Shown here: piece after piece, positions 1-64,000 of the stretch
Position numbering within the stretch: the stretch's first letter is position 1
How the letters are laid out: the number at the start of each line of letters is the position of its first letter
From: Lentisphaeria bacterium UBA4640
GTDB lineage: Bacteria > Verrucomicrobiota > Lentisphaeria > Victivallales > UBA1829
Assembly: GCA_002405835.1 (NCBI GenBank)
Contig: DHMO01000002.1
Coordinates: 9,531 to 73,530, forward strand
Length of the DNA stretch: 64,000 bases
Direction: 5' to 3'
Made by a program: the position numbers and the translations under genes
The notes under the pieces: generated by a model
What the model was told of the DNA's origin: nothing
What the model saw: only the letters and a program-made list of their open reading frames with translations
The model's database searches: none

Positions 1-3000
1 CGGGACTGTCTGCCATTTGCGGTTTCTCCATGCTCCGGAATCCTGCGTGAAATGCAGTTTTGCAGAGTTGATCCGGGAATTGGAAACATCCGCATTCAGA
101 GTTTTTCCATTTCGGCGGAGTGATGAAATCCGCGGAGCTGTATCTTCTTTGCTTTTGAGTTTGGAGTCAAAGAACGCGCAAATTTCGGGGAGCTCTTCGG
201 AGTTCTTGCCGTGTGCATGCCCGTAGTTCTGTCTCAAACAGAGTTCCGCCCCGGGAGTCGCGGCAACGGTTTTCATCCAGAGAGGAAGATAGAACGCGTG
301 GTCGTTTACTCCCGTAACATACAGAAACGGAATTTTTGACTGTGCAAGATAATTGAGCGGATCAAATTCATTGTTCCAGTAATCGCGGGTGTTTTCCGCG
401 CGTTCAGCGATCCGCTGGGCAAAACAGCTTTCAGCCAAAGCTCCGCTTCCGTAAACGGGGACTGCGCAGGCAAAACGCGGATCAAGGGAAGCGGCGACCT
501 CTGTCAGCACGCCGCCCCAGCTGACTCCGGTAATGCCGGTTTTCCCGGAATCAACTTCCGGAAAGGAGCGCAGGACGCTGTGTGCGCTGATTACAGAGGA
601 AAGCGCATGGTAGAACCATTGTCCGCCGATGGCGCCGTTTTTGAATTGCGGGATGCTTTCCCCGAGTGTTTCATCGGCAACGGTTGCCCCGATTTTCCGG
701 TAATCGCGTTCTGCAGGCAGACAGGAATTCGTATCCATTGCAATTGCGGCATAACCGCGGGAGTTCCAGAAACGCACCCAGTCTGCATAGGCGGTTGCTC
801 CGCCTCCATGTACCAGGACAACGCCCGGAACGCGTTTTTCCGGAGATGCCGATTCAGGAAATCCGATCCATGCGAAGTGACGGCGTCCCTCCGCTCCGGT
901 GTAGTAGATTCCGCGAACACCGGTTTCCGTGCGTTTTGTGCATTCTGTGACAACGGGCTTTTCTTCAATCCAGCGTGCAGCGCAGTCTTCAAGGATTGTT
1001 TTCCGGACAGCGATTCCAGGGGTTCGGTCTATGATTCCGAAGACAAGACGGTTGCTGATTGCAATCGGTGAGAAGCCCCAGCCGGCACTGCGTTTCGTTT
1101 TGCTTTTTTCGTTTTCCGCATCATTCACTTTCACGGCGAATCCGAGCCAGCGGTCTTTGGGTGCGGGAAAACTCAGAGACAGAGAATAACCGTCTTTTTC
1201 TGCTGTGATATGTCTCTGGAAATCGCTTTCCTTCAAAACCGGACTCCAGAGAGCAAATGGTTTTTCTGAATCCCGGGGCATCAGGAATACACGGAAGACG
1301 GAGTCGTTGTAATCCGCTTCTTTGCCGGGAATCAGTTCGCAGGGCGCGAGATCAATGAAGAGTTCGACACTGTCGGTTTCCCAGAATTCGCGTTTCCCGC
1401 TTGGTCCAGCGTTGGTTTTGTCCTGAACGCGCATGGAGAGTTCACAGCGGTCTCCGTTGAAAATAACGGTTCCGTATCCGGAAAGCTGACCGTCTTTGGA
1501 GGCAAAACGGAATTTTTCCCCTTGTGCAAGGTATTGATTCTTTTCAATTTTCATCTTGCCGGAAAAGTTCCGTCCGTCGACTCTGTAGTTTACATCCAGG
1601 GATTTCCCGGGATTCTCAATGGTGAGCAGTGTGCTTTTGTTTTCTCCGGGCTGAATGGTCTGTTCGTTTACAGCGGACCCGCTGAAAAGCAGAACTTCGG
1701 CCGGAGTTTTTGTGTAATTGGAAAGTCCGACTGCAACAGAACCGTTAAAAGCTCTGGAATATCCGGAAACTTCAACAGGACATTCCAGCTGCAGAGAGAG
1801 TCCTTCGAGACGTTTCAGATATTCTGCTTCCGACATTTTTCCCTGCTTCAGATAAAGCACGGATTCTGTAACGGGAAGGTCTGCTTCGGCAAGCGGATTG
1901 CCGAAGACATCCATCACTTCAAAGCCGTTGAAGTTTGCGTGAACGCCTTTTCTGTTCCCGTAATTCCAAAGACCGGCAATCAGCTGTTTGTCTTTGCGGA
2001 AAACATAACAGATCGTGTCATGCGGAAGCCGGATTTTCTGAACGGGCTTTGCCGCTTCGAAAAGGCGGGCGAGAGAGTTGCAGACAACAAATATGTCTGA
2101 TGGAGTCAAAGTTGTCAAGGAAGAGGTTGAGTCATAGATATGATTCGTATGACGCCGTTTCCAGAGGTGATGGTCGCTTAGACAGTTGGATTGCACAACT
2201 CCCTCTCCAATGTCGATCAGGAATCTGCTGACGAAGTGATGCGGCTGAATCTGTTCCTGCTGGCGCCCATCGTAATGAGCGTCTTTGGGCGGGTCGAAAA
2301 GATAGTACAGTTCCGTGTTCCAAATCGGATAATCTTTCTTCCCGAGAGTTTCGCGCAGTCCGGCAATATCTTTGTCCGCCGGATTGGGTGAGCCGAGCTG
2401 ACGGGAAAAATAGGGGTGGAAGCTCAGGGCGTCCGCATACTTCAGCGCATCCAGCTTTACGATCTCCTTTGTCCAGTCGGAGGTCGACTGTGCAAAGTCG
2501 CTAGAGATGCAGAAGCCGACAATGTAGCGCTCCGGATCCGCTTTTCTGATCTGTTTGCTGGCTTCCGCAAGATAGGTGACGTAATTTTCGGGGCTCAGGT
2601 ACAGATTCGGTTCATTGTTGATTTCAAAAATGCAGTTTTTCCCCTTCATGTGTTCCGTGAACTTGTAGATGAATTTGCCCCACAGGTCGAGCGGAGGAAG
2701 CAGAATTTTGCCGCGATGTGCCGCCAGAACATTGGGCGGATCGTTCTTTACCCGTGTACATAGCGGCTGAACCCATTTCGGCCAGCGCGGAAGTTCATAC
2801 GGCTGATGTCCTTCGATAAAATCTCCACGGACAATTGGGAAGAAAACAAAATTGTTTTTTTCACACAGTTCGTAGATCTGATCGACGGTGGAAAAGTCGA
2901 AAACTCCCCGATTTTCTTCGATGTAGCCCCATGCAGCAGTCCAGTGGTCGCGGATCATGCGGCAGCCGCTTTTTGCAACTAATGCATATCGGTCGGCAAC

Positions 3001-3945
3001 ACCCATTCCAAAGCCGCGGGCCCACGGACGGCGGATGACCGGCGGTTTGCGCATGAGCGGATCCATGTCGAAAGCAATGACAGCATCTTTGCGCACATCC
3101 ACTTTGCCGGGTACATAGCGTCCGATTACCGCAAACCAGCCGGGGAAATCATGGACATCTTTCCCCGAAGTTTCAATGCGGACACAGCCGTAGCGCTGCA
3201 GCTTTTCCGTGAATTTTTGCGAGAGGGTTTCTCCTGGATTCAGCGTTACCGTAAATGTTTTGCGGAAGAGTTCATCTCCGCTGTAATCCGCAATTCCGCG
3301 CACAGTCAGTTCCCGTTCAATTTTTTGTTTTGAGCGGTTCCACACTTTCAGTTCCAGTTCGGCGGAGCCGTCTTCAAGATGATACAGCTCTTTGGAAACT
3401 ACGGAGGTGTCGAGAGCCGCCTCCTGCGAAGCTACAACGCCGATTCTTTCCAGTTTCAAATCATCAAACCACAGTGTGCCTTTCTGCTGACCGATCGAGA
3501 GACAGATATGATAAAATCCATCAACCTGCGTTGTCACATCCATGGAAATCTGCTTCCATTCTTTTCCCGCGCGGAACTGCTTGTTGGATGATACCCATTT
3601 CTGGTCGATTGTAAGCAGATCGGCATTTACAAGCCGATTTTCGGCATCGGCTTTCACCCACATGGAGAAACGCCAGAGCTCCTGTTTTTTCAACGGGAAT
3701 TCCACAGATACGATTTCCGTGCGTTCTTTAAACGGGTTTTCGACTTTCAAGGAGTATTTCCCCGTTCGTCCGGCATCCAGCTTCCACGGAGTAAAAGTGA
3801 GTTTCGGATTTGTGTCTTCCGTCAGGAAACGGCGGATGGCAAAACCTTCCGTTCCCAGTTCAAAAGAACTGTTGAATAAAATGTCTCCTGCGGAAAGAGC
3901 TCCGGCCGGAAGGACTGCACATAATGCAAGAAAAAGTTTTTTCAT
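1..3945 (-). CDS. Secreted multidomain carbohydrate-active enzyme with its 3' end off-window (at least 1315 aa). Domain order: signal peptide, CBM4_9-like module, clan GH-A TIM-barrel glycosidase, CBM9/DOMON-like module, C-terminal alpha/beta serine esterase.
   Basis: Absent from the ORF track because it has no in-window stop. Manual minus-strand translation from the ATG at 3945-3943 stays open down to nt 1. The N-terminus MKKLFLALCAVLPAGALSAGD looks like a signal peptide. IFEINNEPN (NEP acid/base, nt ~2608-2616) and IWNTELYY (TE nucleophile, nt ~2309-2326) lie about 100 aa apart, as in clan GH-A. FWETDSVELFIDL is CBM9-like. VVLVHGGG...ITGVSWGG gives a GxSxG esterase elbow. The start overlaps the stop of the upstream gene (TGATG). 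Confidence 0.8.
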   Translation of the reverse strand, partial: MKKLFLALCAVLPAGALSAGDILFNSSFELGTEGFAIRRFLTEDTNPKLTFTPWKLDAGRTGKYSLKVENPFKERTEIVSVEFPLKKQELWRFSMWVKADAENRLVNADLLTIDQKWVSSNKQFRAGKEWKQISMDVTTQVDGFYHICLSIGQQKGTLWFDDLKLERIGVVASQEAALDTSVVSKELYHLEDGSAELELKVWNRSKQKIERELTVRGIADYSGDELFRKTFTVTLNPGETLSQKFTEKLQRYGCVRIETSGKDVHDFPGWFAVIGRYVPGKVDVRKDAVIAFDMDPLMRKPPVIRRPWARGFGMGVADRYALVAKSGCRMIRDHWTAAWGYIEENRGVFDFSTVDQIYELCEKNNFVFFPIVRGDFIEGHQPYELPRWPKWVQPLCTRVKNDPPNVLAAHRGKILLPPLDLWGKFIYKFTEHMKGKNCIFEINNEPNLYLSPENYVTYLAEASKQIRKADPERYIVGFCISSDFAQSTSDWTKEIVKLDALKYADALSFHPYFSRQLGSPNPADKDIAGLRETLGKKDYPIWNTELYYLFDPPKDAHYDGRQQEQIQPHHFVSRFLIDIGEGVVQSNCLSDHHLWKRRHTNHIYDSTSSLTTLTPSDIFVVCNSLARLFEAAKPVQKIRLPHDTICYVFRKDKQLIAGLWNYGNRKGVHANFNGFEVMDVFGNPLAEADLPVTESVLYLKQGKMSEAEYLKRLEGLSLQLECPVEVSGYSRAFNGSVAVGLSNYTKTPAEVLLFSGSAVNEQTIQPGENKSTLLTIENPGKSLDVNYRVDGRNFSGKMKIEKNQYLAQGEKFRFASKDGQLSGYGTVIFNGDRCELSMRVQDKTNAGPSGKREFWETDSVELFIDLAPCELIPGKEADYNDSVFRVFLMPRDSEKPFALWSPVLKESDFQRHITAEKDGYSLSLSFPAPKDRWLGFAVKVNDAENEKSKTKRSAGWGFSPIAISNRLVFGIIDRTPGIAVRKTILEDCAARWIEEKPVVTECTKRTETGVRGIYYTGAEGRRHFAWIGFPESASPEKRVPGVVLVHGGGATAYADWVRFWNSRGYAAIAMDTNSCLPAERDYRKIGATVADETLGESIPQFKNGAIGGQWFYHALSSVISAHSVLRSFPEVDSGKTGITGVSWGGVLTEVAASLDPRFACAVPVYGSGALAESCFAQRIAERAENTRDYWNNEFDPLNYLAQSKIPFLYVTGVNDHAFYLPLWMKTVAATPGAELCLRQNYGHAHGKNSEELPEICAFFDSKLKSKEDTAPRISSLRRNGKTLNADVSNSRINSAKLHFTQDSGAWRNRKWQTVP

Positions 3946-4475
3946 CAGCGGTTCTCTTTGGTTGTAATCTGAATGTTTCGAAATTCAATTTCACCGGAAG
4001 CTCCCTGGAGTCCGAGGACAAGCTGGGGCTTTTGAATTCCTGCCGGAATCTTCAGTGTTTTGCGGAAGAGCTGCCAGTCCTGTGCAGTTTGAACTTTTCC
4101 ATTCGGGAAGCAGCCGGCATAAATCATGGAACCGTCAGCTTTTTTATACATCAGCATGAACTTGATTCCCGCCCACGGCTTATTGATGGACGTAATTTCT
4201 TTCCATTGACTTTCCCAGGTGATTTCCACTGTTTTTCCGCAAGCGCCGATTCGGGTGAAGAGATCGTCAATATTGAGAATTACTACGGTGCCGACCTGCT
4301 TCGGTTCTTTGGAAAATATGCGGAGAACGCCGTTTTCAAAAGATGCAATTTCTCCGCTTTGACGGATTTTGGCAGAATATTCTTTCTGCGTAAAATCCAG
4401 GGGTGCTGCGAACGCGGCAATCGCGCTTCCTGCAATGAGGGCAAATAACAGTTTTTTCATGTTTGTTCCTTTCAA
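3945..4475 (-). CDS. Small secreted protein of unknown function (176 aa), probably a beta-sandwich or CBM-like fold
   Basis: ORF track. N-terminal signal peptide MKKLLFALIAGSAIAAFAAP. It sits between the pseudopilin gene (3-nt gap) and the giant CAZyme gene (1-nt overlap). I recognise no motif. Confidence 0.6.
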   Translation of the reverse strand: MKGTNMKKLLFALIAGSAIAAFAAPLDFTQKEYSAKIRQSGEIASFENGVLRIFSKEPKQVGTVVILNIDDLFTRIGACGKTVEITWESQWKEITSINKPWAGIKFMLMYKKADGSMIYAGCFPNGKVQTAQDWQLFRKTLKIPAGIQKPQLVLGLQGASGEIEFRNIQITTKENR

Positions 4476-4478
4476 ATT

Positions 4479-5261
4479 TTAATCTTCCCAAGCAACCTTT
4501 GACCGTTTGTCCGGGTCCGGGTCGGTTTGATTTGTGCTGTAGAAAATTTCGGTATCCCGTCCCTTCCACCGAGTCCGTGTCGCGGAATGACCGTCCAGAA
4601 ACAGGATCGTTCCGGAATTGTTGTGGTTCGGGCCTATGCCGAAAGAAGAGTTCAGCATCCGCAAGCCGCGTCCTCCAGTTCTTCCGATGGAGCCTTCCTG
4701 AAAACCATACGTTGGCGGTTTCTGATATTCGTATGTGGAATTTTTGTTTACAAGATCTTTGTAATCTGCACAGGCAATGGCATAGAAAGAGGCTATCCGC
4801 TTATATTGGGAAATCTTGAACGTAACAACGGGCGCCAGAGCATTGGGTGTCAGAATCCGCATAATTGCGTAGCTGCGCGGAAGCGCCGGTCCGCCCATGG
4901 AAGGCAGTTCCGGATAGTTGTCGTGTCCGGGACAGAGGAAGCCTTTCCATGATTGCGCATTGGCTTTATGCGCCCATTTCTCACTGTCTGAAAGTTTTCC
5001 TCCCATATATCGTCCATACTCATAATCCCATGTTGTTTCATACCCTTGATTCCTGTCCTGCATGGCGACATATCCATCGTAATCGGCAATATAGTTCTGC
5101 ATGGCGGTTCCGATCTGCTTCAGATTGCTGAGGCACTGCATGCCGCGCGCTTTCTCCCTCGCGGAATTCAGCGCGGGAAGAAGCATTCCGGCAAGGATTG
5201 CAATGATCGCAATTACCACAAGAAGTTCTATAAGGGTGAAATTTTTGATAATTCTTTTCAT
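4479..5261 (-). CDS. Prepilin-type N-terminal cleavage/methylation domain protein with C-terminal H-X9-DG motif (pseudopilin-like, DUF1559 type)
   Basis: N-terminus [33 protein letters not shown] is a class III signal / N-methylation motif. The C-terminal [12 protein letters not shown] matches H-X9-DG exactly. Confidence 0.9.
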
Positions 5262-5372
5262 TTTTCTCTCAACCTTTCTGTTTTGGATGATTCAATATTC
5301 TGCGCTCTGTTTACATTATACTCCATAAGTGCGAAAAAGTCAATATCTTTTTCAGGAAAAAGAAAAAGTTTA

Positions 5373-5400
5373 TTGACATATCTAAAAAGCGGTGTATAGT
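5373..5400 (+). promoter_or_regulatory. Sigma70-like promoter for the GntR-type regulator
   Basis: TTGACA (5373-5378), 16-nt spacer, TATAGT (5395-5400). AGGAG RBS at 5411-5415. Confidence 0.5.
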
Positions 5401-5421
5401 TCTCTTAAACAGGAGATGACT

Positions 5422-6426
5422 ATGGGAAAACTGGAAGAAATCGCCGAACTGCTGAAAAAAAGAATCGACGGGGGAGTTTATCCGCCCAATGTGCGTTTGC
5501 CGTCGGAATATGAACTTGCGGATGAACTCGGAGTCAACCGCATCACACTCAACAAGGCAGTCAACAGGCTCATCGCCGACGGTTATCTGCGGCGCGGCTC
5601 AAGCTCCCGCGACGGAACTTATGTCCGCGACCGCTCCGAACTTGTCAAAGAGACGCTCGGACTCCTTATCCGCTGCGGAAACCTCTATGCCGATCAGCTC
5701 ATGCATGGCGTGATCGACGGCGCGCTGCGGAACAATTATCTGCTCTCCGTCATGGCGCCCGAACTCGAAGAGGTCCGGATCGCCGAACGGAAAATGCTTG
5801 CAAACGGAATTGAGGGCGTCTTCCTCGCCTCCTATGCGAACTTCCCGCTCTCCGCGCCCGGCGTGCTCATCGACTCCTTTTTCGACACCGATCCGGAACG
5901 CAACACGATCATTTCCGACGTGCATTCCGGAGGACTTCAGATGGCGGAAGCTCTGCTCGAAAAGGGACACCGGGAAATTGTTGTCGTCATGTACTCCTCT
6001 TTTCCGTTTGCGCGGAACCCGCGCTGCGCCGCATTCCTTGAGGCTTTCCGCCGCGCGGAGATTCCGGATATGGAGGAACGGTTTTTCTACAGCAACAACC
6101 GTTCCCGCGAGCAGCTTCTCAAAATGATTTTTTCCGCATTTCCCGATACAACCGCAATTGTCGGAGAGAACGACACTATGACATTTGAGCTCTGGCAGGC
6201 TCTGCGCCGTCTCGACCCCGTCCGCGCGGACCGCATCACTTTCGCCGGATTCGGGAATCTGCCCGGCGTGCAGAGCGTCTTTCCGTTTGTGACGGTGGAC
6301 CAGCATCCTTACGAACTCGGCTGCCGCGCCGTGCAGCTCTATCTCAACTGGCGCGACGACGGCAGAAACCGGCATGAACTCGTGCCGGTTTCGGTGATGA
6401 ACACCGACCGTATCCGTGAGGTTTGA
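5422..6426 (+). CDS. Transcriptional regulator: GntR-type winged HTH fused to a LacI/PBP1-type sugar-binding domain
   Basis: LPSEYELADELGVNRITLNKAVNRLIADGYLRR is a GntR HTH. The remainder resembles a periplasmic-binding-protein type I effector domain. The ORF-track start at 5392 lies inside the predicted promoter. The ATG at 5422 is 6 nt after AGGAG; 5416 is an alternative. Confidence 0.8.
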   Translation: MGKLEEIAELLKKRIDGGVYPPNVRLPSEYELADELGVNRITLNKAVNRLIADGYLRRGSSSRDGTYVRDRSELVKETLGLLIRCGNLYADQLMHGVIDGALRNNYLLSVMAPELEEVRIAERKMLANGIEGVFLASYANFPLSAPGVLIDSFFDTDPERNTIISDVHSGGLQMAEALLEKGHREIVVVMYSSFPFARNPRCAAFLEAFRRAEIPDMEERFFYSNNRSREQLLKMIFSAFPDTTAIVGENDTMTFELWQALRRLDPVRADRITFAGFGNLPGVQSVFPFVTVDQHPYELGCRAVQLYLNWRDDGRNRHELVPVSVMNTDRIREV

Positions 6427-6744
6427 GCTCCCGTTTCAGTCCGGGAAAAGAGAGTCCGAAGCGGGCGAGATCCTTGCTCATACAGTCGGAATCATTGCTG
6501 CTTTTTTTTGATACAGAAGAAGTTGGCACGCGGATTGCTATGAACAAAAATATCCGGCTGGATTGATCCGGTTCCGGGAATTCCCGGGGAAGGGGCTGTG
6601 CGCGGCTGCCGCATCCTGTTTTTGTCGTTCAGAGGATGCGGGCCCTCCTATCATCCGCGCGCAGTTTCCTTCCGGATATTGCAGTCAAATTTTGAAAGGT
6701 GCTTGTCAATATATGAGGTGGACAATGTTTGAGGAGTGGCGGCG

Positions 6745-7535
6745 TCTTCCGGTCAAGAGCTGATGCGGCGATTCCCGCGGCGGTCGGAGTGGATATCGGC
6801 TGCGGGATAGTTGTGGTAGAGACGGATGTACCCGCGGTGCGTCTTGCGGAATGAGTTTCCGCCGTGCCATTCAGGAGAAGGTGAAAGAGCGGATCCCCGT
6901 CGGCGAAGGCGTCGGGCACAAGGAGAAGCAGGAGTGGGATGGCTTTGAGTCCTATCTCGACAACAATGGGCAGGTCTCCGACTTCGTGAACACGCTTGAC
7001 CGCAAGAATCTTGGAACGCTTGGCGGCGGCAACCACTTTATCGAAATCCAGAAATCCGATGCGGGATTCGTCTGGCTCATGATTCATTCGGGTAGCCGCA
7101 ACCTTGGAAAACGCGTCGAGGAGTTCTATCACAGCAAGGCGTCGACTCTCAATGAACGCTACCGTGTAGCGCTTCCTGATCCCGATCTGGCGTTTCTGCC
7201 GATTCAGGAAGAGGGGTACGACTACTTCCGCGACATGCTTTTTGCGCTCCATTATGCGTACGAAAACCGTCAGTGCATGATGAAGGTTCTGAAAGAGACT
7301 TTTTCAGGAGTTTGTGCCGGAAACGAATTTCCTCCGCGAGATGAACATCCACCACAACTACGCGGCGTTGGAGGAGCATTTCGGTGAAAAGCTCTACATT
7401 CACCGCAAGGGGGCGACGAGTGCGAAACTGGATGAGACCGGCTTCATCCCCGGGTCGATGGGAACGGCAAGCTACATCGTCCGCGGACTCGGCAATCCGG
7501 AGTCGTTCATGAGCTGTTCGCATGGAGCGGGAGGC
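6745..7535 (+). pseudogene. rtcB: Decayed RNA ligase RtcB relic with at least 2 frameshifts; both N- and C-termini missing
   Basis: Three frame segments align in order to E. coli RtcB: AAIPAAVGVDIGCG then a stop; NLGTLGGGNHFIEIQ...WLMIHSGSRNLG...LAFLPIQEEGYDYFRDML; then a frame switch near 7310-7330 to REMNIHHNYAALEEHFGEKLYIHRKGATSA...GFIPGSMGTASYIVRGLGNPESFMSCSHGAG. Homology stops at about 7535, 8 nt from the end of the convergent esterase gene. Confidence 0.8.
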
Positions 7536-7542
7536 TCTTTCC

Positions 7543-9468
7543 TCACCATTCGAACGGAGAGGCGGGGAGGGAGGCCGCATTGTACAGGTTCCCGTCCGGG
7601 TTGTCCGCCCAGCTGTAGCGGACATGCACCGGACAGCGGACGAGCGCGGAGCGGAGAAGGACGCTTGTTCCGTCAATTTCAATGCCGTCGGCAAAAACGA
7701 ACTTGCGATTCGCTCCGGCAATCAGGAATCCGCGCGGAGCTCCGCGGAAATGGAGTCCGTCCGCATACGCGAATGAGATGCGGAGCGCTCCGTTCTCTGT
7801 CCGGACTGTCTCCGGCAGGGGGCCGGAGGGGACGAGCCCCCTGCAGCCGTAGTCATGGAACAGCGCGAGACGAGCCAGACGGAAACCGACGGTTCGTTTG
7901 TCTTTCGGGTGGATGTTGTCTGCATCTCCGCAGTCGATCGCCACAGCCATTCCGGTGTTCGGGGCGTGCATGCAGGCGCGCCGCTGGTTTTCGCGCAGAA
8001 CTGGCCAGAGATTATCCGGGCTGTAGGGGGAGGGCTTCCGGTAGTTGGCGAGCTGAACCATGTAAAACGGGAAATCCCCCTGTCCCCAGCGGTAGCGCCA
8101 GTCGTCGATCAGATCCGTCATTTTGCGTTCGTATGAAGCGGCATCCTCCGGGCGGAACGCGTTTTCCTCGCCTTGATACCAGATTGCCCCGCGGATGGAG
8201 AAGGGGATCAGCGGACGGATCATGCCGTCGAAGAGGATGGCGGGTGTGTTGGGCATTCCCGGTCCCGCTGCCATGACTTCCGGAGTAGGGGGAACTTTGC
8301 CGAAGTCGGTTTCAACTTGGAATTTCCAGTTTCCCGCAAGGAAGATTGCGAGTTCCGGGCGCCCTTCCGGATAGAGACGGTATGCCCGGGCGCCGCCCCG
8401 GAACGCTCCGTCGTGCAGAAAAGAAAATGCGCGGATTGCAAGCATGTTCCGGCCTTTGCAGAGCAGGCGGGGCGGAACGGAATACGAGCGGGGAACGTTC
8501 CAGAAACACTCGTCGAATCCGCTTCCGGTTGCGCCGGCGGTGACGCCGTTGATATAGGTAACGTCGTGCTTGTCGACGGGGCCGAGTTCGAGAATCAGAT
8601 TTTCCTTTTCCCATCCGTCGGGGAGATTTATTCCGCGGCGGATCCATACAGCTCCGTTTCCGGCGAGTTTCCGTTCAGTCCAGGAGCCGGGAACTTCAAA
8701 ATCACACCATGCGGAGTCGTCGAAATCCGGCGAAGCCCAGCCGGATTTTTCTCCGCGGTTTCCGGGATCTCCGCGGAGAACGGTTCCGTAGCGGGATGAG
8801 GGAGTGCATCCGGGGCCGGCGGCGAGCCAGCCGGAGGCTTCCGGAAGGGTCTGCTCGTATTCGGTGAATGCGGGCGCAAGTTCCGGATTGCGCATCAGGC
8901 GCTCCCGGCTCGTCCAGGCTTCAATCCGCGTTCCGCCCCAGGAGCTGTGGATGATTCCGACGGGGACGCGGAGCTGTTCGTGCAGAAACAGGGCGAACCA
9001 GAGGGCGACGGCGGAGAGCGGCGGGACATTTTCCGCAGTCGTGGGGAGCCACTCGCCTTTGAACTCCGTCTGGCGCGCGGTTGTTGCGCATTTCGGAACG
9101 GTGATCATCCGGATTTCATCCGGCGTCCGGCAGGTTTTCAGAAAGTCCGCGAGCTGCGGCGACCAGTCCGCGTGGAATTCCATGTTGGACTGTCCGGAAG
9201 CAAGCCAGACTTCCCCGAAGAGAATATTTTTTACCTCCGCCCGCTCTCCGTTGGAGATGTTTTCAACGGTCAGAGTATGCGGCCCGCCAGTCTTGTCAAC
9301 CGGTGCGAAGCGGATCAGAAAATCTCCGGAGGAAGAGCTGACGCCGAACGCGGAACATCCCGCAATCGAGGCTTTGACGACGGTGTCCGGAGCGGTTTTA
9401 CCCCATACGGGAAGCGGCTGGCGGCGCTGAAAAACTGCTCCGTCCGAAAACAGGGATCCAAGCTTCAC
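7543..9468 (-). CDS. SASA-family carbohydrate esterase (sialate O-acetylesterase-like) with an inserted GH2-N-type jelly-roll domain
   Basis: GEVWLASGQSNMEF and GAIWYQGEENA are the SASA/DUF303 signatures. The middle segment FDDSAWCDFEVPGSW...AVWIRRGINLPDGW...VTYINGV...NMLAIRAFS resembles a galactose-binding-like domain. No signal peptide is evident. Confidence 0.8.
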   Translation of the reverse strand: MKLGSLFSDGAVFQRRQPLPVWGKTAPDTVVKASIAGCSAFGVSSSSGDFLIRFAPVDKTGGPHTLTVENISNGERAEVKNILFGEVWLASGQSNMEFHADWSPQLADFLKTCRTPDEIRMITVPKCATTARQTEFKGEWLPTTAENVPPLSAVALWFALFLHEQLRVPVGIIHSSWGGTRIEAWTSRERLMRNPELAPAFTEYEQTLPEASGWLAAGPGCTPSSRYGTVLRGDPGNRGEKSGWASPDFDDSAWCDFEVPGSWTERKLAGNGAVWIRRGINLPDGWEKENLILELGPVDKHDVTYINGVTAGATGSGFDECFWNVPRSYSVPPRLLCKGRNMLAIRAFSFLHDGAFRGGARAYRLYPEGRPELAIFLAGNWKFQVETDFGKVPPTPEVMAAGPGMPNTPAILFDGMIRPLIPFSIRGAIWYQGEENAFRPEDAASYERKMTDLIDDWRYRWGQGDFPFYMVQLANYRKPSPYSPDNLWPVLRENQRRACMHAPNTGMAVAIDCGDADNIHPKDKRTVGFRLARLALFHDYGCRGLVPSGPLPETVRTENGALRISFAYADGLHFRGAPRGFLIAGANRKFVFADGIEIDGTSVLLRSALVRCPVHVRYSWADNPDGNLYNAASLPASPFEW

Positions 9469-9578
9469 AGGAAAGACCTTTCTTGTTTTTTAATTTATTT
9501 TAATATAACATCCGGTGCGGGAAGTTGCAACCGGAAAAATATTTTGAGTTCAGATAACGCGGATTTCTTCTTTTCATC

Positions 9579-9607
9579 TTGAAAAGGAAAGCGCAGCCCG
9601 GTATATT
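9579..9607 (+). promoter_or_regulatory. Sigma70-like promoter upstream of the GH78-like gene
   Basis: TTGAAA, 17-nt spacer, TATATT, about 50 nt upstream of the ATG at 9656. Confidence 0.45.
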
Positions 9608-9655
9608 AAAAATACGCGCACGCAAGCAACCTCTAATTTTTGCAAAGGCAGAAAA

Positions 9656-12031
9656 ATGAATCCGAAAGCCTTCTGGATCTGGCCCGGAAACGCGTTCTAC
9701 ATGCAGAACAGTTATGCGGGATTCCGTTATGATTTCAACATGGAAAAGATGCCGTCGTCGGCACCTCTGGAAATTACGGCGGATCAAAGCTACCGTCTGC
9801 ATGTCAACGGACGCTATGTCTGTCGCGGTCCTGTGCGCGGATATCAGCATCACTGGCCGTTTGATGTGGTCGATATTCTGCCGTACCTCAAAAACGGACA
9901 CAACTGGATTTCCGTTGAAGCGTACAATCCGGGAATCGGAACGTTCGCGTACAATCACGCCGACCGCGCGGGCTTTCTCTGTTCCGCGGAATGGGACAAC
10001 GGCGTTCAGATTCTTTCGCGCATCAAGGAGTGGACGGTTTTCCGCAACACCGCGTATGCACACGATACGGCGCGTCTCAGCATTCAGCTCGGATGGCAGG
10101 AGGAAGTCGATCTGCGTTATGACGACCGCAGCTGGATAACCGCGGAAACGGATTTCCGGATTCCGCCTCAGCCCGACTGGTGTCATCCGGCGGAAGCCGT
10201 TCAGGGCAGTCTTCCGTGGTCAGCGCTTGAACGCCGCAATATCCCGATGCTTGATGAGCACGAGCTGGCACCTGCGGCAGTTGTTTCGTTTGCTTGCGGA
10301 ACCTGTGCGGAACCTGCGTCGGCTCTGCCGTATGCCGAACACAATATTGCGTGGGATTTCGCAAAATATGAACTGGATTCGCTCATTTACGGAAAAATCC
10401 CGTCCGCGCATAGAGAGGGAAACTTTCTCTGCTGTGAAGTCCCCGCCTCCGGAGCAGGACGTCTGAGCTGTGTTACATTCGACCTCGGTGCGGAGGAGTG
10501 GCTTACGGGAACGCCCGTTCTGGAATACGACGGCGCGGAGCCGGGGCTTGTCTTCGATCTGCTCTATTCGCACTGGCTGCCCGAAGGACGCGTCCGCTTT
10601 GAACCGAAGCCTGGATGCGGCTGTCTGATCTCGCTTGCGGCCCGCGTGATCGCCGGAGCGGAGCGGGAGCATTGCGAGCTCTATCAGATCATGGGCGTCC
10701 GCCACGTGAGCATTGTTGTACGGGAAAATATGCGTCCGCTGAAACTGAAACTTTCCTGGCGCTCCTCCGTCTATCCGATGAAGATTTCCGGTTCGTTCCA
10801 TTGTTCTGACGAGGTGCTGAACGGGATTTACCGCGCTTCGGTTCACACGCAGAGAGTCTGCTCAATGGATGCGTTTGTGGATACTCCCTGGCGCGAACAG
10901 TCCCAGTGGTGGGGCGATGCCCGGGTTCAGGCGAAGAACACCCACTTCCTGACGGCGGATTCCTCGCTTCTGCGGCAGGGCATCCATTCCATTTCCGGAC
11001 AGCATGCGCCCGACAACCTCACTTTCGCCGACGCCCCGACGACGGACTGCGGATGCGTTCTGCCGGACTTCTGCCTGACCTGGCTTGCAACTCTGCACGA
11101 CCTCTGGTTCCAGACTGGCGAAACGGATCATCTGCGCGAGCAGAAATCCCGCGCCGAAGACATCCTTGCCTATTTTGAACAAATGCGTGATTCACGCGGG
11201 CTTGTGAAAGCCGATCCGCGCTACTGGCTGTTTGAAGACTGGTGCGACCTGCCGCGCGACAACACTCCCGCCTTCCTCAACCTCTGGCATCTCTACGCCG
11301 TCACTCTCTACTGCAAGTTCTTGAAGAATGCCGGATACGCGGCGGATGCGCATTCGCTTGAACAGAAAATCGCGGCGGAACGCGTTCTGCTCAAAGAAGC
11401 GTTCTTCGATCCCTCGCAGAATCTGTTTGTCCCGGAACTCGACCGGAACGGAAAACAGAACGGAACTCCGTCGGTGCACGACCAAGTGCTCGCGCTTCTG
11501 TGCGGACTCGCTCCGGAAGCGGAGAAAACAATGCTCGAAACGCGCATTCTGCCGTATCTGAAAGGAACGCTTTCCGGCTGTGCGCAGCCGTCGTCGTTTT
11601 GGGCGACCTACCTGTTCGATGTCGCGGGAGAGTTCGGACTGCGCGCGGAAGTGCTCTCGTTCATCCGTGAAAAATGGGCGCCGATGGTTCCTGCGGGAAC
11701 GGTCTGGGAGACGTTCTGCACGGGCTGGTCGTATTCCCATGCGTGGAGTGCTCATGCGATCTCGCACCTTCCGGAGCTGGTGTTCGGACTGAAGCAGACG
11801 GCGCCCGCCTGGCGTGAAATCGAACTGAATCCGCTGCTGAACGTTCTGGAAAGCGCGGAGATGAAAGTCCCGACTCCGCAGGGAATGATTCAGGGAAGTT
11901 TGAAATCGGACGGCGGCGCCGTAACGGTCCGCTTTGCGGTTCCCGCCGGAATCTGCGCCGCAATTTATCTGCCGTCTGAGACGGTTCAGACGGACGGTTC
12001 CGCGGTTTGCGTGGAACGGGAACTGAAGTAA
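9656..12031 (+). CDS. GH78-like (alpha/alpha)6-barrel glycoside hydrolase, putative alpha-L-rhamnosidase (791 aa)
   Basis: The N-terminus FWIWPGN...YRLHVNGRYVCRGP is a rhamnosidase-type N-domain. VDTPWREQSQWWGDARVQ resembles the DxPxRE..W.GD motif of GH78 catalytic domains. Confidence 0.65.
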   Translation: MNPKAFWIWPGNAFYMQNSYAGFRYDFNMEKMPSSAPLEITADQSYRLHVNGRYVCRGPVRGYQHHWPFDVVDILPYLKNGHNWISVEAYNPGIGTFAYNHADRAGFLCSAEWDNGVQILSRIKEWTVFRNTAYAHDTARLSIQLGWQEEVDLRYDDRSWITAETDFRIPPQPDWCHPAEAVQGSLPWSALERRNIPMLDEHELAPAAVVSFACGTCAEPASALPYAEHNIAWDFAKYELDSLIYGKIPSAHREGNFLCCEVPASGAGRLSCVTFDLGAEEWLTGTPVLEYDGAEPGLVFDLLYSHWLPEGRVRFEPKPGCGCLISLAARVIAGAEREHCELYQIMGVRHVSIVVRENMRPLKLKLSWRSSVYPMKISGSFHCSDEVLNGIYRASVHTQRVCSMDAFVDTPWREQSQWWGDARVQAKNTHFLTADSSLLRQGIHSISGQHAPDNLTFADAPTTDCGCVLPDFCLTWLATLHDLWFQTGETDHLREQKSRAEDILAYFEQMRDSRGLVKADPRYWLFEDWCDLPRDNTPAFLNLWHLYAVTLYCKFLKNAGYAADAHSLEQKIAAERVLLKEAFFDPSQNLFVPELDRNGKQNGTPSVHDQVLALLCGLAPEAEKTMLETRILPYLKGTLSGCAQPSSFWATYLFDVAGEFGLRAEVLSFIREKWAPMVPAGTVWETFCTGWSYSHAWSAHAISHLPELVFGLKQTAPAWREIELNPLLNVLESAEMKVPTPQGMIQGSLKSDGGAVTVRFAVPAGICAAIYLPSETVQTDGSAVCVERELK

Positions 12032-12048
12032 AATTCTCTGTTTTTTTC

Positions 12049-12081
12049 GCCGGTGCGGGTAATTCAGCGCCGGCTTTTTTT
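12049..12081 (+). terminator. Rho-independent terminator after the GH78-like gene
   Basis: GC-rich stem GCCGGTGC...GCGCCGGC followed by a T7 run. Confidence 0.55.
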
Positions 12082-12139
12082 AGACGTTTTAAAGTGACGC
12101 ATGTCACATTTTTTTAGAACATTTTCTCTCGTTTGCCTA

Positions 12140-12168
12140 TTGACATTTTCGCCGAAATGTGGTATAAT
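12140..12168 (+). promoter_or_regulatory. Consensus sigma70 promoter with extended -10
   Basis: TTGACA, 17-nt spacer ending in TGG, then TATAAT. Both hexamers are perfect consensus. Confidence 0.65.
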
Positions 12169-12189
12169 TTCTTTCGTGAAAGGCGGAAT

Positions 12190-13221
12190 ATGACAATGGA
12201 ACCGAAAAAGTTTATAACGAAAATCAACATGCGCCAACTTGCAAGGGATCTGGAGATCAGCGTCATGACGCTTTACCGCGTCCTGAACAACGAACCGACT
12301 GTCCGTCCTGCAACCCGTAAGCGTGTGATTGACGCGCTGAACAAACGGGGATATTACGCCAACCAGGAGGCAGCAAGGAAGATCGTCGTGGATTTCAGCA
12401 ACAACCGCTATCTGCTCTTTTTCGGGACGATTCTTCTTCAGCAGCTTTCGAACGATGGTTTTACGATTGTCGCGACCAATCACCGGGAGAAGCGGATTGC
12501 ATTTCTGGATGCCATAACGGATGCGGAAACCGTGGTTTACTGCTCGGAACCGGATGAAAGCGTTGTCGCGGAAGTGAAAAAAGTAAATCCGAACATCTTC
12601 TCCATTTCCATGTTCGGAACGGCGTTGAATACGGATATCATCCTGCGCTGCAACGATATGCTCGGCTGTTCGCTTGCGGCGCAGCACCTGTACCGTCTGG
12701 GGCACCGCAGGCATATCGCGGTCCACAAGGATTTCCGTCATAAAGATGCGGACCGGCGTATTTTCCTGTTCTGCGCGGAGATGAAGCGTCTGGCTCCGGA
12801 GTGCCGGATTGATATTCTCGAACAGCGCAGCAGCGATTTGAGCGGATTTTTCCGGAACTATTTTTTTGAACAGAACAAACATCCGACGGCGATTCTGTTC
12901 GTCATGTGTTATTCCGCTTCGATTTTCCGTCTGGCGGTTCTTCCGAATCTTCCCGATGAGATGAAAAACATCGGCATCATGAGTTACGACAGCATCGTGG
13001 ACATGAATCCGGCGGGAGAAACCGACAAACTGGACCGGGTGGATTTTTCAATGGAAGAGCTGTTGCGCTGGATGGAGTATCTGCTCAATAACCGCCCGAT
13101 GCTCGGCTGCCGCAACTCCGTGGAGATTTCAATCAACATGGGGCTTTTCGTGGAAAACAGTGTCCCGGACATTACCGGGGAAATCAACAATCATAAAATA
13201 AAGGAAGGTCAGACAAAATGA
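12190..13221 (+). CDS. LacI-family transcriptional regulator
   Basis: The [45 protein letters not shown] is followed by a PBP1-like domain. The track start at 12133 overlaps the promoter. The ATG at 12190 (or 12196) follows GAAAGG. The stop overlaps the next start (ATGA). Confidence 0.85.
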
Positions 13222-14066
13222 AAAAAGAATCAATGCACCGCGGTACGCCGTTCCGGAGACGGAGAAGCAATAAATTTACCCTTATAGAGCTCCTTGTGGT
13301 AATTGCCATCATCGCAATCCTCGCCGGAATGCTTTTGCCTGCGCTGAATGCGGCGCGGGAAAAGGCGCATGCGATTGCCTGCACGGCAAACATGAAGCAG
13401 GTTGGAACGGAGCTTTCCATGTATACGGTGGACAACAACGACTATCTGCCGAATCTCTGGCAGAGCGGTGAAATATCGTTTACGGACAGCATTTTCGATT
13501 ATGGGAAAACTTCCTACGCGAGAAAATCGGTCAGCCCGACATCGGGAACTTATGCGTACATGTCGGTCTACACGCCTGCGCGCTACTGGTACTCTTCAAA
13601 ATCAACATATGTCTGCCCGACGGCAATGTCGCGTCTCTTCCCGCAGTTCGAGGGAACGCCGTCCACGCGTTTCTCCAGCAACTATCTTCCGACGATGTGC
13701 CAGGACAATTCCAGCTGTTCCGCCTACAACTGTGCCTGGTGGCGGAGCATGGGACAGACGGCGGAGAATCCGAACGGACGCCGGATCGGAGACATCAAGG
13801 GACGCATCATCGTCGGAGAGGCAATGTTCACAAAGTATTCCTCCGGAACGGATTCCAATACTCCGCATGACATCAATGCCGTGCATCACTGGGTTCCGCA
13901 GCCGATTTCGGGCGACCGCAAGCCGTACATCTCCGCCGCAGGCAACGTCCACGGCGGCGGAATGAGCGGAAACTGGCTCTACAAGGACGGGCATGTTTCC
14001 AGCCACAAGTTCAACCAGCTTCCGATCCGCGCGCCGGGTTCTTCGATGTATTTCATGGGACTGTAA
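13218..14066 (+). CDS. Prepilin-type N-terminal cleavage/methylation domain protein (pseudopilin-like, DUF1559 type; H-X11-DG variant)
   Basis: [32 protein letters not shown] near the N-terminus. The C-terminus reads [15 protein letters not shown]. Confidence 0.9.
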
Positions 14067-14081
14067 GGGGAGGGGAAGGGA

Positions 14082-15011
14082 ATGAACTGGAAACATCTGC
14101 TGTTGACGGCTCTTGCGGCATTCTCGCTTTCCGGATCTGCCGCGGATCTCAAGGTCCTGATGGTCGGTAACAGTTTTTCTCTGAGCGTACTGACCTATCT
14201 TCCGAAAATCGCAGACGCTTCGGGGAAGAAACTGAAGCTCGGCGAGGCGATGATCGGCAGCTGCACCATCTGGCGGCATTACAGCGAATACGGCAAGACG
14301 GAAAAAGATCCCTCTCACCGTCCGTACTGGACAAATCTGAAACTGCCGGGCCGCCCGGACGGCAAAGTCAGTCTGCAGGATCTGCTTACGGCGGACCGGT
14401 GGGATATTGTGACCATTCAGCAGGCGAGCCACGAGAGCTGGCGCGGCGAAACGTTTGAAGGCGCGCCGAAGCTGATTGCACTCATCCGGAAACATCAGCC
14501 GCAGGCGGAAATTGTGATTCAGCAGACCTGGTCATACCGTTCCGACGATCCGCGCGTCATACCTCCGGATTCAGAGTGGGGCTTTGATCAGGATGCGATG
14601 TATGAAAAGCTGACGGCGAACTATCTGGCGCTTGCAAAATCCATTCATGCACGTGTCATTCCGACGGGGCTTGCGGTTCAGATTGCGCGGGAAAAATCAC
14701 CTGTCAAATTCAGAAACTATGATCCTGCACTCCTGGGAACTCTGCACTTCCCCGATCTTCCGCCGCAGGCCGGAGATGTGGTCGGCAAGCTCTACTGGTG
14801 CAAGGATCAGAAGACCGGAGAGATGCGGATCATTCGCGACGCCATGCATCTGAATGACCGAGGCGAATACCTGCAGGCGTGTGTCTGGTATTTGTCCCTG
14901 TTCGGCGGAACGGCGGATGATATCCGGTTCATTCCGAATAGCATCGGCAATTCCGACGCCCGTTTTCTTGCCCGGTGTGCAGAAGAGGCCGTCAAAACCT
15001 TTCCGAAATGA
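14082..15011 (+). CDS. Secreted SGNH-like hydrolase (DUF4886-type)
   Basis: Signal peptide MNWKHLLLTALAAFSLSGSAA. LKVLMVGNSFS is an SGNH block I-like motif. WDIVTIQQASHESW is also present. Confidence 0.7.
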   Translation: MNWKHLLLTALAAFSLSGSAADLKVLMVGNSFSLSVLTYLPKIADASGKKLKLGEAMIGSCTIWRHYSEYGKTEKDPSHRPYWTNLKLPGRPDGKVSLQDLLTADRWDIVTIQQASHESWRGETFEGAPKLIALIRKHQPQAEIVIQQTWSYRSDDPRVIPPDSEWGFDQDAMYEKLTANYLALAKSIHARVIPTGLAVQIAREKSPVKFRNYDPALLGTLHFPDLPPQAGDVVGKLYWCKDQKTGEMRIIRDAMHLNDRGEYLQACVWYLSLFGGTADDIRFIPNSIGNSDARFLARCAEEAVKTFPK

Positions 15012-15051
15012 TTCCTCAAATAAAGATAATATAAACGAAAGGAAAACTACC

Positions 15052-15744
15052 ATGAAAAAGATGTTGAAACTCGCAACGGCGCTTCTCGTTCCCGGAAGTC
15101 TGATGGCAGCCGATCCCGCCGCGCTCATTCCGTTCGACGGAACTCCGGCTGTACTCAAGGCGGACGGCGGAAAAATTGCGGAGGGCGGCATGATCGGACA
15201 GCTGGAATATGTCGACGGCATGAAAGGAAAAGCTCTTGTCGTGGACGGAAAACCTGCGGCGTTTCTGGTCCGCGATCTTTCCGAAAATGATTTCCGCGAA
15301 GGAACAGTCTCTTTCTTCTTCCGTCCGAACTGGGAACGGAAGGACGGCAAGGCGCATTATCTGTTCCAGACGGGCAAGTGGCGTTCTGAATTCTTTCTGG
15401 TTTTTGTGAAGGATGAGAGAGGCCAGCTGGAGCTGAGCGTCTGCACTCCGAAGCAGCGTCAGGTCTTTGTGAAAAACGCGGATCTCCAGCCGGGGAAGTG
15501 GGTTCATCTTGCGTTCTCCTGGAATACCGCCAAAGGAGAAGGCGTGATTTACATCAACGGCAAACCCGCCGCCCGCACCGTGCGTGAGGACTGGAAAGAG
15601 GGCAGTTACAGCTTCAAGGCTCCGTGGAATATCCAGCTGGGACGGAACGCCAACGAGCCGGCGGGCGGAGCCTACGACAATCTGAAGATTTACAACAGAC
15701 AGCTCTCCGATGCGGAAATTCTTGCGGATTCCGCCGAGAAGTAA
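15052..15744 (+). CDS. Secreted LamG / concanavalin-A-like lectin domain protein (230 aa)
   Basis: ATG at 15052 preceded by AAAGGAAAA. Signal peptide MKKMLKLATALLVPGSLMAA. It is a paralogue of the N-terminus of the next gene. The C-terminal YDNLKIYNRQLSDAEI is typical of Laminin_G_3 domains. Confidence 0.8.
   Translation: MKKMLKLATALLVPGSLMAADPAALIPFDGTPAVLKADGGKIAEGGMIGQLEYVDGMKGKALVVDGKPAAFLVRDLSENDFREGTVSFFFRPNWERKDGKAHYLFQTGKWRSEFFLVFVKDERGQLELSVCTPKQRQVFVKNADLQPGKWVHLAFSWNTAKGEGVIYINGKPAARTVREDWKEGSYSFKAPWNIQLGRNANEPAGGAYDNLKIYNRQLSDAEILADSAEK
15295..15580 (+). repeat. Copy 1 of a ~286-bp LamG-coding direct repeat
   Basis: About 80-85% nt identity to 16073-16358 by eye. The first 56 nt differ at a single position. 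Confidence 0.8.
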
Positions 15745-15817
15745 GCATTCCCCTGTTTCTCTGGAGGTCCCTCGTGGATTTGTCCCCGGGAACCTTCTTT
15801 ATTGAAAGGTCTCTCTT

Positions 15818-18800
15818 ATGCGATTGATGACAAAACTTGCGGCGGTGCTCTTTGTACCCTGCAGTCTGATGGCGGCGTTCCCGAAAGTGATCGTGCCGTT
15901 TGACGAAAACCCGACCATATTCAACGGCGGCGGCAATCCCTGCGGCCTGGCTGTTGTTTCCGGCAAGAGCAGCTATGTCGACGGCGTGGACGGCAAGGCG
16001 CTTGCGGTTCAGCGTATCGCCTACGACCAGGTCACGGCGGTGAATCTGAACAAACTGCCAGACTTGAACGCCCGCGAAGGAACGGTCTCTTTCTTCTTCC
16101 GTCCGAACTGGGAACGGAAGGACGGCAAATCCTATTATCTGTTCCAGGCCGGGAAGTGGCGCTCTGATTTCTTTCTGGTTTTCGTGAAAGATGCGAGCGG
16201 TCAGCTGGAACTGAGCGTCTGCACTCCGAAACAGCGTCAGCTGTTTGTGAAAAATGCGGATTTGAAAGCCGGAAAATGGGTTCACATTACTTTCTCATGG
16301 AATCTTGCGAAAGGCGAGCAGGCGATCTATCTGGACGGCAAACCCGCCGCCCGCAAATCCCAGGCGGAGTGGAAGGACCCCGGATACAATTTCAGAGGAC
16401 AGTGGAATATCTGGCTCGGCAAAGGCGGTTCCGACCGCTTCAAGGCGGAAGTCGCGGAGGGCGCGTTCGACAGCCTGAAAATTTACGACGTCCAGCTCTC
16501 GGACAATGAAGTCCTTGCCGATTTCCTCGGCAGCTACGCGAAAACGATGCGCCCGGTTCCCGTGGAGCAGGTCCGCCGGAATGACGGCAAACTGGAATTC
16601 CGTTTCAGCGCTCCGGTAAAGCGTTTTTCGAACGCCCAGCCGCTTCTCTCTCTGAAAAGCGGGAAAAGCCTGATTACGGTTTCCTCGACCGGGGCTTCGG
16701 GAAAGCTCACGCTCAACGGTGGCGGAAAACTGCTGGATTCTCCTTATGTCATAAACCTGACGCGTCCGCTGAAACTCTCCATCCGCCCGGAAGGACGGAA
16801 AGCGGGAATCTGGTTTGACGACGCGTTTCAGGGATATCTGGAACTGCCCGGCGGATGGGATGGTCTGGACTCTGTCAATGCCGCGGAAGGCATCACGCTT
16901 TCCGCTCCGGAGTTTTCGGAAAAAGAAATTGCTCCACTGAAACGGAAAGCCGACGGGGCTCTTGAAAAATGTCTCTGGAACCTGAACGATGCGCAAAAGG
17001 TTGACTCGGGCGTCCGGCAGTCGATTTCCCTGAACGGATATTGGCGGATGTTTGAAGACGACAGCTATGCGTTTTCGCCTGCTCTTCCGGCGGAACAGCA
17101 CTATGTCCGCATCCCGGGCAGCCGCCGTTCCTCCTGTTTCCAGCTTTACCGCGGGAAAAACGGAAAACTGGAAAGTCTCAATGTTCAGGAAGGCCCGCGC
17201 ACAACGGCGGACTGGTACCAGCGCACATTCAAAGTCCCTGAGGCATGGAAGGGCAAACGCATCTTCCTGAATTTTGAAAATCTGAACGGGGATTACGGAC
17301 GCGTCTATCTGAACGGGAAACTGATCGAATCGTTCCGTCAGGATTACAAATCCTTTGCCGCGGTTCCGAATGCCCGGCGGATTGATGTTACGGATCTGCT
17401 TCAGGAGGAAAATGTTCTTTCGGTTTTCCTGACACACTTCATCCGTCTTTACTGGCGCAACCTACCGGACATGCGCGACACATGGAACATCGTTCTCGGC
17501 GACGCCTGGCTGGAAGCCGGTCCCTCGCCGGTTTTCGTGAAAAGCGCGGTTGCCTTTCCCTCCGTCCGCAAAGGAACGCTGGAGATGCGCGCCACGGTCG
17601 AAAATCCACAGGGAGTGAAGGGCGATGCAGAGCTGACTTTCCGTTACCGCCGTGCGGGTTCGGAAAAAAGTTTCTCGAAAAAATTCCGCCTGGACGGTTC
17701 GGAAAAACAGCGAATTGTTTTTACGGAACCGTGGAAAAAACCGGTTCTCTGGAGCGAGGAGAGTCCGGAGCTTTACGCGCAGAGTGTTGCGCTTTCCGTG
17801 AACGGCAAAACGGCGGACATGCTTCCGGAGCGTGACTTCGGGTTCCGCGAACTGTGGGTTGAAAACGGCGAGTTCCGTCTCAACGGTTTCAAGAAGCGTT
17901 TCCGCATGAGCGCAAATCCGCAGTTTGATTCGCTGAACATGTATCTTTCGCACCCCCGTGCGGTTGCGCAGTATGTCGCCCAGCTGAAACGCATGAATTT
18001 CGATTCGGTCCGTTTCAATCCGAGCATCATTCAGCGCAACGCGGGATTCTACAATACTCCGGCCTATCTGCGTGAGTGCGGACGTCAGGGAATCAGCAAT
18101 TTCTTCCCCATGCCGTTTTATGAAGGCGGCGACGAGGCGCAGTACCGTGAATGGGTGGAAAATTATCTGGAGTTCTTCGGGACTTTCCCGAGCATCGTTC
18201 TGTGGTATACCGACTTCAACACCTGCAGCTATGCGGCGTGCCAGGATCCCTATTATCTGAACGATACGTCATATGTTCCGAAGGAGCGGGTTCTGAAGGC
18301 GCGGAAGTTCGTTGAAGTTGCGGACCGCACGATGCGTTCGCTTGACCCGAGCCGCGAATGTGTTCCGCACGCGGCAGGAAACTTCGGCAAGGTGTTCGGT
18401 TCCATGAATTACCAGTCGTTCGGAACTCCGCTTCAGGAGCAGGAGGACTGGCCGAAGATCTGGTCGGAGAAACACACGCAGCCGCTGGTTTCCTTCGAGT
18501 CCTCCTTCCCTTATCCGCTCCAGTTTACCTACTTCGACGGCCCGATCGGGCACTACATGAATGCGGAGCATGCCGCCCGTTATTTCGGCGACTCCGTGTT
18601 CCGTGATGAGATCGCCCCCGTGCAGTTCGGCAAATGGTTCCGGTTTTCCCCGGTTACGCCGAATTCGGCGAACTATATCCGCGGCGCCGCGGAAATGTGC
18701 CGCCGAGTGATCCGCTCCTGGCGTGCATATGATATTTCGTCTCTTGGAGATTTCACTTCGCTGGATGAGGCGTTCCGGCTTTCGGCGGCGGGCAGTCATC

Positions 18801-21130
18801 ACCCGATGTATTGGGGAGACGATGACAATGTCAAGCAGGCGGGGCTCCGTCCCGACAATCATGTCGCACTGGGCGTGGTTCAGGACTTCATGCAGCTGGA
18901 ACCGCTCGGACGCCTGATTCAGAAGGAATATTCTCCGCTCCGGGTTTTCCTTGCCGGCGATCCGGATGATTTCACGAACAAGGATCACGCGTTTTTCTCG
19001 AATGAAGCGTTCCGGAAAAGCATCGTCGTTGTGAACGACCGGATGAGCAGACAGAAGCTCCGGTTCCGCTGGACTTTCACCGTCGGCGGGAAAACCGTTG
19101 ACAGCGGCGAGCTGAGCGAAGACGCCGCACCCGGCGCAATTCTCAAGTTCCCGGTCAATCTGACCGCTCCGGAAGTTGCGGCGCGGACGGAAGGCAAACT
19201 TTCGCTCGACGTTTTTCTCAATGACAAAGGATTCGATACGGATGAATTCGCCGTTCAGATTTTCCCCCGGACGGAGCGTCCGGATTTCCGTTTCACCGAG
19301 CCGGCCGGACTTTACGATCCCGCCGGAAAGACGGCGGAACTTCTGAAGCGGGCGGGGTATCCGTTCCGCAAGATTTCCTCGGCAGAGGAAGCCCGTTCGC
19401 ACCGGGTCCTGATTATCGGACAGGATGCTCTGGGAGATCACGTTCCCCGTTTTCTGAAGGAGATGGAGAAGAGCGGCGATTTCCGCATCGGAAAGAAGAT
19501 TCTTTTCTTCGAGCAGCAGCCCTGCAACCTTGCGAACTTCGTATTCGAATCTCCGAACAGCCGAGAAGCGTTCATCCGGCGCAGCGACAGCCCGTACATA
19601 CAGGGCTTGACGGATGCGGATTTCCGCGACTGGCGCGGCTCTTCCGACACGCGTCCCGCGAAACACGTCAGCAACCCCGACACGACGTTCCATTATCCGC
19701 GCGACAAATGGAAAATCGGAAACGGCGGCATGGTTGCCGGCAACGTCATCCGCAAGCCTTCTTACGGACAATTCCGGACGATCGTCGACTGCGGATTCAA
19801 TCTGATGTTCTCTGCACTGATGGATTACAAGAACGGACGCGGTTATGCGCTGTTCTGCCAGCTTGATGTGACCTCCCGTTACGGCAAGGATCCTGTTGCG
19901 ACCCGGATAGTCGACAACATTCTGACGGAATTCGCCAATCCGGCTCTTCCGATTTCGAATCAGACGGCAGTCTATTACGGCGATGCGGAAAATGAAGCAG
20001 TTTTGAAACGTCTCGGCGTCGGTTATGTCAAAGGCAACGCATATGACCCGAACGGATTCCTCACAAAGGGTATTGTGATTCTCGGGCGGAATGCGATTCC
20101 AAAAGAGATGCGCGAACGGTTCCGCAAGAACTTTGAAGCGTATCTTTCCGGCGGTCACTACGCAAAGGGAATCGTCGTCTGTCTCCCCGGGGCACCGCTG
20201 GATCTTCTTCCCGTGCCCATGTCGACGGAGAAAAAGCTGATGTTCCGTGCGGAGCTGCCGGCAAATGATCCGCTCTTCGCGGGCATGACCGAGGCTGATT
20301 TCTATTTCCGCACCGCACGTGAACTCAATGCTGTGAAAGCGCCGGACTGGACGGTCGCCGCACGTCCCGCGGTTCTTGCCCGCACGGGTTTTCATCAGGG
20401 CGGAGCGGTTGTCTACGTCGGCTTCACGCCCGATATGTTTGAGGATGCGTTCTGGAACAAGGAGAAAGCAACCCGGATCTGGAACACGCTGTTTGTCAAT
20501 CTGAATTTGCCGCTCAAGCAGGAGCTGAGTCTTTTCGGCAATACACGGATGCGTCACAACACGAAGACTCCGGAGAGCGCATCGCTTGCACTGACCGAAG
20601 GTTTTCTGAAACTCGATCCTCGCAACAGCGGCAAGGTTTCGGATACGGAGGGATTCAAGCCGTACAAGCCCGGGATTCCGTGGGAGAAACAGGGATTCAC
20701 TCAAGTGAATCCGCATTACAGGTATCCGGCAAATGCTCCGGCGAACATGAAGATCCCGTACGACGGTTACGCATGGATCCGGATTCCTGTCCGGATTCCG
20801 GCGGACTGGAAATCGTATTCGATCCGTCTTTCCGGCGGACCGGTTGACGATGCGGATGAAACCTGGTTCAATGGCGTGAAGATCGGCGAAACGACGCTTG
20901 CGAAGCATCCCGACTCCTATTCCCGGATCCGGAATTATCCGGTTCCTTCGAGTGCGGTCCGGTTCGGAGAAGAAAACGTTCTGATGATCCGCGTGTTTGA
21001 CCGCTGGGGTTTTGGCGGCGTCACCGGTCCTCTTCGTCTGCTGGCTGAGGAGCCGCAGTCCGGTTCGACGGCTTCTCCCTATGTAGAGAATTTGAATCTC
21101 TACGATGTGGATGCATTCCACAACTGGTGA
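15818..21130 (+). CDS. Giant secreted protein (1770 aa): LamG domain, GH2-like module (sugar-binding jelly roll, Ig-like domain, TIM barrel), about 600 aa of unassigned domains, and a second C-terminal GH2-N-type jelly roll
   Basis: Signal peptide MRLMTKLAAVLFVPCSLMAA. LamG block REGTVSFFFRPNWERKDGK. WYQRTFKVPEAWKGKRIFLNFENLNGDYGRVYLNGKLIESF is GH2-N like. FGFRELWVENGEFRLNGFKKRF is the GH2 TIM-entry motif. The C-terminus GYAWIRIPVRIPADW...ETWFNGVKIGE...VLMIRVFDRWGFGGVTGP forms the second jelly roll. Confidence 0.8.
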   Translation: MRLMTKLAAVLFVPCSLMAAFPKVIVPFDENPTIFNGGGNPCGLAVVSGKSSYVDGVDGKALAVQRIAYDQVTAVNLNKLPDLNAREGTVSFFFRPNWERKDGKSYYLFQAGKWRSDFFLVFVKDASGQLELSVCTPKQRQLFVKNADLKAGKWVHITFSWNLAKGEQAIYLDGKPAARKSQAEWKDPGYNFRGQWNIWLGKGGSDRFKAEVAEGAFDSLKIYDVQLSDNEVLADFLGSYAKTMRPVPVEQVRRNDGKLEFRFSAPVKRFSNAQPLLSLKSGKSLITVSSTGASGKLTLNGGGKLLDSPYVINLTRPLKLSIRPEGRKAGIWFDDAFQGYLELPGGWDGLDSVNAAEGITLSAPEFSEKEIAPLKRKADGALEKCLWNLNDAQKVDSGVRQSISLNGYWRMFEDDSYAFSPALPAEQHYVRIPGSRRSSCFQLYRGKNGKLESLNVQEGPRTTADWYQRTFKVPEAWKGKRIFLNFENLNGDYGRVYLNGKLIESFRQDYKSFAAVPNARRIDVTDLLQEENVLSVFLTHFIRLYWRNLPDMRDTWNIVLGDAWLEAGPSPVFVKSAVAFPSVRKGTLEMRATVENPQGVKGDAELTFRYRRAGSEKSFSKKFRLDGSEKQRIVFTEPWKKPVLWSEESPELYAQSVALSVNGKTADMLPERDFGFRELWVENGEFRLNGFKKRFRMSANPQFDSLNMYLSHPRAVAQYVAQLKRMNFDSVRFNPSIIQRNAGFYNTPAYLRECGRQGISNFFPMPFYEGGDEAQYREWVENYLEFFGTFPSIVLWYTDFNTCSYAACQDPYYLNDTSYVPKERVLKARKFVEVADRTMRSLDPSRECVPHAAGNFGKVFGSMNYQSFGTPLQEQEDWPKIWSEKHTQPLVSFESSFPYPLQFTYFDGPIGHYMNAEHAARYFGDSVFRDEIAPVQFGKWFRFSPVTPNSANYIRGAAEMCRRVIRSWRAYDISSLGDFTSLDEAFRLSAAGSHHPMYWGDDDNVKQAGLRPDNHVALGVVQDFMQLEPLGRLIQKEYSPLRVFLAGDPDDFTNKDHAFFSNEAFRKSIVVVNDRMSRQKLRFRWTFTVGGKTVDSGELSEDAAPGAILKFPVNLTAPEVAARTEGKLSLDVFLNDKGFDTDEFAVQIFPRTERPDFRFTEPAGLYDPAGKTAELLKRAGYPFRKISSAEEARSHRVLIIGQDALGDHVPRFLKEMEKSGDFRIGKKILFFEQQPCNLANFVFESPNSREAFIRRSDSPYIQGLTDADFRDWRGSSDTRPAKHVSNPDTTFHYPRDKWKIGNGGMVAGNVIRKPSYGQFRTIVDCGFNLMFSALMDYKNGRGYALFCQLDVTSRYGKDPVATRIVDNILTEFANPALPISNQTAVYYGDAENEAVLKRLGVGYVKGNAYDPNGFLTKGIVILGRNAIPKEMRERFRKNFEAYLSGGHYAKGIVVCLPGAPLDLLPVPMSTEKKLMFRAELPANDPLFAGMTEADFYFRTARELNAVKAPDWTVAARPAVLARTGFHQGGAVVYVGFTPDMFEDAFWNKEKATRIWNTLFVNLNLPLKQELSLFGNTRMRHNTKTPESASLALTEGFLKLDPRNSGKVSDTEGFKPYKPGIPWEKQGFTQVNPHYRYPANAPANMKIPYDGYAWIRIPVRIPADWKSYSIRLSGGPVDDADETWFNGVKIGETTLAKHPDSYSRIRNYPVPSSAVRFGEENVLMIRVFDRWGFGGVTGPLRLLAEEPQSGSTASPYVENLNLYDVDAFHNW
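16073..16358 (+). repeat. Copy 2 of the LamG-coding direct repeat
   Basis: See 15295-15580. Confidence 0.8.
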
Positions 21131-21164
21131 TCATCTATCCCGGATTTGCCTTGAACGGGAAAGT

Positions 21165-21203
21165 CCCGAAGGACTCCGGATCGGTTTCTCCGGAGTCCTT
21201 CGG
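21165..21203. terminator. Bidirectional hairpin terminator between convergent genes
   Basis: Perfect 15-bp inverted repeat CCGAAGGACTCCGGA / TCCGGAGTCCTTCGG with an 8-nt loop. It lies between the stops at 21130 (+) and 21219 (-). Confidence 0.6.
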
Positions 21204-21218
21204 TGTATAATGAAACAT

Positions 21219-23411
21219 TTATTTTATCTGGAAATGCTGTGTTCCGCTGAACGTGTGCGAGGTGCCGTCCGGAAGAAACAGGGTTCCGGGAATGCCCGGA
21301 GGAATTGAGGCGGTCAGCTCTATGCCGGATGAGGTCCGGTTCCAGAAAACGGAAATCCGGCCGTAGACGGAATCGTAATGCGCGTTCATCGAATGAAGTG
21401 CATCAATGAATTTCGGTTTCAGGACAACCTCGCGGAAGCCCGGACGCGTAAACGAAGGCTCGATTCCGCCGGGATACTGCATCATCCATGCCGCAAGGTC
21501 GCCGTACATGACATGACTGTGCGAACAGCGTCCGGCAAAATCTTCCAGAAGCGCAGTCTCGCCGTCTCGAATCCATTTGCACCAGCCGGGGAACTTTTCC
21601 TGAGTGAAAATCCGGAATGCCGTGTTTTCGTACCCGTAATCCGCAAGCACTCGCGGGACAAATTTCGCTCCGGCGATTCCGAAGTCCGCAATGCATTCGT
21701 CTTCCCGCATTTTGCGGTCGAGAAGCGCGGCGGAAAGACGCGCTTCCGCATCATCGCAGAGTCCGAATGCGGCGGGAAGGGCAAGTGCGGTTTTCTCATC
21801 TTTTGCCCATGAACCGCCGCCGTTGGAAAAGTGTTTGCGGAACGACTCCGCAACTTCTGCGGCGCGGTCGAGCGCCCTTGCGGCGTCTTCGCGGAAGCCG
21901 AACAGCGATGCCGTCTCCGCAAAGATTTTCAGATTCCGGAAGTACCAGGCGGTTGTGACGAATTTGGGGGCAACCGCGCGGGTGCGGTCGTAGTGACACC
22001 AGTCGCCGAGCCCGAAACGGACGATGCCGTCTTTTGCAAGCGATTTTGTAAACTGGAGATTGAGCTTGAAAGCGTCGTAGTTTTCGCGGAGGAGCGAGCT
22101 GTCGCCGCGGTAGATGTAGACGTTGCGCGGAACTCCGAGCAGAAAGTTGTCGAAGAGCGGACCGCTGCCCCAGTTGTATCCCCAGCCGGAGGTCGGCGCC
22201 ATGCCCGGAAGCTGTCCGTTCGGACGCTGGCAGTCGCGGAGCGTTCCCAGGAATTCCCGGTAGAGTTCGGATGCGTCAAACTGGAAGAGAACGGAATCGG
22301 AGGCAAGCTGATGGTCGTTGATCCAGCCGTTTTTCTCGCGGTGCGGACAGTCGGTCGGAATGCCGACAAAATTGTTGAGGATGGAGCGGCGTGTGCAGCG
22401 TCCGAGTTCGTTCATGTCCGGATGTGAACAGGAGAATCCGCCGGTTTCCGCAAAGTCGCTTCCGATGACCTGCGCGGTCAGGGAGAGAATTTCCGCATTG
22501 CCGGAGATTTCGACTGCGGCGTAGCGGAAGCCGTGGTAGGTGAATCGCGAGTGCCAGTTTTCCGCGCCGCCGCCCTTGAGAATATAGCGTTCGGTCTGGA
22601 ATTCGCCGCTTTTGATGAACCGCGCAATGTCATTGAGATGCAGCGACCCGTCGGGGTTGAGCACGTCGCCGTACTGGATTCGGATTTCGCTCCCGCGGGT
22701 GCCGCGGACGGTGAGTTCCGCGCGTCCGGCAATGTTGACTCCGGCGTCCCAGAGTCCGGGCTTGATCTGTTTCATCGGGAAGAGCTCGCGGACGCGGCAG
22801 GGCGGAGCGGTCTGTTCAAAGAGGAATCCGCCGGGACCGGCTGTGATGACGGCGCGGCTCCATGCGGAATCGTCGAATCCGTTTTCCGCCCATCCGGGAA
22901 TTTCAAGACGGGCGTCATAATATTCGCCGTTGCGCAGACCGTCAAAGGTGATCGGGCCGCTTGCCGTGACCTTCCACGAGTCGTCGCTTGCGAGGATGAT
23001 TTGTCCGTCTGCGACAATTTCGAGGAGAAGTTTCGGATAGTCGCGCCAGGTTGCCTTGTCGAAGTGCCAGGTTTCCGCAGTGTGGCAGTTGTAGAGTCCG
23101 TTTCCGAGGACGGCGCCGATGGTGTTGAGCCCGGGCTTGAGGTATGCGGAGATGTCGTATCGGAGATACCCGGCATGACGGTCGTAGTTGGTCGGTGCGG
23201 GAGCAAGCTCGGCGTTTCCGACGCGGCGTCCGTTGAGCCAGATTTCATGATAGCCGAGTCCGCAGACGAATGCTTCGCACGATTTTTCCCCGTCGATCCG
23301 GAACTCTTTTCGGAACCAGGGGGCGGGAAGAACTTTTGCCTGCCAGTCGACCATCTCCGCTCCGGCGGAGATCCAGTATGCGTTCCACTCTCTGGTATTT
23401 GAAAAAGCCAT
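21219..23411 (-). CDS. GH78 alpha-L-rhamnosidase (730 aa)
   Basis: N-terminus WNAYWISAG...PAPWFRKEF...GYHEIWLNGRRVG. Catalytic-domain motif PTDCPHREKNGWINDHQ. GGAGAG RBS. Confidence 0.9.
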   Translation of the reverse strand: MAFSNTREWNAYWISAGAEMVDWQAKVLPAPWFRKEFRIDGEKSCEAFVCGLGYHEIWLNGRRVGNAELAPAPTNYDRHAGYLRYDISAYLKPGLNTIGAVLGNGLYNCHTAETWHFDKATWRDYPKLLLEIVADGQIILASDDSWKVTASGPITFDGLRNGEYYDARLEIPGWAENGFDDSAWSRAVITAGPGGFLFEQTAPPCRVRELFPMKQIKPGLWDAGVNIAGRAELTVRGTRGSEIRIQYGDVLNPDGSLHLNDIARFIKSGEFQTERYILKGGGAENWHSRFTYHGFRYAAVEISGNAEILSLTAQVIGSDFAETGGFSCSHPDMNELGRCTRRSILNNFVGIPTDCPHREKNGWINDHQLASDSVLFQFDASELYREFLGTLRDCQRPNGQLPGMAPTSGWGYNWGSGPLFDNFLLGVPRNVYIYRGDSSLLRENYDAFKLNLQFTKSLAKDGIVRFGLGDWCHYDRTRAVAPKFVTTAWYFRNLKIFAETASLFGFREDAARALDRAAEVAESFRKHFSNGGGSWAKDEKTALALPAAFGLCDDAEARLSAALLDRKMREDECIADFGIAGAKFVPRVLADYGYENTAFRIFTQEKFPGWCKWIRDGETALLEDFAGRCSHSHVMYGDLAAWMMQYPGGIEPSFTRPGFREVVLKPKFIDALHSMNAHYDSVYGRISVFWNRTSSGIELTASIPPGIPGTLFLPDGTSHTFSGTQHFQIK

Positions 23412-23454
23412 TTTGCACTCTCCTGATTTTTTCTGATTTTATCAGCTAATATAC

Positions 23455-23483
23455 TTGACAAACGGGGAAATGAAATGGATATT
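23455..23483 (+). promoter_or_regulatory. Possible sigma70 promoter for the AraC-type regulator
   Basis: TTGACA, 17-nt spacer, GATATT. The -10 element is weak. Confidence 0.35.
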
Positions 23484-23524
23484 ATAACGAAAGATGTATC
23501 TTTTCGCGACAGAATGGAGAATAT

Positions 23525-24292
23525 ATGGTACACGATAAAATGCTTCCGGAAATTTATCTGACCCGCCACGAAACGGGGATATACCCGTGGCGTCAGCCGA
23601 ACCTTTTCACTCCGTTCTGGCGCTGTTACTGGAATCCGTCCGAAGGCGGCTGCCTCCAAGTCGGGGAACGGGAGTTTGAGATGCGGACCGACCGTATTTA
23701 CGTTATTCCGGGACACTTCCGTTTTTCGACGTTTGCACGGAAGCCGTTCGAGCAGTTTTACATTCATTTTGTCCCGCCGGAACATGTTGTTTTCTCTGAA
23801 CCGGGGATTCATGAGACTCCGCTGACTCCGGAATGCCGTGCGCTTTTTCTGGAGTGGCTTGAGTTGAAGGAGGCGGGCGATGAGTACAGCTTCCGCTGTG
23901 AAGTGATAGCCGCGGCGGTGCTCTGTCATGCTCTGCTCAGTCTGCCGCGCGACCGTATGCTCTACCGTGAGTCGCCTGGACCTCTGGCGGAACGCGCCTC
24001 TGCATTGATCCGGGAGAACATCGCGCATCCGCTTTCGAATGCGGAGCTTGCCATGCGCTGCGGCACGGAATTGCGTACGTTTCTGCGCCATTTTCGCAAG
24101 GAGACTGGCGAGAGTCCGCAGCAGTACAGCCGCCGGATCCGTGTGGAAGCCGCGTGCCGTTATCTGCGTTATTCGGACAAAACGATCGACGAGATTGCCG
24201 AACTGACCGGTTTCCCTGACCGTTATTATTTTTCGCGGGTATTCCGTCAATATCAGCACTATCCCCCCGCCGAGTACCGCCGCGCACAGTGA
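23525..24292 (+). CDS. AraC-family transcriptional regulator (cupin-like sensor plus HTH)
   Basis: The C-terminus LRTFLRHFRKETGESPQQYSRRIRVEAACRYLRYSDKTIDEIAELTGFPDRYYFSRVFRQ is a typical AraC double HTH. The gene is divergent from the GH78 gene. Confidence 0.9.
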   Translation: MVHDKMLPEIYLTRHETGIYPWRQPNLFTPFWRCYWNPSEGGCLQVGEREFEMRTDRIYVIPGHFRFSTFARKPFEQFYIHFVPPEHVVFSEPGIHETPLTPECRALFLEWLELKEAGDEYSFRCEVIAAAVLCHALLSLPRDRMLYRESPGPLAERASALIRENIAHPLSNAELAMRCGTELRTFLRHFRKETGESPQQYSRRIRVEAACRYLRYSDKTIDEIAELTGFPDRYYFSRVFRQYQHYPPAEYRRAQ

Positions 24293-24441
24293 GAGGAGAG
24301 GTGCCGTAAACGGTTCACGGCAGACTTCCCCACGGAAAATTCCAAAAAAATTTCATCTGGGCGGTTTACATCACTCGCAGCAAGTGTTATATTAAGGCGG
24401 ATTCCTTGTCTCCGGAGGCCGGAATCCTCTGCTTGCAAAAA

Positions 24442-24891
24442 TCAATGCAGGAATGAAAAGGAAAATGAACTTGCCGGCATTCCGATTTGAACTTGCCGGA
24501 AAAAGGATCGAAGATATGGAAAAAATGACTGGCAAATCAGTTGCCGGAAGTCTGCGAAGAAGGAACGGAAGCTGCCAAATCCGGTTATAAAAATATCTGC
24601 GGAATCGGCGGGGAGTCTGTCAGGCTGCCCGGCATATTTCTCGTTCCCGTTCAATTCGTTCATCTGCAGCGTCAGCGGAAGACGTTTCAAAAACTCTGCC
24701 GCAGCCGGGGTATTCGCCGGAACTGCGGTGAAATCCTTTCCCGCGATGGTGATTTTGATTTCAGACATATTTCTTCCCGTGACCGTTGATCCTTCGTTTT
24801 TCGAGCAGGCCGCAGACAACCATGCCGTCGCTGCTAGGAGGCAGAGGCATACTGCGGCCGTGCTCATTCCGCGAAATATTCCGCGCTTCAT
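24442..24891 (-). CDS. Putative lipoprotein with a cyclophilin-like fold domain; the C-terminal ~35 aa are atypical
   Basis: The signal/lipobox reads LLAATAWLSAAC. IKITIAGKDFTAVPANTPAAAEFLKRLPLTLQMNELNGNEKY matches the cyclophilin-like (DUF3830-type) pattern. The tail FRQLICQSFFPYLRSFFRQVQ... is F/S/R-rich and unlike the family. Confidence 0.55.
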   Translation of the reverse strand: MKRGIFRGMSTAAVCLCLLAATAWLSAACSKNEGSTVTGRNMSEIKITIAGKDFTAVPANTPAAAEFLKRLPLTLQMNELNGNEKYAGQPDRLPADSADIFITGFGSFRSFFADFRQLICQSFFPYLRSFFRQVQIGMPASSFSFSFLH

Positions 24892-24896
24892 TGTTC

Positions 24897-25985
24897 TTAC
24901 TTCTTCCCAAGATACTTCCGGAAAAATCTGTCGATCTTGTCGAAGGGTATGACCTTCATATTGTCGTAAAGATCGCAGTGCACTGCGCCGGGAACGATGA
25001 CGAGTTCCTTGTTGTCGCCTTTGAGCATCTTGAAGGCGGTTTCGCCGAAATAGCGGCTGTGCGCCTTTTCGCCGTGGACGACCATGACCGGCGATTCGAT
25101 CTCGCTTGCGTAAGCCAGCAGTTTGGCGTTCAGGAACGAAATAGCGGACGTCTTGTTCCAGCCCCGGTTGGAGTTGAGCGAGCGCGGATGATAGCCGCGT
25201 TTTGTCTTGTAATGGTCATAATACTCCTTGACGAACTGCGGCGCATCGGCGGGCAGCGGGTCGATCACGCCGCCCGCGAGTTCATAATACCCGGCGGCAT
25301 AATCTTTCGTGCGCTGGGCGTTCAGAGCCTGACGCAGTTTCCGCCGCGCCTGGGGATTGTCATCCGCATCATTGTAGCCGTTAGCGATAACGCGAGTCAT
25401 GTCATACATGGTGACGGCGACCGTCGCCTTGATGCGGGTGTCGATGGCGGCGGCGTTGATCGCCATGCCGCCCCAGCCGCAGATGCCGACAATGCCGATC
25501 CGTTCGGGGTCGACATCGGAGCGGTTGCTCAGATAATCCACTGCGGCGGAAAAATCCTCCGTGTTGATGTCCGGTGACGCAACAAAGCGGGGCGTACCGC
25601 CGCTTTCCCCGGTGAACGAGGGATCGAACGCGATGGTCAGGAAACCGCGTTCCGCTAGCTGCTGGGCATAGATCCCGCTGGACTGCTCTTTCACCGCGCC
25701 AAAGGGACCCGAAACCGCGATGGCGGGAAGTCTGCCGGAAGCGTTCTTCGGTTTATAAAGGTCGGCGGCAAGCGTGATTCCGAAACGGTTGTGGAATGTT
25801 ATCTTGCAATGGTCCACCTTTTCACTCTTCGGGAAAATCTTGTCCCACTTTTCGGTCAGCTGCAGTTTTGCATCCTGTACGCCGGGATTCTTCATGTCGG
25901 TCATTTTGCCGGCCTCCTTTCCATAAGTTGTGATCGTGATTCCTGACAGCAGGGTCAGACCGATGATTCTTCCGATCGTCTTCAT
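24897..25985 (-). CDS. Secreted alpha/beta hydrolase, dienelactone-hydrolase-like, with a cysteine at the nucleophile elbow
   Basis: The internal ATG at 25985 gives MKTIGRIIGLTLLSGITITTYG (signal peptide). The elbow motif is IGIVGICGWGG (GxCxG). Confidence 0.75.
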   Translation of the reverse strand: MKTIGRIIGLTLLSGITITTYGKEAGKMTDMKNPGVQDAKLQLTEKWDKIFPKSEKVDHCKITFHNRFGITLAADLYKPKNASGRLPAIAVSGPFGAVKEQSSGIYAQQLAERGFLTIAFDPSFTGESGGTPRFVASPDINTEDFSAAVDYLSNRSDVDPERIGIVGICGWGGMAINAAAIDTRIKATVAVTMYDMTRVIANGYNDADDNPQARRKLRQALNAQRTKDYAAGYYELAGGVIDPLPADAPQFVKEYYDHYKTKRGYHPRSLNSNRGWNKTSAISFLNAKLLAYASEIESPVMVVHGEKAHSRYFGETAFKMLKGDNKELVIVPGAVHCDLYDNMKVIPFDKIDRFFRKYLGKK

Positions 25986-26141
25986 TTTGTGTTTTCCTTT
26001 CGTTGATGGGGATTTGTGCCTGGAGTATAATATAAGTGCGGAGTTATGAAATAGCAAATACTTTATTTTTATATGATGATATGCTTGAAAAGCATGAATA
26101 CGCAAAGTATATTATCTCATGAACCGGAAGAAAGGCGAATC

Positions 26142-27041
26142 ATGGAACTCAGAGTCCTGAAGTATTTTTTGAGCGTGGCACGGACAGGCAGCATGACTGC
26201 CGCCGCACACAGTCTGCACGTCACCCAGCCGACGTTGTCTAGGCAGCTGCAGGATCTGGAATACGAGCTCGGCAAAAAGCTGTTCGTGCGCGGCAGTCAT
26301 CACGTTTCCCTTACCAGAGATGGAATGCTGCTCCGTCAGCGCGCGGAAGAGATCATGGAGATCGTCAACCAGACGGAAGCCGAATTTTATGCCGGTTCCC
26401 GGGCTGTCGCCGGGGATATTTACATCGGCTGCGGGGAAAGTCAGGCGCTCTCATTGCTGGCGGAGGTCATCAGTATTTTTCATTCCGATCATCCGCAGGT
26501 CCGGTTCCATCTGCACAGCGGCAACGCGGAGGATGTGACGGAACGGCTCGACCGGGGAATTCTGGACTTCGGGATCCTGATCCAGCCCACGGATATTTCC
26601 CGCTACGACAGTCTGCCGCTGCCTCTCAAGGACACCTGGGGACTGATCCTCCGGAGAGACCACCCGCTTGCCAAACGGAAAACGATCCGTCCGGCCGATC
26701 TTGCCGATGTGCCACTGTTCCTCTCCAGACAGACGTTCCGTAATGGAAAACTGACCGGCATTATTGCCGACTGGTTCGGGGAATGGGGCAGCTCGCTCAA
26801 GGTTGCGGGGACCTACAATCTGATCTTCAACGCCGCACTGCTGATCCGCGCGGGCATGGGGTGCGCCTTGGGACTAGCGGGACTGATCAACGCGACCAGC
26901 CAGAGCGACTTGTGCTTCCGCCCGCTGAGTCCCAAACTGGAAGTCGGGCTGAACATCGTTTGGAAAAAGAACCGGATCTTTTCTGATGCCGCCGAAAAAT
27001 TCCTGGAACGCATGAAAGAGATTTTTACCGCGGGGAAATGA
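26142..27041 (+). CDS. LysR-family transcriptional regulator
   Basis: MELRVLKYFLSVARTGSMTAAAHSLHVTQPTLSRQLQDLE is a LysR HTH. The gene is divergent from the hydrolase gene. Confidence 0.9.
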   Translation: MELRVLKYFLSVARTGSMTAAAHSLHVTQPTLSRQLQDLEYELGKKLFVRGSHHVSLTRDGMLLRQRAEEIMEIVNQTEAEFYAGSRAVAGDIYIGCGESQALSLLAEVISIFHSDHPQVRFHLHSGNAEDVTERLDRGILDFGILIQPTDISRYDSLPLPLKDTWGLILRRDHPLAKRKTIRPADLADVPLFLSRQTFRNGKLTGIIADWFGEWGSSLKVAGTYNLIFNAALLIRAGMGCALGLAGLINATSQSDLCFRPLSPKLEVGLNIVWKKNRIFSDAAEKFLERMKEIFTAGK

Positions 27042-27104
27042 AATTTTTGTGGCGAGACAACGGTTCGGCTGCGTCCCGGATATGATGACTCGCCCCCCCC
27101 CCTT

Positions 27105-27141
27105 AAAACGCAAAAGGCGGCCGGGATCGCTCCCGACCGCC
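27105..27141 (-). terminator. Intrinsic-terminator-like hairpin, best read on the minus strand
   Basis: 11-bp stem GGCGGCCGGGA / TCCCGACCGCC (one G-U pair) with a 4-nt loop. On the minus strand it is followed by TTTTGCGTTTT. Confidence 0.5.
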
Positions 27142-27588
27142 AGCAGAAACCCTTTTTCGGCATACCGAGGGTTCGTATCCTCACACGAAAAAATCGAATT
27201 TAGGATTATGGATAACCTCGCAAGTTACAATAGGGGTGTTTTGAGTGTAATTTTGATTTACCCCCGATGAAAAAGCGGATAGGGAACGGGAAACGGATAC
27301 CCCGAAAAATGGCTGAAAAAGGGCGGTGTTCGGTCTCTCAATTGACCAATTGAGATAAGGGTATCACAAAAAATCTGAAGTCTCCCCAGGAAATCGCCAA
27401 AAACGCCGGAAAAACTCAGAATTTCGGCCGATTCTCAGAATTATTCCGGCAAAATCAGCCGCTCGACGGATTCTGAGTGTGTTTCATGCACACGGTCAGA
27501 AAAGTTATAAAACCCTTTGAGTAAACGAGTTTTAGCGGAAGTCAGAATTTTTCACTTCTCGGGGTAGATTGGAAAAAGGCAAAAAAAA

Positions 27589-27680
27589 TGGCGGAGAGAG
27601 CGGGATTCGAACCCGCGGTACGATGTTACTCGTACGACGGTTTAGCAAACCGTTCCTTTCGGCCACTCAGGCATCTCTCC
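27589..27680 (-). tRNA. tRNA-Ser (anticodon GCT), class II with a long variable arm and encoded CCA
   Basis: The reverse complement reads GGAGAGA-TG-CCTGAGTGGCCGAAAGGA-ACGGT-TTGCTAA-ACCGT-(variable arm CGTACGAGTAACATCGTACC)-GCGGGTTCGAATCCCGC-TCTCTCC-G-CCA. The anticodon loop TTGCTAA gives GCT. Confidence 0.9.
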
Positions 27681-27698
27681 GCATGGAATGATAAATGT

Positions 27699-27726
27699 AA
27701 TATAACCCCTCCAAGCATAAATGCAA
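27699..27726 (-). promoter_or_regulatory. Possible promoter for tRNA-Ser
   Basis: Minus strand TTGCAT, 16-nt spacer, TATATT, about 18 nt upstream of the mature 5' end. Confidence 0.35.
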
Positions 27727-27788
27727 GCTCGAAAATAAAAAATATTTCAAATTTTCAGGCACTTAGAAATAAAAATAATTTTTCCGCC

Positions 27789-27816
27789 TTGAAAATTCCG
27801 TTTTCAGGGCTATACT
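27789..27816 (+). promoter_or_regulatory. Sigma70-like promoter for the lipase/acyltransferase operon
   Basis: TTGAAA, 16-nt spacer, TATACT. GGGGGA RBS before the ATG at 27845. Confidence 0.5.
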
Positions 27817-27844
27817 CTCTTCAACCGGATAAGGGAAGGGGGAT

Positions 27845-29359
27845 ATGATGGATACCGAAGATCTGAAACATAAAGCGCTGATGTGCGCTCTGCCCGCTAT
27901 GATGCTGCTCAATTCCTGTGGAACCGTCGAATCCGGTTCCTATCAGGACCCGAAAGTCAATTCGCAGGTCGTCTACTCCGAAGTTATGAAAAAATCCATG
28001 GAGTATGAGGGACCCGCACGGAATCCGGTTATCGTCATTCACGGACTTCTCGGTTCCAAACTCGTCGACGGGAAGGGCGTCAATATCTGGGGAAGTTTCT
28101 CGCTCGGGGAGATGCTCTCGGGAAACAAACTTTCGCGACTGGCTCATCCGATGGAGTATGGCGTGCCGCTCTCTTCTCTCCGCTCGGCGGTTCATCCGCG
28201 CGGGCTGCTCGACCGTTCCCAGATACGGGTCCTCGGGCTTTCCTTCGATTACGAGGGATACAACACGCTCGTCGACACGCTCGCCGCGAGCGGATTCGTC
28301 CCCGACGACCGTCCGCTTCCGAACAATAAAAAATTCTATTCGCAGTTCATCTTCTATTATGACTGGCGCCGCGATATTTCGGAAAACGCCGCACGGCTCA
28401 AAGAGTTCATTCTTGAGAAGAAACACTATCTTCAGGCTGTCTACGACGAACTCTACGGGCTGCGGAACTATGACGTCCATTTCGATCTTATCGGGCACAG
28501 CATGGGCGGGCTCGTCGCGCGGTATTTCATGCGTTACGGCGGCACGCGGCTTGCCGATGACGGTTCGCTGCCGCCGCTGAACTGGGAGGGCGCAAAGTTT
28601 GTCGACAGGGTCGTCATCATCGCCACGCCGAATGCGGGCTATCCCGACACCTTTCTGGAACTCGTCGAAGGACTCCGCCTGACAGCGGCCGCGCCGGTTT
28701 ATCCGAAAGCCGTCATCGGATCTTTCACTTCCTATTATGAAATGCTTCCGGATCCGGAGAACCGCTGCATCGTCTATGCCGGGTCGGGCGATCCGGTCGA
28801 CTATCTGAATCCTGAACTTTGGCTCCGCTACAAGTGGGGGCTCGCCGATCCCGCCGAAGATGAATGGCTCAAGGTGCTCCTCCCCGGTGTCGCAACGAAA
28901 GAGGAACGTTACCGGGTTGCGCTGGATCATCTGAAGAAGAATCTTGCAAAGGCGCGTCAGTTCAAAGCCGCCATGCGGGTTCCCGCTGTGCGTCCGGAGA
29001 GCGTTTCCTCGTATCTGTTTGTCGGCGACTCGCATTTGACCAACTCCGAACTGGAAGTCAATCCGGAGACCGGCCGGGTCACGGTTGCGAAACGGAGCGC
29101 GGGCGACGGCAAGATTCCCGCAATGAGCGTGCGTCTTGATTCCCGGTCGGCGGAAAACTGGCTTCCGTACCCTGTCTCTCCGGTAGACTGGACAGCAGTT
29201 TACCATTTTCCCGGCGGGCACATGGGAATCATGAACAGCGCGGTTTTCAAAAGCAACCTTTCGTATATTCTCCTTTCATCGCCGACTGCGCATCAGAAAG
29301 CGGACAGAAAGGTTTTCGAGGAGCTGATCCGGAAAGGTGAAGATGACAGGAACCGTTGA
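27845..29359 (+). CDS. Putative lipoprotein lipase/esterase (alpha/beta hydrolase, LCAT/PGAP1-like)
   Basis: The N-terminus ALPAMMLLNSCG is lipobox-like. VIVIHGLLGSKL is the oxyanion region. DLIGHSMGGLVARYF is a GHSMGG lipase elbow. Confidence 0.75.
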   Translation: MMDTEDLKHKALMCALPAMMLLNSCGTVESGSYQDPKVNSQVVYSEVMKKSMEYEGPARNPVIVIHGLLGSKLVDGKGVNIWGSFSLGEMLSGNKLSRLAHPMEYGVPLSSLRSAVHPRGLLDRSQIRVLGLSFDYEGYNTLVDTLAASGFVPDDRPLPNNKKFYSQFIFYYDWRRDISENAARLKEFILEKKHYLQAVYDELYGLRNYDVHFDLIGHSMGGLVARYFMRYGGTRLADDGSLPPLNWEGAKFVDRVVIIATPNAGYPDTFLELVEGLRLTAAAPVYPKAVIGSFTSYYEMLPDPENRCIVYAGSGDPVDYLNPELWLRYKWGLADPAEDEWLKVLLPGVATKEERYRVALDHLKKNLAKARQFKAAMRVPAVRPESVSSYLFVGDSHLTNSELEVNPETGRVTVAKRSAGDGKIPAMSVRLDSRSAENWLPYPVSPVDWTAVYHFPGGHMGIMNSAVFKSNLSYILLSSPTAHQKADRKVFEELIRKGEDDRNR

Positions 29360-31850
29360 GCCGCGTCCGGAATACACGCATCTCCGGATCGGGGATGATA
29401 TCGTCGCCTGCCGTGATTCGGGAGGAACGGGACCCGTTGTGCTGTTTCTGCACGGGTTCGCTTCGTTTTCGTGGACGTGGGAAGCGGTTGTGCATCAGCT
29501 CCCGCCGAATCTCCGCTGCATTCGTCCGGATTTCGCCGGGTTCGGATTTTCTCTCGCGGATCCGGAAAAAACTCTTTCGGTCTATGAGCAGGCGGAACTG
29601 ATCAAACGTCTCATCTTTCATCTTGACCTGCACCGTATAACGCTGGTCGGACACGGCTACGGAGGAGTGGTTGCGATGCTTCTCGCGCCGGATCCGCGGA
29701 TTCTGTCGCGTCTGGACCGCATCTGCCTGATTGCGACTCGTCCGCCGGATGAGGTCGTGCCGGATTACATCATGAAACTTGCCTCGCTCTCGCTGACGGG
29801 CGGCGGACGGGTGCTTGAGTTTGCGCGCTCTCGTTTTCTTGCGCGTGTTCTGCTGCGGTATGTCTATGGGCGCGACTCGGTGATTCCGGAGCATACGCTG
29901 GATGTCTACTCCGGCATGCTGCGCCATCCCGGAAGGCTGGATTCGATTATCCGTGCGGCGGGGGAATACATCCGCAATCCGGAGAATGAAAATCTGGCGG
30001 AATCGCTTTCCGGCATAGAGCTTCCGACCCTGATTCTGATCGGGGAGAAGGACACGATGCTGCCGCAGGAGTCGCAGGAAGCGTTCGGACGGCTGCTGCA
30101 CAATTCGCGGACGCTGCGTCTTCCCGGCTGCGGGCATATTCCGCAGGAGGAGGCTCCGGAGACGGTCGCGAAACTTCTGACGGTGTTTATCGGGCGGCGG
30201 ATGCCCGATGCGCCTGTCGCGGCTCTGCCGAAACCTGCGGCGCCGGAGCCGAAACGGGGGATTCTTCTCTTCAGCCGGCTGTTCGACCGCTGGTGTCCGG
30301 GGATGCTTCCGGTGATCGCCTGCCTGCGTCTGCTCCAGTTCTTCCGTCTGCTCGGTCTCCGTGCAGAGGCGCACGGCTGGCGCAAACTGACCACCGTTTT
30401 CCTGCGCGGCGAATACTCAAAGTTCATGCTTGCCAGTTTTCGTCTGGACTACTGCTCCGGAGCTGTTCCTGCATCGGTTGAAGCGGCGCGCGGATTGCTT
30501 CTCCGGAAGCTCTACGGTTTTCTGCTGATTCATCAGGAGCTGCACTGGACGGTTGAGCCCGGGATCTTTTCGTTCGGACGCCGCCGCATTTCAACCTGCG
30601 ACATTGTGGAAGCGCGGGTCGATTGCAGCGGTTCCCTGCTTTCGCTTTCTCCTCTGTTTGACCGCCGGAATCCGCATTTCAATCTTTCGGAAGCGCAGAT
30701 GGAGGAGGCGTTGGATGCTGTGGTCCGCATCTGCAATCAGTTTCATGAAGTAAACACAAAGGCGCGCCCGGGGCTGATAAAGACCGCGCTGAAAGCGTGG
30801 GTGCGGAGCCGATATGACCGTCTGCACATTCTGACCCGGCGGAATGTGCAGCGTTTTGTGGAACGTGTCATGAGTGCGGCTTTTATTTTTATTGAAATTC
30901 TTCCGTCTCCTGAAGAGGGGATGGCGCGCCGCCGCTTCCGTATGCCGAATCTGCGGAACGTGCGTCACCCCGGGTGGGGAATGCTCTGCATCGCCGCGCG
31001 CTTTACAGCGGATCTGCGCGAAGCCGACCTCTGGTTTCAGTTTAACCACATCACCGCGGACGGAGCTCCGATGCAGGAGGTCCTCGACGATCTGAAGCGT
31101 CAGTGGGGGGCGGTCGGTCCTGTCGTCTATCCCGCGCTCAACGGGTTGGTTTCCGCTCCGGAAACGCAGAACTGCGGTGACGGCATTTATCGCGCGCGCG
31201 TCTATATAAATATGACTCCGCTTCTGCGTCTGCGGAAATTTTTAAACGAGCGTTATACGACGCAGATGAACGGCGCCGCCTCGCTTGCCGGTCTGCTGAT
31301 GTGGGGGCTTGCGGATCATCCCGTTTTTCGCGACCGGAAGATGCTGCTGCCGATTGACGCCGGAATTTTGCAGTCGGGTGAACGCGAACTGGGACTTCTG
31401 ATTATCCGTCCGGGCTTTTACCGTTCGGAGAGCGCTTCCCTGCGCGGTTTTTTGCGTTTCCAGAAGGAGATGAACCGGAGGATGGCGGATGCGCGTCACG
31501 GCTACGGTGAGAGTCATGAATTTCTTTCGCTCTGCACGATGCTGCATCCGTTTTTCTATCATGTCGCGAATATTCTTGCGCCGTTTTCGCTGAATGAAAT
31601 CGTGGGAACGATGGGAATTTCGATTATCCGGGATGCGGAAATGTTTATCAGCCCCATGACGGATTTTCAGAAGGACGGTTTTGTGACGCTCGGTTCGGTC
31701 CGCATTCCGACGGAGAACGGCGGTCATGCGGGAGCTCTGTGCATCTGCGGTTCGCGTCCGCAAATCCGGAATTACCTTGCCGCGGTGCGCCGTTTTATCC
31801 GTCATTATCCGGAGACATTGGGGCTTTCTGACGAAAATTTTTCTGAATAA
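29337..31850 (+). CDS. Fusion protein (837 aa): alpha/beta-hydrolase-fold domain lacking the serine nucleophile, joined to an HxxxDG acyltransferase domain (condensation/WS-DGAT/CAT superfamily-like)
   Basis: VVLFLHGFASFSW, the elbow ITLVGHGYGG (Gly where Ser is expected), and GCGHIPQEEAPE (catalytic-His region retained). LWFQFNHITADGAPMQEVLDDL at about residue 570 is an HxxxDG motif. The gene overlaps the lipase gene by 23 nt. Confidence 0.7.
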   Translation: MKMTGTVEPRPEYTHLRIGDDIVACRDSGGTGPVVLFLHGFASFSWTWEAVVHQLPPNLRCIRPDFAGFGFSLADPEKTLSVYEQAELIKRLIFHLDLHRITLVGHGYGGVVAMLLAPDPRILSRLDRICLIATRPPDEVVPDYIMKLASLSLTGGGRVLEFARSRFLARVLLRYVYGRDSVIPEHTLDVYSGMLRHPGRLDSIIRAAGEYIRNPENENLAESLSGIELPTLILIGEKDTMLPQESQEAFGRLLHNSRTLRLPGCGHIPQEEAPETVAKLLTVFIGRRMPDAPVAALPKPAAPEPKRGILLFSRLFDRWCPGMLPVIACLRLLQFFRLLGLRAEAHGWRKLTTVFLRGEYSKFMLASFRLDYCSGAVPASVEAARGLLLRKLYGFLLIHQELHWTVEPGIFSFGRRRISTCDIVEARVDCSGSLLSLSPLFDRRNPHFNLSEAQMEEALDAVVRICNQFHEVNTKARPGLIKTALKAWVRSRYDRLHILTRRNVQRFVERVMSAAFIFIEILPSPEEGMARRRFRMPNLRNVRHPGWGMLCIAARFTADLREADLWFQFNHITADGAPMQEVLDDLKRQWGAVGPVVYPALNGLVSAPETQNCGDGIYRARVYINMTPLLRLRKFLNERYTTQMNGAASLAGLLMWGLADHPVFRDRKMLLPIDAGILQSGERELGLLIIRPGFYRSESASLRGFLRFQKEMNRRMADARHGYGESHEFLSLCTMLHPFFYHVANILAPFSLNEIVGTMGISIIRDAEMFISPMTDFQKDGFVTLGSVRIPTENGGHAGALCICGSRPQIRNYLAAVRRFIRHYPETLGLSDENFSE

Positions 31851-31874
31851 TTGCAGTTTTCGGCGGAGTTTTAT

Positions 31875-31903
31875 TTGCAAAAAATGCGGTGCTGTGGTAT
31901 TAT
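31875..31903 (+). promoter_or_regulatory. Strong sigma70-like promoter with extended -10
   Basis: TTGCAA, 17-nt spacer ending in TGG, then TATTAT. Confidence 0.6.
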
Positions 31904-31938
31904 AGAAGCCTGAAAGTCATGGAGAGTCACCGGGTCAG

Positions 31939-32727
31939 ATGACGAAAAACAAAAAAAATTTTAAAAAAAATTGGAATTTTCTCAGAAGTGGAGTTATATT
32001 AATAGCTCTGTATGGGAGTATCCTGCCCGGATTGCGGGCTGAGGAGCATGACCAGACGAAAGACCTTGCGAAGATTCAGGCGGAAAATGAGCGTCTGAAG
32101 AGAGAAAATTCGGAGCTTCGGAGAACACTGGAGCGTCTGAAAACCGAGTTCCGGGAGGAAAGCGGAGTCCTTCGCAGGGAGCTGATTGAAACACTTGACA
32201 AGTATTCGACGCAGGCCGGTCGATTGAAGCGCGTGGAAAAAAGTGCAGCCGGGACCATCGAAACCCTTGAGCCGGTGTATATGGGCACCAGGGAGATGGA
32301 CCTGGAAGCTGATTTAAAGACCTGCGCGGAATCGATTGGGCGGCTCTCCGTGGCAGTTTTGAAGTATTGCGATGAAGCCGCCGCGATGATTTCCTCCGCT
32401 GTACCGAATACTTTGGAAGCCGCAAGGCTGCGCCTGAAGATCGAGACTTTGAAAGAACATGCGATGAAGGCCGCATTGCTTGCGGCGCCCGCGAAACCTC
32501 CGGAAAAACTGGAGGTTTGCCGGATTTATGAACTGAACGGGAAGCCCGAACTTGTGATTCTGTCGGCGGGTTATCGGGATGGAATCCGGGCGGGGCAGAT
32601 CCTGAGAACGGATAAAGCCGTGCTGAAAGTGGTCGCTTTGAGAAATTTCACAAGCGCCGCAGTGGTTGCGGAAGGCCGGTTTCAGGAGCTGGCGCCGGGA
32701 ATGGAAGTACGGGCGTCGGGAAAGTGA
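31939..32727 (+). CDS. Signal-anchored coiled-coil protein of unknown function (262 aa)
   Basis: Basic N-terminus plus hydrophobic segment SGVILIALYGSILPGL. Heptad-like region AKIQAENERLKRENSELRRTLERLKTEF. C-terminal beta-rich domain. Confidence 0.6.
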   Translation: MTKNKKNFKKNWNFLRSGVILIALYGSILPGLRAEEHDQTKDLAKIQAENERLKRENSELRRTLERLKTEFREESGVLRRELIETLDKYSTQAGRLKRVEKSAAGTIETLEPVYMGTREMDLEADLKTCAESIGRLSVAVLKYCDEAAAMISSAVPNTLEAARLRLKIETLKEHAMKAALLAAPAKPPEKLEVCRIYELNGKPELVILSAGYRDGIRAGQILRTDKAVLKVVALRNFTSAAVVAEGRFQELAPGMEVRASGK

Positions 32728-32733
32728 ACTCAG

Positions 32734-32755
32734 GAAAAGCTCATGGGAGCTTTTC
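32734..32755 (+). promoter_or_regulatory. Perfect 9-bp hairpin between the coiled-coil gene and rplV
   Basis: GAAAAGCTC-ATGG-GAGCTTTTC. No U-tract follows, so it is more likely a processing or attenuation element than a strong terminator. Confidence 0.35.
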
Positions 32756-32791
32756 AAAACATAAACAACCAAAAGAAATGAGAGAAGTAGA

Positions 32792-33127
32792 ATGGAAGTT
32801 CGGGCGATGACAAAATACGTCCACATCTCCCCGCAGAAGGCGTCTGACTTTTCCCGCACGATTCAGGGAAAGAAAGTCGTCGATGCGCTCGCGATGGTGG
32901 AGTTGAGTCCGAGAAAGGCAGCAAGACTTTTCGGTAAGACACTGAGAAGCGCGCTGGCAAACGCCGAAAACAACTACGAGCTCAAGAGAGAGTCCCTCAC
33001 AGTCAAGGAAGCGGTAGCCAATCCGGGCCCGATGCTGAGAAGATTCCGTCCGAAAGCGCGTGGTATGGCCGGCAGAATCAGAAAACGTACGAGCCACTTC
33101 ACGGTGGTTCTGACGGATGAGAAATAA
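32792..33127 (+). CDS. rplV: 50S ribosomal protein L22
   Basis: [35 protein letters not shown]...[19 protein letters not shown]. Confidence 0.95.
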
Positions 33128-33141
33128 GGAAGGGTCTGATA

Positions 33142-33843
33142 GTGGGTCAGAAGGTTAATCCGATTGGACTGAGATTGGCTCTGAACAAGAACTGGAGTTC
33201 TCATTGGTTCGCAAGAAAAGACAATAAGAACAACTTCGGTGATTGGCTTCACGAAGATCTCAAGATTCGTTCTTACATCAAAAAGAATTTCAACAACGCC
33301 GCTATTTCGAAGATTCTGGTGGAGCGTTACGGAACCCGCGTTCGCGTGACGATCTATGCGGCGCGCCCCGGCATCCTGATCGGCCGCAAGGGAGCGGAAC
33401 TTGATGCGCTGAAAGCCAGCGTTTCCAAGCTGCTTGCCCAGGGTGAAGAGCTGATTCTCGATGTTGTCGAGATCAAGCAGCCGGAAACGAACGCTCAGCT
33501 TGTCGCTGAGAGTGTTGCTCAGCAGCTGGAACGCCGTATCGGCTTCCGCCGCGCGATGAAGAAAGCGATTCAGGTTGCAATGGAACTGGGTGCGGAAGGC
33601 ATCAAGATTCATTGTGCGGGCCGTCTCGGCGGTGCCGAACTTGCGCGTACTGAGCAGTACAAAGAGGGAAGAACTCCTCTCCACACACTGAAGGCCCATA
33701 TTGATTATGGGTTCACCGAAGCCAACACGACCGCTGGAAAGATCGGCGTGAAGGTCTGGATTTGTCATAAAGAGCCTACGGAGGAAATGCAAAATGCCGT
33801 TAATGCCAAAAAGAGTAAAGCACAGAAAGGTTCAGCGCGGTAA
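33142..33843 (+). CDS. rpsC: 30S ribosomal protein S3 (GTG start)
   Basis: [12 protein letters not shown]...KH and S3-C domains, with a lysine-rich tail. Confidence 0.95.
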
Positions 33844-34213
33844 CAACAGGGGTCTTTCGCAGAGATGCAACGAACTCGATTTCGGCGAATTCGGACTCCA
33901 GACACTTGAGCGCACCTATCTGACCGCAAACCAGATTGAAGCCGCCCGTGTGGCGATTACCCGCCATATGAAACGCCGCGGTAAAGTTTGGATCAGAGTG
34001 TTCCCCTACAAGCCGTACACCAAGAAACCCTTGGAAGTCCGTATGGGTAAGGGAAAAGGAAACGTGGAATATTGGGTTGCTCCGATCAAGCCGGGAAGAA
34101 TGCTCTTCGAGGTTAGCGGATGCACGGAAAACGTGGCGAAAGAGGCAATGAGCCTTGCCGCCGCAAAGCTCCCGATCAAATGCAAATTCATCATGCGTAC
34201 GCATGCTGTCTGA
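33803..34213 (+). CDS. rplP: 50S ribosomal protein L16
   Basis: [13 protein letters not shown].... The alternative start is 33794. Either start overlaps the rpsC 3' end by 41-50 nt in another frame. Confidence 0.9.
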
Positions 34214-34229
34214 TTGGAGAAACGTTACA

Positions 34230-34430
34230 ATGAAGATGAAAGACATCAAGGGACTGACTCCTGAGGAGATCGACGCCAAGGTCGCCGAGCTGCGCAAGGA
34301 ACACTTCACCCTCCGTCAGCAGTCCAAGACCGGAACTCTTGAGAATCCGGCCCGGATCCGTCAGATCCGCAAGGACATCGCAAGATGTTTGACTGAAAAG
34401 AACATCAGGGACGCGGCTGTGCAGGCCTGA
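34230..34430 (+). CDS. rpmC: 50S ribosomal protein L29
   Basis: Internal ATG of track ORF 34155..34430: MKMKDIKGLTPEEIDAKVAELRKEHFTLRQQ. Confidence 0.9.
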   Translation: MKMKDIKGLTPEEIDAKVAELRKEHFTLRQQSKTGTLENPARIRQIRKDIARCLTEKNIRDAAVQA

Positions 34431-34451
34431 TGATAACAAAGGAATTGTGCC

Positions 34452-34733
34452 ATGAATGAAACAAACAGCAGCGCACCGCAGGAACGCGGTAACCGCAAGC
34501 ACAGAGTCGGCATGGTGGTCAGCGACGTCCAGAACAAGACCATCATCGTCGAAGTGATGCGGAGAGCGGCGCACAAGAAATACAAGAAGGTCGTGAAAGT
34601 CCGTACGCGCTATGCCGTGCACGACGAGACGAATCAGGCGAAAGTCGGCGACACGGTCAGAATCGGCGAAACCAGACCCCTCAGCAAGCAGAAACGCTGG
34701 CGCCTTGAGGAAATTATCAGCCGCGCTGAATAA
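34452..34733 (+). CDS. rpsQ: 30S ribosomal protein S17
   Basis: [18 protein letters not shown]...[17 protein letters not shown]...[14 protein letters not shown]. Confidence 0.95.
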
Positions 34734-34753
34734 GCGGGCGGGAGATTACTGCA

Positions 34754-35119
34754 ATGGTCCAAATGCAAACCAATATGGAAGTTGCCGACAACTCCGGAGC
34801 GAAACGCGTGACCGTCATTACGGTTCTCGGCCAGAAGCGCCGTTGTGCAAAGATCGGTGACATTGTGACTGCGGCTGTCAAGGAAGCTATCCCCGGCGGC
34901 GCTGTCAAGAAGGGCGACGTCGTCAAGTGCGTCATCGTCAGAACCGCTGCGAAGATCCGCCGCGAAGACGGCTCCTACCTCAGATTCGACGCCAACGCGG
35001 CTGTTGTGATCGACGATCAGAACAACCCGAAGGGCACCCGTATCTTCGGTCCTGTCGCCCGCGAACTTCGCGAGAAGAACTTTATGAAAATCATTTCGCT
35101 TGCTCCGGAGGTGCTCTGA
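34754..35119 (+). CDS. rplN: 50S ribosomal protein L14
   Basis: [19 protein letters not shown].... Confidence 0.95.
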
Positions 35120-35391
35120 TGTTTTCTGAGAAATGCGCGAAATCCTATCACGTCAAAAAAGGCGACGTGGTGGAAGTACTGAGCGGCGTGTGGAAAAAAG
35201 AGACCGGCAAGATCATCGCCGTCATCAAGAAGACGGACCGTGTCGTTCTTGAGATCCAGAGCGTCCCCGCTGAAAAACAGGCGGAGCGTCTCGGCAAGAA
35301 GACCGTCAAGAAATCCCAGGCGAACCCGAAGGGCGGACTTGTGGACAGAGCGGTGTCGGTTCATGTTTCTAACGTCAGGAAGAAAGACTGA
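35119..35391 (+). CDS. rplX: 50S ribosomal protein L24
   Basis: The ATG overlaps the rplN stop (TGATG). KOW motif [22 protein letters not shown]. Confidence 0.9.
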
Positions 35392-35411
35392 TTACAGATC
35401 GGAGAACAATT

Positions 35412-35948
35412 ATGCCTGACATGAAGAAAAAATACAACGAAGAAGTGGTTCCGGCTCTCAAGCAGAAGCTCGGCATCACCAATATTATGCAGGTGCCGAA
35501 GCTCCAGAAGATCGTTCTGAGCACCGGTATCAGCTCCAAAATGGAAAAAGACGCGATGGCTGAGGCCAGAACGCATCTTACCGCTCTTGCCGGACAGGCT
35601 CCTGTCACCTGCAAGGCGAAAAAGAACGTTGCCGGATTCAAACTCCGTGTTGGAATGCCGGTCGGCCTGATGGTCACGCTCCGCGGCAAAAAGATGTACG
35701 ACTTCCTCGACCGTTTCGTGCATAACGCTCTCCCCCGTGTGAGAGACTTCCGCGGCGTTCCGAACAAGGGATTTGACGGTGTCGGAAACTACAACCTCGG
35801 CGTGCCCGATGTTTCCATCTTCACCGAAATTGACCTCGAAAAGATCAAATATCCCCTCGGACTTAACTTAACAATGGTAACCAGCGCAAAGACCGATGCA
35901 GACGCCAAAGAGCTGCTCACTATGCTGGAAATCCCGTTTGCGCGCTGA
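35412..35948 (+). CDS. rplE: 50S ribosomal protein L5
   Basis: LKQKLGITNIMQVPKLQKIVLSTGI...RDFRGVP. Confidence 0.95.
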   Translation: MPDMKKKYNEEVVPALKQKLGITNIMQVPKLQKIVLSTGISSKMEKDAMAEARTHLTALAGQAPVTCKAKKNVAGFKLRVGMPVGLMVTLRGKKMYDFLDRFVHNALPRVRDFRGVPNKGFDGVGNYNLGVPDVSIFTEIDLEKIKYPLGLNLTMVTSAKTDADAKELLTMLEIPFAR

Positions 35949-35961
35949 AGGAGAATAGAAA

Positions 35962-36147
35962 ATGGCTAAGAAAAGTCTTATTGCCAAGCAGAAACGCGGA
36001 AGTAAGTTCGCTGTGCGGAACTACAACCGCTGCCAGGCTTGCGGCAGACCTCGCGCATACATCCGCAAATTCAAGCTTTGCCGTCTGTGCTTCCGCGAAC
36101 TGGCCCTCACCGGTCAGATCCCGGGCATCGTCAAGGCAAGCTGGTGA
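35962..36147 (+). CDS. rpsN: 30S ribosomal protein S14, zinc-binding type Z (61 aa)
   Basis: [23 protein letters not shown] contains the CxxC...CxxC pattern. Confidence 0.95.
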
Positions 36148-36166
36148 TGAAAGGTGGGCTTAGAAA

Positions 36167-36559
36167 ATGAGTATGCAGGATCCCATATCTGATATGCTGA
36201 CACGTCTGCGCAACGCAGGAATGTCTTCCCAGAAGGAAGTCGTCATGCCCGCATCCAAGATGAAAGCCGCGATCGCCAAGGTCCTCCTTGACGAAGGCTA
36301 CATCGCCGGATTCCACGTCGATGGCGACGTCAAGAAAACCTTGACAATCGAACTCAAATATTACATGCGTCGTCCGGTTATCGAAGGCTTGGAAAGAGTA
36401 AGCAAGCCCTCCTGCCGTCTCTATTGCGGCAGCAAGGAGATTCCGCGCGTCAAGGACGGACTGGGCATTGCGATCCTTTCCTCCCCGAAGGGCGTCCTCA
36501 GCGGCAAAGATGCACAGAAACAGAATGTCGGCGGAGAAGTTCTCTGCTACGTCTGGTGA
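36167..36559 (+). CDS. rpsH: 30S ribosomal protein S8
   Basis: DPISDMLTRLRNAG.... Confidence 0.95.
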   Translation: MSMQDPISDMLTRLRNAGMSSQKEVVMPASKMKAAIAKVLLDEGYIAGFHVDGDVKKTLTIELKYYMRRPVIEGLERVSKPSCRLYCGSKEIPRVKDGLGIAILSSPKGVLSGKDAQKQNVGGEVLCYVW

Positions 36560-36577
36560 TGAAACGAGGTATTGAAG

Positions 36578-37108
36578 ATGTCTAGAATCGGAAATAAACC
36601 GGTTGAATTCACTCCGGATGTGAAAATCGCTGTCGTCGACGGTGTCGTCAATGTCGAGGGCAAGCTCGGCAAGCTCTCCTTCGCGATTCCCCAGGATATC
36701 GCGGTGGAAGTTGAAGAGAAACTTGTCCATGTGAAGTGCCTCAAGGAGAGCGCCAACGCCCTCCATGGTCTCACCAGAAGCCTCATTCACAACATGGTTG
36801 TCGGCGTTTCCAAAGGTTACAGCAAGGAACTCCAGATCGTCGGCGTCGGTTACAAAGCCGCGCTCGCCGGAAACAAGCTGACCCTCAACCTCGGTTACTC
36901 CCACGCGATCGAGTACATCGTTCCGGAAGGCGTCAAGCTGACCGTGACCGACGGTGTCAAGATCGTTGTTGCAGGACCTGACAAGCAGCTCGTCGGCGAA
37001 GTCGCCGCACGCATCAGACGTTACAAGAAGCCGGAACCCTACAAGGGCAAAGGCGTCCGTTACTCTGACGAGCATGTTGTGATCAAGCCCGGTAAGACCA
37101 ACGCGTAA
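36578..37108 (+). CDS. rplF: 50S ribosomal protein L6
   Basis: MSRIGNKPVEF.... The track ORF starts at an upstream TTG (36572). Confidence 0.9.
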   Translation: MSRIGNKPVEFTPDVKIAVVDGVVNVEGKLGKLSFAIPQDIAVEVEEKLVHVKCLKESANALHGLTRSLIHNMVVGVSKGYSKELQIVGVGYKAALAGNKLTLNLGYSHAIEYIVPEGVKLTVTDGVKIVVAGPDKQLVGEVAARIRRYKKPEPYKGKGVRYSDEHVVIKPGKTNA

Positions 37109-37127
37109 TTGAAAGGGTTTGGATCGA

Positions 37128-37484
37128 ATGAAAACAGCAAAAGAAAAAAGAATCAAACGTCACATCCGCGTTCGCGGTAAAGTCTCCGGCACCGCCGCAA
37201 GACCCCGTCTCTGCGTCAGCATGACGGCGAACAATATGTACGTTCAGTTTATCGATGACGAAGCGGGCAAGACTCTTGCTTCCGCTTCCACGCTCGGTGC
37301 GGACTTCAAGGCTCTCAATCTGAAGCGCAACGTTGAAGCCGCCGCGGCTCTCGGCAAGCTCGCCGGTGAAAAAGCCGTCGCAGCAGGCATCAGCGCAGTG
37401 GTTTTCGATAGAAGCGGTCACAAATATCACGGCAAAGTCAAAGCGCTGGCGGATGCCGCCCGCGAAGCCGGATTAAAGTTCTAA
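37128..37484 (+). CDS. rplR: 50S ribosomal protein L18
   Basis: [21 protein letters not shown]...[26 protein letters not shown]. Confidence 0.9.
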
Positions 37485-38050
37485 TGGAGTTGAACATGAC
37501 AATCGAAAAACAGAATATCGAACAGGAAGCCAATGTCGAGGAAATCGACCTCTCTTCCGTTCAGCCGGCAGCCGCTCCCGCCGGCGAGATGGAAGAGCTC
37601 GTCCTCAGCATCAACCGCTGCTCCAAGGTTGTGAAAGGCGGCCGCAACTTCTCCTTCGGCGCTCTCGTCGTCGTCGGTGACAGAAACGGCAAAGTCGGCT
37701 ACGGCTACGGCAAAGCCAACGAAGTTTCCGATGCGATCCGCAAGGCGCAGGAAGCTGCCAAGAAGCACCTCGTGACCATCCCGCGTTTCGGAACCACCAT
37801 TCCGCACTCGGTCCTCGTCAAATACAGCGGCTCCAAGATCCTGCTCCGCCCCGCTTCCGCCGGTACCGGTATCATCGCCGGCGGCGCCATGCGCGCGGTC
37901 CTCGATCTCGCGGGTATCGTTGACGTTCTCGGTAAATCCCTCGGCTCCGGCAACCCCGCAAACGTCGTCAAGGCGACCTTCAAGGCCATCGAACAGATGC
38001 GCTCCAAACAGGACGTCCTGCTCAAACGCGGCATTGCCAAAGCTGAATAA
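37484..38050 (+). CDS. rpsE: 30S ribosomal protein S5
   Basis: [36 protein letters not shown]. The start overlaps the rplR stop (TAATG). Confidence 0.95.
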
Positions 38051-38064
38051 GAAGGAGTGTTGAC

Positions 38065-38508
38065 ATGAAATTGCACGAACTTACTCCGACCCCCGGTTCC
38101 AAAAAGCGCCGGCAGAGAGTCGGCAGAGGCGACGGTTCCAACTGGGGCGGAACCGCCGGACGCGGTCACAAGGGACAGAAGTCCCGTACCGGCGCCGCCA
38201 TCCGCCACCACTTTGAAGGCGGTCAGACCCCGACCTTCCGCAGAATCCCGAAACGCGGCTTCAACAGCGGCATCAAGGAAGTCTGCGAGGTCGTCAACGT
38301 CGCGACCCTCCAGGAGCTCTTCGAGGCCGGCGCGGTCGTTGATGAAAACGCCCTCCGCATGGCGGGTATCGTCGGCAAGGCCGATGCTCCCCTGAAGATC
38401 CTCGGAAACGGCGAGATCTCCAAGGCGCTCACCGTCAAGGCAAACAAGTTCTCCGCATCCGCCAAAGCGAAAATCGAGGCGGCAGGCGGAACCTGTGAAG
38501 TCATCTGA
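38065..38508 (+). CDS. rplO: 50S ribosomal protein L15
   Basis: MKLHELTPTPGSKKRRQRVGRGDGS...GRGHKGQKSR. It follows rpsE directly, so there is no rpmD (L30). Confidence 0.95.
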   Translation: MKLHELTPTPGSKKRRQRVGRGDGSNWGGTAGRGHKGQKSRTGAAIRHHFEGGQTPTFRRIPKRGFNSGIKEVCEVVNVATLQELFEAGAVVDENALRMAGIVGKADAPLKILGNGEISKALTVKANKFSASAKAKIEAAGGTCEVI

Positions 38509-38577
38509 GCTCCGCTCGGATAACTTTTCCCGCTTCGTTCTTATTCACGAGGCAATCCGGTTTCCCGGAATCAGCGT

Positions 38578-38602
38578 CCGGTTCTCCCCCGCGGAGAACC
38601 GG
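38578..38602 (+). promoter_or_regulatory. Perfect 10-bp GC-rich hairpin in the unusually long rplO-secY spacer
   Basis: CCGGTTCTCC-CCCGC-GGAGAACCGG, located in a 140-nt gap. Confidence 0.4.
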
Positions 38603-38648
38603 CGCAGTTCAAGAACCGGTTTGACCGTTTTAAAAGGGGACAGCTAAG

Positions 38649-40019
38649 ATGCTTTCCGCGTTCTTAAACGCTTTCAAAATCAAAGAGCTGAGAAACAAGA
38701 TTTTGTTCACAGCCGGCGTGATTGTGCTCTGCCGTATCGCGGCAAACATTCCGTGCCCGGGTGTCGATACGAAAAATCTGAAAACATACTTTGACAGCTT
38801 CGGTGCGGATTCCGCCGCCGGGCAGTTCATGGGTATGTTCGATCTTTTCAGCGGCGGCGCTTTGCAGCAGTTCGCAATCGGAGCGCTCGGTATCATGCCG
38901 TACATCTCCGCATCCATCATCATGCAGCTGCTCGTGCCGGTCGTTCCGTCTCTTGAAAAGCTTTCCCGTGAAGGGGAAGTCGGGCGGGGAAGAATTAATC
39001 AGTATACGCGTTATCTGACCATTTTGATCTGTATCGTTCAGGGTGCAATGGCGGCTGTCGCCATGACCACTCCGAGCAACCTCGGTCTGCCCGCTCCTGA
39101 TCCGGCGTTCCCGCTGGTGACGAATCCGGGCTTCGGTTTCATCGCCATGTCCGTCTGCATCCTCACCGCCGGAACCATGATTCTCGTCTGGCTCGGCGAA
39201 CGCATCACCGAACACGGCATCGGTAACGGTGTTTCCATCATCATCACCATCAACATCATTGAGCGCCTTCCGCAGGCTCTCGCCGGACTGTATGAAATGA
39301 TGATCAGCGGAGCCACTGCCGGAGGCGGACGTTTCCGTCCCGTGCATCTCCTGATCCTCCTCATGCTCTTTGCGGTCGTCACGGCTCTTACCGTGATCCT
39401 CACGCAGGGACAGAGACGCATTCCGATTCAGATGGCGAAGAAGATCATCGGAAGCAAAATGACCGGCGGAAGCACATACATTCCGCTGAAAGTGAACTTC
39501 TCCGGCGTTATGCCGATCATTTTCGCCGGCGCGATCCTGATTTTCCCGGGCGTCCTGCTCCGGGCAATTCCGGTTCAGTCGATACAGAGAATGTCCGCAT
39601 ACTTTAATCATGACACCTACACATACATGGTATGTTATGGAATCCTGATTCTGCTGTTCTCCTATTTCTGGGTTGCCAATATGTTCAACCCGATTCAGGT
39701 GGCGGACAATCTGAAGAAGGAAGGCGCCTACATCCCGGGCATCCGCCCCGGAAAGCCGACTTCCGACTTCCTGGACTATTCCATGACACGCATCACCTTC
39801 GCCGGCGCCCTGTTCCTGCTCGGCCTTGCGATCCTCCCGATGCTGCTCTACAAATGGTTCCGCATTCCGTACAACGTCGCGTCCTTCTTCGGCGGCACAA
39901 GCCTGCTGATTATCGTCGGCGTGACGATCGACACCTTGAGTCAGATGGAGTCGCACCTCGTAATGAAAAATTACGATGGATTCCTCAAGCGCGGAAGGCT
40001 CAGAAGCCGCAAAGGCTGA
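38649..40019 (+). CDS. secY: Preprotein translocase subunit SecY
   Basis: FKIKELRNKILFTAGVIVLCRIAANIPCPGV...GALGIMPYISASIIMQLL. Confidence 0.95.
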   Translation: MLSAFLNAFKIKELRNKILFTAGVIVLCRIAANIPCPGVDTKNLKTYFDSFGADSAAGQFMGMFDLFSGGALQQFAIGALGIMPYISASIIMQLLVPVVPSLEKLSREGEVGRGRINQYTRYLTILICIVQGAMAAVAMTTPSNLGLPAPDPAFPLVTNPGFGFIAMSVCILTAGTMILVWLGERITEHGIGNGVSIIITINIIERLPQALAGLYEMMISGATAGGGRFRPVHLLILLMLFAVVTALTVILTQGQRRIPIQMAKKIIGSKMTGGSTYIPLKVNFSGVMPIIFAGAILIFPGVLLRAIPVQSIQRMSAYFNHDTYTYMVCYGILILLFSYFWVANMFNPIQVADNLKKEGAYIPGIRPGKPTSDFLDYSMTRITFAGALFLLGLAILPMLLYKWFRIPYNVASFFGGTSLLIIVGVTIDTLSQMESHLVMKNYDGFLKRGRLRSRKG

Positions 40020-40037
40020 TTAAACATTCCGCAGAAA

Positions 40038-40064
40038 GGCCGCTCGCAAGAGCGGCTTTTTTTT
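40038..40064 (+). terminator. Rho-independent terminator after secY
   Basis: GCCGCTC-GCAA-GAGCGGC followed by T8. Confidence 0.7.
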
Positions 40065-40084
40065 GGTCTGTTTCCGGATATCCG

Positions 40085-41071
40085 TCATGACGGCTGGATT
40101 TGCCGCGGAGCGGCACAGCTTTTGCGACGGATGAGTATGGAGGAAACCAGCGCATCGGGCGGAGTTGTGTGCTTTTCAACCATAGTCGTGAGCATATCCA
40201 GAGCACTCCGGGCGAGGCCGGCAAAGTTGACGGCAAGCGCGGTCCGCGGCGGATCAAGATACGCAGATACTCCGTCAAATTCCCAGTCAATGACGGATAC
40301 ATCATCCGGAACAGAAATGCGGAGCGCATGCAGTGCGGCGTTAAGCAGCAGTGTGTGCTGGGAATTTACACAGATGAACGCAGTGCATCCGTCATTGACG
40401 GCATTTTTGACGGCGCTGAGCATGGCATCGGGAGAGTTTTTATCGGGGAAAATGCCTTGACTTTCCGGGTTTTCAACGCCATATCCCCGCATAAGCTCAA
40501 GGAAACTTTGCCAGCGGTGCGTGTATTTCCGCTCCTCCGCGGTACGTCCTTCCAAAGAGAGAAAACGGATATCACGGTGTCCGAGTTTCCAGAGGTGGTG
40601 AATTGCAAGGCGCAGGGATGCCGTGCTGTCGGTGTTGCAGGAACAGATGTTGTGCAGGTGGTCGGAACGCCCGTTGATCCAGACGATGGGAAGCGGATAA
40701 TATTGGATCAGCGTCTGCGGCTCCGGGTTGGAAAGAATGAGGAGTCCGCGGATCGGGCGCGGTTCATTTTCCATATCGAATTTTTTCCAGATCGCTTCCA
40801 GGTGAAGCCCGCGTTTTTCGATTTCCTGAAAGAGTGCGGCGAAGAGCTCTGCGTAGTAGCCGTTTGCATTGCGGGCGTGGAAGCCGAGCAGGACGCCGAT
40901 GCTCCATCTCCCTGAAGCGGGGCGCATGTCATAACCGAGTTCCCGTGCTGCGGCGAGCACCTTGCACCGCGTGTCATGTCCAATTCTTGCATCTGAATTC
41001 ATTACACGCGAAACTGTTGATTGCGACACTCCCGCCGCCTTTGCCACATCGCGTCCGTTGACCTGTTTCAT
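40085..41071 (-). CDS. LacI-family transcriptional regulator
   Basis: VNGRDVAKAAGVSQSTVSRVMNSDARIGHDTRCKVLAAARELGY. Confidence 0.9.
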   Translation of the reverse strand: MKQVNGRDVAKAAGVSQSTVSRVMNSDARIGHDTRCKVLAAARELGYDMRPASGRWSIGVLLGFHARNANGYYAELFAALFQEIEKRGLHLEAIWKKFDMENEPRPIRGLLILSNPEPQTLIQYYPLPIVWINGRSDHLHNICSCNTDSTASLRLAIHHLWKLGHRDIRFLSLEGRTAEERKYTHRWQSFLELMRGYGVENPESQGIFPDKNSPDAMLSAVKNAVNDGCTAFICVNSQHTLLLNAALHALRISVPDDVSVIDWEFDGVSAYLDPPRTALAVNFAGLARSALDMLTTMVEKHTTPPDALVSSILIRRKSCAAPRQIQPS

Positions 41072-41226
41072 TTTTTATTTCTCCTTTCCGGAACTATACT
41101 CCCTTAAATCTTTTTTTCAAGAAATATTTGCATATTCTGATTCATAATTATGCATGAAAAACGGCTGTTGCGGTATTGTTTTTTTGAGGTTTTCGATTAT
41201 AATAAATGGAGAGACAAGGAGGCTTT

Positions 41227-41672
41227 ATGGGTTCTGAATTGATTAATACGCAGGATTATGCAAACCTGCTGAAGGACACCCTGCATTGGAAAACGGCGGA
41301 GAAACCATTGAAGAGATGGCGGAATATCTTGCGGGAGATGTCCGCAACTGCCGCGAGTTTGCGGAAGTTTACGGCGGGAATTTCTATTTCGGCGAGTGCG
41401 GCTGCTGTGCAACGGAAACGGCGTCAATGCGTCCGTACTTCTGGAACAACGGCAGAAAGTACGACGGCGAAGAACAGGCGAAGTACCTGGCGGCAGTGAT
41501 CCGCGCGTTCTCGGCGGAGCCGTGGTGGGGCGGGCTGCTCTGGTGGAAGTGGGACGAGTAGAATTACCGTCCGCAGTTCCACGACGATCCCGCCGGCGAC
41601 AAGGGATTCACGATTGACGGGAAGCCCGCCGCGCAGGTGATGAAGCGCTGGTGCGAAGGGGGGAGAAAATGA
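41227..41672 (+). pseudogene. C-terminal relic of a clan GH-A-like glycoside hydrolase, with one frameshift and one in-frame TAG
   Basis: The AAGGAGG RBS and ATG at 41227 give MGSELINTQDYANLLKDTLH. A -1 shift near 41284 leads to LENGGETIEEMAEYL...FYFGECGCC...PWWGGLLWWKWDE. A TAG (41559-41561) follows, and the same frame then continues NYRPQFHDDPAGDKGFTIDGKPAAQV. The N-terminal ~200 aa expected for such enzymes are absent. Confidence 0.65.
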
Positions 41673-41800
41673 GATTGTTGTCATGCTCAATGCTTTTACT
41701 CTCCATCTTTTTGGTGACAGGGGAGGCTCCATCGGATGACTGTTCTTTTGCGGAAAGCCACAGGAGCCCATATAAAATTCAAAAACAAAGAAAGACAGCT

Positions 41801-43120
41801 ATGAAAAAGTTTATTGACGTCAGCCCAGTTGATTCGCGGTATTTTGCGGATGCAGAAGGGAAAACGTATCTCCCGATCGGGTGCAACCTCAGCTTCTTCC
41901 GCGGCTCGGAGGACGTGCCGGAAGAGACAGTGCTGGAAACTTACCGAGCCTGGATGACAAATTTTGCGCAGAACGGCGGAAACTTTATCCGCATCTGGCT
42001 TGGCGTTCCCTTCTTCAATGTCATGCCGGAACGGGTCGGTGAATACGATGAGCATGCAGTTTCGCATATCCGGTATATTGTCGGTTTAGCGGAAAAACTC
42101 GGACTGCGCATTAAATTCACTCTCGAACACTTCCGTTCCATCCGCAAACAGAACGAGGCTGAATCGTTCCCCGGAGTTGTCCGGTTCAACAATCCGGTTT
42201 ATATCGGGATGGCATCGGACATGCATGAGTACATGAATTCGCCGGAGTGCCGGAAAGCGTATCTGGACAAGGCGCGTTTTCTCGCAAAATGCGGATTCGG
42301 TGATTCGCCCGCTGTGATTGCGTGGGAGCTTTGGAATGAAATCAATGCAGCTGCTCCTCTTGAGGATTATGCGCCGTGGAGCGATTATATGATAGCGGAG
42401 CTCAAACAAATTTTCCCGAAACAGATGATCGTTCAGAATCTCGGCAGTTTTTCCGGACGTGACAGCTACCGGAATTACGACCAGCTCGCAACCGTGAAGG
42501 ACAACGCCTGGATGCAGGTTCACCGTTACTTCGATCCCGGAGCAGAACTCGACGTCTGCCGCGGTCCGATGGACATCCTCTGTGCGGATGCTGTCCGGGA
42601 GCTGCTCGACCGTTCGCCCGCGCGTCCCGCGATTCTTGCCGAGTGCGGAGCAGTGGAGAAGAACCATTCGCGTTATTCCGATCAGTATGCAGACGACCGG
42701 GAAGGGCTGCTTTTGCACGACATGATTTTTGCCGCTTTCTTTGCCGGGTCCGCCGGATGCGGGCAGCCGTGGCACTGGGACCACATCTATATTGCCGGAC
42801 ACAATCTCTGGTATCACTTCAAGCGTTTCGCAAAGGCTGTGGAGGGGCTGGACCCTGCGGCGGAACATTTCCGCCCGTTCCGTACAGAGTCGCACCGCAT
42901 GCGGATTTACGGCTTGCGCGGAACGGAAACGGTTCTGCTTTGGCTCCGCACGAAAGACGGCGGCACGGCTGAGAACGAATGTTTCCGGTTCGGCGAGCGC
43001 GGCACGGCGGAAATCTATTTTCCGCTGGAGGACCGCCGGGAGACGTTGAAGGTGGAAGACAATGGGTGGTGTAATCTGCCCGCCGTCAAACGCTCCGCGG
43101 TGATCCGGTTCGTGAGATAA
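41801..43120 (+). CDS. Clan GH-A (GH5-like) TIM-barrel glycoside hydrolase
   Basis: VIAWELWNEINA is the NE acid/base motif. PAILAECGAVE is a candidate nucleophile. The preferred start is the ATG at 41801 (MKKFIDVSPVD). The upstream ATG at 41669 would add a signal-like MRLLSCSMLLLSIFLVTGEA but overlaps the relic's tail. Confidence 0.7.
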   Translation: MKKFIDVSPVDSRYFADAEGKTYLPIGCNLSFFRGSEDVPEETVLETYRAWMTNFAQNGGNFIRIWLGVPFFNVMPERVGEYDEHAVSHIRYIVGLAEKLGLRIKFTLEHFRSIRKQNEAESFPGVVRFNNPVYIGMASDMHEYMNSPECRKAYLDKARFLAKCGFGDSPAVIAWELWNEINAAAPLEDYAPWSDYMIAELKQIFPKQMIVQNLGSFSGRDSYRNYDQLATVKDNAWMQVHRYFDPGAELDVCRGPMDILCADAVRELLDRSPARPAILAECGAVEKNHSRYSDQYADDREGLLLHDMIFAAFFAGSAGCGQPWHWDHIYIAGHNLWYHFKRFAKAVEGLDPAAEHFRPFRTESHRMRIYGLRGTETVLLWLRTKDGGTAENECFRFGERGTAEIYFPLEDRRETLKVEDNGWCNLPAVKRSAVIRFVR

Positions 43121-43122
43121 CG

Positions 43123-44211
43123 TTACAGGTACTTTCCGAAACCTTCGCGGTCGCCGAATTTTGCAAGCAGAGTTTTGATTTTCGGTGCGCTGGAGACAGG
43201 TGCGACGAGGACGGCGTCGGCGGTCTTGATGAGAATCATGTCCTTCAGGTCGATTCCCGCAAGCACGCCGGCGCCTTTTTCCGTGTAGGCGATGCAGTTC
43301 GTGCAGTCGAGAAGGAGGTTGGAGCCGGAGCTGACATTGTCGCGCTCATCAGGTTCCAGGTGATTCCGCAGAGCTGTCCAGTTTCCGATGTCGTCCCAGT
43401 CGAATGAAGCGTCCTTTACGATGATTGCGGAGGCGTGCTCCATGAGCGCGTAGTCAATGGATATTTTACGGATGTTCCGAAATTGTTCGCGGAGTGTTGC
43501 ATCGAATGCATCCGTTTTCCATGCGGCGGCAACGGCTTCCGCAAAGGCGAGCAGATCGGGGGCGTTGCGCTCCATTTCCGCGAGCAGAACGGGGAGGGGG
43601 AAGACGAACATGCCGCTGTTCCACTTGTAGTTGCCTTTGGCGAGAAGTTCCGCAGCGGTTTTCTCATCCGGCTTTTCGAGGAAGCGGGCGACGCGGTGGA
43701 CGCCGTTTTTTGAGTCGATCGCATCGCCGCACTCGATGTAGCCGTAGTCGGGGCTTGGACGCGAGGGGATGATGCCGACTGTCGCAAGAGCGTTGCGCTT
43801 CACCGCATATTCCATGCAGATCTTGAGGTCGCCGAGCATGGCGTTCCGGTTGCAGATGAAGTGATCGGACGGGAGGACGAGTATGACGGGGTCGGCGGTT
43901 TTTGCTTTTGCCTTGACGATTCCCGCCGCGAGTGCGACACATGGCGCCGTGTCGCGTTTGCACGGCTCGCCGATGATGTTTTCGGGCGGGAGCTGAGAGC
44001 AGAGCGTGCGGATCTGCTCCTGGTAGGAGCTGTTGGTGATGATGAAGATGTGGTCATCCGGAATGAATCCGTTGAGACGGAGGACGGTTTGTTCGAGCAG
44101 CGTTTCACTGCCGAATAAGTTGAGAAGCTGTTTGGGTTTGTCTTTTCTGCTTCTCGGCCAGAAGCGCTCGCCGCTTCCGCCGGCCATGATGATGCAAAAA
44201 ACTTCCTGCAT
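43123..44211 (-). CDS. Mannose-1-phosphate guanylyltransferase-like nucleotidyltransferase
   Basis: Internal ATG: MQEVFCIIMAGGSGERFWPRSRKDKPKQLL, a GxGxR nucleotidyltransferase motif. Confidence 0.8.
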   Translation of the reverse strand: MQEVFCIIMAGGSGERFWPRSRKDKPKQLLNLFGSETLLEQTVLRLNGFIPDDHIFIITNSSYQEQIRTLCSQLPPENIIGEPCKRDTAPCVALAAGIVKAKAKTADPVILVLPSDHFICNRNAMLGDLKICMEYAVKRNALATVGIIPSRPSPDYGYIECGDAIDSKNGVHRVARFLEKPDEKTAAELLAKGNYKWNSGMFVFPLPVLLAEMERNAPDLLAFAEAVAAAWKTDAFDATLREQFRNIRKISIDYALMEHASAIIVKDASFDWDDIGNWTALRNHLEPDERDNVSSGSNLLLDCTNCIAYTEKGAGVLAGIDLKDMILIKTADAVLVAPVSSAPKIKTLLAKFGDREGFGKYL

Positions 44212-44342
44212 TTGGTGATTTTCCTGTTTTCGGACGGCTGAATCAGGCGTGCCAGCGAGCCCCTTTTTTGCATGCCTGAAGCAGTCTTTCCGATAACTTA
44301 ACAGCAAAACGGGGAAAAGTCAAGAGCGCAACAGCGTTTCCC

Positions 44343-45065
44343 TTACATTTTCGCATGAACCCAGGCGGGGAACGCATTGTTGCGTCCGTTCAGCACGCCG
44401 CGGGCATGTTCCGGATATGGATAAAAACGGCGGACCAGTGACCAGAAACGGAGCGAATGATTCATCTCCGTCAGGTGGCAGCCCTCATGAATGATTACGT
44501 AGCGCACAATCTCCGGCGGGAAAAAGAGGAGTCCGGCGTTGAGCATGATCTTGCGTTTCGAACTGCATGTTCCCCACGTGCTGCGGGCAAGTCCGATCCC
44601 GAAGCCGGAGGGGGCGAATCCGCATTCCGCACAGACCTGTTCCGCAAACGGGAGAAGCTCGGCTTTCGCTTTGCGTTTCAGCCACTCCCGCAGAGCGGAA
44701 ATGCACGCCGCATCGGTCGAAACATCGCCCGAAACTGTTACAACGTCAGTATCCTGGCGTGCACCCGTCCAGAGGGCTTCCAGGGGCGTGTAGACAACGG
44801 CAAGCGTTTCGCCCGTGAATGTGAGCGCAATGTTTTCCGGACGAGCCGGAAGGGGGACTGGACGCATGGCGCGGAGGGTCTGCTCCAGCCATCCTGTCTG
44901 GGCACGGAGAAAAGCGAGCGCCGATTCGAGCGGAACGAATTGCGGGATGACCAGTTCCGGTCCCGCCTGTGTCACGCGGAGACGGATTCTGCGCGCCCGG
45001 ATGGAGCGGCGGATGGTTACGGTTGCTGTTTTGCCGCCGGGAAGTGTCAGTTCAAATGGATTCAT
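44343..45065 (-). CDS. YgjP-like M48-family zinc metallohydrolase (DUF45)
   Basis: VIIHEGCHLTEMNHSLRFW contains HExxH. Confidence 0.8.
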   Translation of the reverse strand: MNPFELTLPGGKTATVTIRRSIRARRIRLRVTQAGPELVIPQFVPLESALAFLRAQTGWLEQTLRAMRPVPLPARPENIALTFTGETLAVVYTPLEALWTGARQDTDVVTVSGDVSTDAACISALREWLKRKAKAELLPFAEQVCAECGFAPSGFGIGLARSTWGTCSSKRKIMLNAGLLFFPPEIVRYVIIHEGCHLTEMNHSLRFWSLVRRFYPYPEHARGVLNGRNNAFPAWVHAKM

Positions 45066-45125
45066 TGCTGCACAAAAAAGGACAGCCGGAGCTGTCCTTT
45101 TGAAAATATGGATTCGAGAATCCGA

Positions 45126-45908
45126 TCAGCGTCTGTTGAAGAGGGAAGGATATTTCTTCGCCATTTCAACAAGGTTTTCCGGAGTGATGAGAATGTAACG
45201 GGCGGCGAAAGCCTCTTTGAGATCTTTCGGAGCGTTCTTCTCGAAATCTTCCTGTTTCAGATCGGGACGCATGACAACGGCGCCGGCGATGATGCCCTTC
45301 TGGATCTGTTCGCCGAGATAGTTGACGTCGGCATTGATGAGAACGAGCTTCGGACCGTTCTTCTGGGTCCAGACGGAGAGTCTCTGCATCTGGCCGGGGT
45401 CATAGGGGAGGCTGAGAGTCATGACATAAACGTCGGTTCCGGCGTTCTCTTTGAAGAGATCGTTGAAGTACTTGGCGTTCATGTACTCTTCAACCATTCC
45501 GCCGCCGTTCTCGGGAACATCGTAGGGGAGCCCCTTGACGGTGACCGTTGCGCCGGTGATGTACTTCTTGACATAGTCGACGAGTTTGTTCGGCTGCTTG
45601 TCCCAGGAGTTTCCGCCGGAAGCGACGACGATAACGTTTTTGCCCGCGAATTTCTGGGAAACGAGTTCGCCCGCGGCCTGAGCGGATGCTTCACTGAAGC
45701 GGTCGTAGCTTGCGAGGGCTTCTTTCATTTCACGGGAGGGTCCGCCGAAGGAACCGGTGTCAACCATGAATTTGCCCGCGCAGATGACGACGACGATCAG
45801 GCAGAGAATCGCGATAGTCTTGGCGTTCGGGTTGGTTTTCTGTTTCTTTGCGCATACAATCATTCCGATGAATGCGACGATCATGATAGCGATTGTTACA
45901 ATTTCCAT
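45126..45908 (-). CDS. Membrane-anchored protein of unknown function (two N-terminal TM helices plus a Rossmann-like extracytoplasmic domain)
   Basis: MEIVTIAIMIVAFIGMIVC...AILCLIVVVICAG. I recognise no motif. Confidence 0.55.
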   Translation of the reverse strand: MEIVTIAIMIVAFIGMIVCAKKQKTNPNAKTIAILCLIVVVICAGKFMVDTGSFGGPSREMKEALASYDRFSEASAQAAGELVSQKFAGKNVIVVASGGNSWDKQPNKLVDYVKKYITGATVTVKGLPYDVPENGGGMVEEYMNAKYFNDLFKENAGTDVYVMTLSLPYDPGQMQRLSVWTQKNGPKLVLINADVNYLGEQIQKGIIAGAVVMRPDLKQEDFEKNAPKDLKEAFAARYILITPENLVEMAKKYPSLFNRR

Positions 45909-46015
45909 CTTTACAATCCTCTCCTTCTTGTTTAGTCTTCAGGCATTCTGAAAAGATGTTCTGTTTACGAATATAGCTTCTATTCAAGACATTTCAACAG
46001 CAAAATTGCAGAATT

Positions 46016-47026
46016 CTAAAAAAAATACGATTTTTTTTTGCCGGAAAGCATGAAAAGACGTGCTTTTTCGCCGTTTTTCTCGAAAATCAGAGGGACGGCG
46101 TCGAGTTTTTCCCCGCGGAGCTGACGGCGGAACGATTCGAGCCACTCCGTCTGCGCCGCCGCCATGTCCAGTTCGCGGATGCTCAGTTCCGCTTCGTCCG
46201 GAAGCGGAACGGCTTCGTACCAGAGGGAATGGCGGATTTCCCGGTTTCCTTCCGTGTGGCTGAACTTGGAGCTGCCGGAAAGAATCTGCCTGCTGCGGCG
46301 CTTTTCCCAGTCGCGGTCAAGACGTGCATTGTTGAGCCGCACCGTTTCGCGGAAGAACGGCTCGGCAGGCTGGGAGAGAATGCGGCGCCGCTCAAGACGC
46401 TGAATCAGCTCGTCATCCGGGACATCCATCCGGAGCGGAAGAAGCCAGCTGAGGATGTCGCGCAGATCCTGTTCATCCAGATTGTTTTTCCGCCGGATTC
46501 CATACGCGTCAATGAGTGCATATTCGTTTGTTTCCGGGTTGAGCAGAACATTCCCCGCGTGGAAATCGGGATGCGTCAGCGAGTTTTCGCAGAAACGGAA
46601 CGTGAGGTCAAAGAAAGCGTCGAGCCAGAGCTGTTTCTTTCCGCTGTCGAAACGCGCATCGGTGTACCAGTATTTGAGCGCGGAAATCCAGCCGTCGAGC
46701 GCGCGGGAGACGACCGCCGAGCTTGCGCCGCACCGTCCCCACGCGAGATATTCGGCGCAGGGAATGCCGCATTCCACCAGGAGTCTGCCGGATTTATATT
46801 CCGATTGCGCTTTGGAGAAGAACCGGTTGCGGAGCCGGTTCAGCAGTCCCGGTTTGCGTTCGATTTTGACGAAATATCCGCCGTTTTTTCCGTTTGCGCG
46901 GCAGACGGAGCGGACGGCATTGTGTTTGACGGGGTGTGCGAGCAGTTCTCCGATGGAATCCGCCCACGGTTCGAGGACCGCGGGGTTCTCGGTAAACCAG
47001 GTCCAGTCGCCGCGCCACACGTTCAT
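46016..47026 (-). CDS. Lipopolysaccharide kinase (Kdo/WaaP/InaA) family protein
   Basis: THPDFHAGNVLLNPETNEYALIDAYG is the kinase catalytic-loop pattern. The ATG at 47026 overlaps the upstream stop (ATGA). Confidence 0.7.
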   Translation of the reverse strand: MNVWRGDWTWFTENPAVLEPWADSIGELLAHPVKHNAVRSVCRANGKNGGYFVKIERKPGLLNRLRNRFFSKAQSEYKSGRLLVECGIPCAEYLAWGRCGASSAVVSRALDGWISALKYWYTDARFDSGKKQLWLDAFFDLTFRFCENSLTHPDFHAGNVLLNPETNEYALIDAYGIRRKNNLDEQDLRDILSWLLPLRMDVPDDELIQRLERRRILSQPAEPFFRETVRLNNARLDRDWEKRRSRQILSGSSKFSHTEGNREIRHSLWYEAVPLPDEAELSIRELDMAAAQTEWLESFRRQLRGEKLDAVPLIFEKNGEKARLFMLSGKKKSYFF

Positions 47027-47700
47027 TTTCCCGCCTGCAGTTTTTTGCCGGGGAGAATTACTCCGCCGCTGACGATCAGGGTCATTGCTTCGGAAACGCT
47101 CATTTTCAGAATTTTGCATTCATGCTTCGGAACGAAAATCAGAAAACCGCTGGTCGGGTTCGGCGTGGTCGGCATGAAGATGCTGTAGACTTCCTCCTGC
47201 AGATCTTCGTTGACTTCGAACTTCTCTTCGTTGAAGTTGGTGATGAAGCCGATTGCGTAGGAGCCCTTTTTCGGGTATTCAAACAGCGCAACCTGCTTGA
47301 AGAGTCCGCCCTGTGAAGACTTCACGGTTTCCCCGATCTGTTCGCAGGTGGAGTAGACGATCCGCAGGAGCGGCAGTTTCAGGAGCAGTGCCTGCATCCA
47401 GCCGATGAACTTGCGTCCGAGCGTGATTTTCGCAATCTGTCCGATGACAACCAGAAGGATGAGAATCAGGAGAATCGTGGAGATCCGGATGACGATCGGC
47501 CAGGCGGGGAAGTTCGGAAAATGGGATCGGTCGTAGAGTGTCACCGCCCAGTCGGTCAGCGCGGAGATTCCCCAGTATGCGACCCAGACGGTGATGAAAA
47601 TCGGAATGACGATGAAGAGTCCTCCGATCAGGGAGTTGCGGATGCGGGCGGCAATGCCTGGGTGTACGGTTTCAGCGGGAAGTTCAGTCATTTTCATCAT
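47023..47700 (-). CDS. DUF502-family membrane protein
   Basis: Two N-terminal TM helices, then FMPTTPNPTSGFLIFVP...SVSEAMTLIVSGG. Confidence 0.75.
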   Translation of the reverse strand: MMKMTELPAETVHPGIAARIRNSLIGGLFIVIPIFITVWVAYWGISALTDWAVTLYDRSHFPNFPAWPIVIRISTILLILILLVVIGQIAKITLGRKFIGWMQALLLKLPLLRIVYSTCEQIGETVKSSQGGLFKQVALFEYPKKGSYAIGFITNFNEEKFEVNEDLQEEVYSIFMPTTPNPTSGFLIFVPKHECKILKMSVSEAMTLIVSGGVILPGKKLQAGK

Positions 47701-48964
47701 CAGGCACCGAGAGTTTGAGTTTTTGAATTTTGCGTTTGTCCGCTTTTACGATTTCCGCGCGGAAGAGTCCGGGCGCGGTGAATGTTTCGCCGGTTTCGGG
47801 AATGCGTCCGAGTTCGGCGCAGATGTAGCCGCCGATGGTGTCCGCATGTTCCGAATCGGGAATGTCGATATCGAGAATTTCATTGACGTCGGAGACGGAT
47901 GTCCGCGCTTCGAGCAGGACGGAGCCGTCGGGCAGGAGCTGCGGTTTTTCAATGGTATCCTCATCGCTGTCATACTCGTCGCGGACGTCGCCCACGATCT
48001 CTTCAATGATGTCTTCAAAGGTGACGATGCCGCTGGTTCCGCCGTACTCGTCGATGATGACGGCGAAGTGGTTGCGGGTGCGCTTGATCTCCTCCAGCAG
48101 CTCATCGACGGCTTTGGTTTCGGGAATGAAAATGGGGGTGTGGATCATGCCGGCGAGACTCTTTTTCTCGGGCGGAATGGCGAGGAAGTCTTTGGCGTAG
48201 ATGATGCCGCGGATTTCATCGATGGTGCGTCCGTAGACGGGAATGCGGCTGTGTCCGGAGGCGACGAAGGTCTGAATCGCCTCTTCGATGCTGGAGGAGA
48301 GCGGAATGGCGGTCATGTCGACGCGCGGGGTCATGATCTCTTTGACGGACATGTCCTGGAGATCGAAGATGCCGCGGATCATGCGTTTTTCGCCCTCTTC
48401 GAGGTCGCCGTCGGGCTCGTCTTCCATCATGTCGAGGATTTCATCCTCCAGGCTCGCCTTGTCTTCCGGTTCCGGGGCGTCCTCCATCATTTTTTCCATT
48501 TTGCGGTTCAGCAGACCGAACAGCGGGGCGAGGGGGGCAAGAATGATGCGGGCGAAAACGAGCATCACGGGGACGGTCATTTTGATGATGAACAGGTCGG
48601 CGCGCGGCAGAAGCAGTTTTGCCAGCAGGTCGCTGACCGAACAGAGCAGAATGATCGAGACTGCAAGAACGAGCATCTCCACGTATGGAACTTTGAGTCC
48701 CAGGAGACCGTCGAGCGAGGCGGATGCGAAGTAGACCGAAACGGAGAAGACTGCGGCGATGACGAACAGCAGCAGTTTGAACAGCATGCGGATCTGGTCG
48801 TCGCGTTCAAGCCATGAATCCAGTTTTTCCGCAAGTTCGGGGTTCTTCTCTTCAATCTTGCGGACGCGTCCGCCGGAGAGATCTTCAAATGCGTCAAAGA
48901 CGCAGGAGAGCAGCATGTAAAGCACGCAGCTCGACGGAATCAGAATCTTGAGAGTCTCATTCAT
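47684..48964 (-). CDS. CNNM/CorC-family transporter-associated protein (DUF21 TM domain, CBS pair, CorC_HlyC)
   Basis: IFDLQDMSVKEIMTPRVDM...HSRIPVY...NHFAVIIDEYGGTSGIVTFEDIIEEIVG. Confidence 0.9.
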   Translation of the reverse strand: MNETLKILIPSSCVLYMLLSCVFDAFEDLSGGRVRKIEEKNPELAEKLDSWLERDDQIRMLFKLLLFVIAAVFSVSVYFASASLDGLLGLKVPYVEMLVLAVSIILLCSVSDLLAKLLLPRADLFIIKMTVPVMLVFARIILAPLAPLFGLLNRKMEKMMEDAPEPEDKASLEDEILDMMEDEPDGDLEEGEKRMIRGIFDLQDMSVKEIMTPRVDMTAIPLSSSIEEAIQTFVASGHSRIPVYGRTIDEIRGIIYAKDFLAIPPEKKSLAGMIHTPIFIPETKAVDELLEEIKRTRNHFAVIIDEYGGTSGIVTFEDIIEEIVGDVRDEYDSDEDTIEKPQLLPDGSVLLEARTSVSDVNEILDIDIPDSEHADTIGGYICAELGRIPETGETFTAPGLFRAEIVKADKRKIQKLKLSVPDDEND

Positions 48965-48975
48965 GGGGTCTGGTC

Positions 48976-49440
48976 TCAGAGACCGAAAATCCTTTCAAAG
49001 TTAAAATCTTTTTCAAGCGCGGCGAGAACCTGTTTTTCGCGCCGGCGCATTCGGCGTTTCTTTTCGGGAACGAGGTCGTCCTCTCCGGCCGCGTGGAGCA
49101 GGCCGTGGGACATATAGAGCGTGACTTCACGCGAGTAGGGCAGCCCGCGTTTTTCCGCTTCGCGGCGGGCGACATCGGGACAGACGTAGACTTCCACGTC
49201 CGCTTCGAATTCGTCGTCCTCCGTTTTCGGAAAGTCGCATCCGGGCGTGCGCAGGTCGAAGGAAATGACGTCGGTCGGCCCTTTGTGCTGCAGAGCGTCC
49301 CAGTTGAGTTCCTCCATCTTGGCATCGGGCATGAAGACCACGGCGACGTCGAGGCTGTCAGGCAGACCCGCCGCGAGCGCCGCTGCTTTTGCCAGTCGTT
49401 CAAGAGTCTTTTTGTTCGGCCGCTTTTCTTGCTGCCGCAT
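48976..49440 (-). CDS. ybeY: rRNA maturation endoribonuclease YbeY
   Basis: VTLYMSHGLLHAAGEDD is an H..LH..G.D zinc motif. The start is uncertain (49440, 49461 or 49497). All choices overlap the upstream gene's end. Confidence 0.8.
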   Translation of the reverse strand: MRQQEKRPNKKTLERLAKAAALAAGLPDSLDVAVVFMPDAKMEELNWDALQHKGPTDVISFDLRTPGCDFPKTEDDEFEADVEVYVCPDVARREAEKRGLPYSREVTLYMSHGLLHAAGEDDLVPEKKRRMRRREKQVLAALEKDFNFERIFGL

Positions 49441-51769
49441 CCACGAACAGATCGTTCTCATCCGGCGTTGCCTCCTTGGGATAAGCCACCCGCGCATGAA
49501 GCATGGCGGTGAGCGTGTTTACAAAACTTTCTTTTATTGTGGTGAGTTCCTTGAATGTCAGGTTCGCAGCGTCGAGCTGATGACCGAGCATTCGCGAGAA
49601 GATGATTTCGTTGACCAGTTCTTCAATTTTGTTGTGTGTGGGTTTCTGAAGTGAGCGCGAGGCGGCTTCGCAGGCGTCCGCAAGCGAGAGAATCGCGATC
49701 TCTTTCGTCTGCGGAGTCGGTCCTTCATAGCGGTAGTCGTGCTCGTCGACGTTTTCTCCGGAGTCCTGAGCCTGCTTGTAGAAGAAGCGGACAAGGTCGG
49801 TTCCGTGGTGCTGCTGAATGGCGTCGCGCATGAGTTTTTTCAGTTTGTATTTGCGAGCGAGTTCAAGCCCTTCTTTCACATGATTGCGGATGATGAGCGC
49901 GCTGATTTTCGGCATGAGTTCGCGGTGTTTGTTTTCGCCGTTGTCGTTCTCGGAGAAATATTCGGGCTGGGCGAGCTTGCCGACGTCGTGGAAGAGCGCG
50001 CAGACGCGTGCCTTGATCGGATTCGCGCCGATCTCTTTCGCAGCCGCTTCGGCGAGCATGGAGACGACGAGACTGTGATGATAGGTTCCCGGCGCTTCAA
50101 ACTGAAGACGCTTCAGAAGCGGATGATTGTAGTCGCTGTAGAGCAGGAGGGACATGTTGGTCGGGGTGTCGCAGCAGACTTCGAGGATGTAGAGTGTGAC
50201 CTGCGTCACACCCGCCGTGAGCAGTCCGGTGGTGAAGGGAAGCAGGATGCTCCACGGGAAAAATTCGCGTCCCGGAACCGGAATGTCGCGCCAGATGAAG
50301 AGCAGACCGATTGCCAGCGAGGTCAGTGAGACGGAGAGGAACCCGTAGATGAAGTAGTTGCGGTAATTGACGCAGCGGCGGACCGCATACGAGGCAATGG
50401 CGCTGATCATGAGTCCCATGAGCACGATGTGGAAGGAGCCGTAGACCGAAAACGCCGCAATGACGGAGACGAAGAGTCCGGCGAACAGCGCGGTTCTCAT
50501 TCCGTAGATGCAGGAGAGGATCATCGGTGCGAATCCGAGCGGGAGAGCGATGCAGATCAGCCACGGGGGAATGGATTCGATTTCTCCGAACACCAGGAAC
50601 ATCCGGTAAGTGAGGACGTTCAGGAGAATTGAGAGGACCACGACGAATCCGATCATCCGCACGCGCTCCGCACTCTGCAGAATGTCCGGATTGATATGGT
50701 GCAGATAGATTCCGCAGAAGAGCAGAATGAAAAGTGTGGTCAGCAGGGATTTGCCCGCATGGTCGATCAGTTTCCCCGCATCCTGCCGGATATTGTCCCG
50801 CTGAATCCGCGAGATTTCCCGGTATTCCGCCAGAATTTTCTTGTTTTCCTCAGTCAGCTGTTCACCGGTTTTGACGATGATGTAGCCGCGGAAAATTTTC
50901 CGGATGACGGGCTTGACTCCCGCCATGGCTTTCTCTTTTTCCTTTTCGGTGAATGATTTGTCTTCGTGGATTTCAACCTGTTCGAGCAGCGGTTTCAGAA
51001 GGTCGGAAAGAGCGCTCAGCGTTTCTGCCTTGTCCGCGGAATTGAAGGTTTCCAGCGCGTTCCCGCTGATGACGGAAGCCGCTTCGGCTGCGGTCGGGAT
51101 GTCCTTCCGAAGGAGCTGGTCGTGAATCCGTCCGTAGCCGTCGATGATGCGCAGGTATTTCGGCGCCTGGTCGCTGTTGCGTTCGGCGGCCGGGATGATT
51201 CCGTTGCTTGCCGCGATGTTCAGCTGTTTCTGAAGAGCGAGCGTGAGCTGTGGTGTGGTGGCGATGAGATAGAGCCGTTTGAGTTCGGTTTCAGGAAGCG
51301 CGGCGATGCGCTTGCCCTCGGACGTGTCGGAAGCGATGTGCGGCTGTTTTGTTTTGAGCGCGGTTCCGCGGGACCGGATCTCCTGCAGGAGCTTGTCGAG
51401 TTCTCCGGAAATCTGCTGTATCTTGCTGTTGTCCAGACGGCAGTAGAGCGGAACTTTTGCTGCGGCGGAGTCGCGAAGCTGTTTCGTTTTGTCGCTGTCT
51501 TCGTAATCGAAATCGTTCTGAACATAGATGGTTGAGAATGCCGGCTGATCTCCCTTGAGATCTGGAGGCAGGGGCCGATAGAGCTGGTGCATCATGGAGA
51601 AGACGCTTGCGGCAAGGACGAGGAGCGCCATGACGGTCCATGCCGCGGGGCGGCTGTTCATGAGGTGCCTGTAGAGAGATTCCCTGCGGTTGACTTTGCG
51701 CGAGGTATTGAGCATTCCGCGCTGAGCCATCTTGCGTTTGGCCAGAATATTCCGTATAAAGGAAAACAT
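49400..51769 (-). CDS. 7TM receptor with intracellular HD-domain phosphohydrolase (PgpH/YqfF-like)
   Basis: The internal ATG at 51769 lies directly after the phoH stop. A multi-TM core is followed by GTYHHSLVVSMLAE...ALFHDVGK (HD domain). Confidence 0.85.
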   Translation of the reverse strand: MFSFIRNILAKRKMAQRGMLNTSRKVNRRESLYRHLMNSRPAAWTVMALLVLAASVFSMMHQLYRPLPPDLKGDQPAFSTIYVQNDFDYEDSDKTKQLRDSAAAKVPLYCRLDNSKIQQISGELDKLLQEIRSRGTALKTKQPHIASDTSEGKRIAALPETELKRLYLIATTPQLTLALQKQLNIAASNGIIPAAERNSDQAPKYLRIIDGYGRIHDQLLRKDIPTAAEAASVISGNALETFNSADKAETLSALSDLLKPLLEQVEIHEDKSFTEKEKEKAMAGVKPVIRKIFRGYIIVKTGEQLTEENKKILAEYREISRIQRDNIRQDAGKLIDHAGKSLLTTLFILLFCGIYLHHINPDILQSAERVRMIGFVVVLSILLNVLTYRMFLVFGEIESIPPWLICIALPLGFAPMILSCIYGMRTALFAGLFVSVIAAFSVYGSFHIVLMGLMISAIASYAVRRCVNYRNYFIYGFLSVSLTSLAIGLLFIWRDIPVPGREFFPWSILLPFTTGLLTAGVTQVTLYILEVCCDTPTNMSLLLYSDYNHPLLKRLQFEAPGTYHHSLVVSMLAEAAAKEIGANPIKARVCALFHDVGKLAQPEYFSENDNGENKHRELMPKISALIIRNHVKEGLELARKYKLKKLMRDAIQQHHGTDLVRFFYKQAQDSGENVDEHDYRYEGPTPQTKEIAILSLADACEAASRSLQKPTHNKIEELVNEIIFSRMLGHQLDAANLTFKELTTIKESFVNTLTAMLHARVAYPKEATPDENDLFVDAAARKAAEQKDS

Positions 51770-51770
51770 G

Positions 51771-52796
51771 TTATTCCTCCCGGGTTGTTTCCGGTGCGCG
51801 GGAATCCTGTTCGTATGCGCTGACGATCCGTTCGACGAGGGAATGACGCATGACGTCTCCGCGGTCGAAGCGGCAGATGCTGATTCCGTCGATTTTCGAG
51901 AGAAGGCGGATCGCTTTGCCGAGTCCGCTTGCTTTCCGCGACGGCAGGTCTGTCTGTGACGGGTCGCCCGCCACCACGCACTGGGAGTTGAAGCCGAGAC
52001 GCGTGAGGAACATGAGCATCTGGTCGTCGGTCGTGTTCTGCGCCTCGTCAAGGATGATGAAAGAGTTGTTGAGTGTGCGTCCGCGCATGAATGCCAGCGG
52101 GGCGAGTTCGATCATGCCGCGCTCGGTGAGTGTCGCGAGCTCCTGAGGCTCGATCATGTCGCGGAGCGCGTCGTGCAGCGGACGCAGATACGGGTTGATT
52201 TTGTCTTCGAGTTTGCCGGGGAGAAAGCCGAGGTTTTCGCCTGCTTCAACCGCCGGACGCGCCAGAATGATGCGGTCGCGTTTGCCCGTCATGAGGGCGT
52301 TGACCGCCATTGCAACCGCCAGATAGGTCTTGCCGGTTCCGGCGGGACCGAGCGCGAACACGATATCGCTTTTGTTCATTGCTTCGACGTATGCGAGCTG
52401 GTTTCGTGTGCGCGGGACGATTTCCTGGCGTCTGCGGGAAATTTTGATTTTGGAAGCGAAGAAGTTCGAGAGTTCCGCCGGGCTTCCCGAGGAGTAGGAT
52501 TTGAGCGCAAGGTCGAAATCCATCTGGCGGAGCGGTGCGCGGGTGTCCGCATGAAGCCGGAAGAGATGTTCGAGGAACGCTTTGGCGCGCTTGCCTGCCT
52601 CCGGATCGTCCGATTCCACCTTGATCCATGTATCCCGGGTGATGACGGTGACGCCGAAGGTCTCTTCGGTGTGCTTTACATTTGCGGAGATGTTTCCCGC
52701 AAAGACAGCATTGATCTCCGCTCCGGTTCCCTCGATGTAAGGAGAGGCTGCGGAGCGGGACGACAAAGGATCAAGAGCTTCTTCGCCGCTGTTCAT
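51771..52796 (-). CDS. phoH: PhoH-family ATPase
   Basis: FALGPAGTGKTYLAVAMAV (Walker A) and FIILDEAQN (Walker B). Confidence 0.9.
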   Translation of the reverse strand: MNSGEEALDPLSSRSAASPYIEGTGAEINAVFAGNISANVKHTEETFGVTVITRDTWIKVESDDPEAGKRAKAFLEHLFRLHADTRAPLRQMDFDLALKSYSSGSPAELSNFFASKIKISRRRQEIVPRTRNQLAYVEAMNKSDIVFALGPAGTGKTYLAVAMAVNALMTGKRDRIILARPAVEAGENLGFLPGKLEDKINPYLRPLHDALRDMIEPQELATLTERGMIELAPLAFMRGRTLNNSFIILDEAQNTTDDQMLMFLTRLGFNSQCVVAGDPSQTDLPSRKASGLGKAIRLLSKIDGISICRFDRGDVMRHSLVERIVSAYEQDSRAPETTREE

Positions 52797-52804
52797 GGAG
52801 CGTT

Positions 52805-53485
52805 TCAGTTCCCTTCCGGAGCGGCGGTTTTTTCCGGAGCCGCCGCAGGCTTTTCGGCCGCCGTTTTTTGCGCGGCGGGTTCCGCAACGGTCTTTTGCAC
52901 TTTTGCGCGGATCAGCGGGACTGTGAGTTTCATGCCCGGTTTGAGCATGTTCGGATTGTCATTGAGCTGTTTCCGGTTGGCATCGAAGATGAAGCCCCAG
53001 AATTTGCCGTGTTTGTACTCTGCCGCCGCAATGGAGGAGAGAGTTTCGCCTTTTTTGACGATATGCTCGCGGGTCTCCCCGGTGAGTTCGAAATCACGCG
53101 GGAAGAATACCGGAGTGGATTTTTTTGCTTCGGGAGCCGGCTTTTCCGTCGGAGCGGGCTTTGCGGCCTGCCCGGCCTGCGCTGTTTGCGCGGGCGGAAC
53201 CGGAGGCTCCTCAATGGAGGCGGGTTTCTCCGCCTCAGTTTTGGTGTCGAGAGTGGAAACGATTCCCGCATCTTCCGTATCTGCTGCGTTCGCGGGAGCG
53301 GCGGGAGCCTCTTCCTGGACGACGATTACGAGCTTCGGATCGGGCGCAGCCTGCGGGAGGGTGTCGCCTTTCCAGCCGTATTCCTGCTTGAGACGGGTTT
53401 CGACGGTTTCCTCTTTTGCGGAGTTGCACGCAGTGAATGCTGCGGCGAGCGAAAGAGCCGTAAATGCGAGAATCAGTTTCTTCAT
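52805..53485 (-). CDS. LysM-domain lipoprotein with a Pro/Ala/Glu-rich linker
   Basis: MKKLILAFTALSLAAAFTAC is a lipobox. The C-terminus HIVKKGETLSSIAAAEYKHG...LKPGMKLTVP is a LysM domain. Confidence 0.8.
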   Translation of the reverse strand: MKKLILAFTALSLAAAFTACNSAKEETVETRLKQEYGWKGDTLPQAAPDPKLVIVVQEEAPAAPANAADTEDAGIVSTLDTKTEAEKPASIEEPPVPPAQTAQAGQAAKPAPTEKPAPEAKKSTPVFFPRDFELTGETREHIVKKGETLSSIAAAEYKHGKFWGFIFDANRKQLNDNPNMLKPGMKLTVPLIRAKVQKTVAEPAAQKTAAEKPAAAPEKTAAPEGN

Positions 53486-53493
53486 ATCGAACC

Positions 53494-54747
53494 TCAGACT
53501 TTCTTGACGATGATCACGCCGTTGTGTCCGCCGAATCCAAGATTGGTGTTGACGGCGACATTGACCGTGCGTTCGCGCGCCGTGTTCGGGGTGCAGTCGA
53601 GATCGCACTCCGGATCCGGTGTCGTGTAGTTGATGGTCGGGGGGATGATGCCCGTCTGCATCGCCTTGAGACAGACGATGGTTTCGAGTCCGCCCGCAGC
53701 GCCGAGGGAGTGTCCCATGCAGCCTTTTGTACTGCTCATCGCGAGTTTGTGTGCGGCTTCGCCGAATGCTGTCTTGATTGCGGCCGTTTCAAACTTGTCG
53801 TTGAGCGAGGTGCTGGTGCCGTGGGCGTTGATGTAGTCGACCTGATCCGGATTGAGTCCGGCGTTGTTGAGCGCCATGGTGAGAGCGCGTGCGCCGCCTT
53901 CTCCGCCGGGAGCGGGGGAGGTGATGTGATACGCGTCGCCCGTTGCGCCGTAGCCGACGATTTCGCCGTAGATTTTAGCACCGCGCGCTTTGGCGTGTTC
54001 GTATTCTTCGAGAATCAGGATTCCGGCGCCTTCCGCCATGACGAATCCGTCGCGGTCCTTGTCGAACGGACGGCTGGCGCGGGTCGGGTCGTCATTGCGC
54101 TGGCTGAGCGCCTTCATGGAGCAGAATCCGGCGAAACCGAGTCTGGAAACGGATGCTTCCGCGCCGCCGGTAATCATCATATCTGCATCGCCGCGCTTGA
54201 CCATCCAGTAGGATTCCCCGATGGAGTGGGTTGCGGTGGAGCAGGCGGAAACGACTGCGTGGTTCGGTCCCTTCGCGCCGTAGCGGATGGAGAGGGAGCC
54301 GGAAGCCATGTCGATAATCATCATGGGGATGAGGAACGGACTGACGCGGTTCGGACCCTGCTGGAGCAGCTTCATGCACTGTTCTTCCATTGTGCGGATT
54401 CCGCCGATTCCGCTTCCGACGCAAACACCGATGCGGCTGGGATCGACAACGGAACCGTCGCGGACGTCGATTCCGAGACCTGCGTCCTTCATGGCTTCAT
54501 CGCCGGCGGCGATGGCGTAAATGCAGAAATCATCGAGACGCCGCGCCTCTTTTTCCGTCATGTACTGGGTGACGTCGAGGTCTTTGACTTCGCCTGCAAT
54601 GCGTGTTTTGAAGTCAGCCGCGTCAAATTTTGTGATCGGACCGATGCCGCTTCTGCCGGCAACAAGCGATTCCCACATGGCGTCGACACTGTTTCCGACG
54701 CTGGAAATCGCACCAATCCCTGTTACAACAACTCGTCTGGAACTCAT
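53494..54747 (-). CDS. fabF: Beta-ketoacyl-ACP synthase II
   Basis: RRVVVTGIGAISSVG...ACSTATHSIG...INAHGTSTSLND...GHSLGAAG. Confidence 0.95.
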   Translation of the reverse strand: MSSRRVVVTGIGAISSVGNSVDAMWESLVAGRSGIGPITKFDAADFKTRIAGEVKDLDVTQYMTEKEARRLDDFCIYAIAAGDEAMKDAGLGIDVRDGSVVDPSRIGVCVGSGIGGIRTMEEQCMKLLQQGPNRVSPFLIPMMIIDMASGSLSIRYGAKGPNHAVVSACSTATHSIGESYWMVKRGDADMMITGGAEASVSRLGFAGFCSMKALSQRNDDPTRASRPFDKDRDGFVMAEGAGILILEEYEHAKARGAKIYGEIVGYGATGDAYHITSPAPGGEGGARALTMALNNAGLNPDQVDYINAHGTSTSLNDKFETAAIKTAFGEAAHKLAMSSTKGCMGHSLGAAGGLETIVCLKAMQTGIIPPTINYTTPDPECDLDCTPNTARERTVNVAVNTNLGFGGHNGVIIVKKV

Positions 54748-54830
54748 TCAGTCCTCCTTTAACAAAAAAAATGGGTCACAACCCTTTTCGAGTTGGATGA
54801 CCCATCGTATACACTAAAGACTGATCAGCC

Positions 54831-55067
54831 TTAGTTCTGCTTGCTTTCAACGTACTTGATGGCATCGCCAACCGTTGTCAGCTTCTCGGCATCCTCATCC
54901 GGAATCTCAGCGCCGAAGGCTTCTTCGAGAGCCATGACCAGTTCGACCTGATCCAGAGAATCAGCACCGAGGTCTTCGATGAATTTTGCGTCAGCGGTGA
55001 CCTGGTCTTCGTTCACTCCGAGCTGCTCGACCACGATCTTTTTGACTTTATCTGCAATTTCCGACAT
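54831..55067 (-). CDS. acpP: Acyl carrier protein
   Basis: Internal ATG: [18 protein letters not shown]...[17 protein letters not shown], containing the DSL phosphopantetheine site. Confidence 0.95.
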
Positions 55068-55240
55068 TTTAAGCCCTTTCTGATAAAAGTTCTGTTTCAA
55101 ATTGCTGTTTCTAACTAAATTGCCGTCTTATTCTGCTTAATCTACACCGTATCAGGGAAAAGTCAAGCCGTTTTTAAAACTTTTTCTTGACCTTTCTCCT
55201 TTTTGAACTGGAAAAGCTGTTGAATATCAGCAGCTTCCCT

Positions 55241-55840
55241 TCAGATTTCCCTGCCGAGAATCAGCGCCAGCGCGGTGTTCGCCTCCTGTGCCGCCGCAAT
55301 TCCCACACGCGCCGACTGCGGCGTCAGCTCTCCGCCGATTCCAGACGTCAGATCGCCGGCAAGGTAAAGGTTCGCGCCGACTTTTCGCACCTGCATGCTG
55401 TTGGAGCGTCCCCAGCCGGCAAGCCCGCTCGCCGCAACAACCGGACGTCCCAGCGGAAGCAGCTCGCGCACAAACAGCGTCTTTGAATCCGCCGCATCAA
55501 ACGCTTCCAGGAACAAATCGCAGCCGTCGAAGATTTCGTGGATGTTCTCCGCCGTTACGCGGGTGTTGTGCAGTTCAAGTTTCACATCCGGGTTGATGCG
55601 CCGCAGATTCTCAGCCAGGGCGTCCACTTTCTGCATCCCGAGCTGGTCGCGGAAGAAAAACTGGCGGTTCAGGTTGCTTTCGCAGACAGTGTCGAAATCC
55701 GCGATGACGAACTGTTCAACGCCGGCGCGGACCAGGTGCGCGGCCGCATTCGAGCCGAGACCGCCCGCTCCGCCGATGCCGACCCGGACGCCGCGGAGCT
55801 TCTCGATTTCCTCCGGTTTCAGGTAAGTGTTGACGTTCAT
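55241..55840 (-). CDS. thiF: ThiF-family E1-like adenylyltransferase, short form (~199 aa)
   Basis: VGIGGAGGLGSNAAAHLVRAGVEQFVIADFDTVCESNLNRQ. The ATG overlaps the thiS stop (TGATG). Confidence 0.8.
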   Translation of the reverse strand: MNVNTYLKPEEIEKLRGVRVGIGGAGGLGSNAAAHLVRAGVEQFVIADFDTVCESNLNRQFFFRDQLGMQKVDALAENLRRINPDVKLELHNTRVTAENIHEIFDGCDLFLEAFDAADSKTLFVRELLPLGRPVVAASGLAGWGRSNSMQVRKVGANLYLAGDLTSGIGGELTPQSARVGIAAAQEANTALALILGREI

Positions 55841-56043
55841 CAGCCGCCTCCCACCATGGAGAATGCGTTCAGTGCGTCGCCGCTGTTCAGGACGGTTTTT
55901 GTCCACTCCTGCGGATTCGTGAGAATTTCTCCGTTCAGTTCCAGAATCAGATGCGGGGACCGGATGTTTTTCTTTTCCAGAAACGCCGCAATGGTGGTTG
56001 CTTCCGCAACTTCTTCGTGTTTTCCGTTGAATTTAATGGTCAT
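55840..56043 (-). CDS. thiS: ThiS-like ubiquitin-fold sulfur carrier protein (67 aa, C-terminal GG)
   Basis: MTIKFNGKHEEV...ELNGEIL...GDALNAFSMVGGG. Confidence 0.85.
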   Translation of the reverse strand: MTIKFNGKHEEVAEATTIAAFLEKKNIRSPHLILELNGEILTNPQEWTKTVLNSGDALNAFSMVGGG

Positions 56044-57038
56044 AATTCCTCCATCAGCTGTTCGGCAAGACGCTCCGCAAGCTGTTCGATTCCGGCGTCG
56101 CGCGGGTGCACGTGGTCGGGTTCGTAAAGCGCGGGGTCATGATCAATGAGTTCGCTTCCGTTGATGATCCGCACATTCGGATCGCCGCATTCCGTTCCGA
56201 ATTCCGCATAGACGTCGCGGAACTCCTGGAGCGTGTGATGCGCCGCGGGGGCCTTGAATTTGGTTGAAAGCCACATCGGCGAAAGAAAATCAACGGGTGT
56301 TTCCGGCTGGAATGCGCGGAAGTCGTGCAGAAACTTTTCGAGATTCGCGCGGAATTTTTCCGGCAGCATTCCTTCGCGCCAGTCGTTTGCGCCGATTGAG
56401 CAAACCAGCCGGTTCATCTTCAGCGTGCCGAGCACTTTTGCCGCGCCCGGGTTGAGCCCGATTCCCGCAATGCCCATGTTGACAACTTCCCAGTCGAGCA
56501 GTTCGCCGACCAGGTAAGGGAAGGTGCGGTCGATCCGCGATGCGCTGAATCCGTGGACGATGGAGTCGCCGAAAAACACTGCGCGGTACGCCGGACGCGG
56601 CTTCGGCGCGGCGAATTCCGCTTCCGGATTCGTGTGGAGCGTGTGAATTTCCACAATGTCGCCATACGGAAGGACCAGCTCGTAGTCGTGCCACTCGCCG
56701 TCGGCGCGGATTTTGACGGTGACGGGTTCGTTTTTGCAGCCGTCGCGTTTGGAGCGTTCAAATGTGGTGCGCTCCCCCGCTTTGCCGTCGATGAGATAGA
56801 CGCCTAGCCCGTTTTGCATCCGGTTCGGGTTGGTCCGCTCCTTGTAAAGCAGATCAACGACAATTTTCGAGGCGTTCGTGCGGAAGCGCATCCGCGCGCC
56901 GGGGGAGTCGAGATTGTACTTTTTTTCATTCGGAACAGTGCGGCTGAATCCGATGCGTCCGCCGTTGTCGATGCGGTTCTGATAATCGGAATAGGAGATC
57001 CGGGGATCCGCCGCCGGAATCGCAGTCAACCCGTCCAT
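56040..57038 (-). CDS. SGNH/GDSL hydrolase with an N-terminal beta-sandwich domain
   Basis: AVFFGDSIVHGFSAS is GDS block I. VCSIGANDW is block III-like. DHVHPRDAG is the DxxH block V. The stop overlaps the thiS start (ATGA). Confidence 0.8.
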   Translation of the reverse strand: MDGLTAIPAADPRISYSDYQNRIDNGGRIGFSRTVPNEKKYNLDSPGARMRFRTNASKIVVDLLYKERTNPNRMQNGLGVYLIDGKAGERTTFERSKRDGCKNEPVTVKIRADGEWHDYELVLPYGDIVEIHTLHTNPEAEFAAPKPRPAYRAVFFGDSIVHGFSASRIDRTFPYLVGELLDWEVVNMGIAGIGLNPGAAKVLGTLKMNRLVCSIGANDWREGMLPEKFRANLEKFLHDFRAFQPETPVDFLSPMWLSTKFKAPAAHHTLQEFRDVYAEFGTECGDPNVRIINGSELIDHDPALYEPDHVHPRDAGIEQLAERLAEQLMEEL

Positions 57039-57046
57039 GCCGAACC

Positions 57047-58009
57047 TCAGTTGACGGCGTCTTTCGCAACTTCGCGGTCGTTGAACAGCGCCATAGCCCA
57101 GACGGTCCAGAATCCGCCGTAGATGATGCTGTAGACGAGCGCCCAGCCGAGATAGCGGAGGGGAATCTGCGTGTGCGCGGCGAGCGCGTCGGCCATCCAG
57201 AAATACTGCCAGTTCGGGAGAATCGCGGAGAAGAGATCGCCTGTGAATCCGCCGCCGAGCCAGTGTGTGGAAACGTATTTCGAGATCAGCCCGAGGAAGA
57301 AGAGAATGGAGCAGGACGTCAGGTTGGTGACGATTCCGCAGCGGGTTGCGAGTGCCGCCGAAATCGCGCCCATCAGCCAGACCGCGGGGAACAGCAGAGA
57401 GAGCGCAGTGATGAACTGCAGTGGCGGGATGAACCCTTCGTCGTCGGGCGCTCCCTGCACAAGATAGAGCAGAACCGCGTAAACGGGAAGCGCGGCTGCG
57501 GTCAGAAAGGTGATGGCGGAGGGGAATGAAATTCCTTTGAGATAATTCAGCACCGCCGCTGTCAGTGCACAGACGGCAAGCACCCCGTAGTAGAACGCCA
57601 TTGCACCGAAGTCCAGACGGAACTGGTCTTTTGCGATCATCACTGCGACGAACGATGCGGCGATCATGGCGAATGTGAACACGGTCAGCGCCATGGTGAC
57701 GCCGATGATTTTTGCGGTGATGAATGTGTAGCGCGGCACTGGTTTCGAGAGCAGAAGCAGAACCGTTCCGTTGCGCATTTCCCGCGTGATTGTGTGGCTG
57801 GAGCAGAGCGCGGCGACGATGAGCCCGAGCACCATGGTCGTCGCCATCGAACTGTCAACGACCAGTTTCACCTGTTCTCGGAATACGAACATGGAGAACA
57901 TTGGCAGAATGCAGATGAGGACGAGTCCGACGAGCAGGAGCAGAAAGAAGATCGGCTCGCGCACGCATTCGCGGAAGGTGTTGAGTGTCAGGCGGTAAAA
58001 GATATTCAT
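57047..58009 (-). CDS. ABC-2-type multi-pass membrane permease-like protein (no adjacent ATPase)
   Basis: About 7 predicted hydrophobic segments. The N-terminus MNIFYRLTLNTFRECVREPIFFLLLLVGL resembles NosY/GldF-type permeases. Confidence 0.6.
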   Translation of the reverse strand: MNIFYRLTLNTFRECVREPIFFLLLLVGLVLICILPMFSMFVFREQVKLVVDSSMATTMVLGLIVAALCSSHTITREMRNGTVLLLLSKPVPRYTFITAKIIGVTMALTVFTFAMIAASFVAVMIAKDQFRLDFGAMAFYYGVLAVCALTAAVLNYLKGISFPSAITFLTAAALPVYAVLLYLVQGAPDDEGFIPPLQFITALSLLFPAVWLMGAISAALATRCGIVTNLTSCSILFFLGLISKYVSTHWLGGGFTGDLFSAILPNWQYFWMADALAAHTQIPLRYLGWALVYSIIYGGFWTVWAMALFNDREVAKDAVN

Positions 58010-58581
58010 TTTTCCTCCGCGGGCGCTTTTGCTGCATCGGCTTCATCAACCTCTGGGACTTCGTCTTCCGCATTGCGTTTTGCCTCGAAATTCTTTTTGA
58101 TGCGGTCGGAGTTGAAGAGGTTTGCCGCGGAGACGGCGTTCACAAACCAGCTCTTGCTTGCAAAGTCGATGATTTCATACTTGCGGTCGATTGCCAGCCG
58201 GTAGTCGTTCGGGACGATTGTTTCATCTCCGATGATGACGATGCGTTTCGGGTTGAGCGCGGAGACGCAGGCGCTGAACTGGTCGGGGTCGAGCTTCGCC
58301 GGTGCCTTGCCGTCGGGAAGAATGAGGTAGATCGCCTGCTGTTCGGCGTTTACGGGCGGCAGAAGGAGAATCGGGTTGCGTGTCGCCTCCTGAATTGCCG
58401 TCGCAAGGTCGCGCGGACTCTGATAGTTGGCCGTGATGATGAGGTATTCGATGACGCGTCCTTCGACCTGTTTCGGCCAGTCTCCGCCGTCCCATGCCGC
58501 GGCGTTCGCGGCGGCGGGAGCGACGACTCCGGCGGATATAAGCAAAGCGGTCATGAATTTTCCGATAAAGTTTCTGAACAT
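58006..58581 (-). CDS. Secreted protein of unknown function (191 aa), possibly with a cell-wall-binding-repeat-2-like fold
   Basis: The internal ATG gives MFRNFIGKFMTALLISAGVVAPAAANA (signal peptide). The acidic tail is EDEVPEVDEAD. The stop overlaps the next start (ATGA). Confidence 0.5.
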   Translation of the reverse strand: MFRNFIGKFMTALLISAGVVAPAAANAAAWDGGDWPKQVEGRVIEYLIITANYQSPRDLATAIQEATRNPILLLPPVNAEQQAIYLILPDGKAPAKLDPDQFSACVSALNPKRIVIIGDETIVPNDYRLAIDRKYEIIDFASKSWFVNAVSAANLFNSDRIKKNFEAKRNAEDEVPEVDEADAAKAPAEEK

Positions 58582-58701
58582 ATCCGAATCTCCTGTTCGT
58601 TTTGAAATTTTCCGTACATCAGGTATTTTAACCATCAAATGAAGAAAATGCAAATGCGGAGCAGATTTTTTTCTGAAAGATTTTCCGGATTCCGCAAACC
58701 G

Positions 58702-59865
58702 TCAGGTCGATTTGCGGATGACGAAGAAGTAGCTGTAGAACAGAAACGCCAGAGTCGGGCCGACTCCGCCGATGAACGGCGGGACATATCCCTGTTTGCC
58801 GAGAACAAGGAAAATTTCCGTCATCATCTGGAAGACGACGATTGCGCCGACTGCGGTCACAATGGAGAGAAATATGCCGGCGCGTTCGTTTTTCGCCGCC
58901 AGCGGAAGCCCGAGGAAGACGCAGAGAAAGCAGACCCACGGGAATGCGAGACGGTAATAGAGAATGGTCTGATAGACGTTCCGGAGGGAATCCACCATGT
59001 TCGGATTGTCCTTCAGAATGCGCCAGATCGCAAGCGAGGAAAGTTCATCCGGCGGACGGATGGCGTTGCCGATGTTTTCGACTGTTTCGGGAATCTGATC
59101 CGTGGTGAATTTGAGTTCTTTGATGTGCTGTTCCGCGCCCGGGACATGGAGAATTTCGCTGTAGGGGGTGCGTTTGACTCCGCGGAAGACCCAGCCGGAG
59201 GGAGTGTATTCCGCCTCTTCCGCCTGCAGGTCCCACGCGATGTAGCGGCGGCCGTTTTCATCATTTTTATATTGTTTGAGAATGACGCTTTTCTGCAGTC
59301 CGCTTTTGTCGAAGTTGGTGAAGAGCCAGTCGCGGGTCTTGTCGGAACTGCGGTACTGGAGCATGCTGTACATGCGCTTTTCGTAGTTTTCCCTGCCGAG
59401 GGACTTGATGAGAACTTTCGCGTCCATGTCGCAGTCCGGGACGAGCTGTTCGTTGAACCAGAAATTGATGAATGTGACGCAGAGGGCTGCGATGTAGATT
59501 GCGCCGCCGCACCGGAGCATGGAGAGACCGGATGCGCGCATGGCGGTGATTTCACGGGTCCGTCCGAGGTTCGCGATGCAGTACATGCAGGACAGGAGGA
59601 CGGAGATCGGGAGAACGAAGCGGATGTTTCCCGGCATTTTGAGAATGAAATATTTTGCGGCGAGGAAGAAGGTTGATTTGTGTTCCAGAAAGTCGGAGAT
59701 GTCGTTGAAAACGTCGCCGATGAGGAAGAGGAGAGTGAACGTGAACGCAAGAACGGAGAAGGGAATCATGAATTCCCGGAGGACATAACAGTCGAGGATG
59801 GGGAGCCAGAAGAAAGTTCTGCCCCTGTTGACTGTTTTCAGAGATTTGCGTTCGTCGTTTGTCAT
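58702..59865 (-). CDS. LptF/LptG-family (YjgP/YjgQ) permease
   Basis: ILDCYVLREFMIPFSVLAFTFTLLFLIGDVFNDISDFL. The start is uncertain (59865 preferred; the track gives 59958). Confidence 0.8.
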   Translation of the reverse strand: MTNDERKSLKTVNRGRTFFWLPILDCYVLREFMIPFSVLAFTFTLLFLIGDVFNDISDFLEHKSTFFLAAKYFILKMPGNIRFVLPISVLLSCMYCIANLGRTREITAMRASGLSMLRCGGAIYIAALCVTFINFWFNEQLVPDCDMDAKVLIKSLGRENYEKRMYSMLQYRSSDKTRDWLFTNFDKSGLQKSVILKQYKNDENGRRYIAWDLQAEEAEYTPSGWVFRGVKRTPYSEILHVPGAEQHIKELKFTTDQIPETVENIGNAIRPPDELSSLAIWRILKDNPNMVDSLRNVYQTILYYRLAFPWVCFLCVFLGLPLAAKNERAGIFLSIVTAVGAIVVFQMMTEIFLVLGKQGYVPPFIGGVGPTLAFLFYSYFFVIRKST

Positions 59866-59958
59866 TCCTGAATCTTTCGTTTCCGGGAGCATGTCCCGAT
59901 TGATAAAAAACAAGCCGCGAATGGGGAAATCCGTTCGCGGCATGGAAAAGCTGCCCAA

Positions 59959-60126
59959 TCAGCCTCTGCGGCGCTGGGTGCGGCGTTTCTTCTCGCTCGG
60001 CTTCTCGAAGTGTCTTCTGTTGCGAAGTTCCTTGAGGGTGCCTTCCTTGTCGAGTTTCTTTTTCAGTTTGCGGAGAGCGCGATCGATCGGCTCGCCTTTT
60101 TTCAGTCTGACTTCCGTTGCTTCCAT
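59959..60126 (-). CDS. rpsU: 30S ribosomal protein S21 (55 aa; below the ORF-track length cut-off)
   Basis: Manual translation gives [68 protein letters not shown] lies 5 nt upstream. Confidence 0.85.
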
Positions 60127-60170
60127 TGTGTTCACCCCCCTTCAGCGTTGTGAGTTGATATTGTTCATGA

Positions 60171-61829
60171 TCAGTCGTTCGTAAAGTCGGCTTCGTCCGC
60201 AAGCAGAGATTTCAGCTTGCTGAGCGCCTGGTTCTGAATCTGACGCACACGCTCGCGAGTCCTGCCGATTTCCTGGCTGACCTCTTCAAGGGTGCGCGGA
60301 CGGTTGTTGTCGAGTCCGAAGCGCATTTTCAGAATCATGCGTTCGCGTTCATCGAGGTCGCGGAGAAGCTCCACGAGACGCTTGATGGACTCCACGTCTC
60401 CGAGAATGCGGTCGGGCGTCATGGCGCCGCGGTCCGGGATGATGTCCTGGAACTCGCCGTCTTCGCCCTGCTGAATCGGATCGTGCAGAGAGAATGTTTT
60501 GAGATCCGCCAGGCGCAGCCCTGCAACCGTGCGTTCGCTGAAGTCGAGGTTCGCCGCAATTTCAGCGTCCGACGGCTCGCGTCCGAGTTTTTCCGCAAGT
60601 TTCATGCGGACGGATTTGATCTTGTTGATCTTTCCTGCGGACTGCACGGGGATTCGGATGGTGCGGCTCTGGTTTGCCAGAGCGCGGCGCATCGACTGCT
60701 TGATCCACCACGCGGCGTAGGAGCTGAATTTTGCTCCTTTCGCCGGGTCGAACTTCTCGACGGCACGCATCAGGCCGATGTTGCCTTCGGAGATCAGGTC
60801 GAGCAGCGGGAGACCGAGTCCCTTGAAGTCGTGGGCGATCTTCACCACCAGACGCAGATTCGCCTGAATCAGCGTTGCGCGCGCTTCGTCGTGCTCGCCG
60901 GTGTCGCGTCCGTGAATCTTGGCGGCAAGGTCGACTTCCTCCGATTTGGAAACGAGGGAAATCTGACCGATGTCCTGCATATAAACTTTCATCGTGTCGT
61001 TCTTCGATGCGGCAACCGGAGCGAGTTTGGAGTTTTTCTTCTCCTCCTCATCGCCCTCTTTTTTGTCATCGTCAAGATCGAGCGACTCATCTTCGACATT
61101 CTTGTACGCTTCCTGGTCGTCGATATCTTCGGGAAGAATATCATCCGCCGGCGGTTCCGGATCTTCCTCATACGGAGGCAGATCCTCATCGGTCATCGGC
61201 TTGGGTTCCGGAATCACAAAATCATCATCGTCATCGTCGTCCGTTTTTTTCTTTTTCTTCGGGACGGCATCTTCTTCCGGTTCTTCGGCTCTTTTCGGAT
61301 GTTTCTTCTTTTCAGGAGCGGCGGCGGGGGCTTTCGCCTTTGCCGTCTTCTTGACCGGTTCCTCCTCTTCCGCTTTGACTTCCTTTGCAGGAGCCTTTTT
61401 CACCGGAGCTTTTTTTGTCTCGGCCGCAGGTTCCGCTTTCTTTGCGGGAGCTTTCTTTGCCGGGGCTTTTTTCTCTTCGGCGACGGGTTCGGTTTCCTTT
61501 TTCGCGGGGACCTTCTTCGCCGGCGCTTTTGCGGTTTCAGCGGGCTTCTTCGCGGGTTCTGCTTTCGGGGAAACGGGCTTCTTGGACGCCGCCGTCTTCT
61601 TTTCGGAAGCAGGAGCGGCTGGTTTCGTCAATTTTTTTTCCGTCGGTGACGATTTCTTTTCCGCACGTTCAGCTTTTTTGACCTCCTCCTTCACGGCAGG
61701 AACGGTCTTGGCGTCAACTTTTGCGCCTTTTTTCGCGGGGGAAACAGATTTTTCAGCAATTTTTACTGAAGACTTTTCATTTTTGCCCTTGACTTTTGGG
61801 CTTTTGTCTGTTCTATTAATCCCTGACAT
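60171..61829 (-). CDS. rpoD: Primary RNA polymerase sigma factor (sigma70/RpoD) with an N-terminal extension of about 270 aa (a ~190-aa Lys/Ala/Pro-rich block and a ~80-aa acidic block)
   Basis: Regions 1.2-4: MKVYMQDIGQISLVS...IQANLRLVVKIAHDF...ISEGNIGLMRAVEKFD...YAAWWIKQSMRRA...TLEEVSQEIGRTRERVRQIQNQAL. The N-terminus holds KKAPAKKAPAKK-type repeats followed by DDDDDDDF...EDPEPPADD. Confidence 0.9.
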   Translation of the reverse strand: MSGINRTDKSPKVKGKNEKSSVKIAEKSVSPAKKGAKVDAKTVPAVKEEVKKAERAEKKSSPTEKKLTKPAAPASEKKTAASKKPVSPKAEPAKKPAETAKAPAKKVPAKKETEPVAEEKKAPAKKAPAKKAEPAAETKKAPVKKAPAKEVKAEEEEPVKKTAKAKAPAAAPEKKKHPKRAEEPEEDAVPKKKKKTDDDDDDDFVIPEPKPMTDEDLPPYEEDPEPPADDILPEDIDDQEAYKNVEDESLDLDDDKKEGDEEEKKNSKLAPVAASKNDTMKVYMQDIGQISLVSKSEEVDLAAKIHGRDTGEHDEARATLIQANLRLVVKIAHDFKGLGLPLLDLISEGNIGLMRAVEKFDPAKGAKFSSYAAWWIKQSMRRALANQSRTIRIPVQSAGKINKIKSVRMKLAEKLGREPSDAEIAANLDFSERTVAGLRLADLKTFSLHDPIQQGEDGEFQDIIPDRGAMTPDRILGDVESIKRLVELLRDLDERERMILKMRFGLDNNRPRTLEEVSQEIGRTRERVRQIQNQALSKLKSLLADEADFTND

Positions 61830-61917
61830 AGCTTTGCTTTTGTTGTTTACAGTTTACCGGGTCACAATGAACCGGTGCGTGTGATTATGACATACGCAAT
61901 AGGGAAAATAGCACAAG

Positions 61918-64000
61918 ATGAAGAAAAGTCAACTGAAAAAAGAAAATAAATTTAAAAATATTTTTTCCTCTTATCTGCGCGCCATGCGGAAAGAGACGAA
62001 AAAACGCATCCCCGTGGATGAAGACACCACGGCTCTGGAACTGCTGCGTCTCTGCATGTCCGCTCCGAAGGGGACGAAAATGCTGTTTGCCGCGCCCTCG
62101 TATGCGATTGCGGAACAGACTGAACACGAACTGCGCATCTGGGCGGAAGCCGCGGGGCATCCCCTCACATCCGCGCTTCTTCCCGAAGGTTCCTGGCGCG
62201 ATACTGTCACGCTTGACTGTGAATCCGCACGCGCGGAGCTGCTCGAAAGAATGACCTCTGAAAACCCGCCCGACATTGTGGTCGGTTCCGTGCTCGCGTT
62301 TCTTTCACCGACTCCCGATCCGGACGAATTTCAGGGTGCCGGAATCATCCTGCATCGCGGCGACTCCGTCGACATGGCAAAACTCGTCAAGCGTCTCGTT
62401 TCCCTCGGTTACGACGATGAACCGCAAGCCGCCTCTTCCGGCGAATTCTCCAAACGCGGCGGCATCCTCGACGTCTTCTCCCCCGGGATGAAACTTCCCG
62501 TCCGCATCGAATTCTTCGGGGACGAGATCGATTCCCTGCGCGAATACACGCCCGACAACGGACGCTCCGTCCGCGAAATCGATTCCTGCAAAATCATCGC
62601 CCGTTCCGGGTGCGAACAGGTCGAGGGAACGGATGAATATTTTGATTTCTCTGACTACGCTCCCGACCGCGCGCTTGTCGTGGAATCGCCCGACGACTGC
62701 GCGGAGTCCGTCAGAAAGTACGGCGGCGGCAGGACGGCGGAGCACTGGGAGGCGTTTCAGAAAAAATTTGCTTCTGTGCATATTCTGGAATCGGAAGTCG
62801 ACTGCATTGAACATGGAGAGAAGCCGGACCGTTCCTGTATCGGCGTCTCGCCCGCTCTCCGCGCAAGCGCTGATGAAGAGGAGCGCGATTCGGTGACGGA
62901 GATTTCGCGCAAACTTTCCGCCGAATTCGTCGAACACGCTCTTGAGGACGGCATGGAGGTCATTCTTGCCGCACACAAGGATTCCGATTCCGAGCACATC
63001 GCCGAATGGCTTCGCGAAAACAGTATACCCGAATCGGAGAAACTTTCTGTGGAGCGGCTGCACATTCCCTGCGGCGTGATGTTTCCGAAACAGAAGGCGC
63101 TCTTCCTGACCGAGCGTGAACTTTTCCCCGCATGTCTCCGCGGCAAAGACCGCGTCCGCACGGTCGACGAGACGGAGGAGGATCTTGTCAAGGCATCCCG
63201 CACCGAGCTTGAAAACATGGCGGATATCGAAGTCGGCGATCTTACGGTTCATTTGAATTACGGGCTCTGTCTTTACCGCGGCATCAAGACGGTTCGTTCC
63301 GCGGGGAGCGCGATTGAGTCGCTGGAGCTTGAGTTTGCCGATGAAAAAGTGATTTACGTTCCCGTCTGGCAGGCGCATCTGGTTTCTCGTTATGTCGGTT
63401 CGCATCTGAAGGGGGCGCAGCTTTCGAAACTGGGATCCTCCCGCTGGGCGAAAGCGCGGGAGGAGGCGGCCGGTTCCGCAAAAGGTCTTGCCTGCGAAAT
63501 GCTCCGGATGCAGGCAATCCGCAAGGCGTCCCCCGGAATGCCGTTCCCGAAAGACGGTTACGACCAGAAGCTGTTTGAAGATTCATTCCCCTATGACGAA
63601 ACCGAGGGCCAGAAGAAGGCGATCGAAGAGATCAAGCGCGATATGGAGTCGTCGCGTCCGATGGACCGTCTGCTCTGCGGCGACGTCGGTTACGGCAAGA
63701 CGGAAGTCGCGATGCGGGCGGCGTTCAAATGCGCCGTTTCCGGCAAGCAGGTCGCCGTGCTTGTGCCGACAACGGTTCTCGCGCAGCAGCATTATCTGAG
63801 CTTTACGGAACGCTTTGCGGAATTCCCGATCGTCATTGAGACTCTGACCCGTCACAAGATGGGAAAGGAACGCAAACAGATCATCGAACGTCTCGCGGAA
63901 GGCTCCATTGACATTATCATCGGAACGCACGCTCTTGTCGGAAGTGAAGTCAAATTCCGCGAACTCGGACTTGTCATCATCGACGAGGAACAGCGTTTCG
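61918..64000 (+). CDS. mfd: Transcription-repair coupling factor Mfd, 5' part (3' end off-window)
   Basis: Absent from the ORF track because it has no in-window stop. Manual translation gives GEFSKRGGILDVFSP...PVRIEFFGDEIDSLR, then FPYDETEGQKKAIEEIKRDMES..MDRLLCGDVGYGKTEVAMRAAF...LVPTTVLAQQH...GLVIIDEEQRF. Confidence 0.9.
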   Translation, partial: MKKSQLKKENKFKNIFSSYLRAMRKETKKRIPVDEDTTALELLRLCMSAPKGTKMLFAAPSYAIAEQTEHELRIWAEAAGHPLTSALLPEGSWRDTVTLDCESARAELLERMTSENPPDIVVGSVLAFLSPTPDPDEFQGAGIILHRGDSVDMAKLVKRLVSLGYDDEPQAASSGEFSKRGGILDVFSPGMKLPVRIEFFGDEIDSLREYTPDNGRSVREIDSCKIIARSGCEQVEGTDEYFDFSDYAPDRALVVESPDDCAESVRKYGGGRTAEHWEAFQKKFASVHILESEVDCIEHGEKPDRSCIGVSPALRASADEEERDSVTEISRKLSAEFVEHALEDGMEVILAAHKDSDSEHIAEWLRENSIPESEKLSVERLHIPCGVMFPKQKALFLTERELFPACLRGKDRVRTVDETEEDLVKASRTELENMADIEVGDLTVHLNYGLCLYRGIKTVRSAGSAIESLELEFADEKVIYVPVWQAHLVSRYVGSHLKGAQLSKLGSSRWAKAREEAAGSAKGLACEMLRMQAIRKASPGMPFPKDGYDQKLFEDSFPYDETEGQKKAIEEIKRDMESSRPMDRLLCGDVGYGKTEVAMRAAFKCAVSGKQVAVLVPTTVLAQQHYLSFTERFAEFPIVIETLTRHKMGKERKQIIERLAEGSIDIIIGTHALVGSEVKFRELGLVIIDEEQRF

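What the first reader, a model, noticed from the sequence alone, without database searches (positions are those of the whole stretch)
1..24292. Recurrent design rule across a 24-kb glycan locus, a candidate PUL analogue built around pseudopilins instead of SusC/D
The region holds three sugar regulators (GntR-PBP, LacI, AraC), two GH78-type rhamnosidases, a SASA esterase, an SGNH esterase, a clan GH-A/esterase fusion and a LamG-GH2-like giant. It contains no SusC/SusD pair, no ABC sugar importer and no TonB receptor. The only recurrent non-enzymatic structural component is the DUF1559/H-X9-DG pseudopilin, present once per operon. The enzyme set (rhamnosidases plus O-acetyl esterases) points to an acetylated, rhamnose-containing polysaccharide such as rhamnogalacturonan, ulvan or a host or algal glycan. 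I infer that each operon pairs a dedicated pseudopilin with its enzymes. As far as I know, that role has not been experimentally defined.
Basis: inference. Interest (0 to 1): 0.7.

Follow-up and report, generated by a model that had tools for sequence, protein, structure and literature searches.

The report
Pilin-like genes heading exported-enzyme sugar operons
In this gut-type Victivallales bacterium, each sugar-regulated operon that encodes big exported glycan-degrading enzymes starts with its own pilin-like protein, and strains swap that protein's variable head together with the enzyme, which gives a huge protein family of unknown function a testable role.

Summary
The gene inventory is confirmed, but "one pseudopilin per operon" is not. 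There are two DUF1559/H-X9-DG pilin-like genes (4479-5261-, 13218-14066+) in about seven transcription units. They sit only in the two operons whose products carry signal peptides. The SASA esterase and both GH78 rhamnosidases stand alone and have no signal peptide.

A real design rule exists. In 34 other Lentisphaerota loci, the gene just upstream of a pilin-like gene is a LacI/GntR/AraC regulator in 20/39 cases, against 5/133 controls (p=3e-11). The next downstream gene is usually a giant exported protein.

A strain 99.7% identical over 19 kb diverges exactly at codon ~53 of pseudopilin 1. It carries a different head (30% identity) and an unrelated giant enzyme.

Two further points. A stand-alone lectin- or CBM-like protein precedes each giant enzyme, and one of them is a 57%-identical copy of the giant's N-terminal domain. 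Lentisphaerota leaders also lack the Gly/Ala that normally ends a prepilin leader (4/44 have it, versus 53/53 in sister phyla).

My best reading (about 0.4) is an operon-specific adaptor of a shared type II secretion or type IV filament machine that exports or displays the co-encoded enzymes. A SusC/D-like uptake role is not excluded but is untested.

The parts
1..3945 (-). Giant exported enzyme 1, the first 1315 of 1353 aa; its C-terminus lies left of the window. It has a Sec signal peptide, an N-terminal CBM4_9-like domain, a weak GH5-like stretch, a CBM9-like domain and a CE7-type acetyl-xylan-esterase domain. It is the last gene of operon 1 inside the window and belongs to the swappable cassette.
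   Evidence: Pfam hits: AXE1 3.3e-10; CBM_4_9, CBM9_1 and Cellulase all below the curated cut-offs. PDB sequences: cephalosporin-C deacetylase / AXE at residues 1012-1216. N-terminus MKKLFLALCAVLPAGALSAGD. Full length from L001.
3945..4460 (-). 171-aa exported stand-alone protein with a CBM-like beta-jelly-roll fold, lying between pseudopilin 1 and giant enzyme 1.
   Evidence: It has a signal peptide and no Pfam or NCBIfam hit. The AF2 model has pLDDT 74. Foldseek matches CBM70, CBM22, CBM16 and CBM4 at E about 1e-6 and TM 0.5-0.66. HMMER finds 57 relatives, both stand-alone proteins and N-terminal domains of 500-1800-aa proteins. It shows no sequence similarity to giant 1.
4479..5261 (-). Pseudopilin-like protein PP1 (260 aa), of the DUF1559/H-X9-DG family, first gene of operon 1. 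Its leader MKRIIKN ends in Asn, not Gly/Ala.
   Evidence: PF07596 at 38.4 bits (cut-off 23.3) and N_methyl at 21.3 bits. Motif H213-X9-D223-G224-H225. AF2 pLDDT 87 and pTM 0.85, with helix 10-60 plus a four-stranded sheet. Only the helix matches solved pilins.
5103..5261 (-). The segment of PP1 that encodes the invariant leader and alpha-1 helix (codons 1-53). Strain-level homology ends at 5103, so this is the left recombination breakpoint of the head-plus-enzyme cassette.
   Evidence: Locus L095 is 99.7% identical to window 5103-24066 and unrelated to the left of 5103. The two alleles share 51 identical N-terminal residues and are then 30% identical.
5315..5400 (.). Divergent promoter-like sites: 5343-5315 (-) for the PP1 operon and 5373-5400 (+) for the GntR-type regulator.
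   Evidence: Both match 11 of 12 consensus positions and are among the three best sites in 20 kb. These are consensus matches only.
5422..6426 (+). GntR-HTH plus periplasmic-binding-protein-fold sugar regulator, divergent from PP1. It is unchanged (97% aa) between the two cassette alleles.
   Evidence: Pfam GntR 2.3e-14 and Peripla_BP_3 3.5e-8.
6851..7387 (+). RtcB fragment (178 aa), probably a gene remnant. It lies in a 3.1-kb segment that also holds the SASA gene and is absent from one related contig.
   Evidence: NCBIfam and Pfam RtcB partial match. L001 lacks window 6428-9541.
7543..9468 (-). SASA-family carbohydrate esterase (641 aa). It has no signal peptide, is monocistronic and has no pseudopilin.
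   Evidence: Pfam SASA 6.4e-21. N-terminus. Promoter-like site 9530-9502 (-).
9656..12031 (+). GH78-like protein (791 aa; 6-hairpin and C-terminal domains). It has no signal peptide, is monocistronic and has no pseudopilin.
   Evidence: Pfam, N-terminus, a promoter-like site at 9579-9607 and a terminator-like site at 12094-12107.
12140..12168 (+). Consensus sigma-70-type promoter-like site in front of the LacI-PP2 operon.
   Evidence: It matches 12 of 12 positions and has an extended TG. It is the best site in 20 kb.
12196..13221 (+). LacI-family regulator, first gene of operon 2. Its stop codon overlaps the PP2 start by 4 nt.
   Evidence: Pfam LacI 7.5e-8. The overlap follows from the coordinates.
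13218..14066 (+). Pseudopilin-like protein PP2 (282 aa). Its leader ends in Lys. It has the same invariant alpha-1 helix as PP1, a divergent head and an H-X11-DG variant motif.
   Evidence: N_methyl at 21.2 bits, at the cut-off, and no PF07596 hit. It aligns with the family at 27-29% identity and keeps C43, C110-P111 and DG-H.
14082..15011 (+). Exported DUF4886 protein (309 aa), the putative SGNH-type esterase.
   Evidence: Pfam DUF4886 2.6e-38. Matches PDB 4i8i, a hypothetical protein. Signal peptide. The SGNH clan assignment rests on my own knowledge.
15052..15744 (+). Exported 230-aa LamG protein, a stand-alone paralogue of the N-terminal domain of the next gene, signal peptide included.
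   Evidence: 57% identity over 235 aa, E=2e-86. Laminin_G_3 hit. The DNA repeat 15294-15641 versus 16072-16419 is 79% identical.
15818..21130 (+). Giant exported enzyme 2 (1770 aa): signal peptide, LamG domain, GH2 sugar-binding and Ig domains, and a C-terminal stretch like part of sialate O-acetylesterases.
   Evidence: Pfam, PDB sequence matches and signal peptide.
21219..23411 (-). Full four-domain GH78 alpha-L-rhamnosidase (730 aa). It has no signal peptide, is monocistronic and has no pseudopilin.
   Evidence: Pfam 1.5e-68 and N-terminus.
23525..24292 (+). AraC-family regulator, divergent from GH78b.
   Evidence: Pfam HTH_18 9.7e-21.

Best explanation
Shown. This is a chromosomal glycan-utilisation locus of an uncultured Victivallales bacterium (Lentisphaerota). 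It follows a lineage-specific operon grammar: a sugar regulator (LacI, GntR-PBP or AraC type), then one operon-specific type-IV-pilin-like protein (DUF1559/H-X9-DG), then Sec-exported proteins. The exported proteins include a stand-alone lectin- or CBM-like protein and a giant multidomain esterase or glycosidase. Cytoplasmic finishing enzymes (SASA, GH78) sit in separate units without a pilin-like gene. The pilin-like proteins share an invariant 50-residue N-terminal helix and have divergent heads. Head and enzyme are exchanged between strains as one cassette.

Inferred mechanism. When the regulator releases the operon, the pilin-like protein inserts into the inner membrane. Through its invariant helix it joins a shared type II secretion / type IV filament machine that is encoded elsewhere. 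Its variable head acts as a cargo-specific adaptor. It recognises the co-encoded exported proteins, plausibly through their N-terminal lectin- or CBM-like domain, and drives them across the outer membrane and/or holds them at the cell surface. There they attack an acetylated, deoxyhexose-containing glycan. An unlinked transporter imports the products, which are finished by the cytoplasmic esterase and rhamnosidases.
For: - Taxon: SecY is 97% identical to a Victivallales MAG protein.
- Architecture in the window.
- Only the operons that contain a pseudopilin encode signal-peptide proteins (giant 1, the 171-aa protein, DUF4886, LamG230, giant 2). SASA, GH78a and GH78b have no signal peptide.
- Lentisphaerota-wide rule: a regulator is immediately upstream in 20/39 cases against 5/133 controls, p=2.9e-11, and the frequency falls with gene distance (21/73, 6/56, 2/43, 5/133).
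- Pfam confirms this: Peripla_BP_3 14, GntR 7, AraC 5 and LacI 4 among 95 upstream genes, and none among 110 controls.
- The +1 same-strand gene has a signal peptide in 15/25 cases against 18/133 (p=2.5e-6) and is at least 700 aa in 15/25 against 9/133 (p=6e-9).
- Downstream genes carry DUF4838, LamG, CBM9, GH67N, GH43, GH78, sulfatase and BNR domains.
- Annotated contexts L007 and L090-L094 show the same order.
- Cassette swap: flanks are 99.7% identical in DNA over 19 kb. The breakpoint is at PP1 codon ~53, the heads are 30% identical and the giant enzymes are unrelated. The regulator stays 97% identical.
- The invariant helix is kept by selection on the protein, not by gene conversion: 13 of 37 identical residues use different codons. 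Glu5 is invariant. This fits contact with a common machine.
- The AF2 model has the pilin lollipop fold at pLDDT 87.
- Glycan-binding modules are supplied by separate proteins.
- Precedent: a pulG-like pseudopilin sits in an alginate gene cluster whose genes are induced on alginate, a pseudopilin is among the over-expressed genes, and there are 67 paralogues. The authors suggest export by the type II system (PMC13274419).
Against: - No secretin, ATPase, platform or prepilin-peptidase gene lies in the window or in the annotated contexts, so the machine is assumed rather than seen.
- The leaders end in Asn and Lys, not Gly/Ala. A review calls the Gly/Ala ending invariable (PMC10191384). Cleavage, and therefore filament assembly, is in doubt.
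- No characterised type II system has cargo-specific pseudopilins.
- About half of the Lentisphaerota pilin-like genes have no adjacent regulator, and 10 of 25 +1 genes are not predicted to be exported.
- Contact between head and enzyme is untested.
- The swap breakpoint may simply mark where homology is available.
- The Mantel correlation between head and enzyme similarity (r=0.57, p=2e-4) rests on a few orthologous pairs.
- Gene calls and the signal-peptide predictor were home-made. The loci were chosen by similarity to PP1 and are not phylogenetically independent.
Confidence: 0.4

Rival explanations
1. Glycan-capture or uptake pilin, the first reader's PUL analogue. The variable head binds the target polysaccharide. 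A retractile pseudopilus or pilus reels the glycan to or through a secretin into the periplasm. It would thus replace SusD/SusC in function, as competence pili do for DNA.
For: - The locus has no SusC/D, TonB-dependent receptor or ABC importer.
- There is one pilin-like gene per exported-enzyme operon, under a sugar regulator.
- Head diversity is high, as expected for many ligands.
- Pilins that bind glycans exist in other bacteria (S. sanguinis minor pilins, bioRxiv 10.1101/2022.08.25.505150).
- Planctomycetes take up dextran through crateriform structures (discussed in PMC11131199).
Against: - The head shows no similarity to CBMs, lectins or SusD by fold or by profile.
- Dedicated CBM- and lectin-like proteins are already present in the same operons.
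- The head is swapped with the enzyme while the sugar-sensing regulator is unchanged.
- No retraction ATPase or secretin has been seen.
- The non-canonical leader is as much a problem here as for the export model.
Confidence: 0.2
2. Not a filament subunit at all. Without Gly/Ala at position -1 the protein is not cleaved. It stays a bitopic inner-membrane protein with a periplasmic head and serves as an operon-specific periplasmic tether, holdase or sorting factor for the giant exported enzymes, or as a sensor.
For: - Only 4 of 44 Lentisphaerota leaders end in Gly, against 53 of 53 Gly/Ala in Verrucomicrobiota and Planctomycetota.
- The loss coincides with the lineage in which the regulator linkage appears.
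- The leaders look like plain positive-inside anchors, for example MKRIIKN and RRRSNK.
Against: - Residues +1 to about +31, including the buried Glu5, are invariant among paralogues that are otherwise about 30-40% identical, despite synonymous differences. A simple membrane anchor would drift.
- Glu5 is normally explained by pairing with the free N-terminus produced by cleavage (PMC10191384).
- A prepilin peptidase with relaxed specificity cannot be excluded.
Confidence: 0.2
3. Linkage without a specific partnership. The pilin-like paralogues serve one general envelope or pilus function such as adhesion or envelope architecture. They sit at operon heads because their conserved 5' segment and promoter-proximal position spread by duplication and recombination. 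The cassette swap reflects only where homology allows crossing-over.
For: - The swap breakpoint lies exactly at the end of the conserved segment.
- The 5' segments of paralogues are about 80-90% identical in DNA over 60-140 nt.
- Many family members in Planctomycetota and Verrucomicrobiota show no regulator linkage.
- In P. limnophila the family has 68 paralogues of unknown function, two of them essential (PMC10632474).
Against: - Position-specific enrichment is strong: regulators only at -1, giant exported proteins at +1.
- Pilin-like genes are absent from the cytoplasmic-enzyme units of the same locus.
- The same pilin-enzyme pairs are conserved across genomes (L007/L090; L091b/L010/L092/L093).
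Confidence: 0.12

Closest known systems
DUF1559 / prepilin-type H-X9-DG proteins (Pfam PF07596 'SBP_bac_10'; TIGR04294) of Planctomycetota, Verrucomicrobiota and Lentisphaerota
   Same: PP1 is a member (38.4 bits). It has the same N-terminal [16 protein letters not shown] helix, the conserved Cys pair, the CP motif and H-X9-DG-H. The paralogue families are huge: the search saturated at 8000 candidates, and 68 copies are reported in P. limnophila (PMC10632474).
   Different: The family's function is unknown. Here, and in Lentisphaerota generally, members are embedded in sugar-regulated operons for exported enzymes and lack the Gly/Ala that ends the leader. The sampled Planctomycetota and Verrucomicrobiota members keep Gly/Ala and show no regulator linkage.
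pulG-like pseudopilin in the alginate-utilisation cluster of Verruconatronum alginivorum (PMC13274419, 2026)
   Same: A pilin-like gene sits inside a polysaccharide-degradation gene cluster. There are 67 paralogues in the genome, and a pseudopilin is over-expressed on the substrate. The authors propose that a separately encoded type II system exports the lyases.
   Different: That is a single case in another phylum (Opitutales). The passages I read report no general rule, no regulator-pilin adjacency, no cassette exchange and no leader anomaly.
Bacteroidota polysaccharide utilisation loci (SusC/SusD type)
   Same: These are substrate-dedicated loci with their own regulators. They combine non-catalytic surface components with exported and intracellular CAZymes, and strains vary them in modules.
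   Different: There is no SusC-like TonB-dependent transporter and no SusD-like lipoprotein here. The recurrent non-catalytic gene is a pilin-like protein whose binding or import role is unproven.
Type II secretion of glycanases (Klebsiella pul secreton for pullulanase, Dickeya Out, Cytophaga hutchinsonii T2S; PMC5553014)
   Same: Folded glycan-degrading enzymes with Sec signal peptides are exported by a pseudopilus machine. In Klebsiella the enzyme and the secreton genes are co-regulated by a sugar regulon (my own knowledge).
   Different: Those systems have one full gsp cluster with five fixed pseudopilins that serve all cargo. Here there is one extra pilin-like gene per enzyme operon, no core genes nearby, and GspG model scores far below the cut-off (35-39 bits against 88.85).
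[quoted passage not shown]
   Same: Sugar-utilisation proteins carry pilin-type signal peptides and depend on a type-IV-filament-like assembly system.
   Different: Those are archaeal and are true ABC-transporter binding proteins that sit next to their transporters. Here there is no transporter and no solute-binding fold.
Cassette systems with a conserved 5' part and a variable 3' part plus a cognate downstream gene (Neisseria pilE/pilS variation; CdiA-CT/CdiI and Rhs tips; my own knowledge)
   Same: A conserved N-terminal coding segment serves as the recombination point. The variable C-terminal part is exchanged, here together with the next gene or genes.
   Different: There is no evidence here for silent cassettes, for immune evasion or for toxin-immunity logic. 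The co-swapped partner is a giant glycan-active enzyme.

Membership tests
DUF1559 / H-X9-DG pilin-like family (PF07596, TIGR04294) | Match to PF07596 above the gathering score | tested here: met
   PP1 scores 38.4 bits against a cut-off of 23.3. PP2 has no PF07596 hit, but it aligns with the family and keeps C43, C110-P111 and DG-H. PP1 is therefore a member and PP2 a divergent relative.
DUF1559 / H-X9-DG pilin-like family (PF07596, TIGR04294) | C-terminal His, nine residues, then Asp-Gly | tested here: met
   PP1 has H213[10 protein letters not shown]223-G224. PP2 has H-X11-DG, a variant spacing. The NCBIfam copy returned no H-X9-DG model hit.
Type IV pilins / type II secretion pseudopilins (class III signal peptide) | Hydrophilic leader that ends in Gly or Ala directly before the hydrophobic helix | tested here: not met
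   Position -1 is Asn in PP1 and Lys in PP2. In Lentisphaerota only 4 of 44 are Gly/Ala, against 29/29 in Verrucomicrobiota and 24/24 in Planctomycetota. The feature is defined in PMC10191384.
Type IV pilins / type II secretion pseudopilins (class III signal peptide) | Hydrophobic stretch of 20-25 residues with Phe+1 and Glu+5; match to N_methyl / TIGR02532 | tested here: met
   The sequence is [23 protein letters not shown]07963 scores 21.3 and 21.2 bits (cut-off 21.2). TIGR02532 scores 21.7 and 21.5 bits (cut-off 16.3). Glu is invariant in 65 homologues. The profile aligns Phe to residue 1 of mature solved pilins.
Type IV pilins / type II secretion pseudopilins (class III signal peptide) | Lollipop fold: a long alpha-1 helix packed on an antiparallel beta-sheet head | tested here: met
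   The AF2 model has pLDDT 87.3 and pTM 0.85, with helix 10-60 and four strands. Foldseek matches pilins only over the helix (E of at least 0.6), so the head has no solved relative.
Type IV pilins / type II secretion pseudopilins (class III signal peptide) | Cleavage and N-methylation by a prepilin peptidase, and assembly by an ATPase, platform and secretin machine | not testable with these tools
   No such genes are among the window ORFs scanned. The whole genome was not available. Processing needs experiments.
GspG major pseudopilin (TIGR01710 equivalog) | Score above the curated cut-off over the whole GspG domain | tested here: not met
   The scores are 35 and 38.8 bits against a cut-off of 88.85, and the match covers the N-terminal 60 residues only.
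Bacteroidota-type PUL | Adjacent SusC-like TonB-dependent transporter and SusD-like lipoprotein | tested here: not met
   No TonB_dep_Rec, Plug or SusD family hit in any ORF of 1-24292 or in the flanks.
CAZyme gene cluster in the broad sense (CAZymes plus transcription factor and/or transporter) | Several CAZyme genes co-localised with dedicated regulators | tested here: met
   GH78 x2, SASA, a CE7-like esterase, a GH2-like protein and CBM/LamG proteins lie with GntR, LacI and AraC regulators in 24 kb. No transporter is present.

The most novel reading that the evidence does not exclude
Lentisphaerota run a SusC/D-independent way of using polysaccharides. One shared type IV filament or type II secretion machine is 'programmed' by more than 100 sugar-induced, operon-specific pilin-like adaptors. 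Each variable head is matched to the N-terminal lectin/CBM domain of its co-encoded giant enzyme, or to the glycan itself. Head-plus-enzyme cassettes are shuffled between strains by recombination in the invariant helix-coding segment. Because the leaders lack Gly/Ala, this would also need a new mode of prepilin processing or a non-cleaved pilin class.
Probability: 0.3. Interest if true: 0.85.

Novelty: new variant of a known kind. Interest (0 to 1): 0.68.

Why it matters
DUF1559/H-X9-DG proteins are among the largest paralogue families of the PVC bacteria, with tens to hundreds of copies per genome, and have no known function. How these SusC/D-poor but CAZyme-rich bacteria secrete enzymes and handle glycans is also open.

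This locus and the comparative data give four concrete, testable handles:
- A position-specific operon grammar: regulator, then pilin-like gene, then exported giant enzyme.
- A natural allele pair in which head and enzyme are swapped while the regulator is kept.
- Stand-alone copies of the enzymes' N-terminal lectin/CBM domains as candidate docking partners.
- A lineage-wide loss of the canonical prepilin cleavage residue.

If the adaptor model holds, it would be the first cargo-specific pseudopilin system and a new principle for substrate selection in type II secretion. If the uptake model holds, it would be a new glycan import route in gut and marine bacteria.

Tried and rejected
- **Operator search.** I looked for palindromic operators in the five regulatory intergenic regions and found none at seed 6 and length 12. 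Regulon membership is therefore unresolved.
- **Small-paralogue rule.** I tested whether 'a small stand-alone paralogue of the giant's N-terminal domain' is general. It occurred in 0 of 54 small-then-large adjacent pairs in the other loci. It is real in window operon 2 and twice in L091, but it is not a phylum-wide rule. For operon 1 it holds only at the level of fold and domain family.
- **Head domain.** Foldseek against PDB and a profile search against PDB sequences found no relative beyond the helix.
- **NCBIfam.** It gave no H-X9-DG model hit.
- **Pfam counts across all PVC loci.** The downstream gene set gave a diluted, uninformative picture until I split it by phylum.
- **Gene conversion.** I rejected it as the cause of the invariant helix, because 13 of 37 identical residues use different codons.
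- **Literature.** Searches for DUF1559, H-X9-DG, and pseudopilin plus PUL or Victivallales found no description of the rule. The Lentisphaerae phage paper and the Legionella T2SS paper held nothing relevant.
- **Type II/IV core genes.** They could not be located, because only the window and 10-kb flanks were available.
- **ORF at 31939-32727.** It follows the hydrolase pair that precedes a pseudopilin in L092, but it is not a pilin-like gene.

Full report
**What is in the window**

A greedy ORF call plus Pfam, NCBIfam and PDB-sequence searches, checked against gene calls on four metagenome contigs that carry the same locus, give the following map of 1-24292.

- Operon 1, minus strand:
  - pilin-like PP1 (4479-5261);
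  - a 171-aa protein (3945-4460);
  - a giant enzyme (1-3945). It is cut by the window edge and is 1353 aa in full. Its CE7-type AXE1 esterase domain is significant. Its CBM4_9, GH5 and CBM9 hits are below threshold.
- A divergent GntR-HTH/PBP regulator (5422-6426).
- An RtcB fragment (6851-7387).
- A SASA esterase (7543-9468, minus strand).
- A GH78-like protein (9656-12031).
- Operon 2, plus strand:
  - LacI (12196-13221);
  - pilin-like PP2 (13218-14066), whose start overlaps the LacI stop by 4 nt;
  - DUF4886 (14082-15011);
  - a 230-aa LamG protein (15052-15744);
  - a 1770-aa LamG/GH2-like giant (15818-21130).
- A full GH78 (21219-23411, minus strand).
- AraC (23525-24292).

The strongest promoter-like sites in 20 kb fall exactly in the expected intergenic gaps: 12140-12168, 5343-5315, 5373-5400, 9579-9607 and 9530-9502.

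No SusC/D, TonB-dependent receptor or ABC importer is present here or in the flanks. To the left of the window lie a fucosidase, a third GH78, a methyltransferase and rnpA-yidD-yidC. SecY in the window is 97% identical to a protein named from a Victivallales MAG, and the nearest pilin homologues are labelled Lentisphaeria or Victivallales.

**Check of the observation**

The inventory is right. The statement 'once per operon' is wrong. A six-frame motif scan finds only two pilin-like genes in the whole 64 kb. The locus has about seven transcription units.

The informative pattern is a different one. Every protein encoded in the two pseudopilin operons within the window has a Sec signal peptide: giant 1, the 171-aa protein, DUF4886, LamG230 and giant 2. 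The three enzymes that stand alone (SASA, GH78a, GH78b) have none. The fucosidase that follows giant 1 just outside the window also has none, so the operons can end with cytoplasmic enzymes.

**Is it more than chance?**

I collected 80 loci from species-representative genomes with a pilin alignment. I added annotated metagenome contexts. I called ORFs myself. I then compared the neighbours of pilin-like genes with control genes at least four genes away in the same loci.

- **Regulators upstream.** Pfam scans of all 95 immediate upstream neighbours gave Peripla_BP_3 in 14, GntR in 7, AraC in 5 and LacI in 4. These families were absent from the list returned for 110 control genes, where no family matched more than two members.
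- **By phylum.** Splitting the loci by record title, with iterated local HMMs, shows that the signal is confined to Lentisphaerota: 20/39 against 5/133 controls (Fisher p=2.9e-11). Verrucomicrobiota give 0/25 and Planctomycetota 1/23.
- **By distance.** Regulator frequency decays with gene distance: 21/73, 6/56, 2/43, then 5/133.
- **Orientation.** PBP-type regulators lie co-directionally with gaps of -46 to 221 bp. Four of the five AraC types are divergent.
- **Downstream genes.** In Lentisphaerota, the next same-strand gene has a signal peptide in 15/25 cases against 18/133 (p=2.5e-6). It is at least 700 aa in 15/25 against 9/133 (p=6e-9).
- **Downstream families.** They include DUF4838 (6), LamG, CBM9, GH67N, GH43, GH78, sulfatase and BNR.
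- **Annotated contexts.** These repeat the order regulator, pilin-like gene, exported giant: L007, L090, L091 twice, L092, L093 and L094.

Caveats: the gene caller and the signal-peptide rule were home-made, although applied equally to test and control sets. The loci were ranked by similarity to PP1 and are not phylogenetically independent.

**A natural experiment**

Contig L095 is 99.7% identical to the window over 18,965 nt (5103-24066). Homology stops at 5103, which is codon ~53 of PP1. Beyond that point L095, and also L093, carry a different head and a 1175/1176-aa CBM9-containing exported protein. They have no 171-aa gene.

- The two alleles share 51 identical N-terminal residues. The heads are 30% identical.
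- The giant enzymes are essentially unrelated (22% over 333 aa).
- The flanks are conserved at the protein level: regulator 97%, fucosidase 95%, GH78 96%, methyltransferase 99%.
- Homology resumes 12 nt before the fucosidase start.

So the head and its enzyme or enzymes move as one cassette behind a fixed regulator, promoter and helix. Across 33 modules, head similarity tracks enzyme similarity (Mantel r=0.57, p=2e-4), but a few orthologous pairs drive this result.

**The pilin-like proteins**

Paralogues that are otherwise 27-46% identical are invariant from Phe+1 to about residue +31. They also keep Cys43, Cys110-Pro111, His213 and Asp223-Gly224-His225. PP1 and PP2 use different codons at 13 of 37 identical positions. 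The conservation therefore reflects selection on the protein, not gene conversion.

The AlphaFold model of PP1 is confident (pLDDT 87, pTM 0.85). It shows a 51-residue helix and a four-stranded sheet. Only the helix resembles solved pilins, by fold and by profile. The head has no solved relative. GspG-model scores are far below the cut-off.

One result was unexpected. The residue before Phe+1 is Asn in PP1 and Lys in PP2. Across Lentisphaerota it is Gly in only 4 of 44 cases and Ala in none. In Verrucomicrobiota 29/29 and in Planctomycetota 24/24 have Gly or Ala. A recent review states that the leader 'invariably' ends in Gly or Ala (PMC10191384). Either these proteins are not cleaved, or the lineage's peptidase has a different specificity. 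The invariance of buried Glu5 argues for the second option, but this cannot be settled here.

**The small exported proteins**

LamG230 is 57% identical over its whole length, signal peptide included, to the first 235 residues of giant 2. In L091, two modules show the same arrangement at 50-51% identity.

The 171-aa protein has no sequence likeness to giant 1. Its model (pLDDT 74) is a CBM-type jelly roll, matching CBM70, CBM22, CBM16 and CBM4 at E about 1e-6. Its 57 remote relatives are either stand-alone proteins or N-terminal domains of 500-1800-aa proteins.

The arrangement is not general in the other sampled loci (0 of 54 pairs). It does show that glycan-binding-type modules are supplied separately from the pilin-like protein.

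**How it most likely works**

Shown: the architecture, the enrichment statistics, the cassette exchange and the pilin fold.

Inferred, at about 0.4: the pilin-like protein is an operon-specific adaptor of a shared type II secretion or type IV filament machine. It exports or displays the co-encoded enzymes.

- The invariant helix would be the interface to the common machine.
- The variable head would be the interface to the cargo.
- The head changes with the enzyme but not with the regulator, which favours enzyme recognition over glycan recognition.
- The closest published case, a pulG-like pseudopilin with 67 paralogues in an alginate cluster, was read the same way (PMC13274419).

Rivals are a glycan-capture or uptake pilin (0.2), an uncleaved inner-membrane tether or holdase (0.2), and linkage without a specific partnership (0.12).

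The main weaknesses are these. No machine genes were seen. The leader is non-canonical. Cargo-specific pseudopilins have no precedent. About half of the family members lie outside the rule.

**Comparison and novelty**

PP1 is a member of PF07596 and PP2 is a divergent relative. Neither passes the class III signal-peptide definition at position -1, and neither is a GspG. The locus is a CAZyme gene cluster but not a SusC/D-type PUL.

I found no description of any of the following in the searchable literature:
- the grammar of regulator, pilin-like gene and exported enzyme;
- the head-plus-enzyme cassette exchange;
- the leader anomaly.

I rate the finding a new variant of known kinds (polysaccharide-utilisation clusters and type IV filament proteins), with a plausible route to something more novel.

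Noticed in passing
window 5103 (inside PP1, 4479-5261-); loci L093 and L095: Two alleles exist at the same chromosomal site in near-identical strains. Homology (99.7% over 19 kb) ends at codon ~53 of the pilin-like gene. The variable head and the downstream giant enzyme are replaced together, while the regulator is kept.
   Followed up: yes
window 5240-5261 and 13218-13274; Lentisphaerota loci L005-L087: The leader peptides of Lentisphaerota pilin-like proteins end in K, R, N, S, T, D and other residues instead of the canonical Gly/Ala (4/44 Gly). All 53 sampled Verrucomicrobiota and Planctomycetota members have Gly/Ala.
   Followed up: partly
window 15052-15744 versus 15818-16520 (DNA repeat 15294-15641 / 16072-16419, 79% identical); L091 977-1528 and 8807-9355: A small exported protein is a stand-alone paralogue (50-57% identity, signal peptide included) of the N-terminal domain of the giant enzyme encoded immediately downstream. 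This was seen three times in two genomes but not in 54 comparable gene pairs elsewhere.
   Followed up: partly
window 6428-9541: A 3.1-kb segment that holds the RtcB fragment and the SASA esterase is absent from contig L001. To the right of it, L001 is only 91% identical to the window, against 98.9% to the left. This suggests strain-level mosaicism and an insertion or deletion.
   Followed up: partly
window 27845-31850; L092 3853-7864: An LCAT-like lipase/esterase (504 aa) and an 837-aa alpha/beta-hydrolase form a gene pair. In L092 a pair with the same Pfam families and similar lengths sits after an AraC gene and directly before a pilin-like gene and a GH44-like giant. In the window it is followed instead by a 262-aa coiled-coil protein that is not pilin-like.
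   Followed up: partly
window 27589-27680 (-) and 38246-38325 (-): A tRNA-Ser (GCT) lies in the 0.8-kb non-coding gap after the LysR gene and is confirmed by Rfam. ARAGORN also calls a tRNA-Val inside an ORF of the ribosomal-protein/secY region. Rfam does not support that call, so it is probably false.
   Followed up: no
window 40085-41071 (-): A second LacI-family regulator with a full PBP domain lies next to secY and has no adjacent pilin-like gene. Not every sugar regulator in this genome follows the rule.
   Followed up: no
Lentisphaerota downstream-gene set (alignment A5): DUF4838, an uncharacterised family, is the commonest family directly downstream of pilin-like genes (6 of 44). GH67 N-terminal-domain hits occur in 2 of the same 44 genes. 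Many of the giant downstream proteins have no Pfam hit at all.
   Followed up: no

Follow-up and report, generated by a model that had tools for sequence, protein, structure and literature searches.

In an uncultured Lentisphaeria bacterium of the human gut we find a conserved operon of five genes: a gene of the LacI family stands first, is translationally coupled to a gene for a pilin-like protein, and is followed by genes for three exported proteins. The operon lies in a stretch of 64,000 nucleotides (contig DHMO01000002.1, assembly GCA_002405835.1), referred to here as the window. We hypothesise, with a probability of roughly one half, that this is a self-repressed glycan-utilisation operon in which the pilin-like protein serves the exported enzymes as an adaptor in the envelope. 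The adaptor role is our best guess for the function of a protein whose family recurs in this setting throughout the lineage.

Structure of the operon

From 5' to 3' the operon incorporates genes for; 1) a LacI-family regulator; 2) the pilin-like protein; 3) a DUF4886 protein; 4) a LamG protein; and, 5) a giant of 1770 residues, all co-directional and forming a compact unit between a promoter and a hairpin (Table 1). The TGA of the LacI-family gene and the ATG of the pilin-like gene overlap as ATGA (13218-13221), with the Shine-Dalgarno sequence AAGGAAGG 9 nt upstream of that ATG, and the gaps beyond are 15 nt (pilin/DUF4886), 40 nt (DUF4886/LamG) and 73 nt (LamG/giant). Sec-type signal peptides are found in all three products encoded downstream of the pilin-like gene. 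The five-gene order recurs in the related MAGs L001, L002 and L008; L007 shows the beginning of it. Comparison with the 90%-identical ortholog locus L001 indicates purifying selection on all five genes (dN/dS 0.10-0.24, with 0.10 for the LacI-family gene).

A sequence-only reading had proposed a single regulated unit of regulator, pilin-like gene and exported proteins, and its perfect promoter ahead of the LacI gene, stop-start overlap, spacing of 15-73 nt before the three secreted proteins and perfect 15-bp closing hairpin all agree with our measurements. Internal promoters, which it had named as evidence against the unit, were not found: between 12190 and 21130 the + strand holds no promoter-like site matching at least 10 of 12 positions. 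Its further claim that the window contains an earlier operon of the same logic is also borne out, since a second pilin-led unit with a regulator and exported proteins is present, there with the regulator divergent from the pilin gene.

Table 1. Features of the operon, its sister module and its control regions in the window.
Feature	Position	Strand	Remarks
Exported protein, >1315 aa			After the 176-aa protein; runs off the left edge of the window
Exported protein, 176 aa	3945-4475	-	Next after pilin A; signal peptide
Pilin A, 260 aa	4479-5261	-	PF07596 and N_methyl, H-X9-DG
Near-consensus promoter TTGACT-17-TATAAT	5315-5343	-	54 nt 5' of pilin A
GntR-HTH regulator with LacI-type sugar-binding domain	5392-6426	+	Divergent from pilin A
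Intrinsic terminator of upstream GH78-like gene	12049-12081	+	Hairpin 12049-12074 and U7
Palindrome AAAGTGAC-GCAT-GTCACATT	12091-12110	+	Candidate paralog-specific operator, LacI- or CRP-like GTGA-N6-TCAC
Sigma-70-type promoter TTGACA-17-TATAAT, extended -10 TG	12140-12168	+	12/12 match
Inverted repeat ACATTT-N6-AAATGT	12143-12160	+	Inside promoter spacer; read from sequence
LacI-family regulator, 343 aa	12190-13221	+	Divergent member; first gene of unit
Pilin-like protein (pilin B), 282 aa	13218-14066	+	DUF1559 / H-X9-DG family (PF07596); N_methyl motif
DUF4886 protein, 309 aa	14082-15011	+	Sec-exported; Pfam DUF4886 2.6e-38
LamG / concanavalin-like protein, 230 aa	15052-15744	+	Sec-exported; Laminin_G_3 8.7e-18
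Giant, 1770 aa	15818-21130	+	Sec-exported; LamG and GH2-fold
Perfect 15-bp hairpin	21166-21203		Loop 8; -38.7 kcal/mol, z = -4.5

Promoter, candidate operators and transcript ends

The promoter, with its TG at -15/-14 (TTGACA-N17-TGgTATAAT), is the sole 12/12 site between 9 and 24 kb, and it is kept in L001 and L008 as well as in paralogous operons. Sites with at most one mismatch to the consensus number 2 in all 64 kb, against 0.04 expected, and each of the two drives a pilin operon. The spacer begins with TTTTCGC, which is common to this promoter, that of pilin A and those of L102, L105 and L104.

The sequence-only reading had proposed looking for LacI operator palindromes near 12140-12190. 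One candidate does lie there, the inverted repeat within the promoter spacer, which may be a second operator or a signature of the promoter family, but the best palindrome sits further upstream, its centre about 74 nt 5' of the likely start site. In L001 and L008 the latter is a perfect 14-bp palindrome, GTGACGCGCGTCAC. Across the 64 kb there are two copies of GTGAC-N4-GTCAC, where 0.03 would be expected. Promoters of paralogous LacI-pilin pairs carry a palindrome at equal distance from the -35 element, with half-sites that differ between the LacI paralogs. A position near -74 is an odd one for the main candidate operator repressing a consensus promoter.

The terminator of the upstream gene (-24.3 kcal/mol, z = -3.7), whose stem is preserved through compensatory changes in L001 and L008, insulates the operon from upstream read-through. 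At the other end the hairpin lacks a U-tract and sits between convergent genes, and is likely to be a two-way transcript end; it is also present in L008, and L001 has a different hairpin and T6 at this place.

The regulator and the exported proteins

The LacI HTH of the regulator scores 32.6 bits in Pfam against a cut-off of 27, and its sugar-binding domain is barely recognisable, with the LacI-family structure 7ff4 aligning to residues 13-197. The gene is presumably autoregulated.

The sequence-only reading had called the third product an SGNH esterase. Its export is upheld, but the assignment is to DUF4886 only and the closest solved structure is a hypothetical protein (PDB 4i8i, 7e-15); it is possibly an SGNH-like esterase. 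The LamG label of the fourth product stands. That gene begins at 15052, the ORF start at 14854 overlapping the preceding gene, and the protein is a 57%-identical copy of residues 1-235 of the giant, signal peptide included. In the giant itself, a LamG domain (residues 74-232) precedes a GH2-fold core that spans about 430-1130 and consists of jelly-roll, Ig, TIM barrel and Ig domains; after a long unassigned stretch comes a C-terminal domain (1648-1745) that resembles an insert of sialate O-acetylesterases. Its description as LamG- and GH2-like is correct for the folds, but Phe-Asn occupies the place of the Asn-Glu acid/base motif of GH2 enzymes, so that the acid/base Glu is missing and hydrolase activity is not assured.

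The pilin-like protein

By sequence, the pilin-like protein is a member of a very large PVC family, DUF1559 / H-X9-DG (PF07596). Its basic leader of 19 residues, the last of them Lys, is followed by FTLIELLVV, a head of pilin type and, at the C-terminus, H-X11-DGH; homologs of the protein carry PF07596 with the motif columns conserved, and a search returned 22,919 clusters at E<=1e-30. The family, also known as SBP_bac_10, is an expanded paralog family of Planctomycetota, Lentisphaerota and Verrucomicrobiota with a 'prepilin-type processing-associated H-X9-DG' domain, and our protein shares its N-terminal helix, approximate size, conserved Cys pair, C-terminal H...N.L..DGH and many paralogs per genome. 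It departs from the family in motif spacing, with X11 in its sub-branch against X9, and at position -1, which is Gly or Ala in 88% of environmental members whereas the gut Lentisphaeria clade has K, R, N or S. The setting of a sugar regulator and an exported CAZyme-like giant is likewise that of the gut clade and was not seen as such among the sampled environmental members (2 of 32 upstream ORFs tested).

Gly(-1), which is 'absolutely critical' to prepilin processing and otherwise invariant in bacteria (PMC4471445), is Lys in the pilin-like protein; only about 6% of its closest relatives have G or A there, and position -1 resembles any other leader residue. FTLIELLVV and Glu5 are nonetheless invariant in the gut clade despite this loss. 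As known prepilin peptidases need the missing Gly, the leader may or may not be cleaved, and the replacement of Gly makes filament assembly doubtful.

The name pseudopilin used in the sequence-only reading needs correction, as the protein is not a secretion pseudopilin of the GspG/H type. We consider it highly improbable that this is a standard GspG/H-like protein of type II secretion whose place in a CAZyme operon is mere chance. The N_methyl motif and weak matches to GspG, ComGC and GspH models would be consistent with one, yet these matches cover the N-terminal helix only (residues 20-76) and fall far below cut-offs (GspG 38.8 against 88.85). The protein is also twice the size of GspG, its C-terminal 200 residues have no match among solved pilins, and it lacks Gly(-1). 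Furthermore, the window has two such pilin genes and relatives carry several within 20 kb, with no gsp gene adjoining any of them.

The layout across the lineage

A LacI or GntR-type regulator lies directly 5' of the pilin in 9 of 18 distinct gut Lentisphaeria modules, often at a spacing of -4 or 0 nt; the regulator is divergent in five (usually of AraC type) and elsewhere in the operon in two. Coupling of regulator and pilin, which had been called unusual, is so in general but not in this lineage, and because the layout is common here the operon is typical rather than an oddity. LacI paralogs (32-60% identity) have a pilin next in 3 of 4 cases, and of 13 genes that follow a pilin, 12 encode a Sec signal peptide.

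This adjacency would be explained if the uncleaved leader were a basic cytoplasmic tail, making the pilin-like protein a trans-membrane partner that, for example, tethers or releases the neighbouring LacI/GntR regulator according to periplasmic glycan. The loss of Gly(-1), the poorly recognisable sugar-binding domain of the regulator, and leaders of 4-7 residues beside GntR-type and 15-25 beside LacI-type regulators are all in line with such a sensor. However, the length correlation is drawn from some 10 cases and could be no more than a product of shared ancestry, the pilin of L107 is the last gene and far from LacI, and the divergent regulators do not fit. Members of the LacI family as a rule do their own sensing of small molecules, and the extent of the 7ff4 alignment also speaks against a sensor, which we regard as unlikely.

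Of four operons of the giant family, three include a pilin, at differing positions, and in the neighbourhood of one giant homolog a pilin is missing. The pilins most similar to pilin B (47%) come from operons that encode an unrelated protein of 1318 aa, and pilin B has no detectable similarity to those of the L107 and L108 giant operons. One operon body appears to have been exchanged at the conserved 5' end of the pilin gene. The head of the pilin varies independently of the enzyme family, which speaks against a cargo adaptor of the lock-and-key kind.

Such independence fits recognition of substrate better than of cargo, and the pilin-like protein could instead be a membrane-anchored or fibre-borne carbohydrate-binding protein which, like the archaeal bindosome or SusD, holds the target glycan or oligosaccharides from it at the envelope, for co-expressed enzymes or uptake, and has no role in export. 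Its head is highly variable against a constant helix and C-terminal motif (mean column identity 27%), its dN/dS of 0.235 is twice that of its neighbours, and there are precedents in Sulfolobus, where sugar-binding proteins carry class III signal peptides (PMC3047682), and in Streptococcus sanguinis, whose minor pilins include modular or glycan-binding forms (PMC8179133, PMC9934059). We nevertheless hold this as a tentative and lesser possibility: despite the Pfam name SBP_bac_10, a Foldseek search with the predicted model (long helix 22-72 and beta sheet, pLDDT 80.5) gave no periplasmic-binding-protein or lectin fold (best E 1.4), the operon has no transporter gene, and it already encodes a separate LamG lectin-like protein.

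Discussion

In the envelope-adaptor model, the LacI protein would bind palindromic DNA at the promoter and so shut a very strong promoter, its own synthesis included, until released by a breakdown product of the target glycan. This glycan probably contains rhamnose, as genes bordering the unit encode cytoplasmic GH78 rhamnosidases and an acetylesterase, the GH78 and SASA enzymes having no signal peptides; both inducer and substrate are guesses. All five proteins would then be made together. The pilin-type helix would insert the pilin-like protein in the inner membrane with its head in the periplasm, the invariant FTLIELLVV/Glu5 helix docking onto a type-II-secretion / type-IV-filament machine that is shared and has its genes outside the operon, and the adaptor would get the big exported enzymes across the cell envelope, or hold them there. 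Against this model, no gene for secretion or pilus machinery was found in the window. Proteins with N_methyl and SBP_bac_10 domains have been found in membrane fractions of a planctomycete (PMC8567305).

A parallel is seen in Verruconatronum alginivorum, another PVC bacterium, where an alginate-induced degradation cluster contains a PulG-like pseudopilin gene, one of 67 paralogs, and a pseudopilin is over-produced on alginate (PMC13274419). The phylum and enzyme set differ, regulator coupling is not described there, and a type II secretion link is only suggested by its authors.

LacI-repressed sugar operons (lac, gal, rbs, cre/CcpA type) likewise have a LacI-type HTH, catabolic genes downstream and a palindromic operator, here a candidate with central CG in the orthologs. 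Unlike them, our regulator heads an operon presumably repressed by itself, behind a perfect consensus promoter, and is coupled to an envelope protein; its sugar-binding domain and the distant palindrome also set it apart. Bacteroidota polysaccharide utilisation loci (SusC/SusD) share a dedicated regulator, a non-enzymatic envelope component, exported enzymes and a layout of which each genome has many versions with differing enzymes. In our case, however, SusC/SusD or TonB-dependent receptor genes were not found, the envelope component is the pilin-like protein, and exported and cytoplasmic enzymes occupy separate transcription units. In the Sulfolobus bindosome (PMC3047682) and the modular pilins of Streptococcus sanguinis (PMC8179133), a pilin-type N-terminus similarly places a non-pilus module in the envelope, serving sugar use or adhesion. 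The present case differs in that the head has no binding-protein fold, no ABC transporter is linked, and Gly(-1) is absent in a bacterium.

The recurrent layout ties the DUF1559 / H-X9-DG family, which is of no known function (PMC10632474, PMC8567305), to glycan use.

Organisation and conservation of the operon

The region from 12.0 to 21.2 kb of the window is a compact unit whose five genes all lie on one strand, with intergenic gaps of 15, 40 and 73 nt after the pilin-like gene and Sec-type signal peptides on the products of the DUF4886, LamG and giant (1770 amino acid) genes. The sequence-only reading had described a perfect consensus promoter, a LacI gene whose stop overlaps the start of a pilin-like gene (ATGA, 13218-13221), three closely spaced exported proteins and a perfect 15-bp hairpin at the end, and this description holds in every particular except the start of the LamG gene, which we correct to 15052. 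It had also named internal promoters as something that could uncouple the pilin-like gene from the downstream enzymes, but a consensus promoter scan found no strong promoter-like site within the unit and nothing above shuffle expectation. Terminator-like matches inside the unit are likewise at shuffle expectation, the 73-nt gap before the giant gene folds no better than its shuffles (z = -0.07), and a scan with Rfam left the region empty, with one tRNA found elsewhere in the window.

Features of operon B and its surroundings (window coordinates)
Feature	Position	Strand	Remarks
Promoter of pilin A	5315-5343	-	at most one mismatch to consensus; 54 nt upstream of pilin A
SASA-type esterase	7543-9468	-	separate transcription unit; no signal peptide
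GH78-like gene	9656-12031		separate transcription unit; no signal peptide; closed by intrinsic terminator
Intrinsic terminator	12049-12074		hairpin, then U7; z = -3.7
Candidate operator palindrome	12091-12110		AAAGTGAC-N4-GTCACATT
Promoter of operon B	12140-12168		TTGACA-17-TATAAT with TG at -15/-14; perfect match
Inverted repeat in promoter spacer	12143-12160		ACATTT-N6-AAATGT
LacI-family regulator	12190-13221
Pilin-like protein (pilin B)	13218-14066		282 aa; ATGA overlap with regulator gene; own AAGGAAGG ribosome-binding site
DUF4886 protein	14082-15011
LamG protein	15052-15744
Giant	15818-21130		1770 aa
Terminal hairpin	21166-21203		15 perfect bp; -38.7 kcal/mol; z = -4.5; no U-tract; between convergent genes
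GH78	21219-23411	-	separate transcription unit; no signal peptide

Orthologs with 87-94% protein identity are found in human-gut metagenome assemblies and in the MAGs UMGS1153 and UMGS1182, and remoter relatives carry the labels Lentisphaeria or Victivallaceae. One related MAG locus, L001, shares all five genes and their order, and is 90% identical in DNA over 9542-21158 of the window. Between the two, dN/dS is 0.10 for LacI, 0.235 for the pilin, 0.11 for DUF4886, 0.125 for LamG and 0.10 for the giant, and therefore all five genes, the pilin included, encode constrained proteins. The terminal hairpin is identical in L008, another locus with this gene order, and L001 has a different hairpin followed by T6 at the same site. 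A 3.1-kb stretch of the window (~6430-9540) is missing from the otherwise colinear L001; it carries the SASA-type acetylesterase gene and a frameshifted and truncated remnant of an RtcB RNA ligase (6851-7387 and the start of the ORF at 7314-8276 (+)).

The pilin-like protein belongs to the DUF1559/H-X9-DG family

The DUF1559/H-X9-DG family (PF07596, TIGR04294) is the largest paralog family in many genomes of Planctomycetota, Lentisphaerota and Verrucomicrobiota, and the pilin-like protein of operon B, here called pilin B, is a member of it. Pilin B itself has no PF07596 match at E ≤ 0.01, but most of its homologs do match, as does pilin A (E = 1.9e-9), the 260-aa pilin-like protein of the window's second pilin-led unit; the best 8000 database relatives of pilin B are 220-300 aa long and mostly carry PF07596 (SBP_bac_10/DUF1559), and JGI names such relatives 'prepilin-type processing-associated H-X9-DG protein'. 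In an alignment of 38 members (A1) the C-terminal motif H245, N252, L254, D257, G258 and H259 is at least 90% conserved, with a spacing of X9 in pilin A and most relatives and of X11, owing to a two-residue insertion, in the sub-branch of pilin B; a Cys pair (C55, C133) is conserved as well. In a profile search of 1.84 billion representatives, 22,919 clusters passed a threshold of E ≤ 1e-30 and 238,382 one of E ≤ 1e-10, and the paralogs have expanded locally, the window having two and a related 20-kb locus as many as three. This is also the largest paralog group of Planctopirus limnophila, with 68 copies of which two are essential (PMC10632474), and Tuwongella has 91 two-domain copies, which occur in membrane fractions and often have genes for exported proteins as neighbours (PMC8567305); functionally, the family is uncharacterised in the literature (PMC10632474; PMC8567305).

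The N-terminal part of pilin B is that of a type IV pilin-like protein, as F20, T21, L22 and E24, among them the Phe at +1 and the Glu at +5, are invariant in A1 and the TIGR02532 score (21.5) exceeds its cut-off of 16.3. The AlphaFold2 model (pLDDT 80.5) places a helix (residues 22-72) on a β-sheet, a predicted lollipop fold. Beyond this part the resemblance to known pilins ends: solved pilins match over residues 15-90 only, and the GspG and GspH models give 38.8 and 25.9 bits against cut-offs of 88.85 and 80, with only residues 20-76 aligned. We thus reject a canonical GspG/H on scores, size and the residue at -1 (see below), and no peptidase, ATPase or platform gene of a pilus or secretion machinery is found among the window ORFs scanned. 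That pilin B is an ordinary pseudopilin is, despite its N-terminus, extremely improbable.

A Foldseek search of the model against the PDB gave no significant match for the head and no periplasmic-binding-protein fold (best E 1.4), and therefore the Pfam name SBP_bac_10 is misleading; a solute-binding protein, as that name implies, we reject on the predicted pilin-type helix and sheet and on this search, which likewise shows no sign of the solute-binding-protein fold that a bindosome-type sugar-binding protein has behind its class III signal peptide. A role of the pilin-like protein in capturing glycans we regard as a tentative and rather doubtful alternative.

Loss of the glycine at position -1

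Bacterial class III signal peptides are said to end 'invariably' in Gly, a residue 'absolutely critical' for cleavage (PMC4471445). In pilin B the residue at -1, directly before FTLIELL, is Lys. About 70% of its 104-118 closest relatives have K, R, N or S at this position and ~6% have G or A, and positions +1 to +9 (FTLIELLVV, with Glu5) are essentially invariant (104 aligned). Of 81 environmental PVC relatives retrieved by means of the same motifs, 71 have G or A at -1. The -1 position of the Lentisphaeria clade has the same K/R/N/S-rich composition as -2 to -6, and the leaders are strongly basic (median net charge +4). The loss of Gly(-1) in this gut clade is new here, and it would mean either that the peptidase of the lineage dispenses with Gly or that the leader is retained and the protein stays anchored in the inner membrane. 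Leaders are 4-7 residues long beside GntR-type regulators and 15-25 residues long and Arg-rich beside LacI-type regulators, in a small sample (the window, L001, L003, L099, L102, L104, L106 and L107) that is possibly confounded by descent.

If the leader is retained in the cytoplasm, the gut Lentisphaeria pilins could be uncleaved, single-pass sensors, in which the variable periplasmic head detects a glycan and the basic leader contacts the co-encoded LacI- or GntR-type regulator. Such a role would explain the coupling of regulator and pilin described below, and, were it true, each regulator and its pilin would act as the two parts of a trans-membrane switch at the head of an exchangeable set of enzymes. 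The arrangement would then correspond, with a pilin as its basis, to the hybrid sensors and anti-sigma pairs which control the polysaccharide utilization loci (PULs) of Bacteroidota. We consider it unlikely.

Coupling of regulator and pilin is specific to the lineage

We tallied the distinct, non-orthologous pilin modules in gut Lentisphaeria loci (n = 18), a set that is partly biased, as three modules were found via LacI and two via the giant. A LacI-type regulator, or one combining a GntR HTH with a LacI domain, stands directly upstream of the pilin on the same strand in nine, at spacings of -4, -4, 0, 12, 32, 41, 87, 105 and ≤132 nt; in the others the regulator lies elsewhere in the operon (two modules) or is divergent (five; AraC in three and GntR in two), and two are unassignable. 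In a sample of 80 environmental loci, however, regulators account for only two of 32 testable upstream ORFs, and both of these look like gut or rumen contigs. The coupling is therefore lineage-specific, and we reject it as a trait of the whole family. The sequence-only reading had called the joining of a repressor and a pseudopilin unusual; the coupling is real here, but it is a design found across the lineage, and operon B alone is an ordinary member of this pattern. Our search of the literature on Victivallales and Lentisphaeria found no description of an architecture of regulator, pilin and exported enzyme.

In the environmental loci (L019-L098, Gly or Ala at -1), a small ORF of 95-160 aa, and not a giant enzyme, often comes after the DUF1559 gene, a different pairing in non-Lentisphaeria relatives which is also uncharacterised.

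The LacI of operon B has only ten database clusters of relatives. Its HTH is recognised by PF00356 (32.6 bits, cut-off 27, residues 14-58); the C-terminal domain has no Peripla_BP match, and alignment to a LacI-family structure (7ff4) covers residues 13-197. PF13377 is present in remoter paralogs (P0128-P0130). Three of the four paralogs examined have a pilin and then a protein of ~1100 aa downstream (L104, 60% identity; L102, 57%; L106, 32%), and the fourth (L105, 54%) overlaps by 4 nt the gene for an exported 163-aa protein, where the contig ends. The window also holds a canonical LacI (HTH and Peripla_BP_3; 40085-41071 (-)), 23% identical to that of operon B over 174 residues, which stands alone beside secY and tRNA-Val and is not paired with a pilin; at least one LacI-type regulator of the genome thus heads no pilin module.

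A shared promoter family and candidate operators

Sites with at most one mismatch to the promoter consensus number two in the 64 kb, against 0.04 expected; the second precedes pilin A, so both front pilin-led operons. The promoters of the paralogous LacI-pilin modules align with that of operon B, with near-consensus hexamers and a spacer beginning TTGACWTTTTC, and the spacer start TTTTCGC is common to both pilin promoters of the window and to the paralogous promoters in other MAGs.

The search for operator palindromes near the promoter, which had been proposed from the sequence, yields two candidate sites, both conserved in the orthologs. The upstream one is kept there together with the promoter, and is a perfect GTGACGCGCGTCAC in L001 and L008. 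In the paralogs a palindrome also lies ~33 nt upstream of the -35 hexamer, with half-sites GTGAC (window and L105), GTTAT (L102) and ATGAAC (L104), and where LacI has Tyr17/Gln18 the regulators carry VM (window), AM (L105), TM (L102) and PT (L104). This variation is what paralog-specific operators would look like, although repression from a position near -74 would be unusual. GTGAC-N4-GTCAC occurs twice in the window against 0.03 expected, the second exact copy (50196-50209) lying inside a 7TM-HD receptor gene (49400-52051 (-)). The other candidate, the inverted repeat in the spacer, is weakened as a LacI-specific operator, because the GntR-controlled promoter of pilin A has the same spacer start and the motif is thus not LacI-specific.

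Exported proteins and the GH2-like giant

The gene immediately after the pilin encodes a Sec signal peptide in 12 of 13 modules. The flanking GH78-like, GH78 and SASA-type enzymes, by comparison, lack one and are presumably cytoplasmic, and thus the pilin-led operon would form the exported side of a glycan pathway related to rhamnose. For the DUF4886 protein the only structure match is to a hypothetical protein. The gene for the small LamG protein is a duplicate of the start of the giant, its product being 57% identical, signal peptide included, to the first 235 residues of the giant (encoded at 15818-16522); L107 likewise has a LamG gene of its own ahead of the giant.

The family of the giant comprises 59 clusters of 1600-1790 aa. 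A model of residues 430-1130 (pLDDT 81.7) has a predicted GH2 fold of jelly-roll, Ig and TIM-barrel domains (Foldseek match to 8u01, E 1.7e-28, ~750 aligned columns), and at the C-terminus residues 1648-1745 are similar to a domain found in sialate O-acetylesterases. In a profile alignment, WYTDFNT lies opposite WSIGNEI/WSQGNEA of GH2 at the end of barrel strand 4, so that, judged from sequence alignment alone, Asn801 (within residues ~795-803) takes the place of the acid/base Glu, as it does across the consensus of the 59 clusters. Therefore classical retaining hydrolysis is not assured. A nearly invariant Glu (E465 of the fragment, in PLVSFES) resembles by eye the nucleophile motif of GH2 strand 7.

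A pilin usually accompanies the giant, although its position in the operon is free: one giant relative (L107, 62%) lies in the order LacI, GH1, LamG, giant, pilin, a second (L108, 46%) follows an unassigned gene, a pilin and a GH39, and a third (L109, 42%) has no pilin. We found no support for pilin and giant as a co-evolving pair, since the closest pilins (47-50%) head operons with a 1318-aa protein that has no significant BLASTP similarity to the giant. The head of pilin B is 47% identical to the pilins of those operons and has no detectable similarity to those of L107 and L108; the pilin head thus does not follow the enzyme.

Possible exchange of operon bodies at the pilin 5' end

Around pilin A, the window (5103-6427) and L001 (4949-6273) are 95% identical from the GntR-type regulator through the intergenic promoter to codon 53 of the pilin, and the rest of pilin A and the genes downstream (window 1-5102) are unrelated, with exported proteins of 176 and >1315 aa in the window and a CBM9 protein of 1176 aa and a fucosidase in L001. 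The breakpoint falls in the segment encoding the conserved pilin N-helix, where pilins A and B are ~89% identical over 72 nt. This suggests that operon bodies have been swapped by recombination at the 5' end of the pilin gene.

Proposed function and implications

We propose that LacI would keep its own strong promoter repressed as long as no product of the target glycan is present; once one appears, the five proteins would be made together and the pilin-like protein would insert in the inner membrane by its helix. Filament assembly depends on the invariance of FTLIELLVV/Glu5, whereas anchoring in the membrane does not (PMC4471445), and we read this as a sign that the protein contacts a shared type II secretion or type IV filament machine. 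There, the pilin-like protein may assist the passage of the large exported proteins or retain them at the envelope. We give this adaptor role, machine contact together with helping or holding the operon's large exported proteins, a probability of about one half. The nearest published parallel is the substrate-induced pseudopilin paralogs of a verrucomicrobial alginate cluster (PMC13274419).

Besides the loss of Gly(-1), what is new here is the module of regulator, pilin and exported enzyme with its promoter family, the signs of cassette exchange, and a GH2-like giant without the acid/base Glu. Unlike a PUL of Bacteroidota, which has genes for a SusC-like TonB-dependent transporter and a SusD-like protein, neither is present in the Pfam and NCBIfam matches of the window ORFs scanned. 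The finding that DUF1559/H-X9-DG copies of gut Lentisphaeria head sugar-regulated operons that encode exported, glycan-active proteins and have the strongest promoters of the region ties this family to glycan use. It also suggests an organising principle similar to that of PULs in a gut phylum in which the biology of polysaccharides has hardly been studied.
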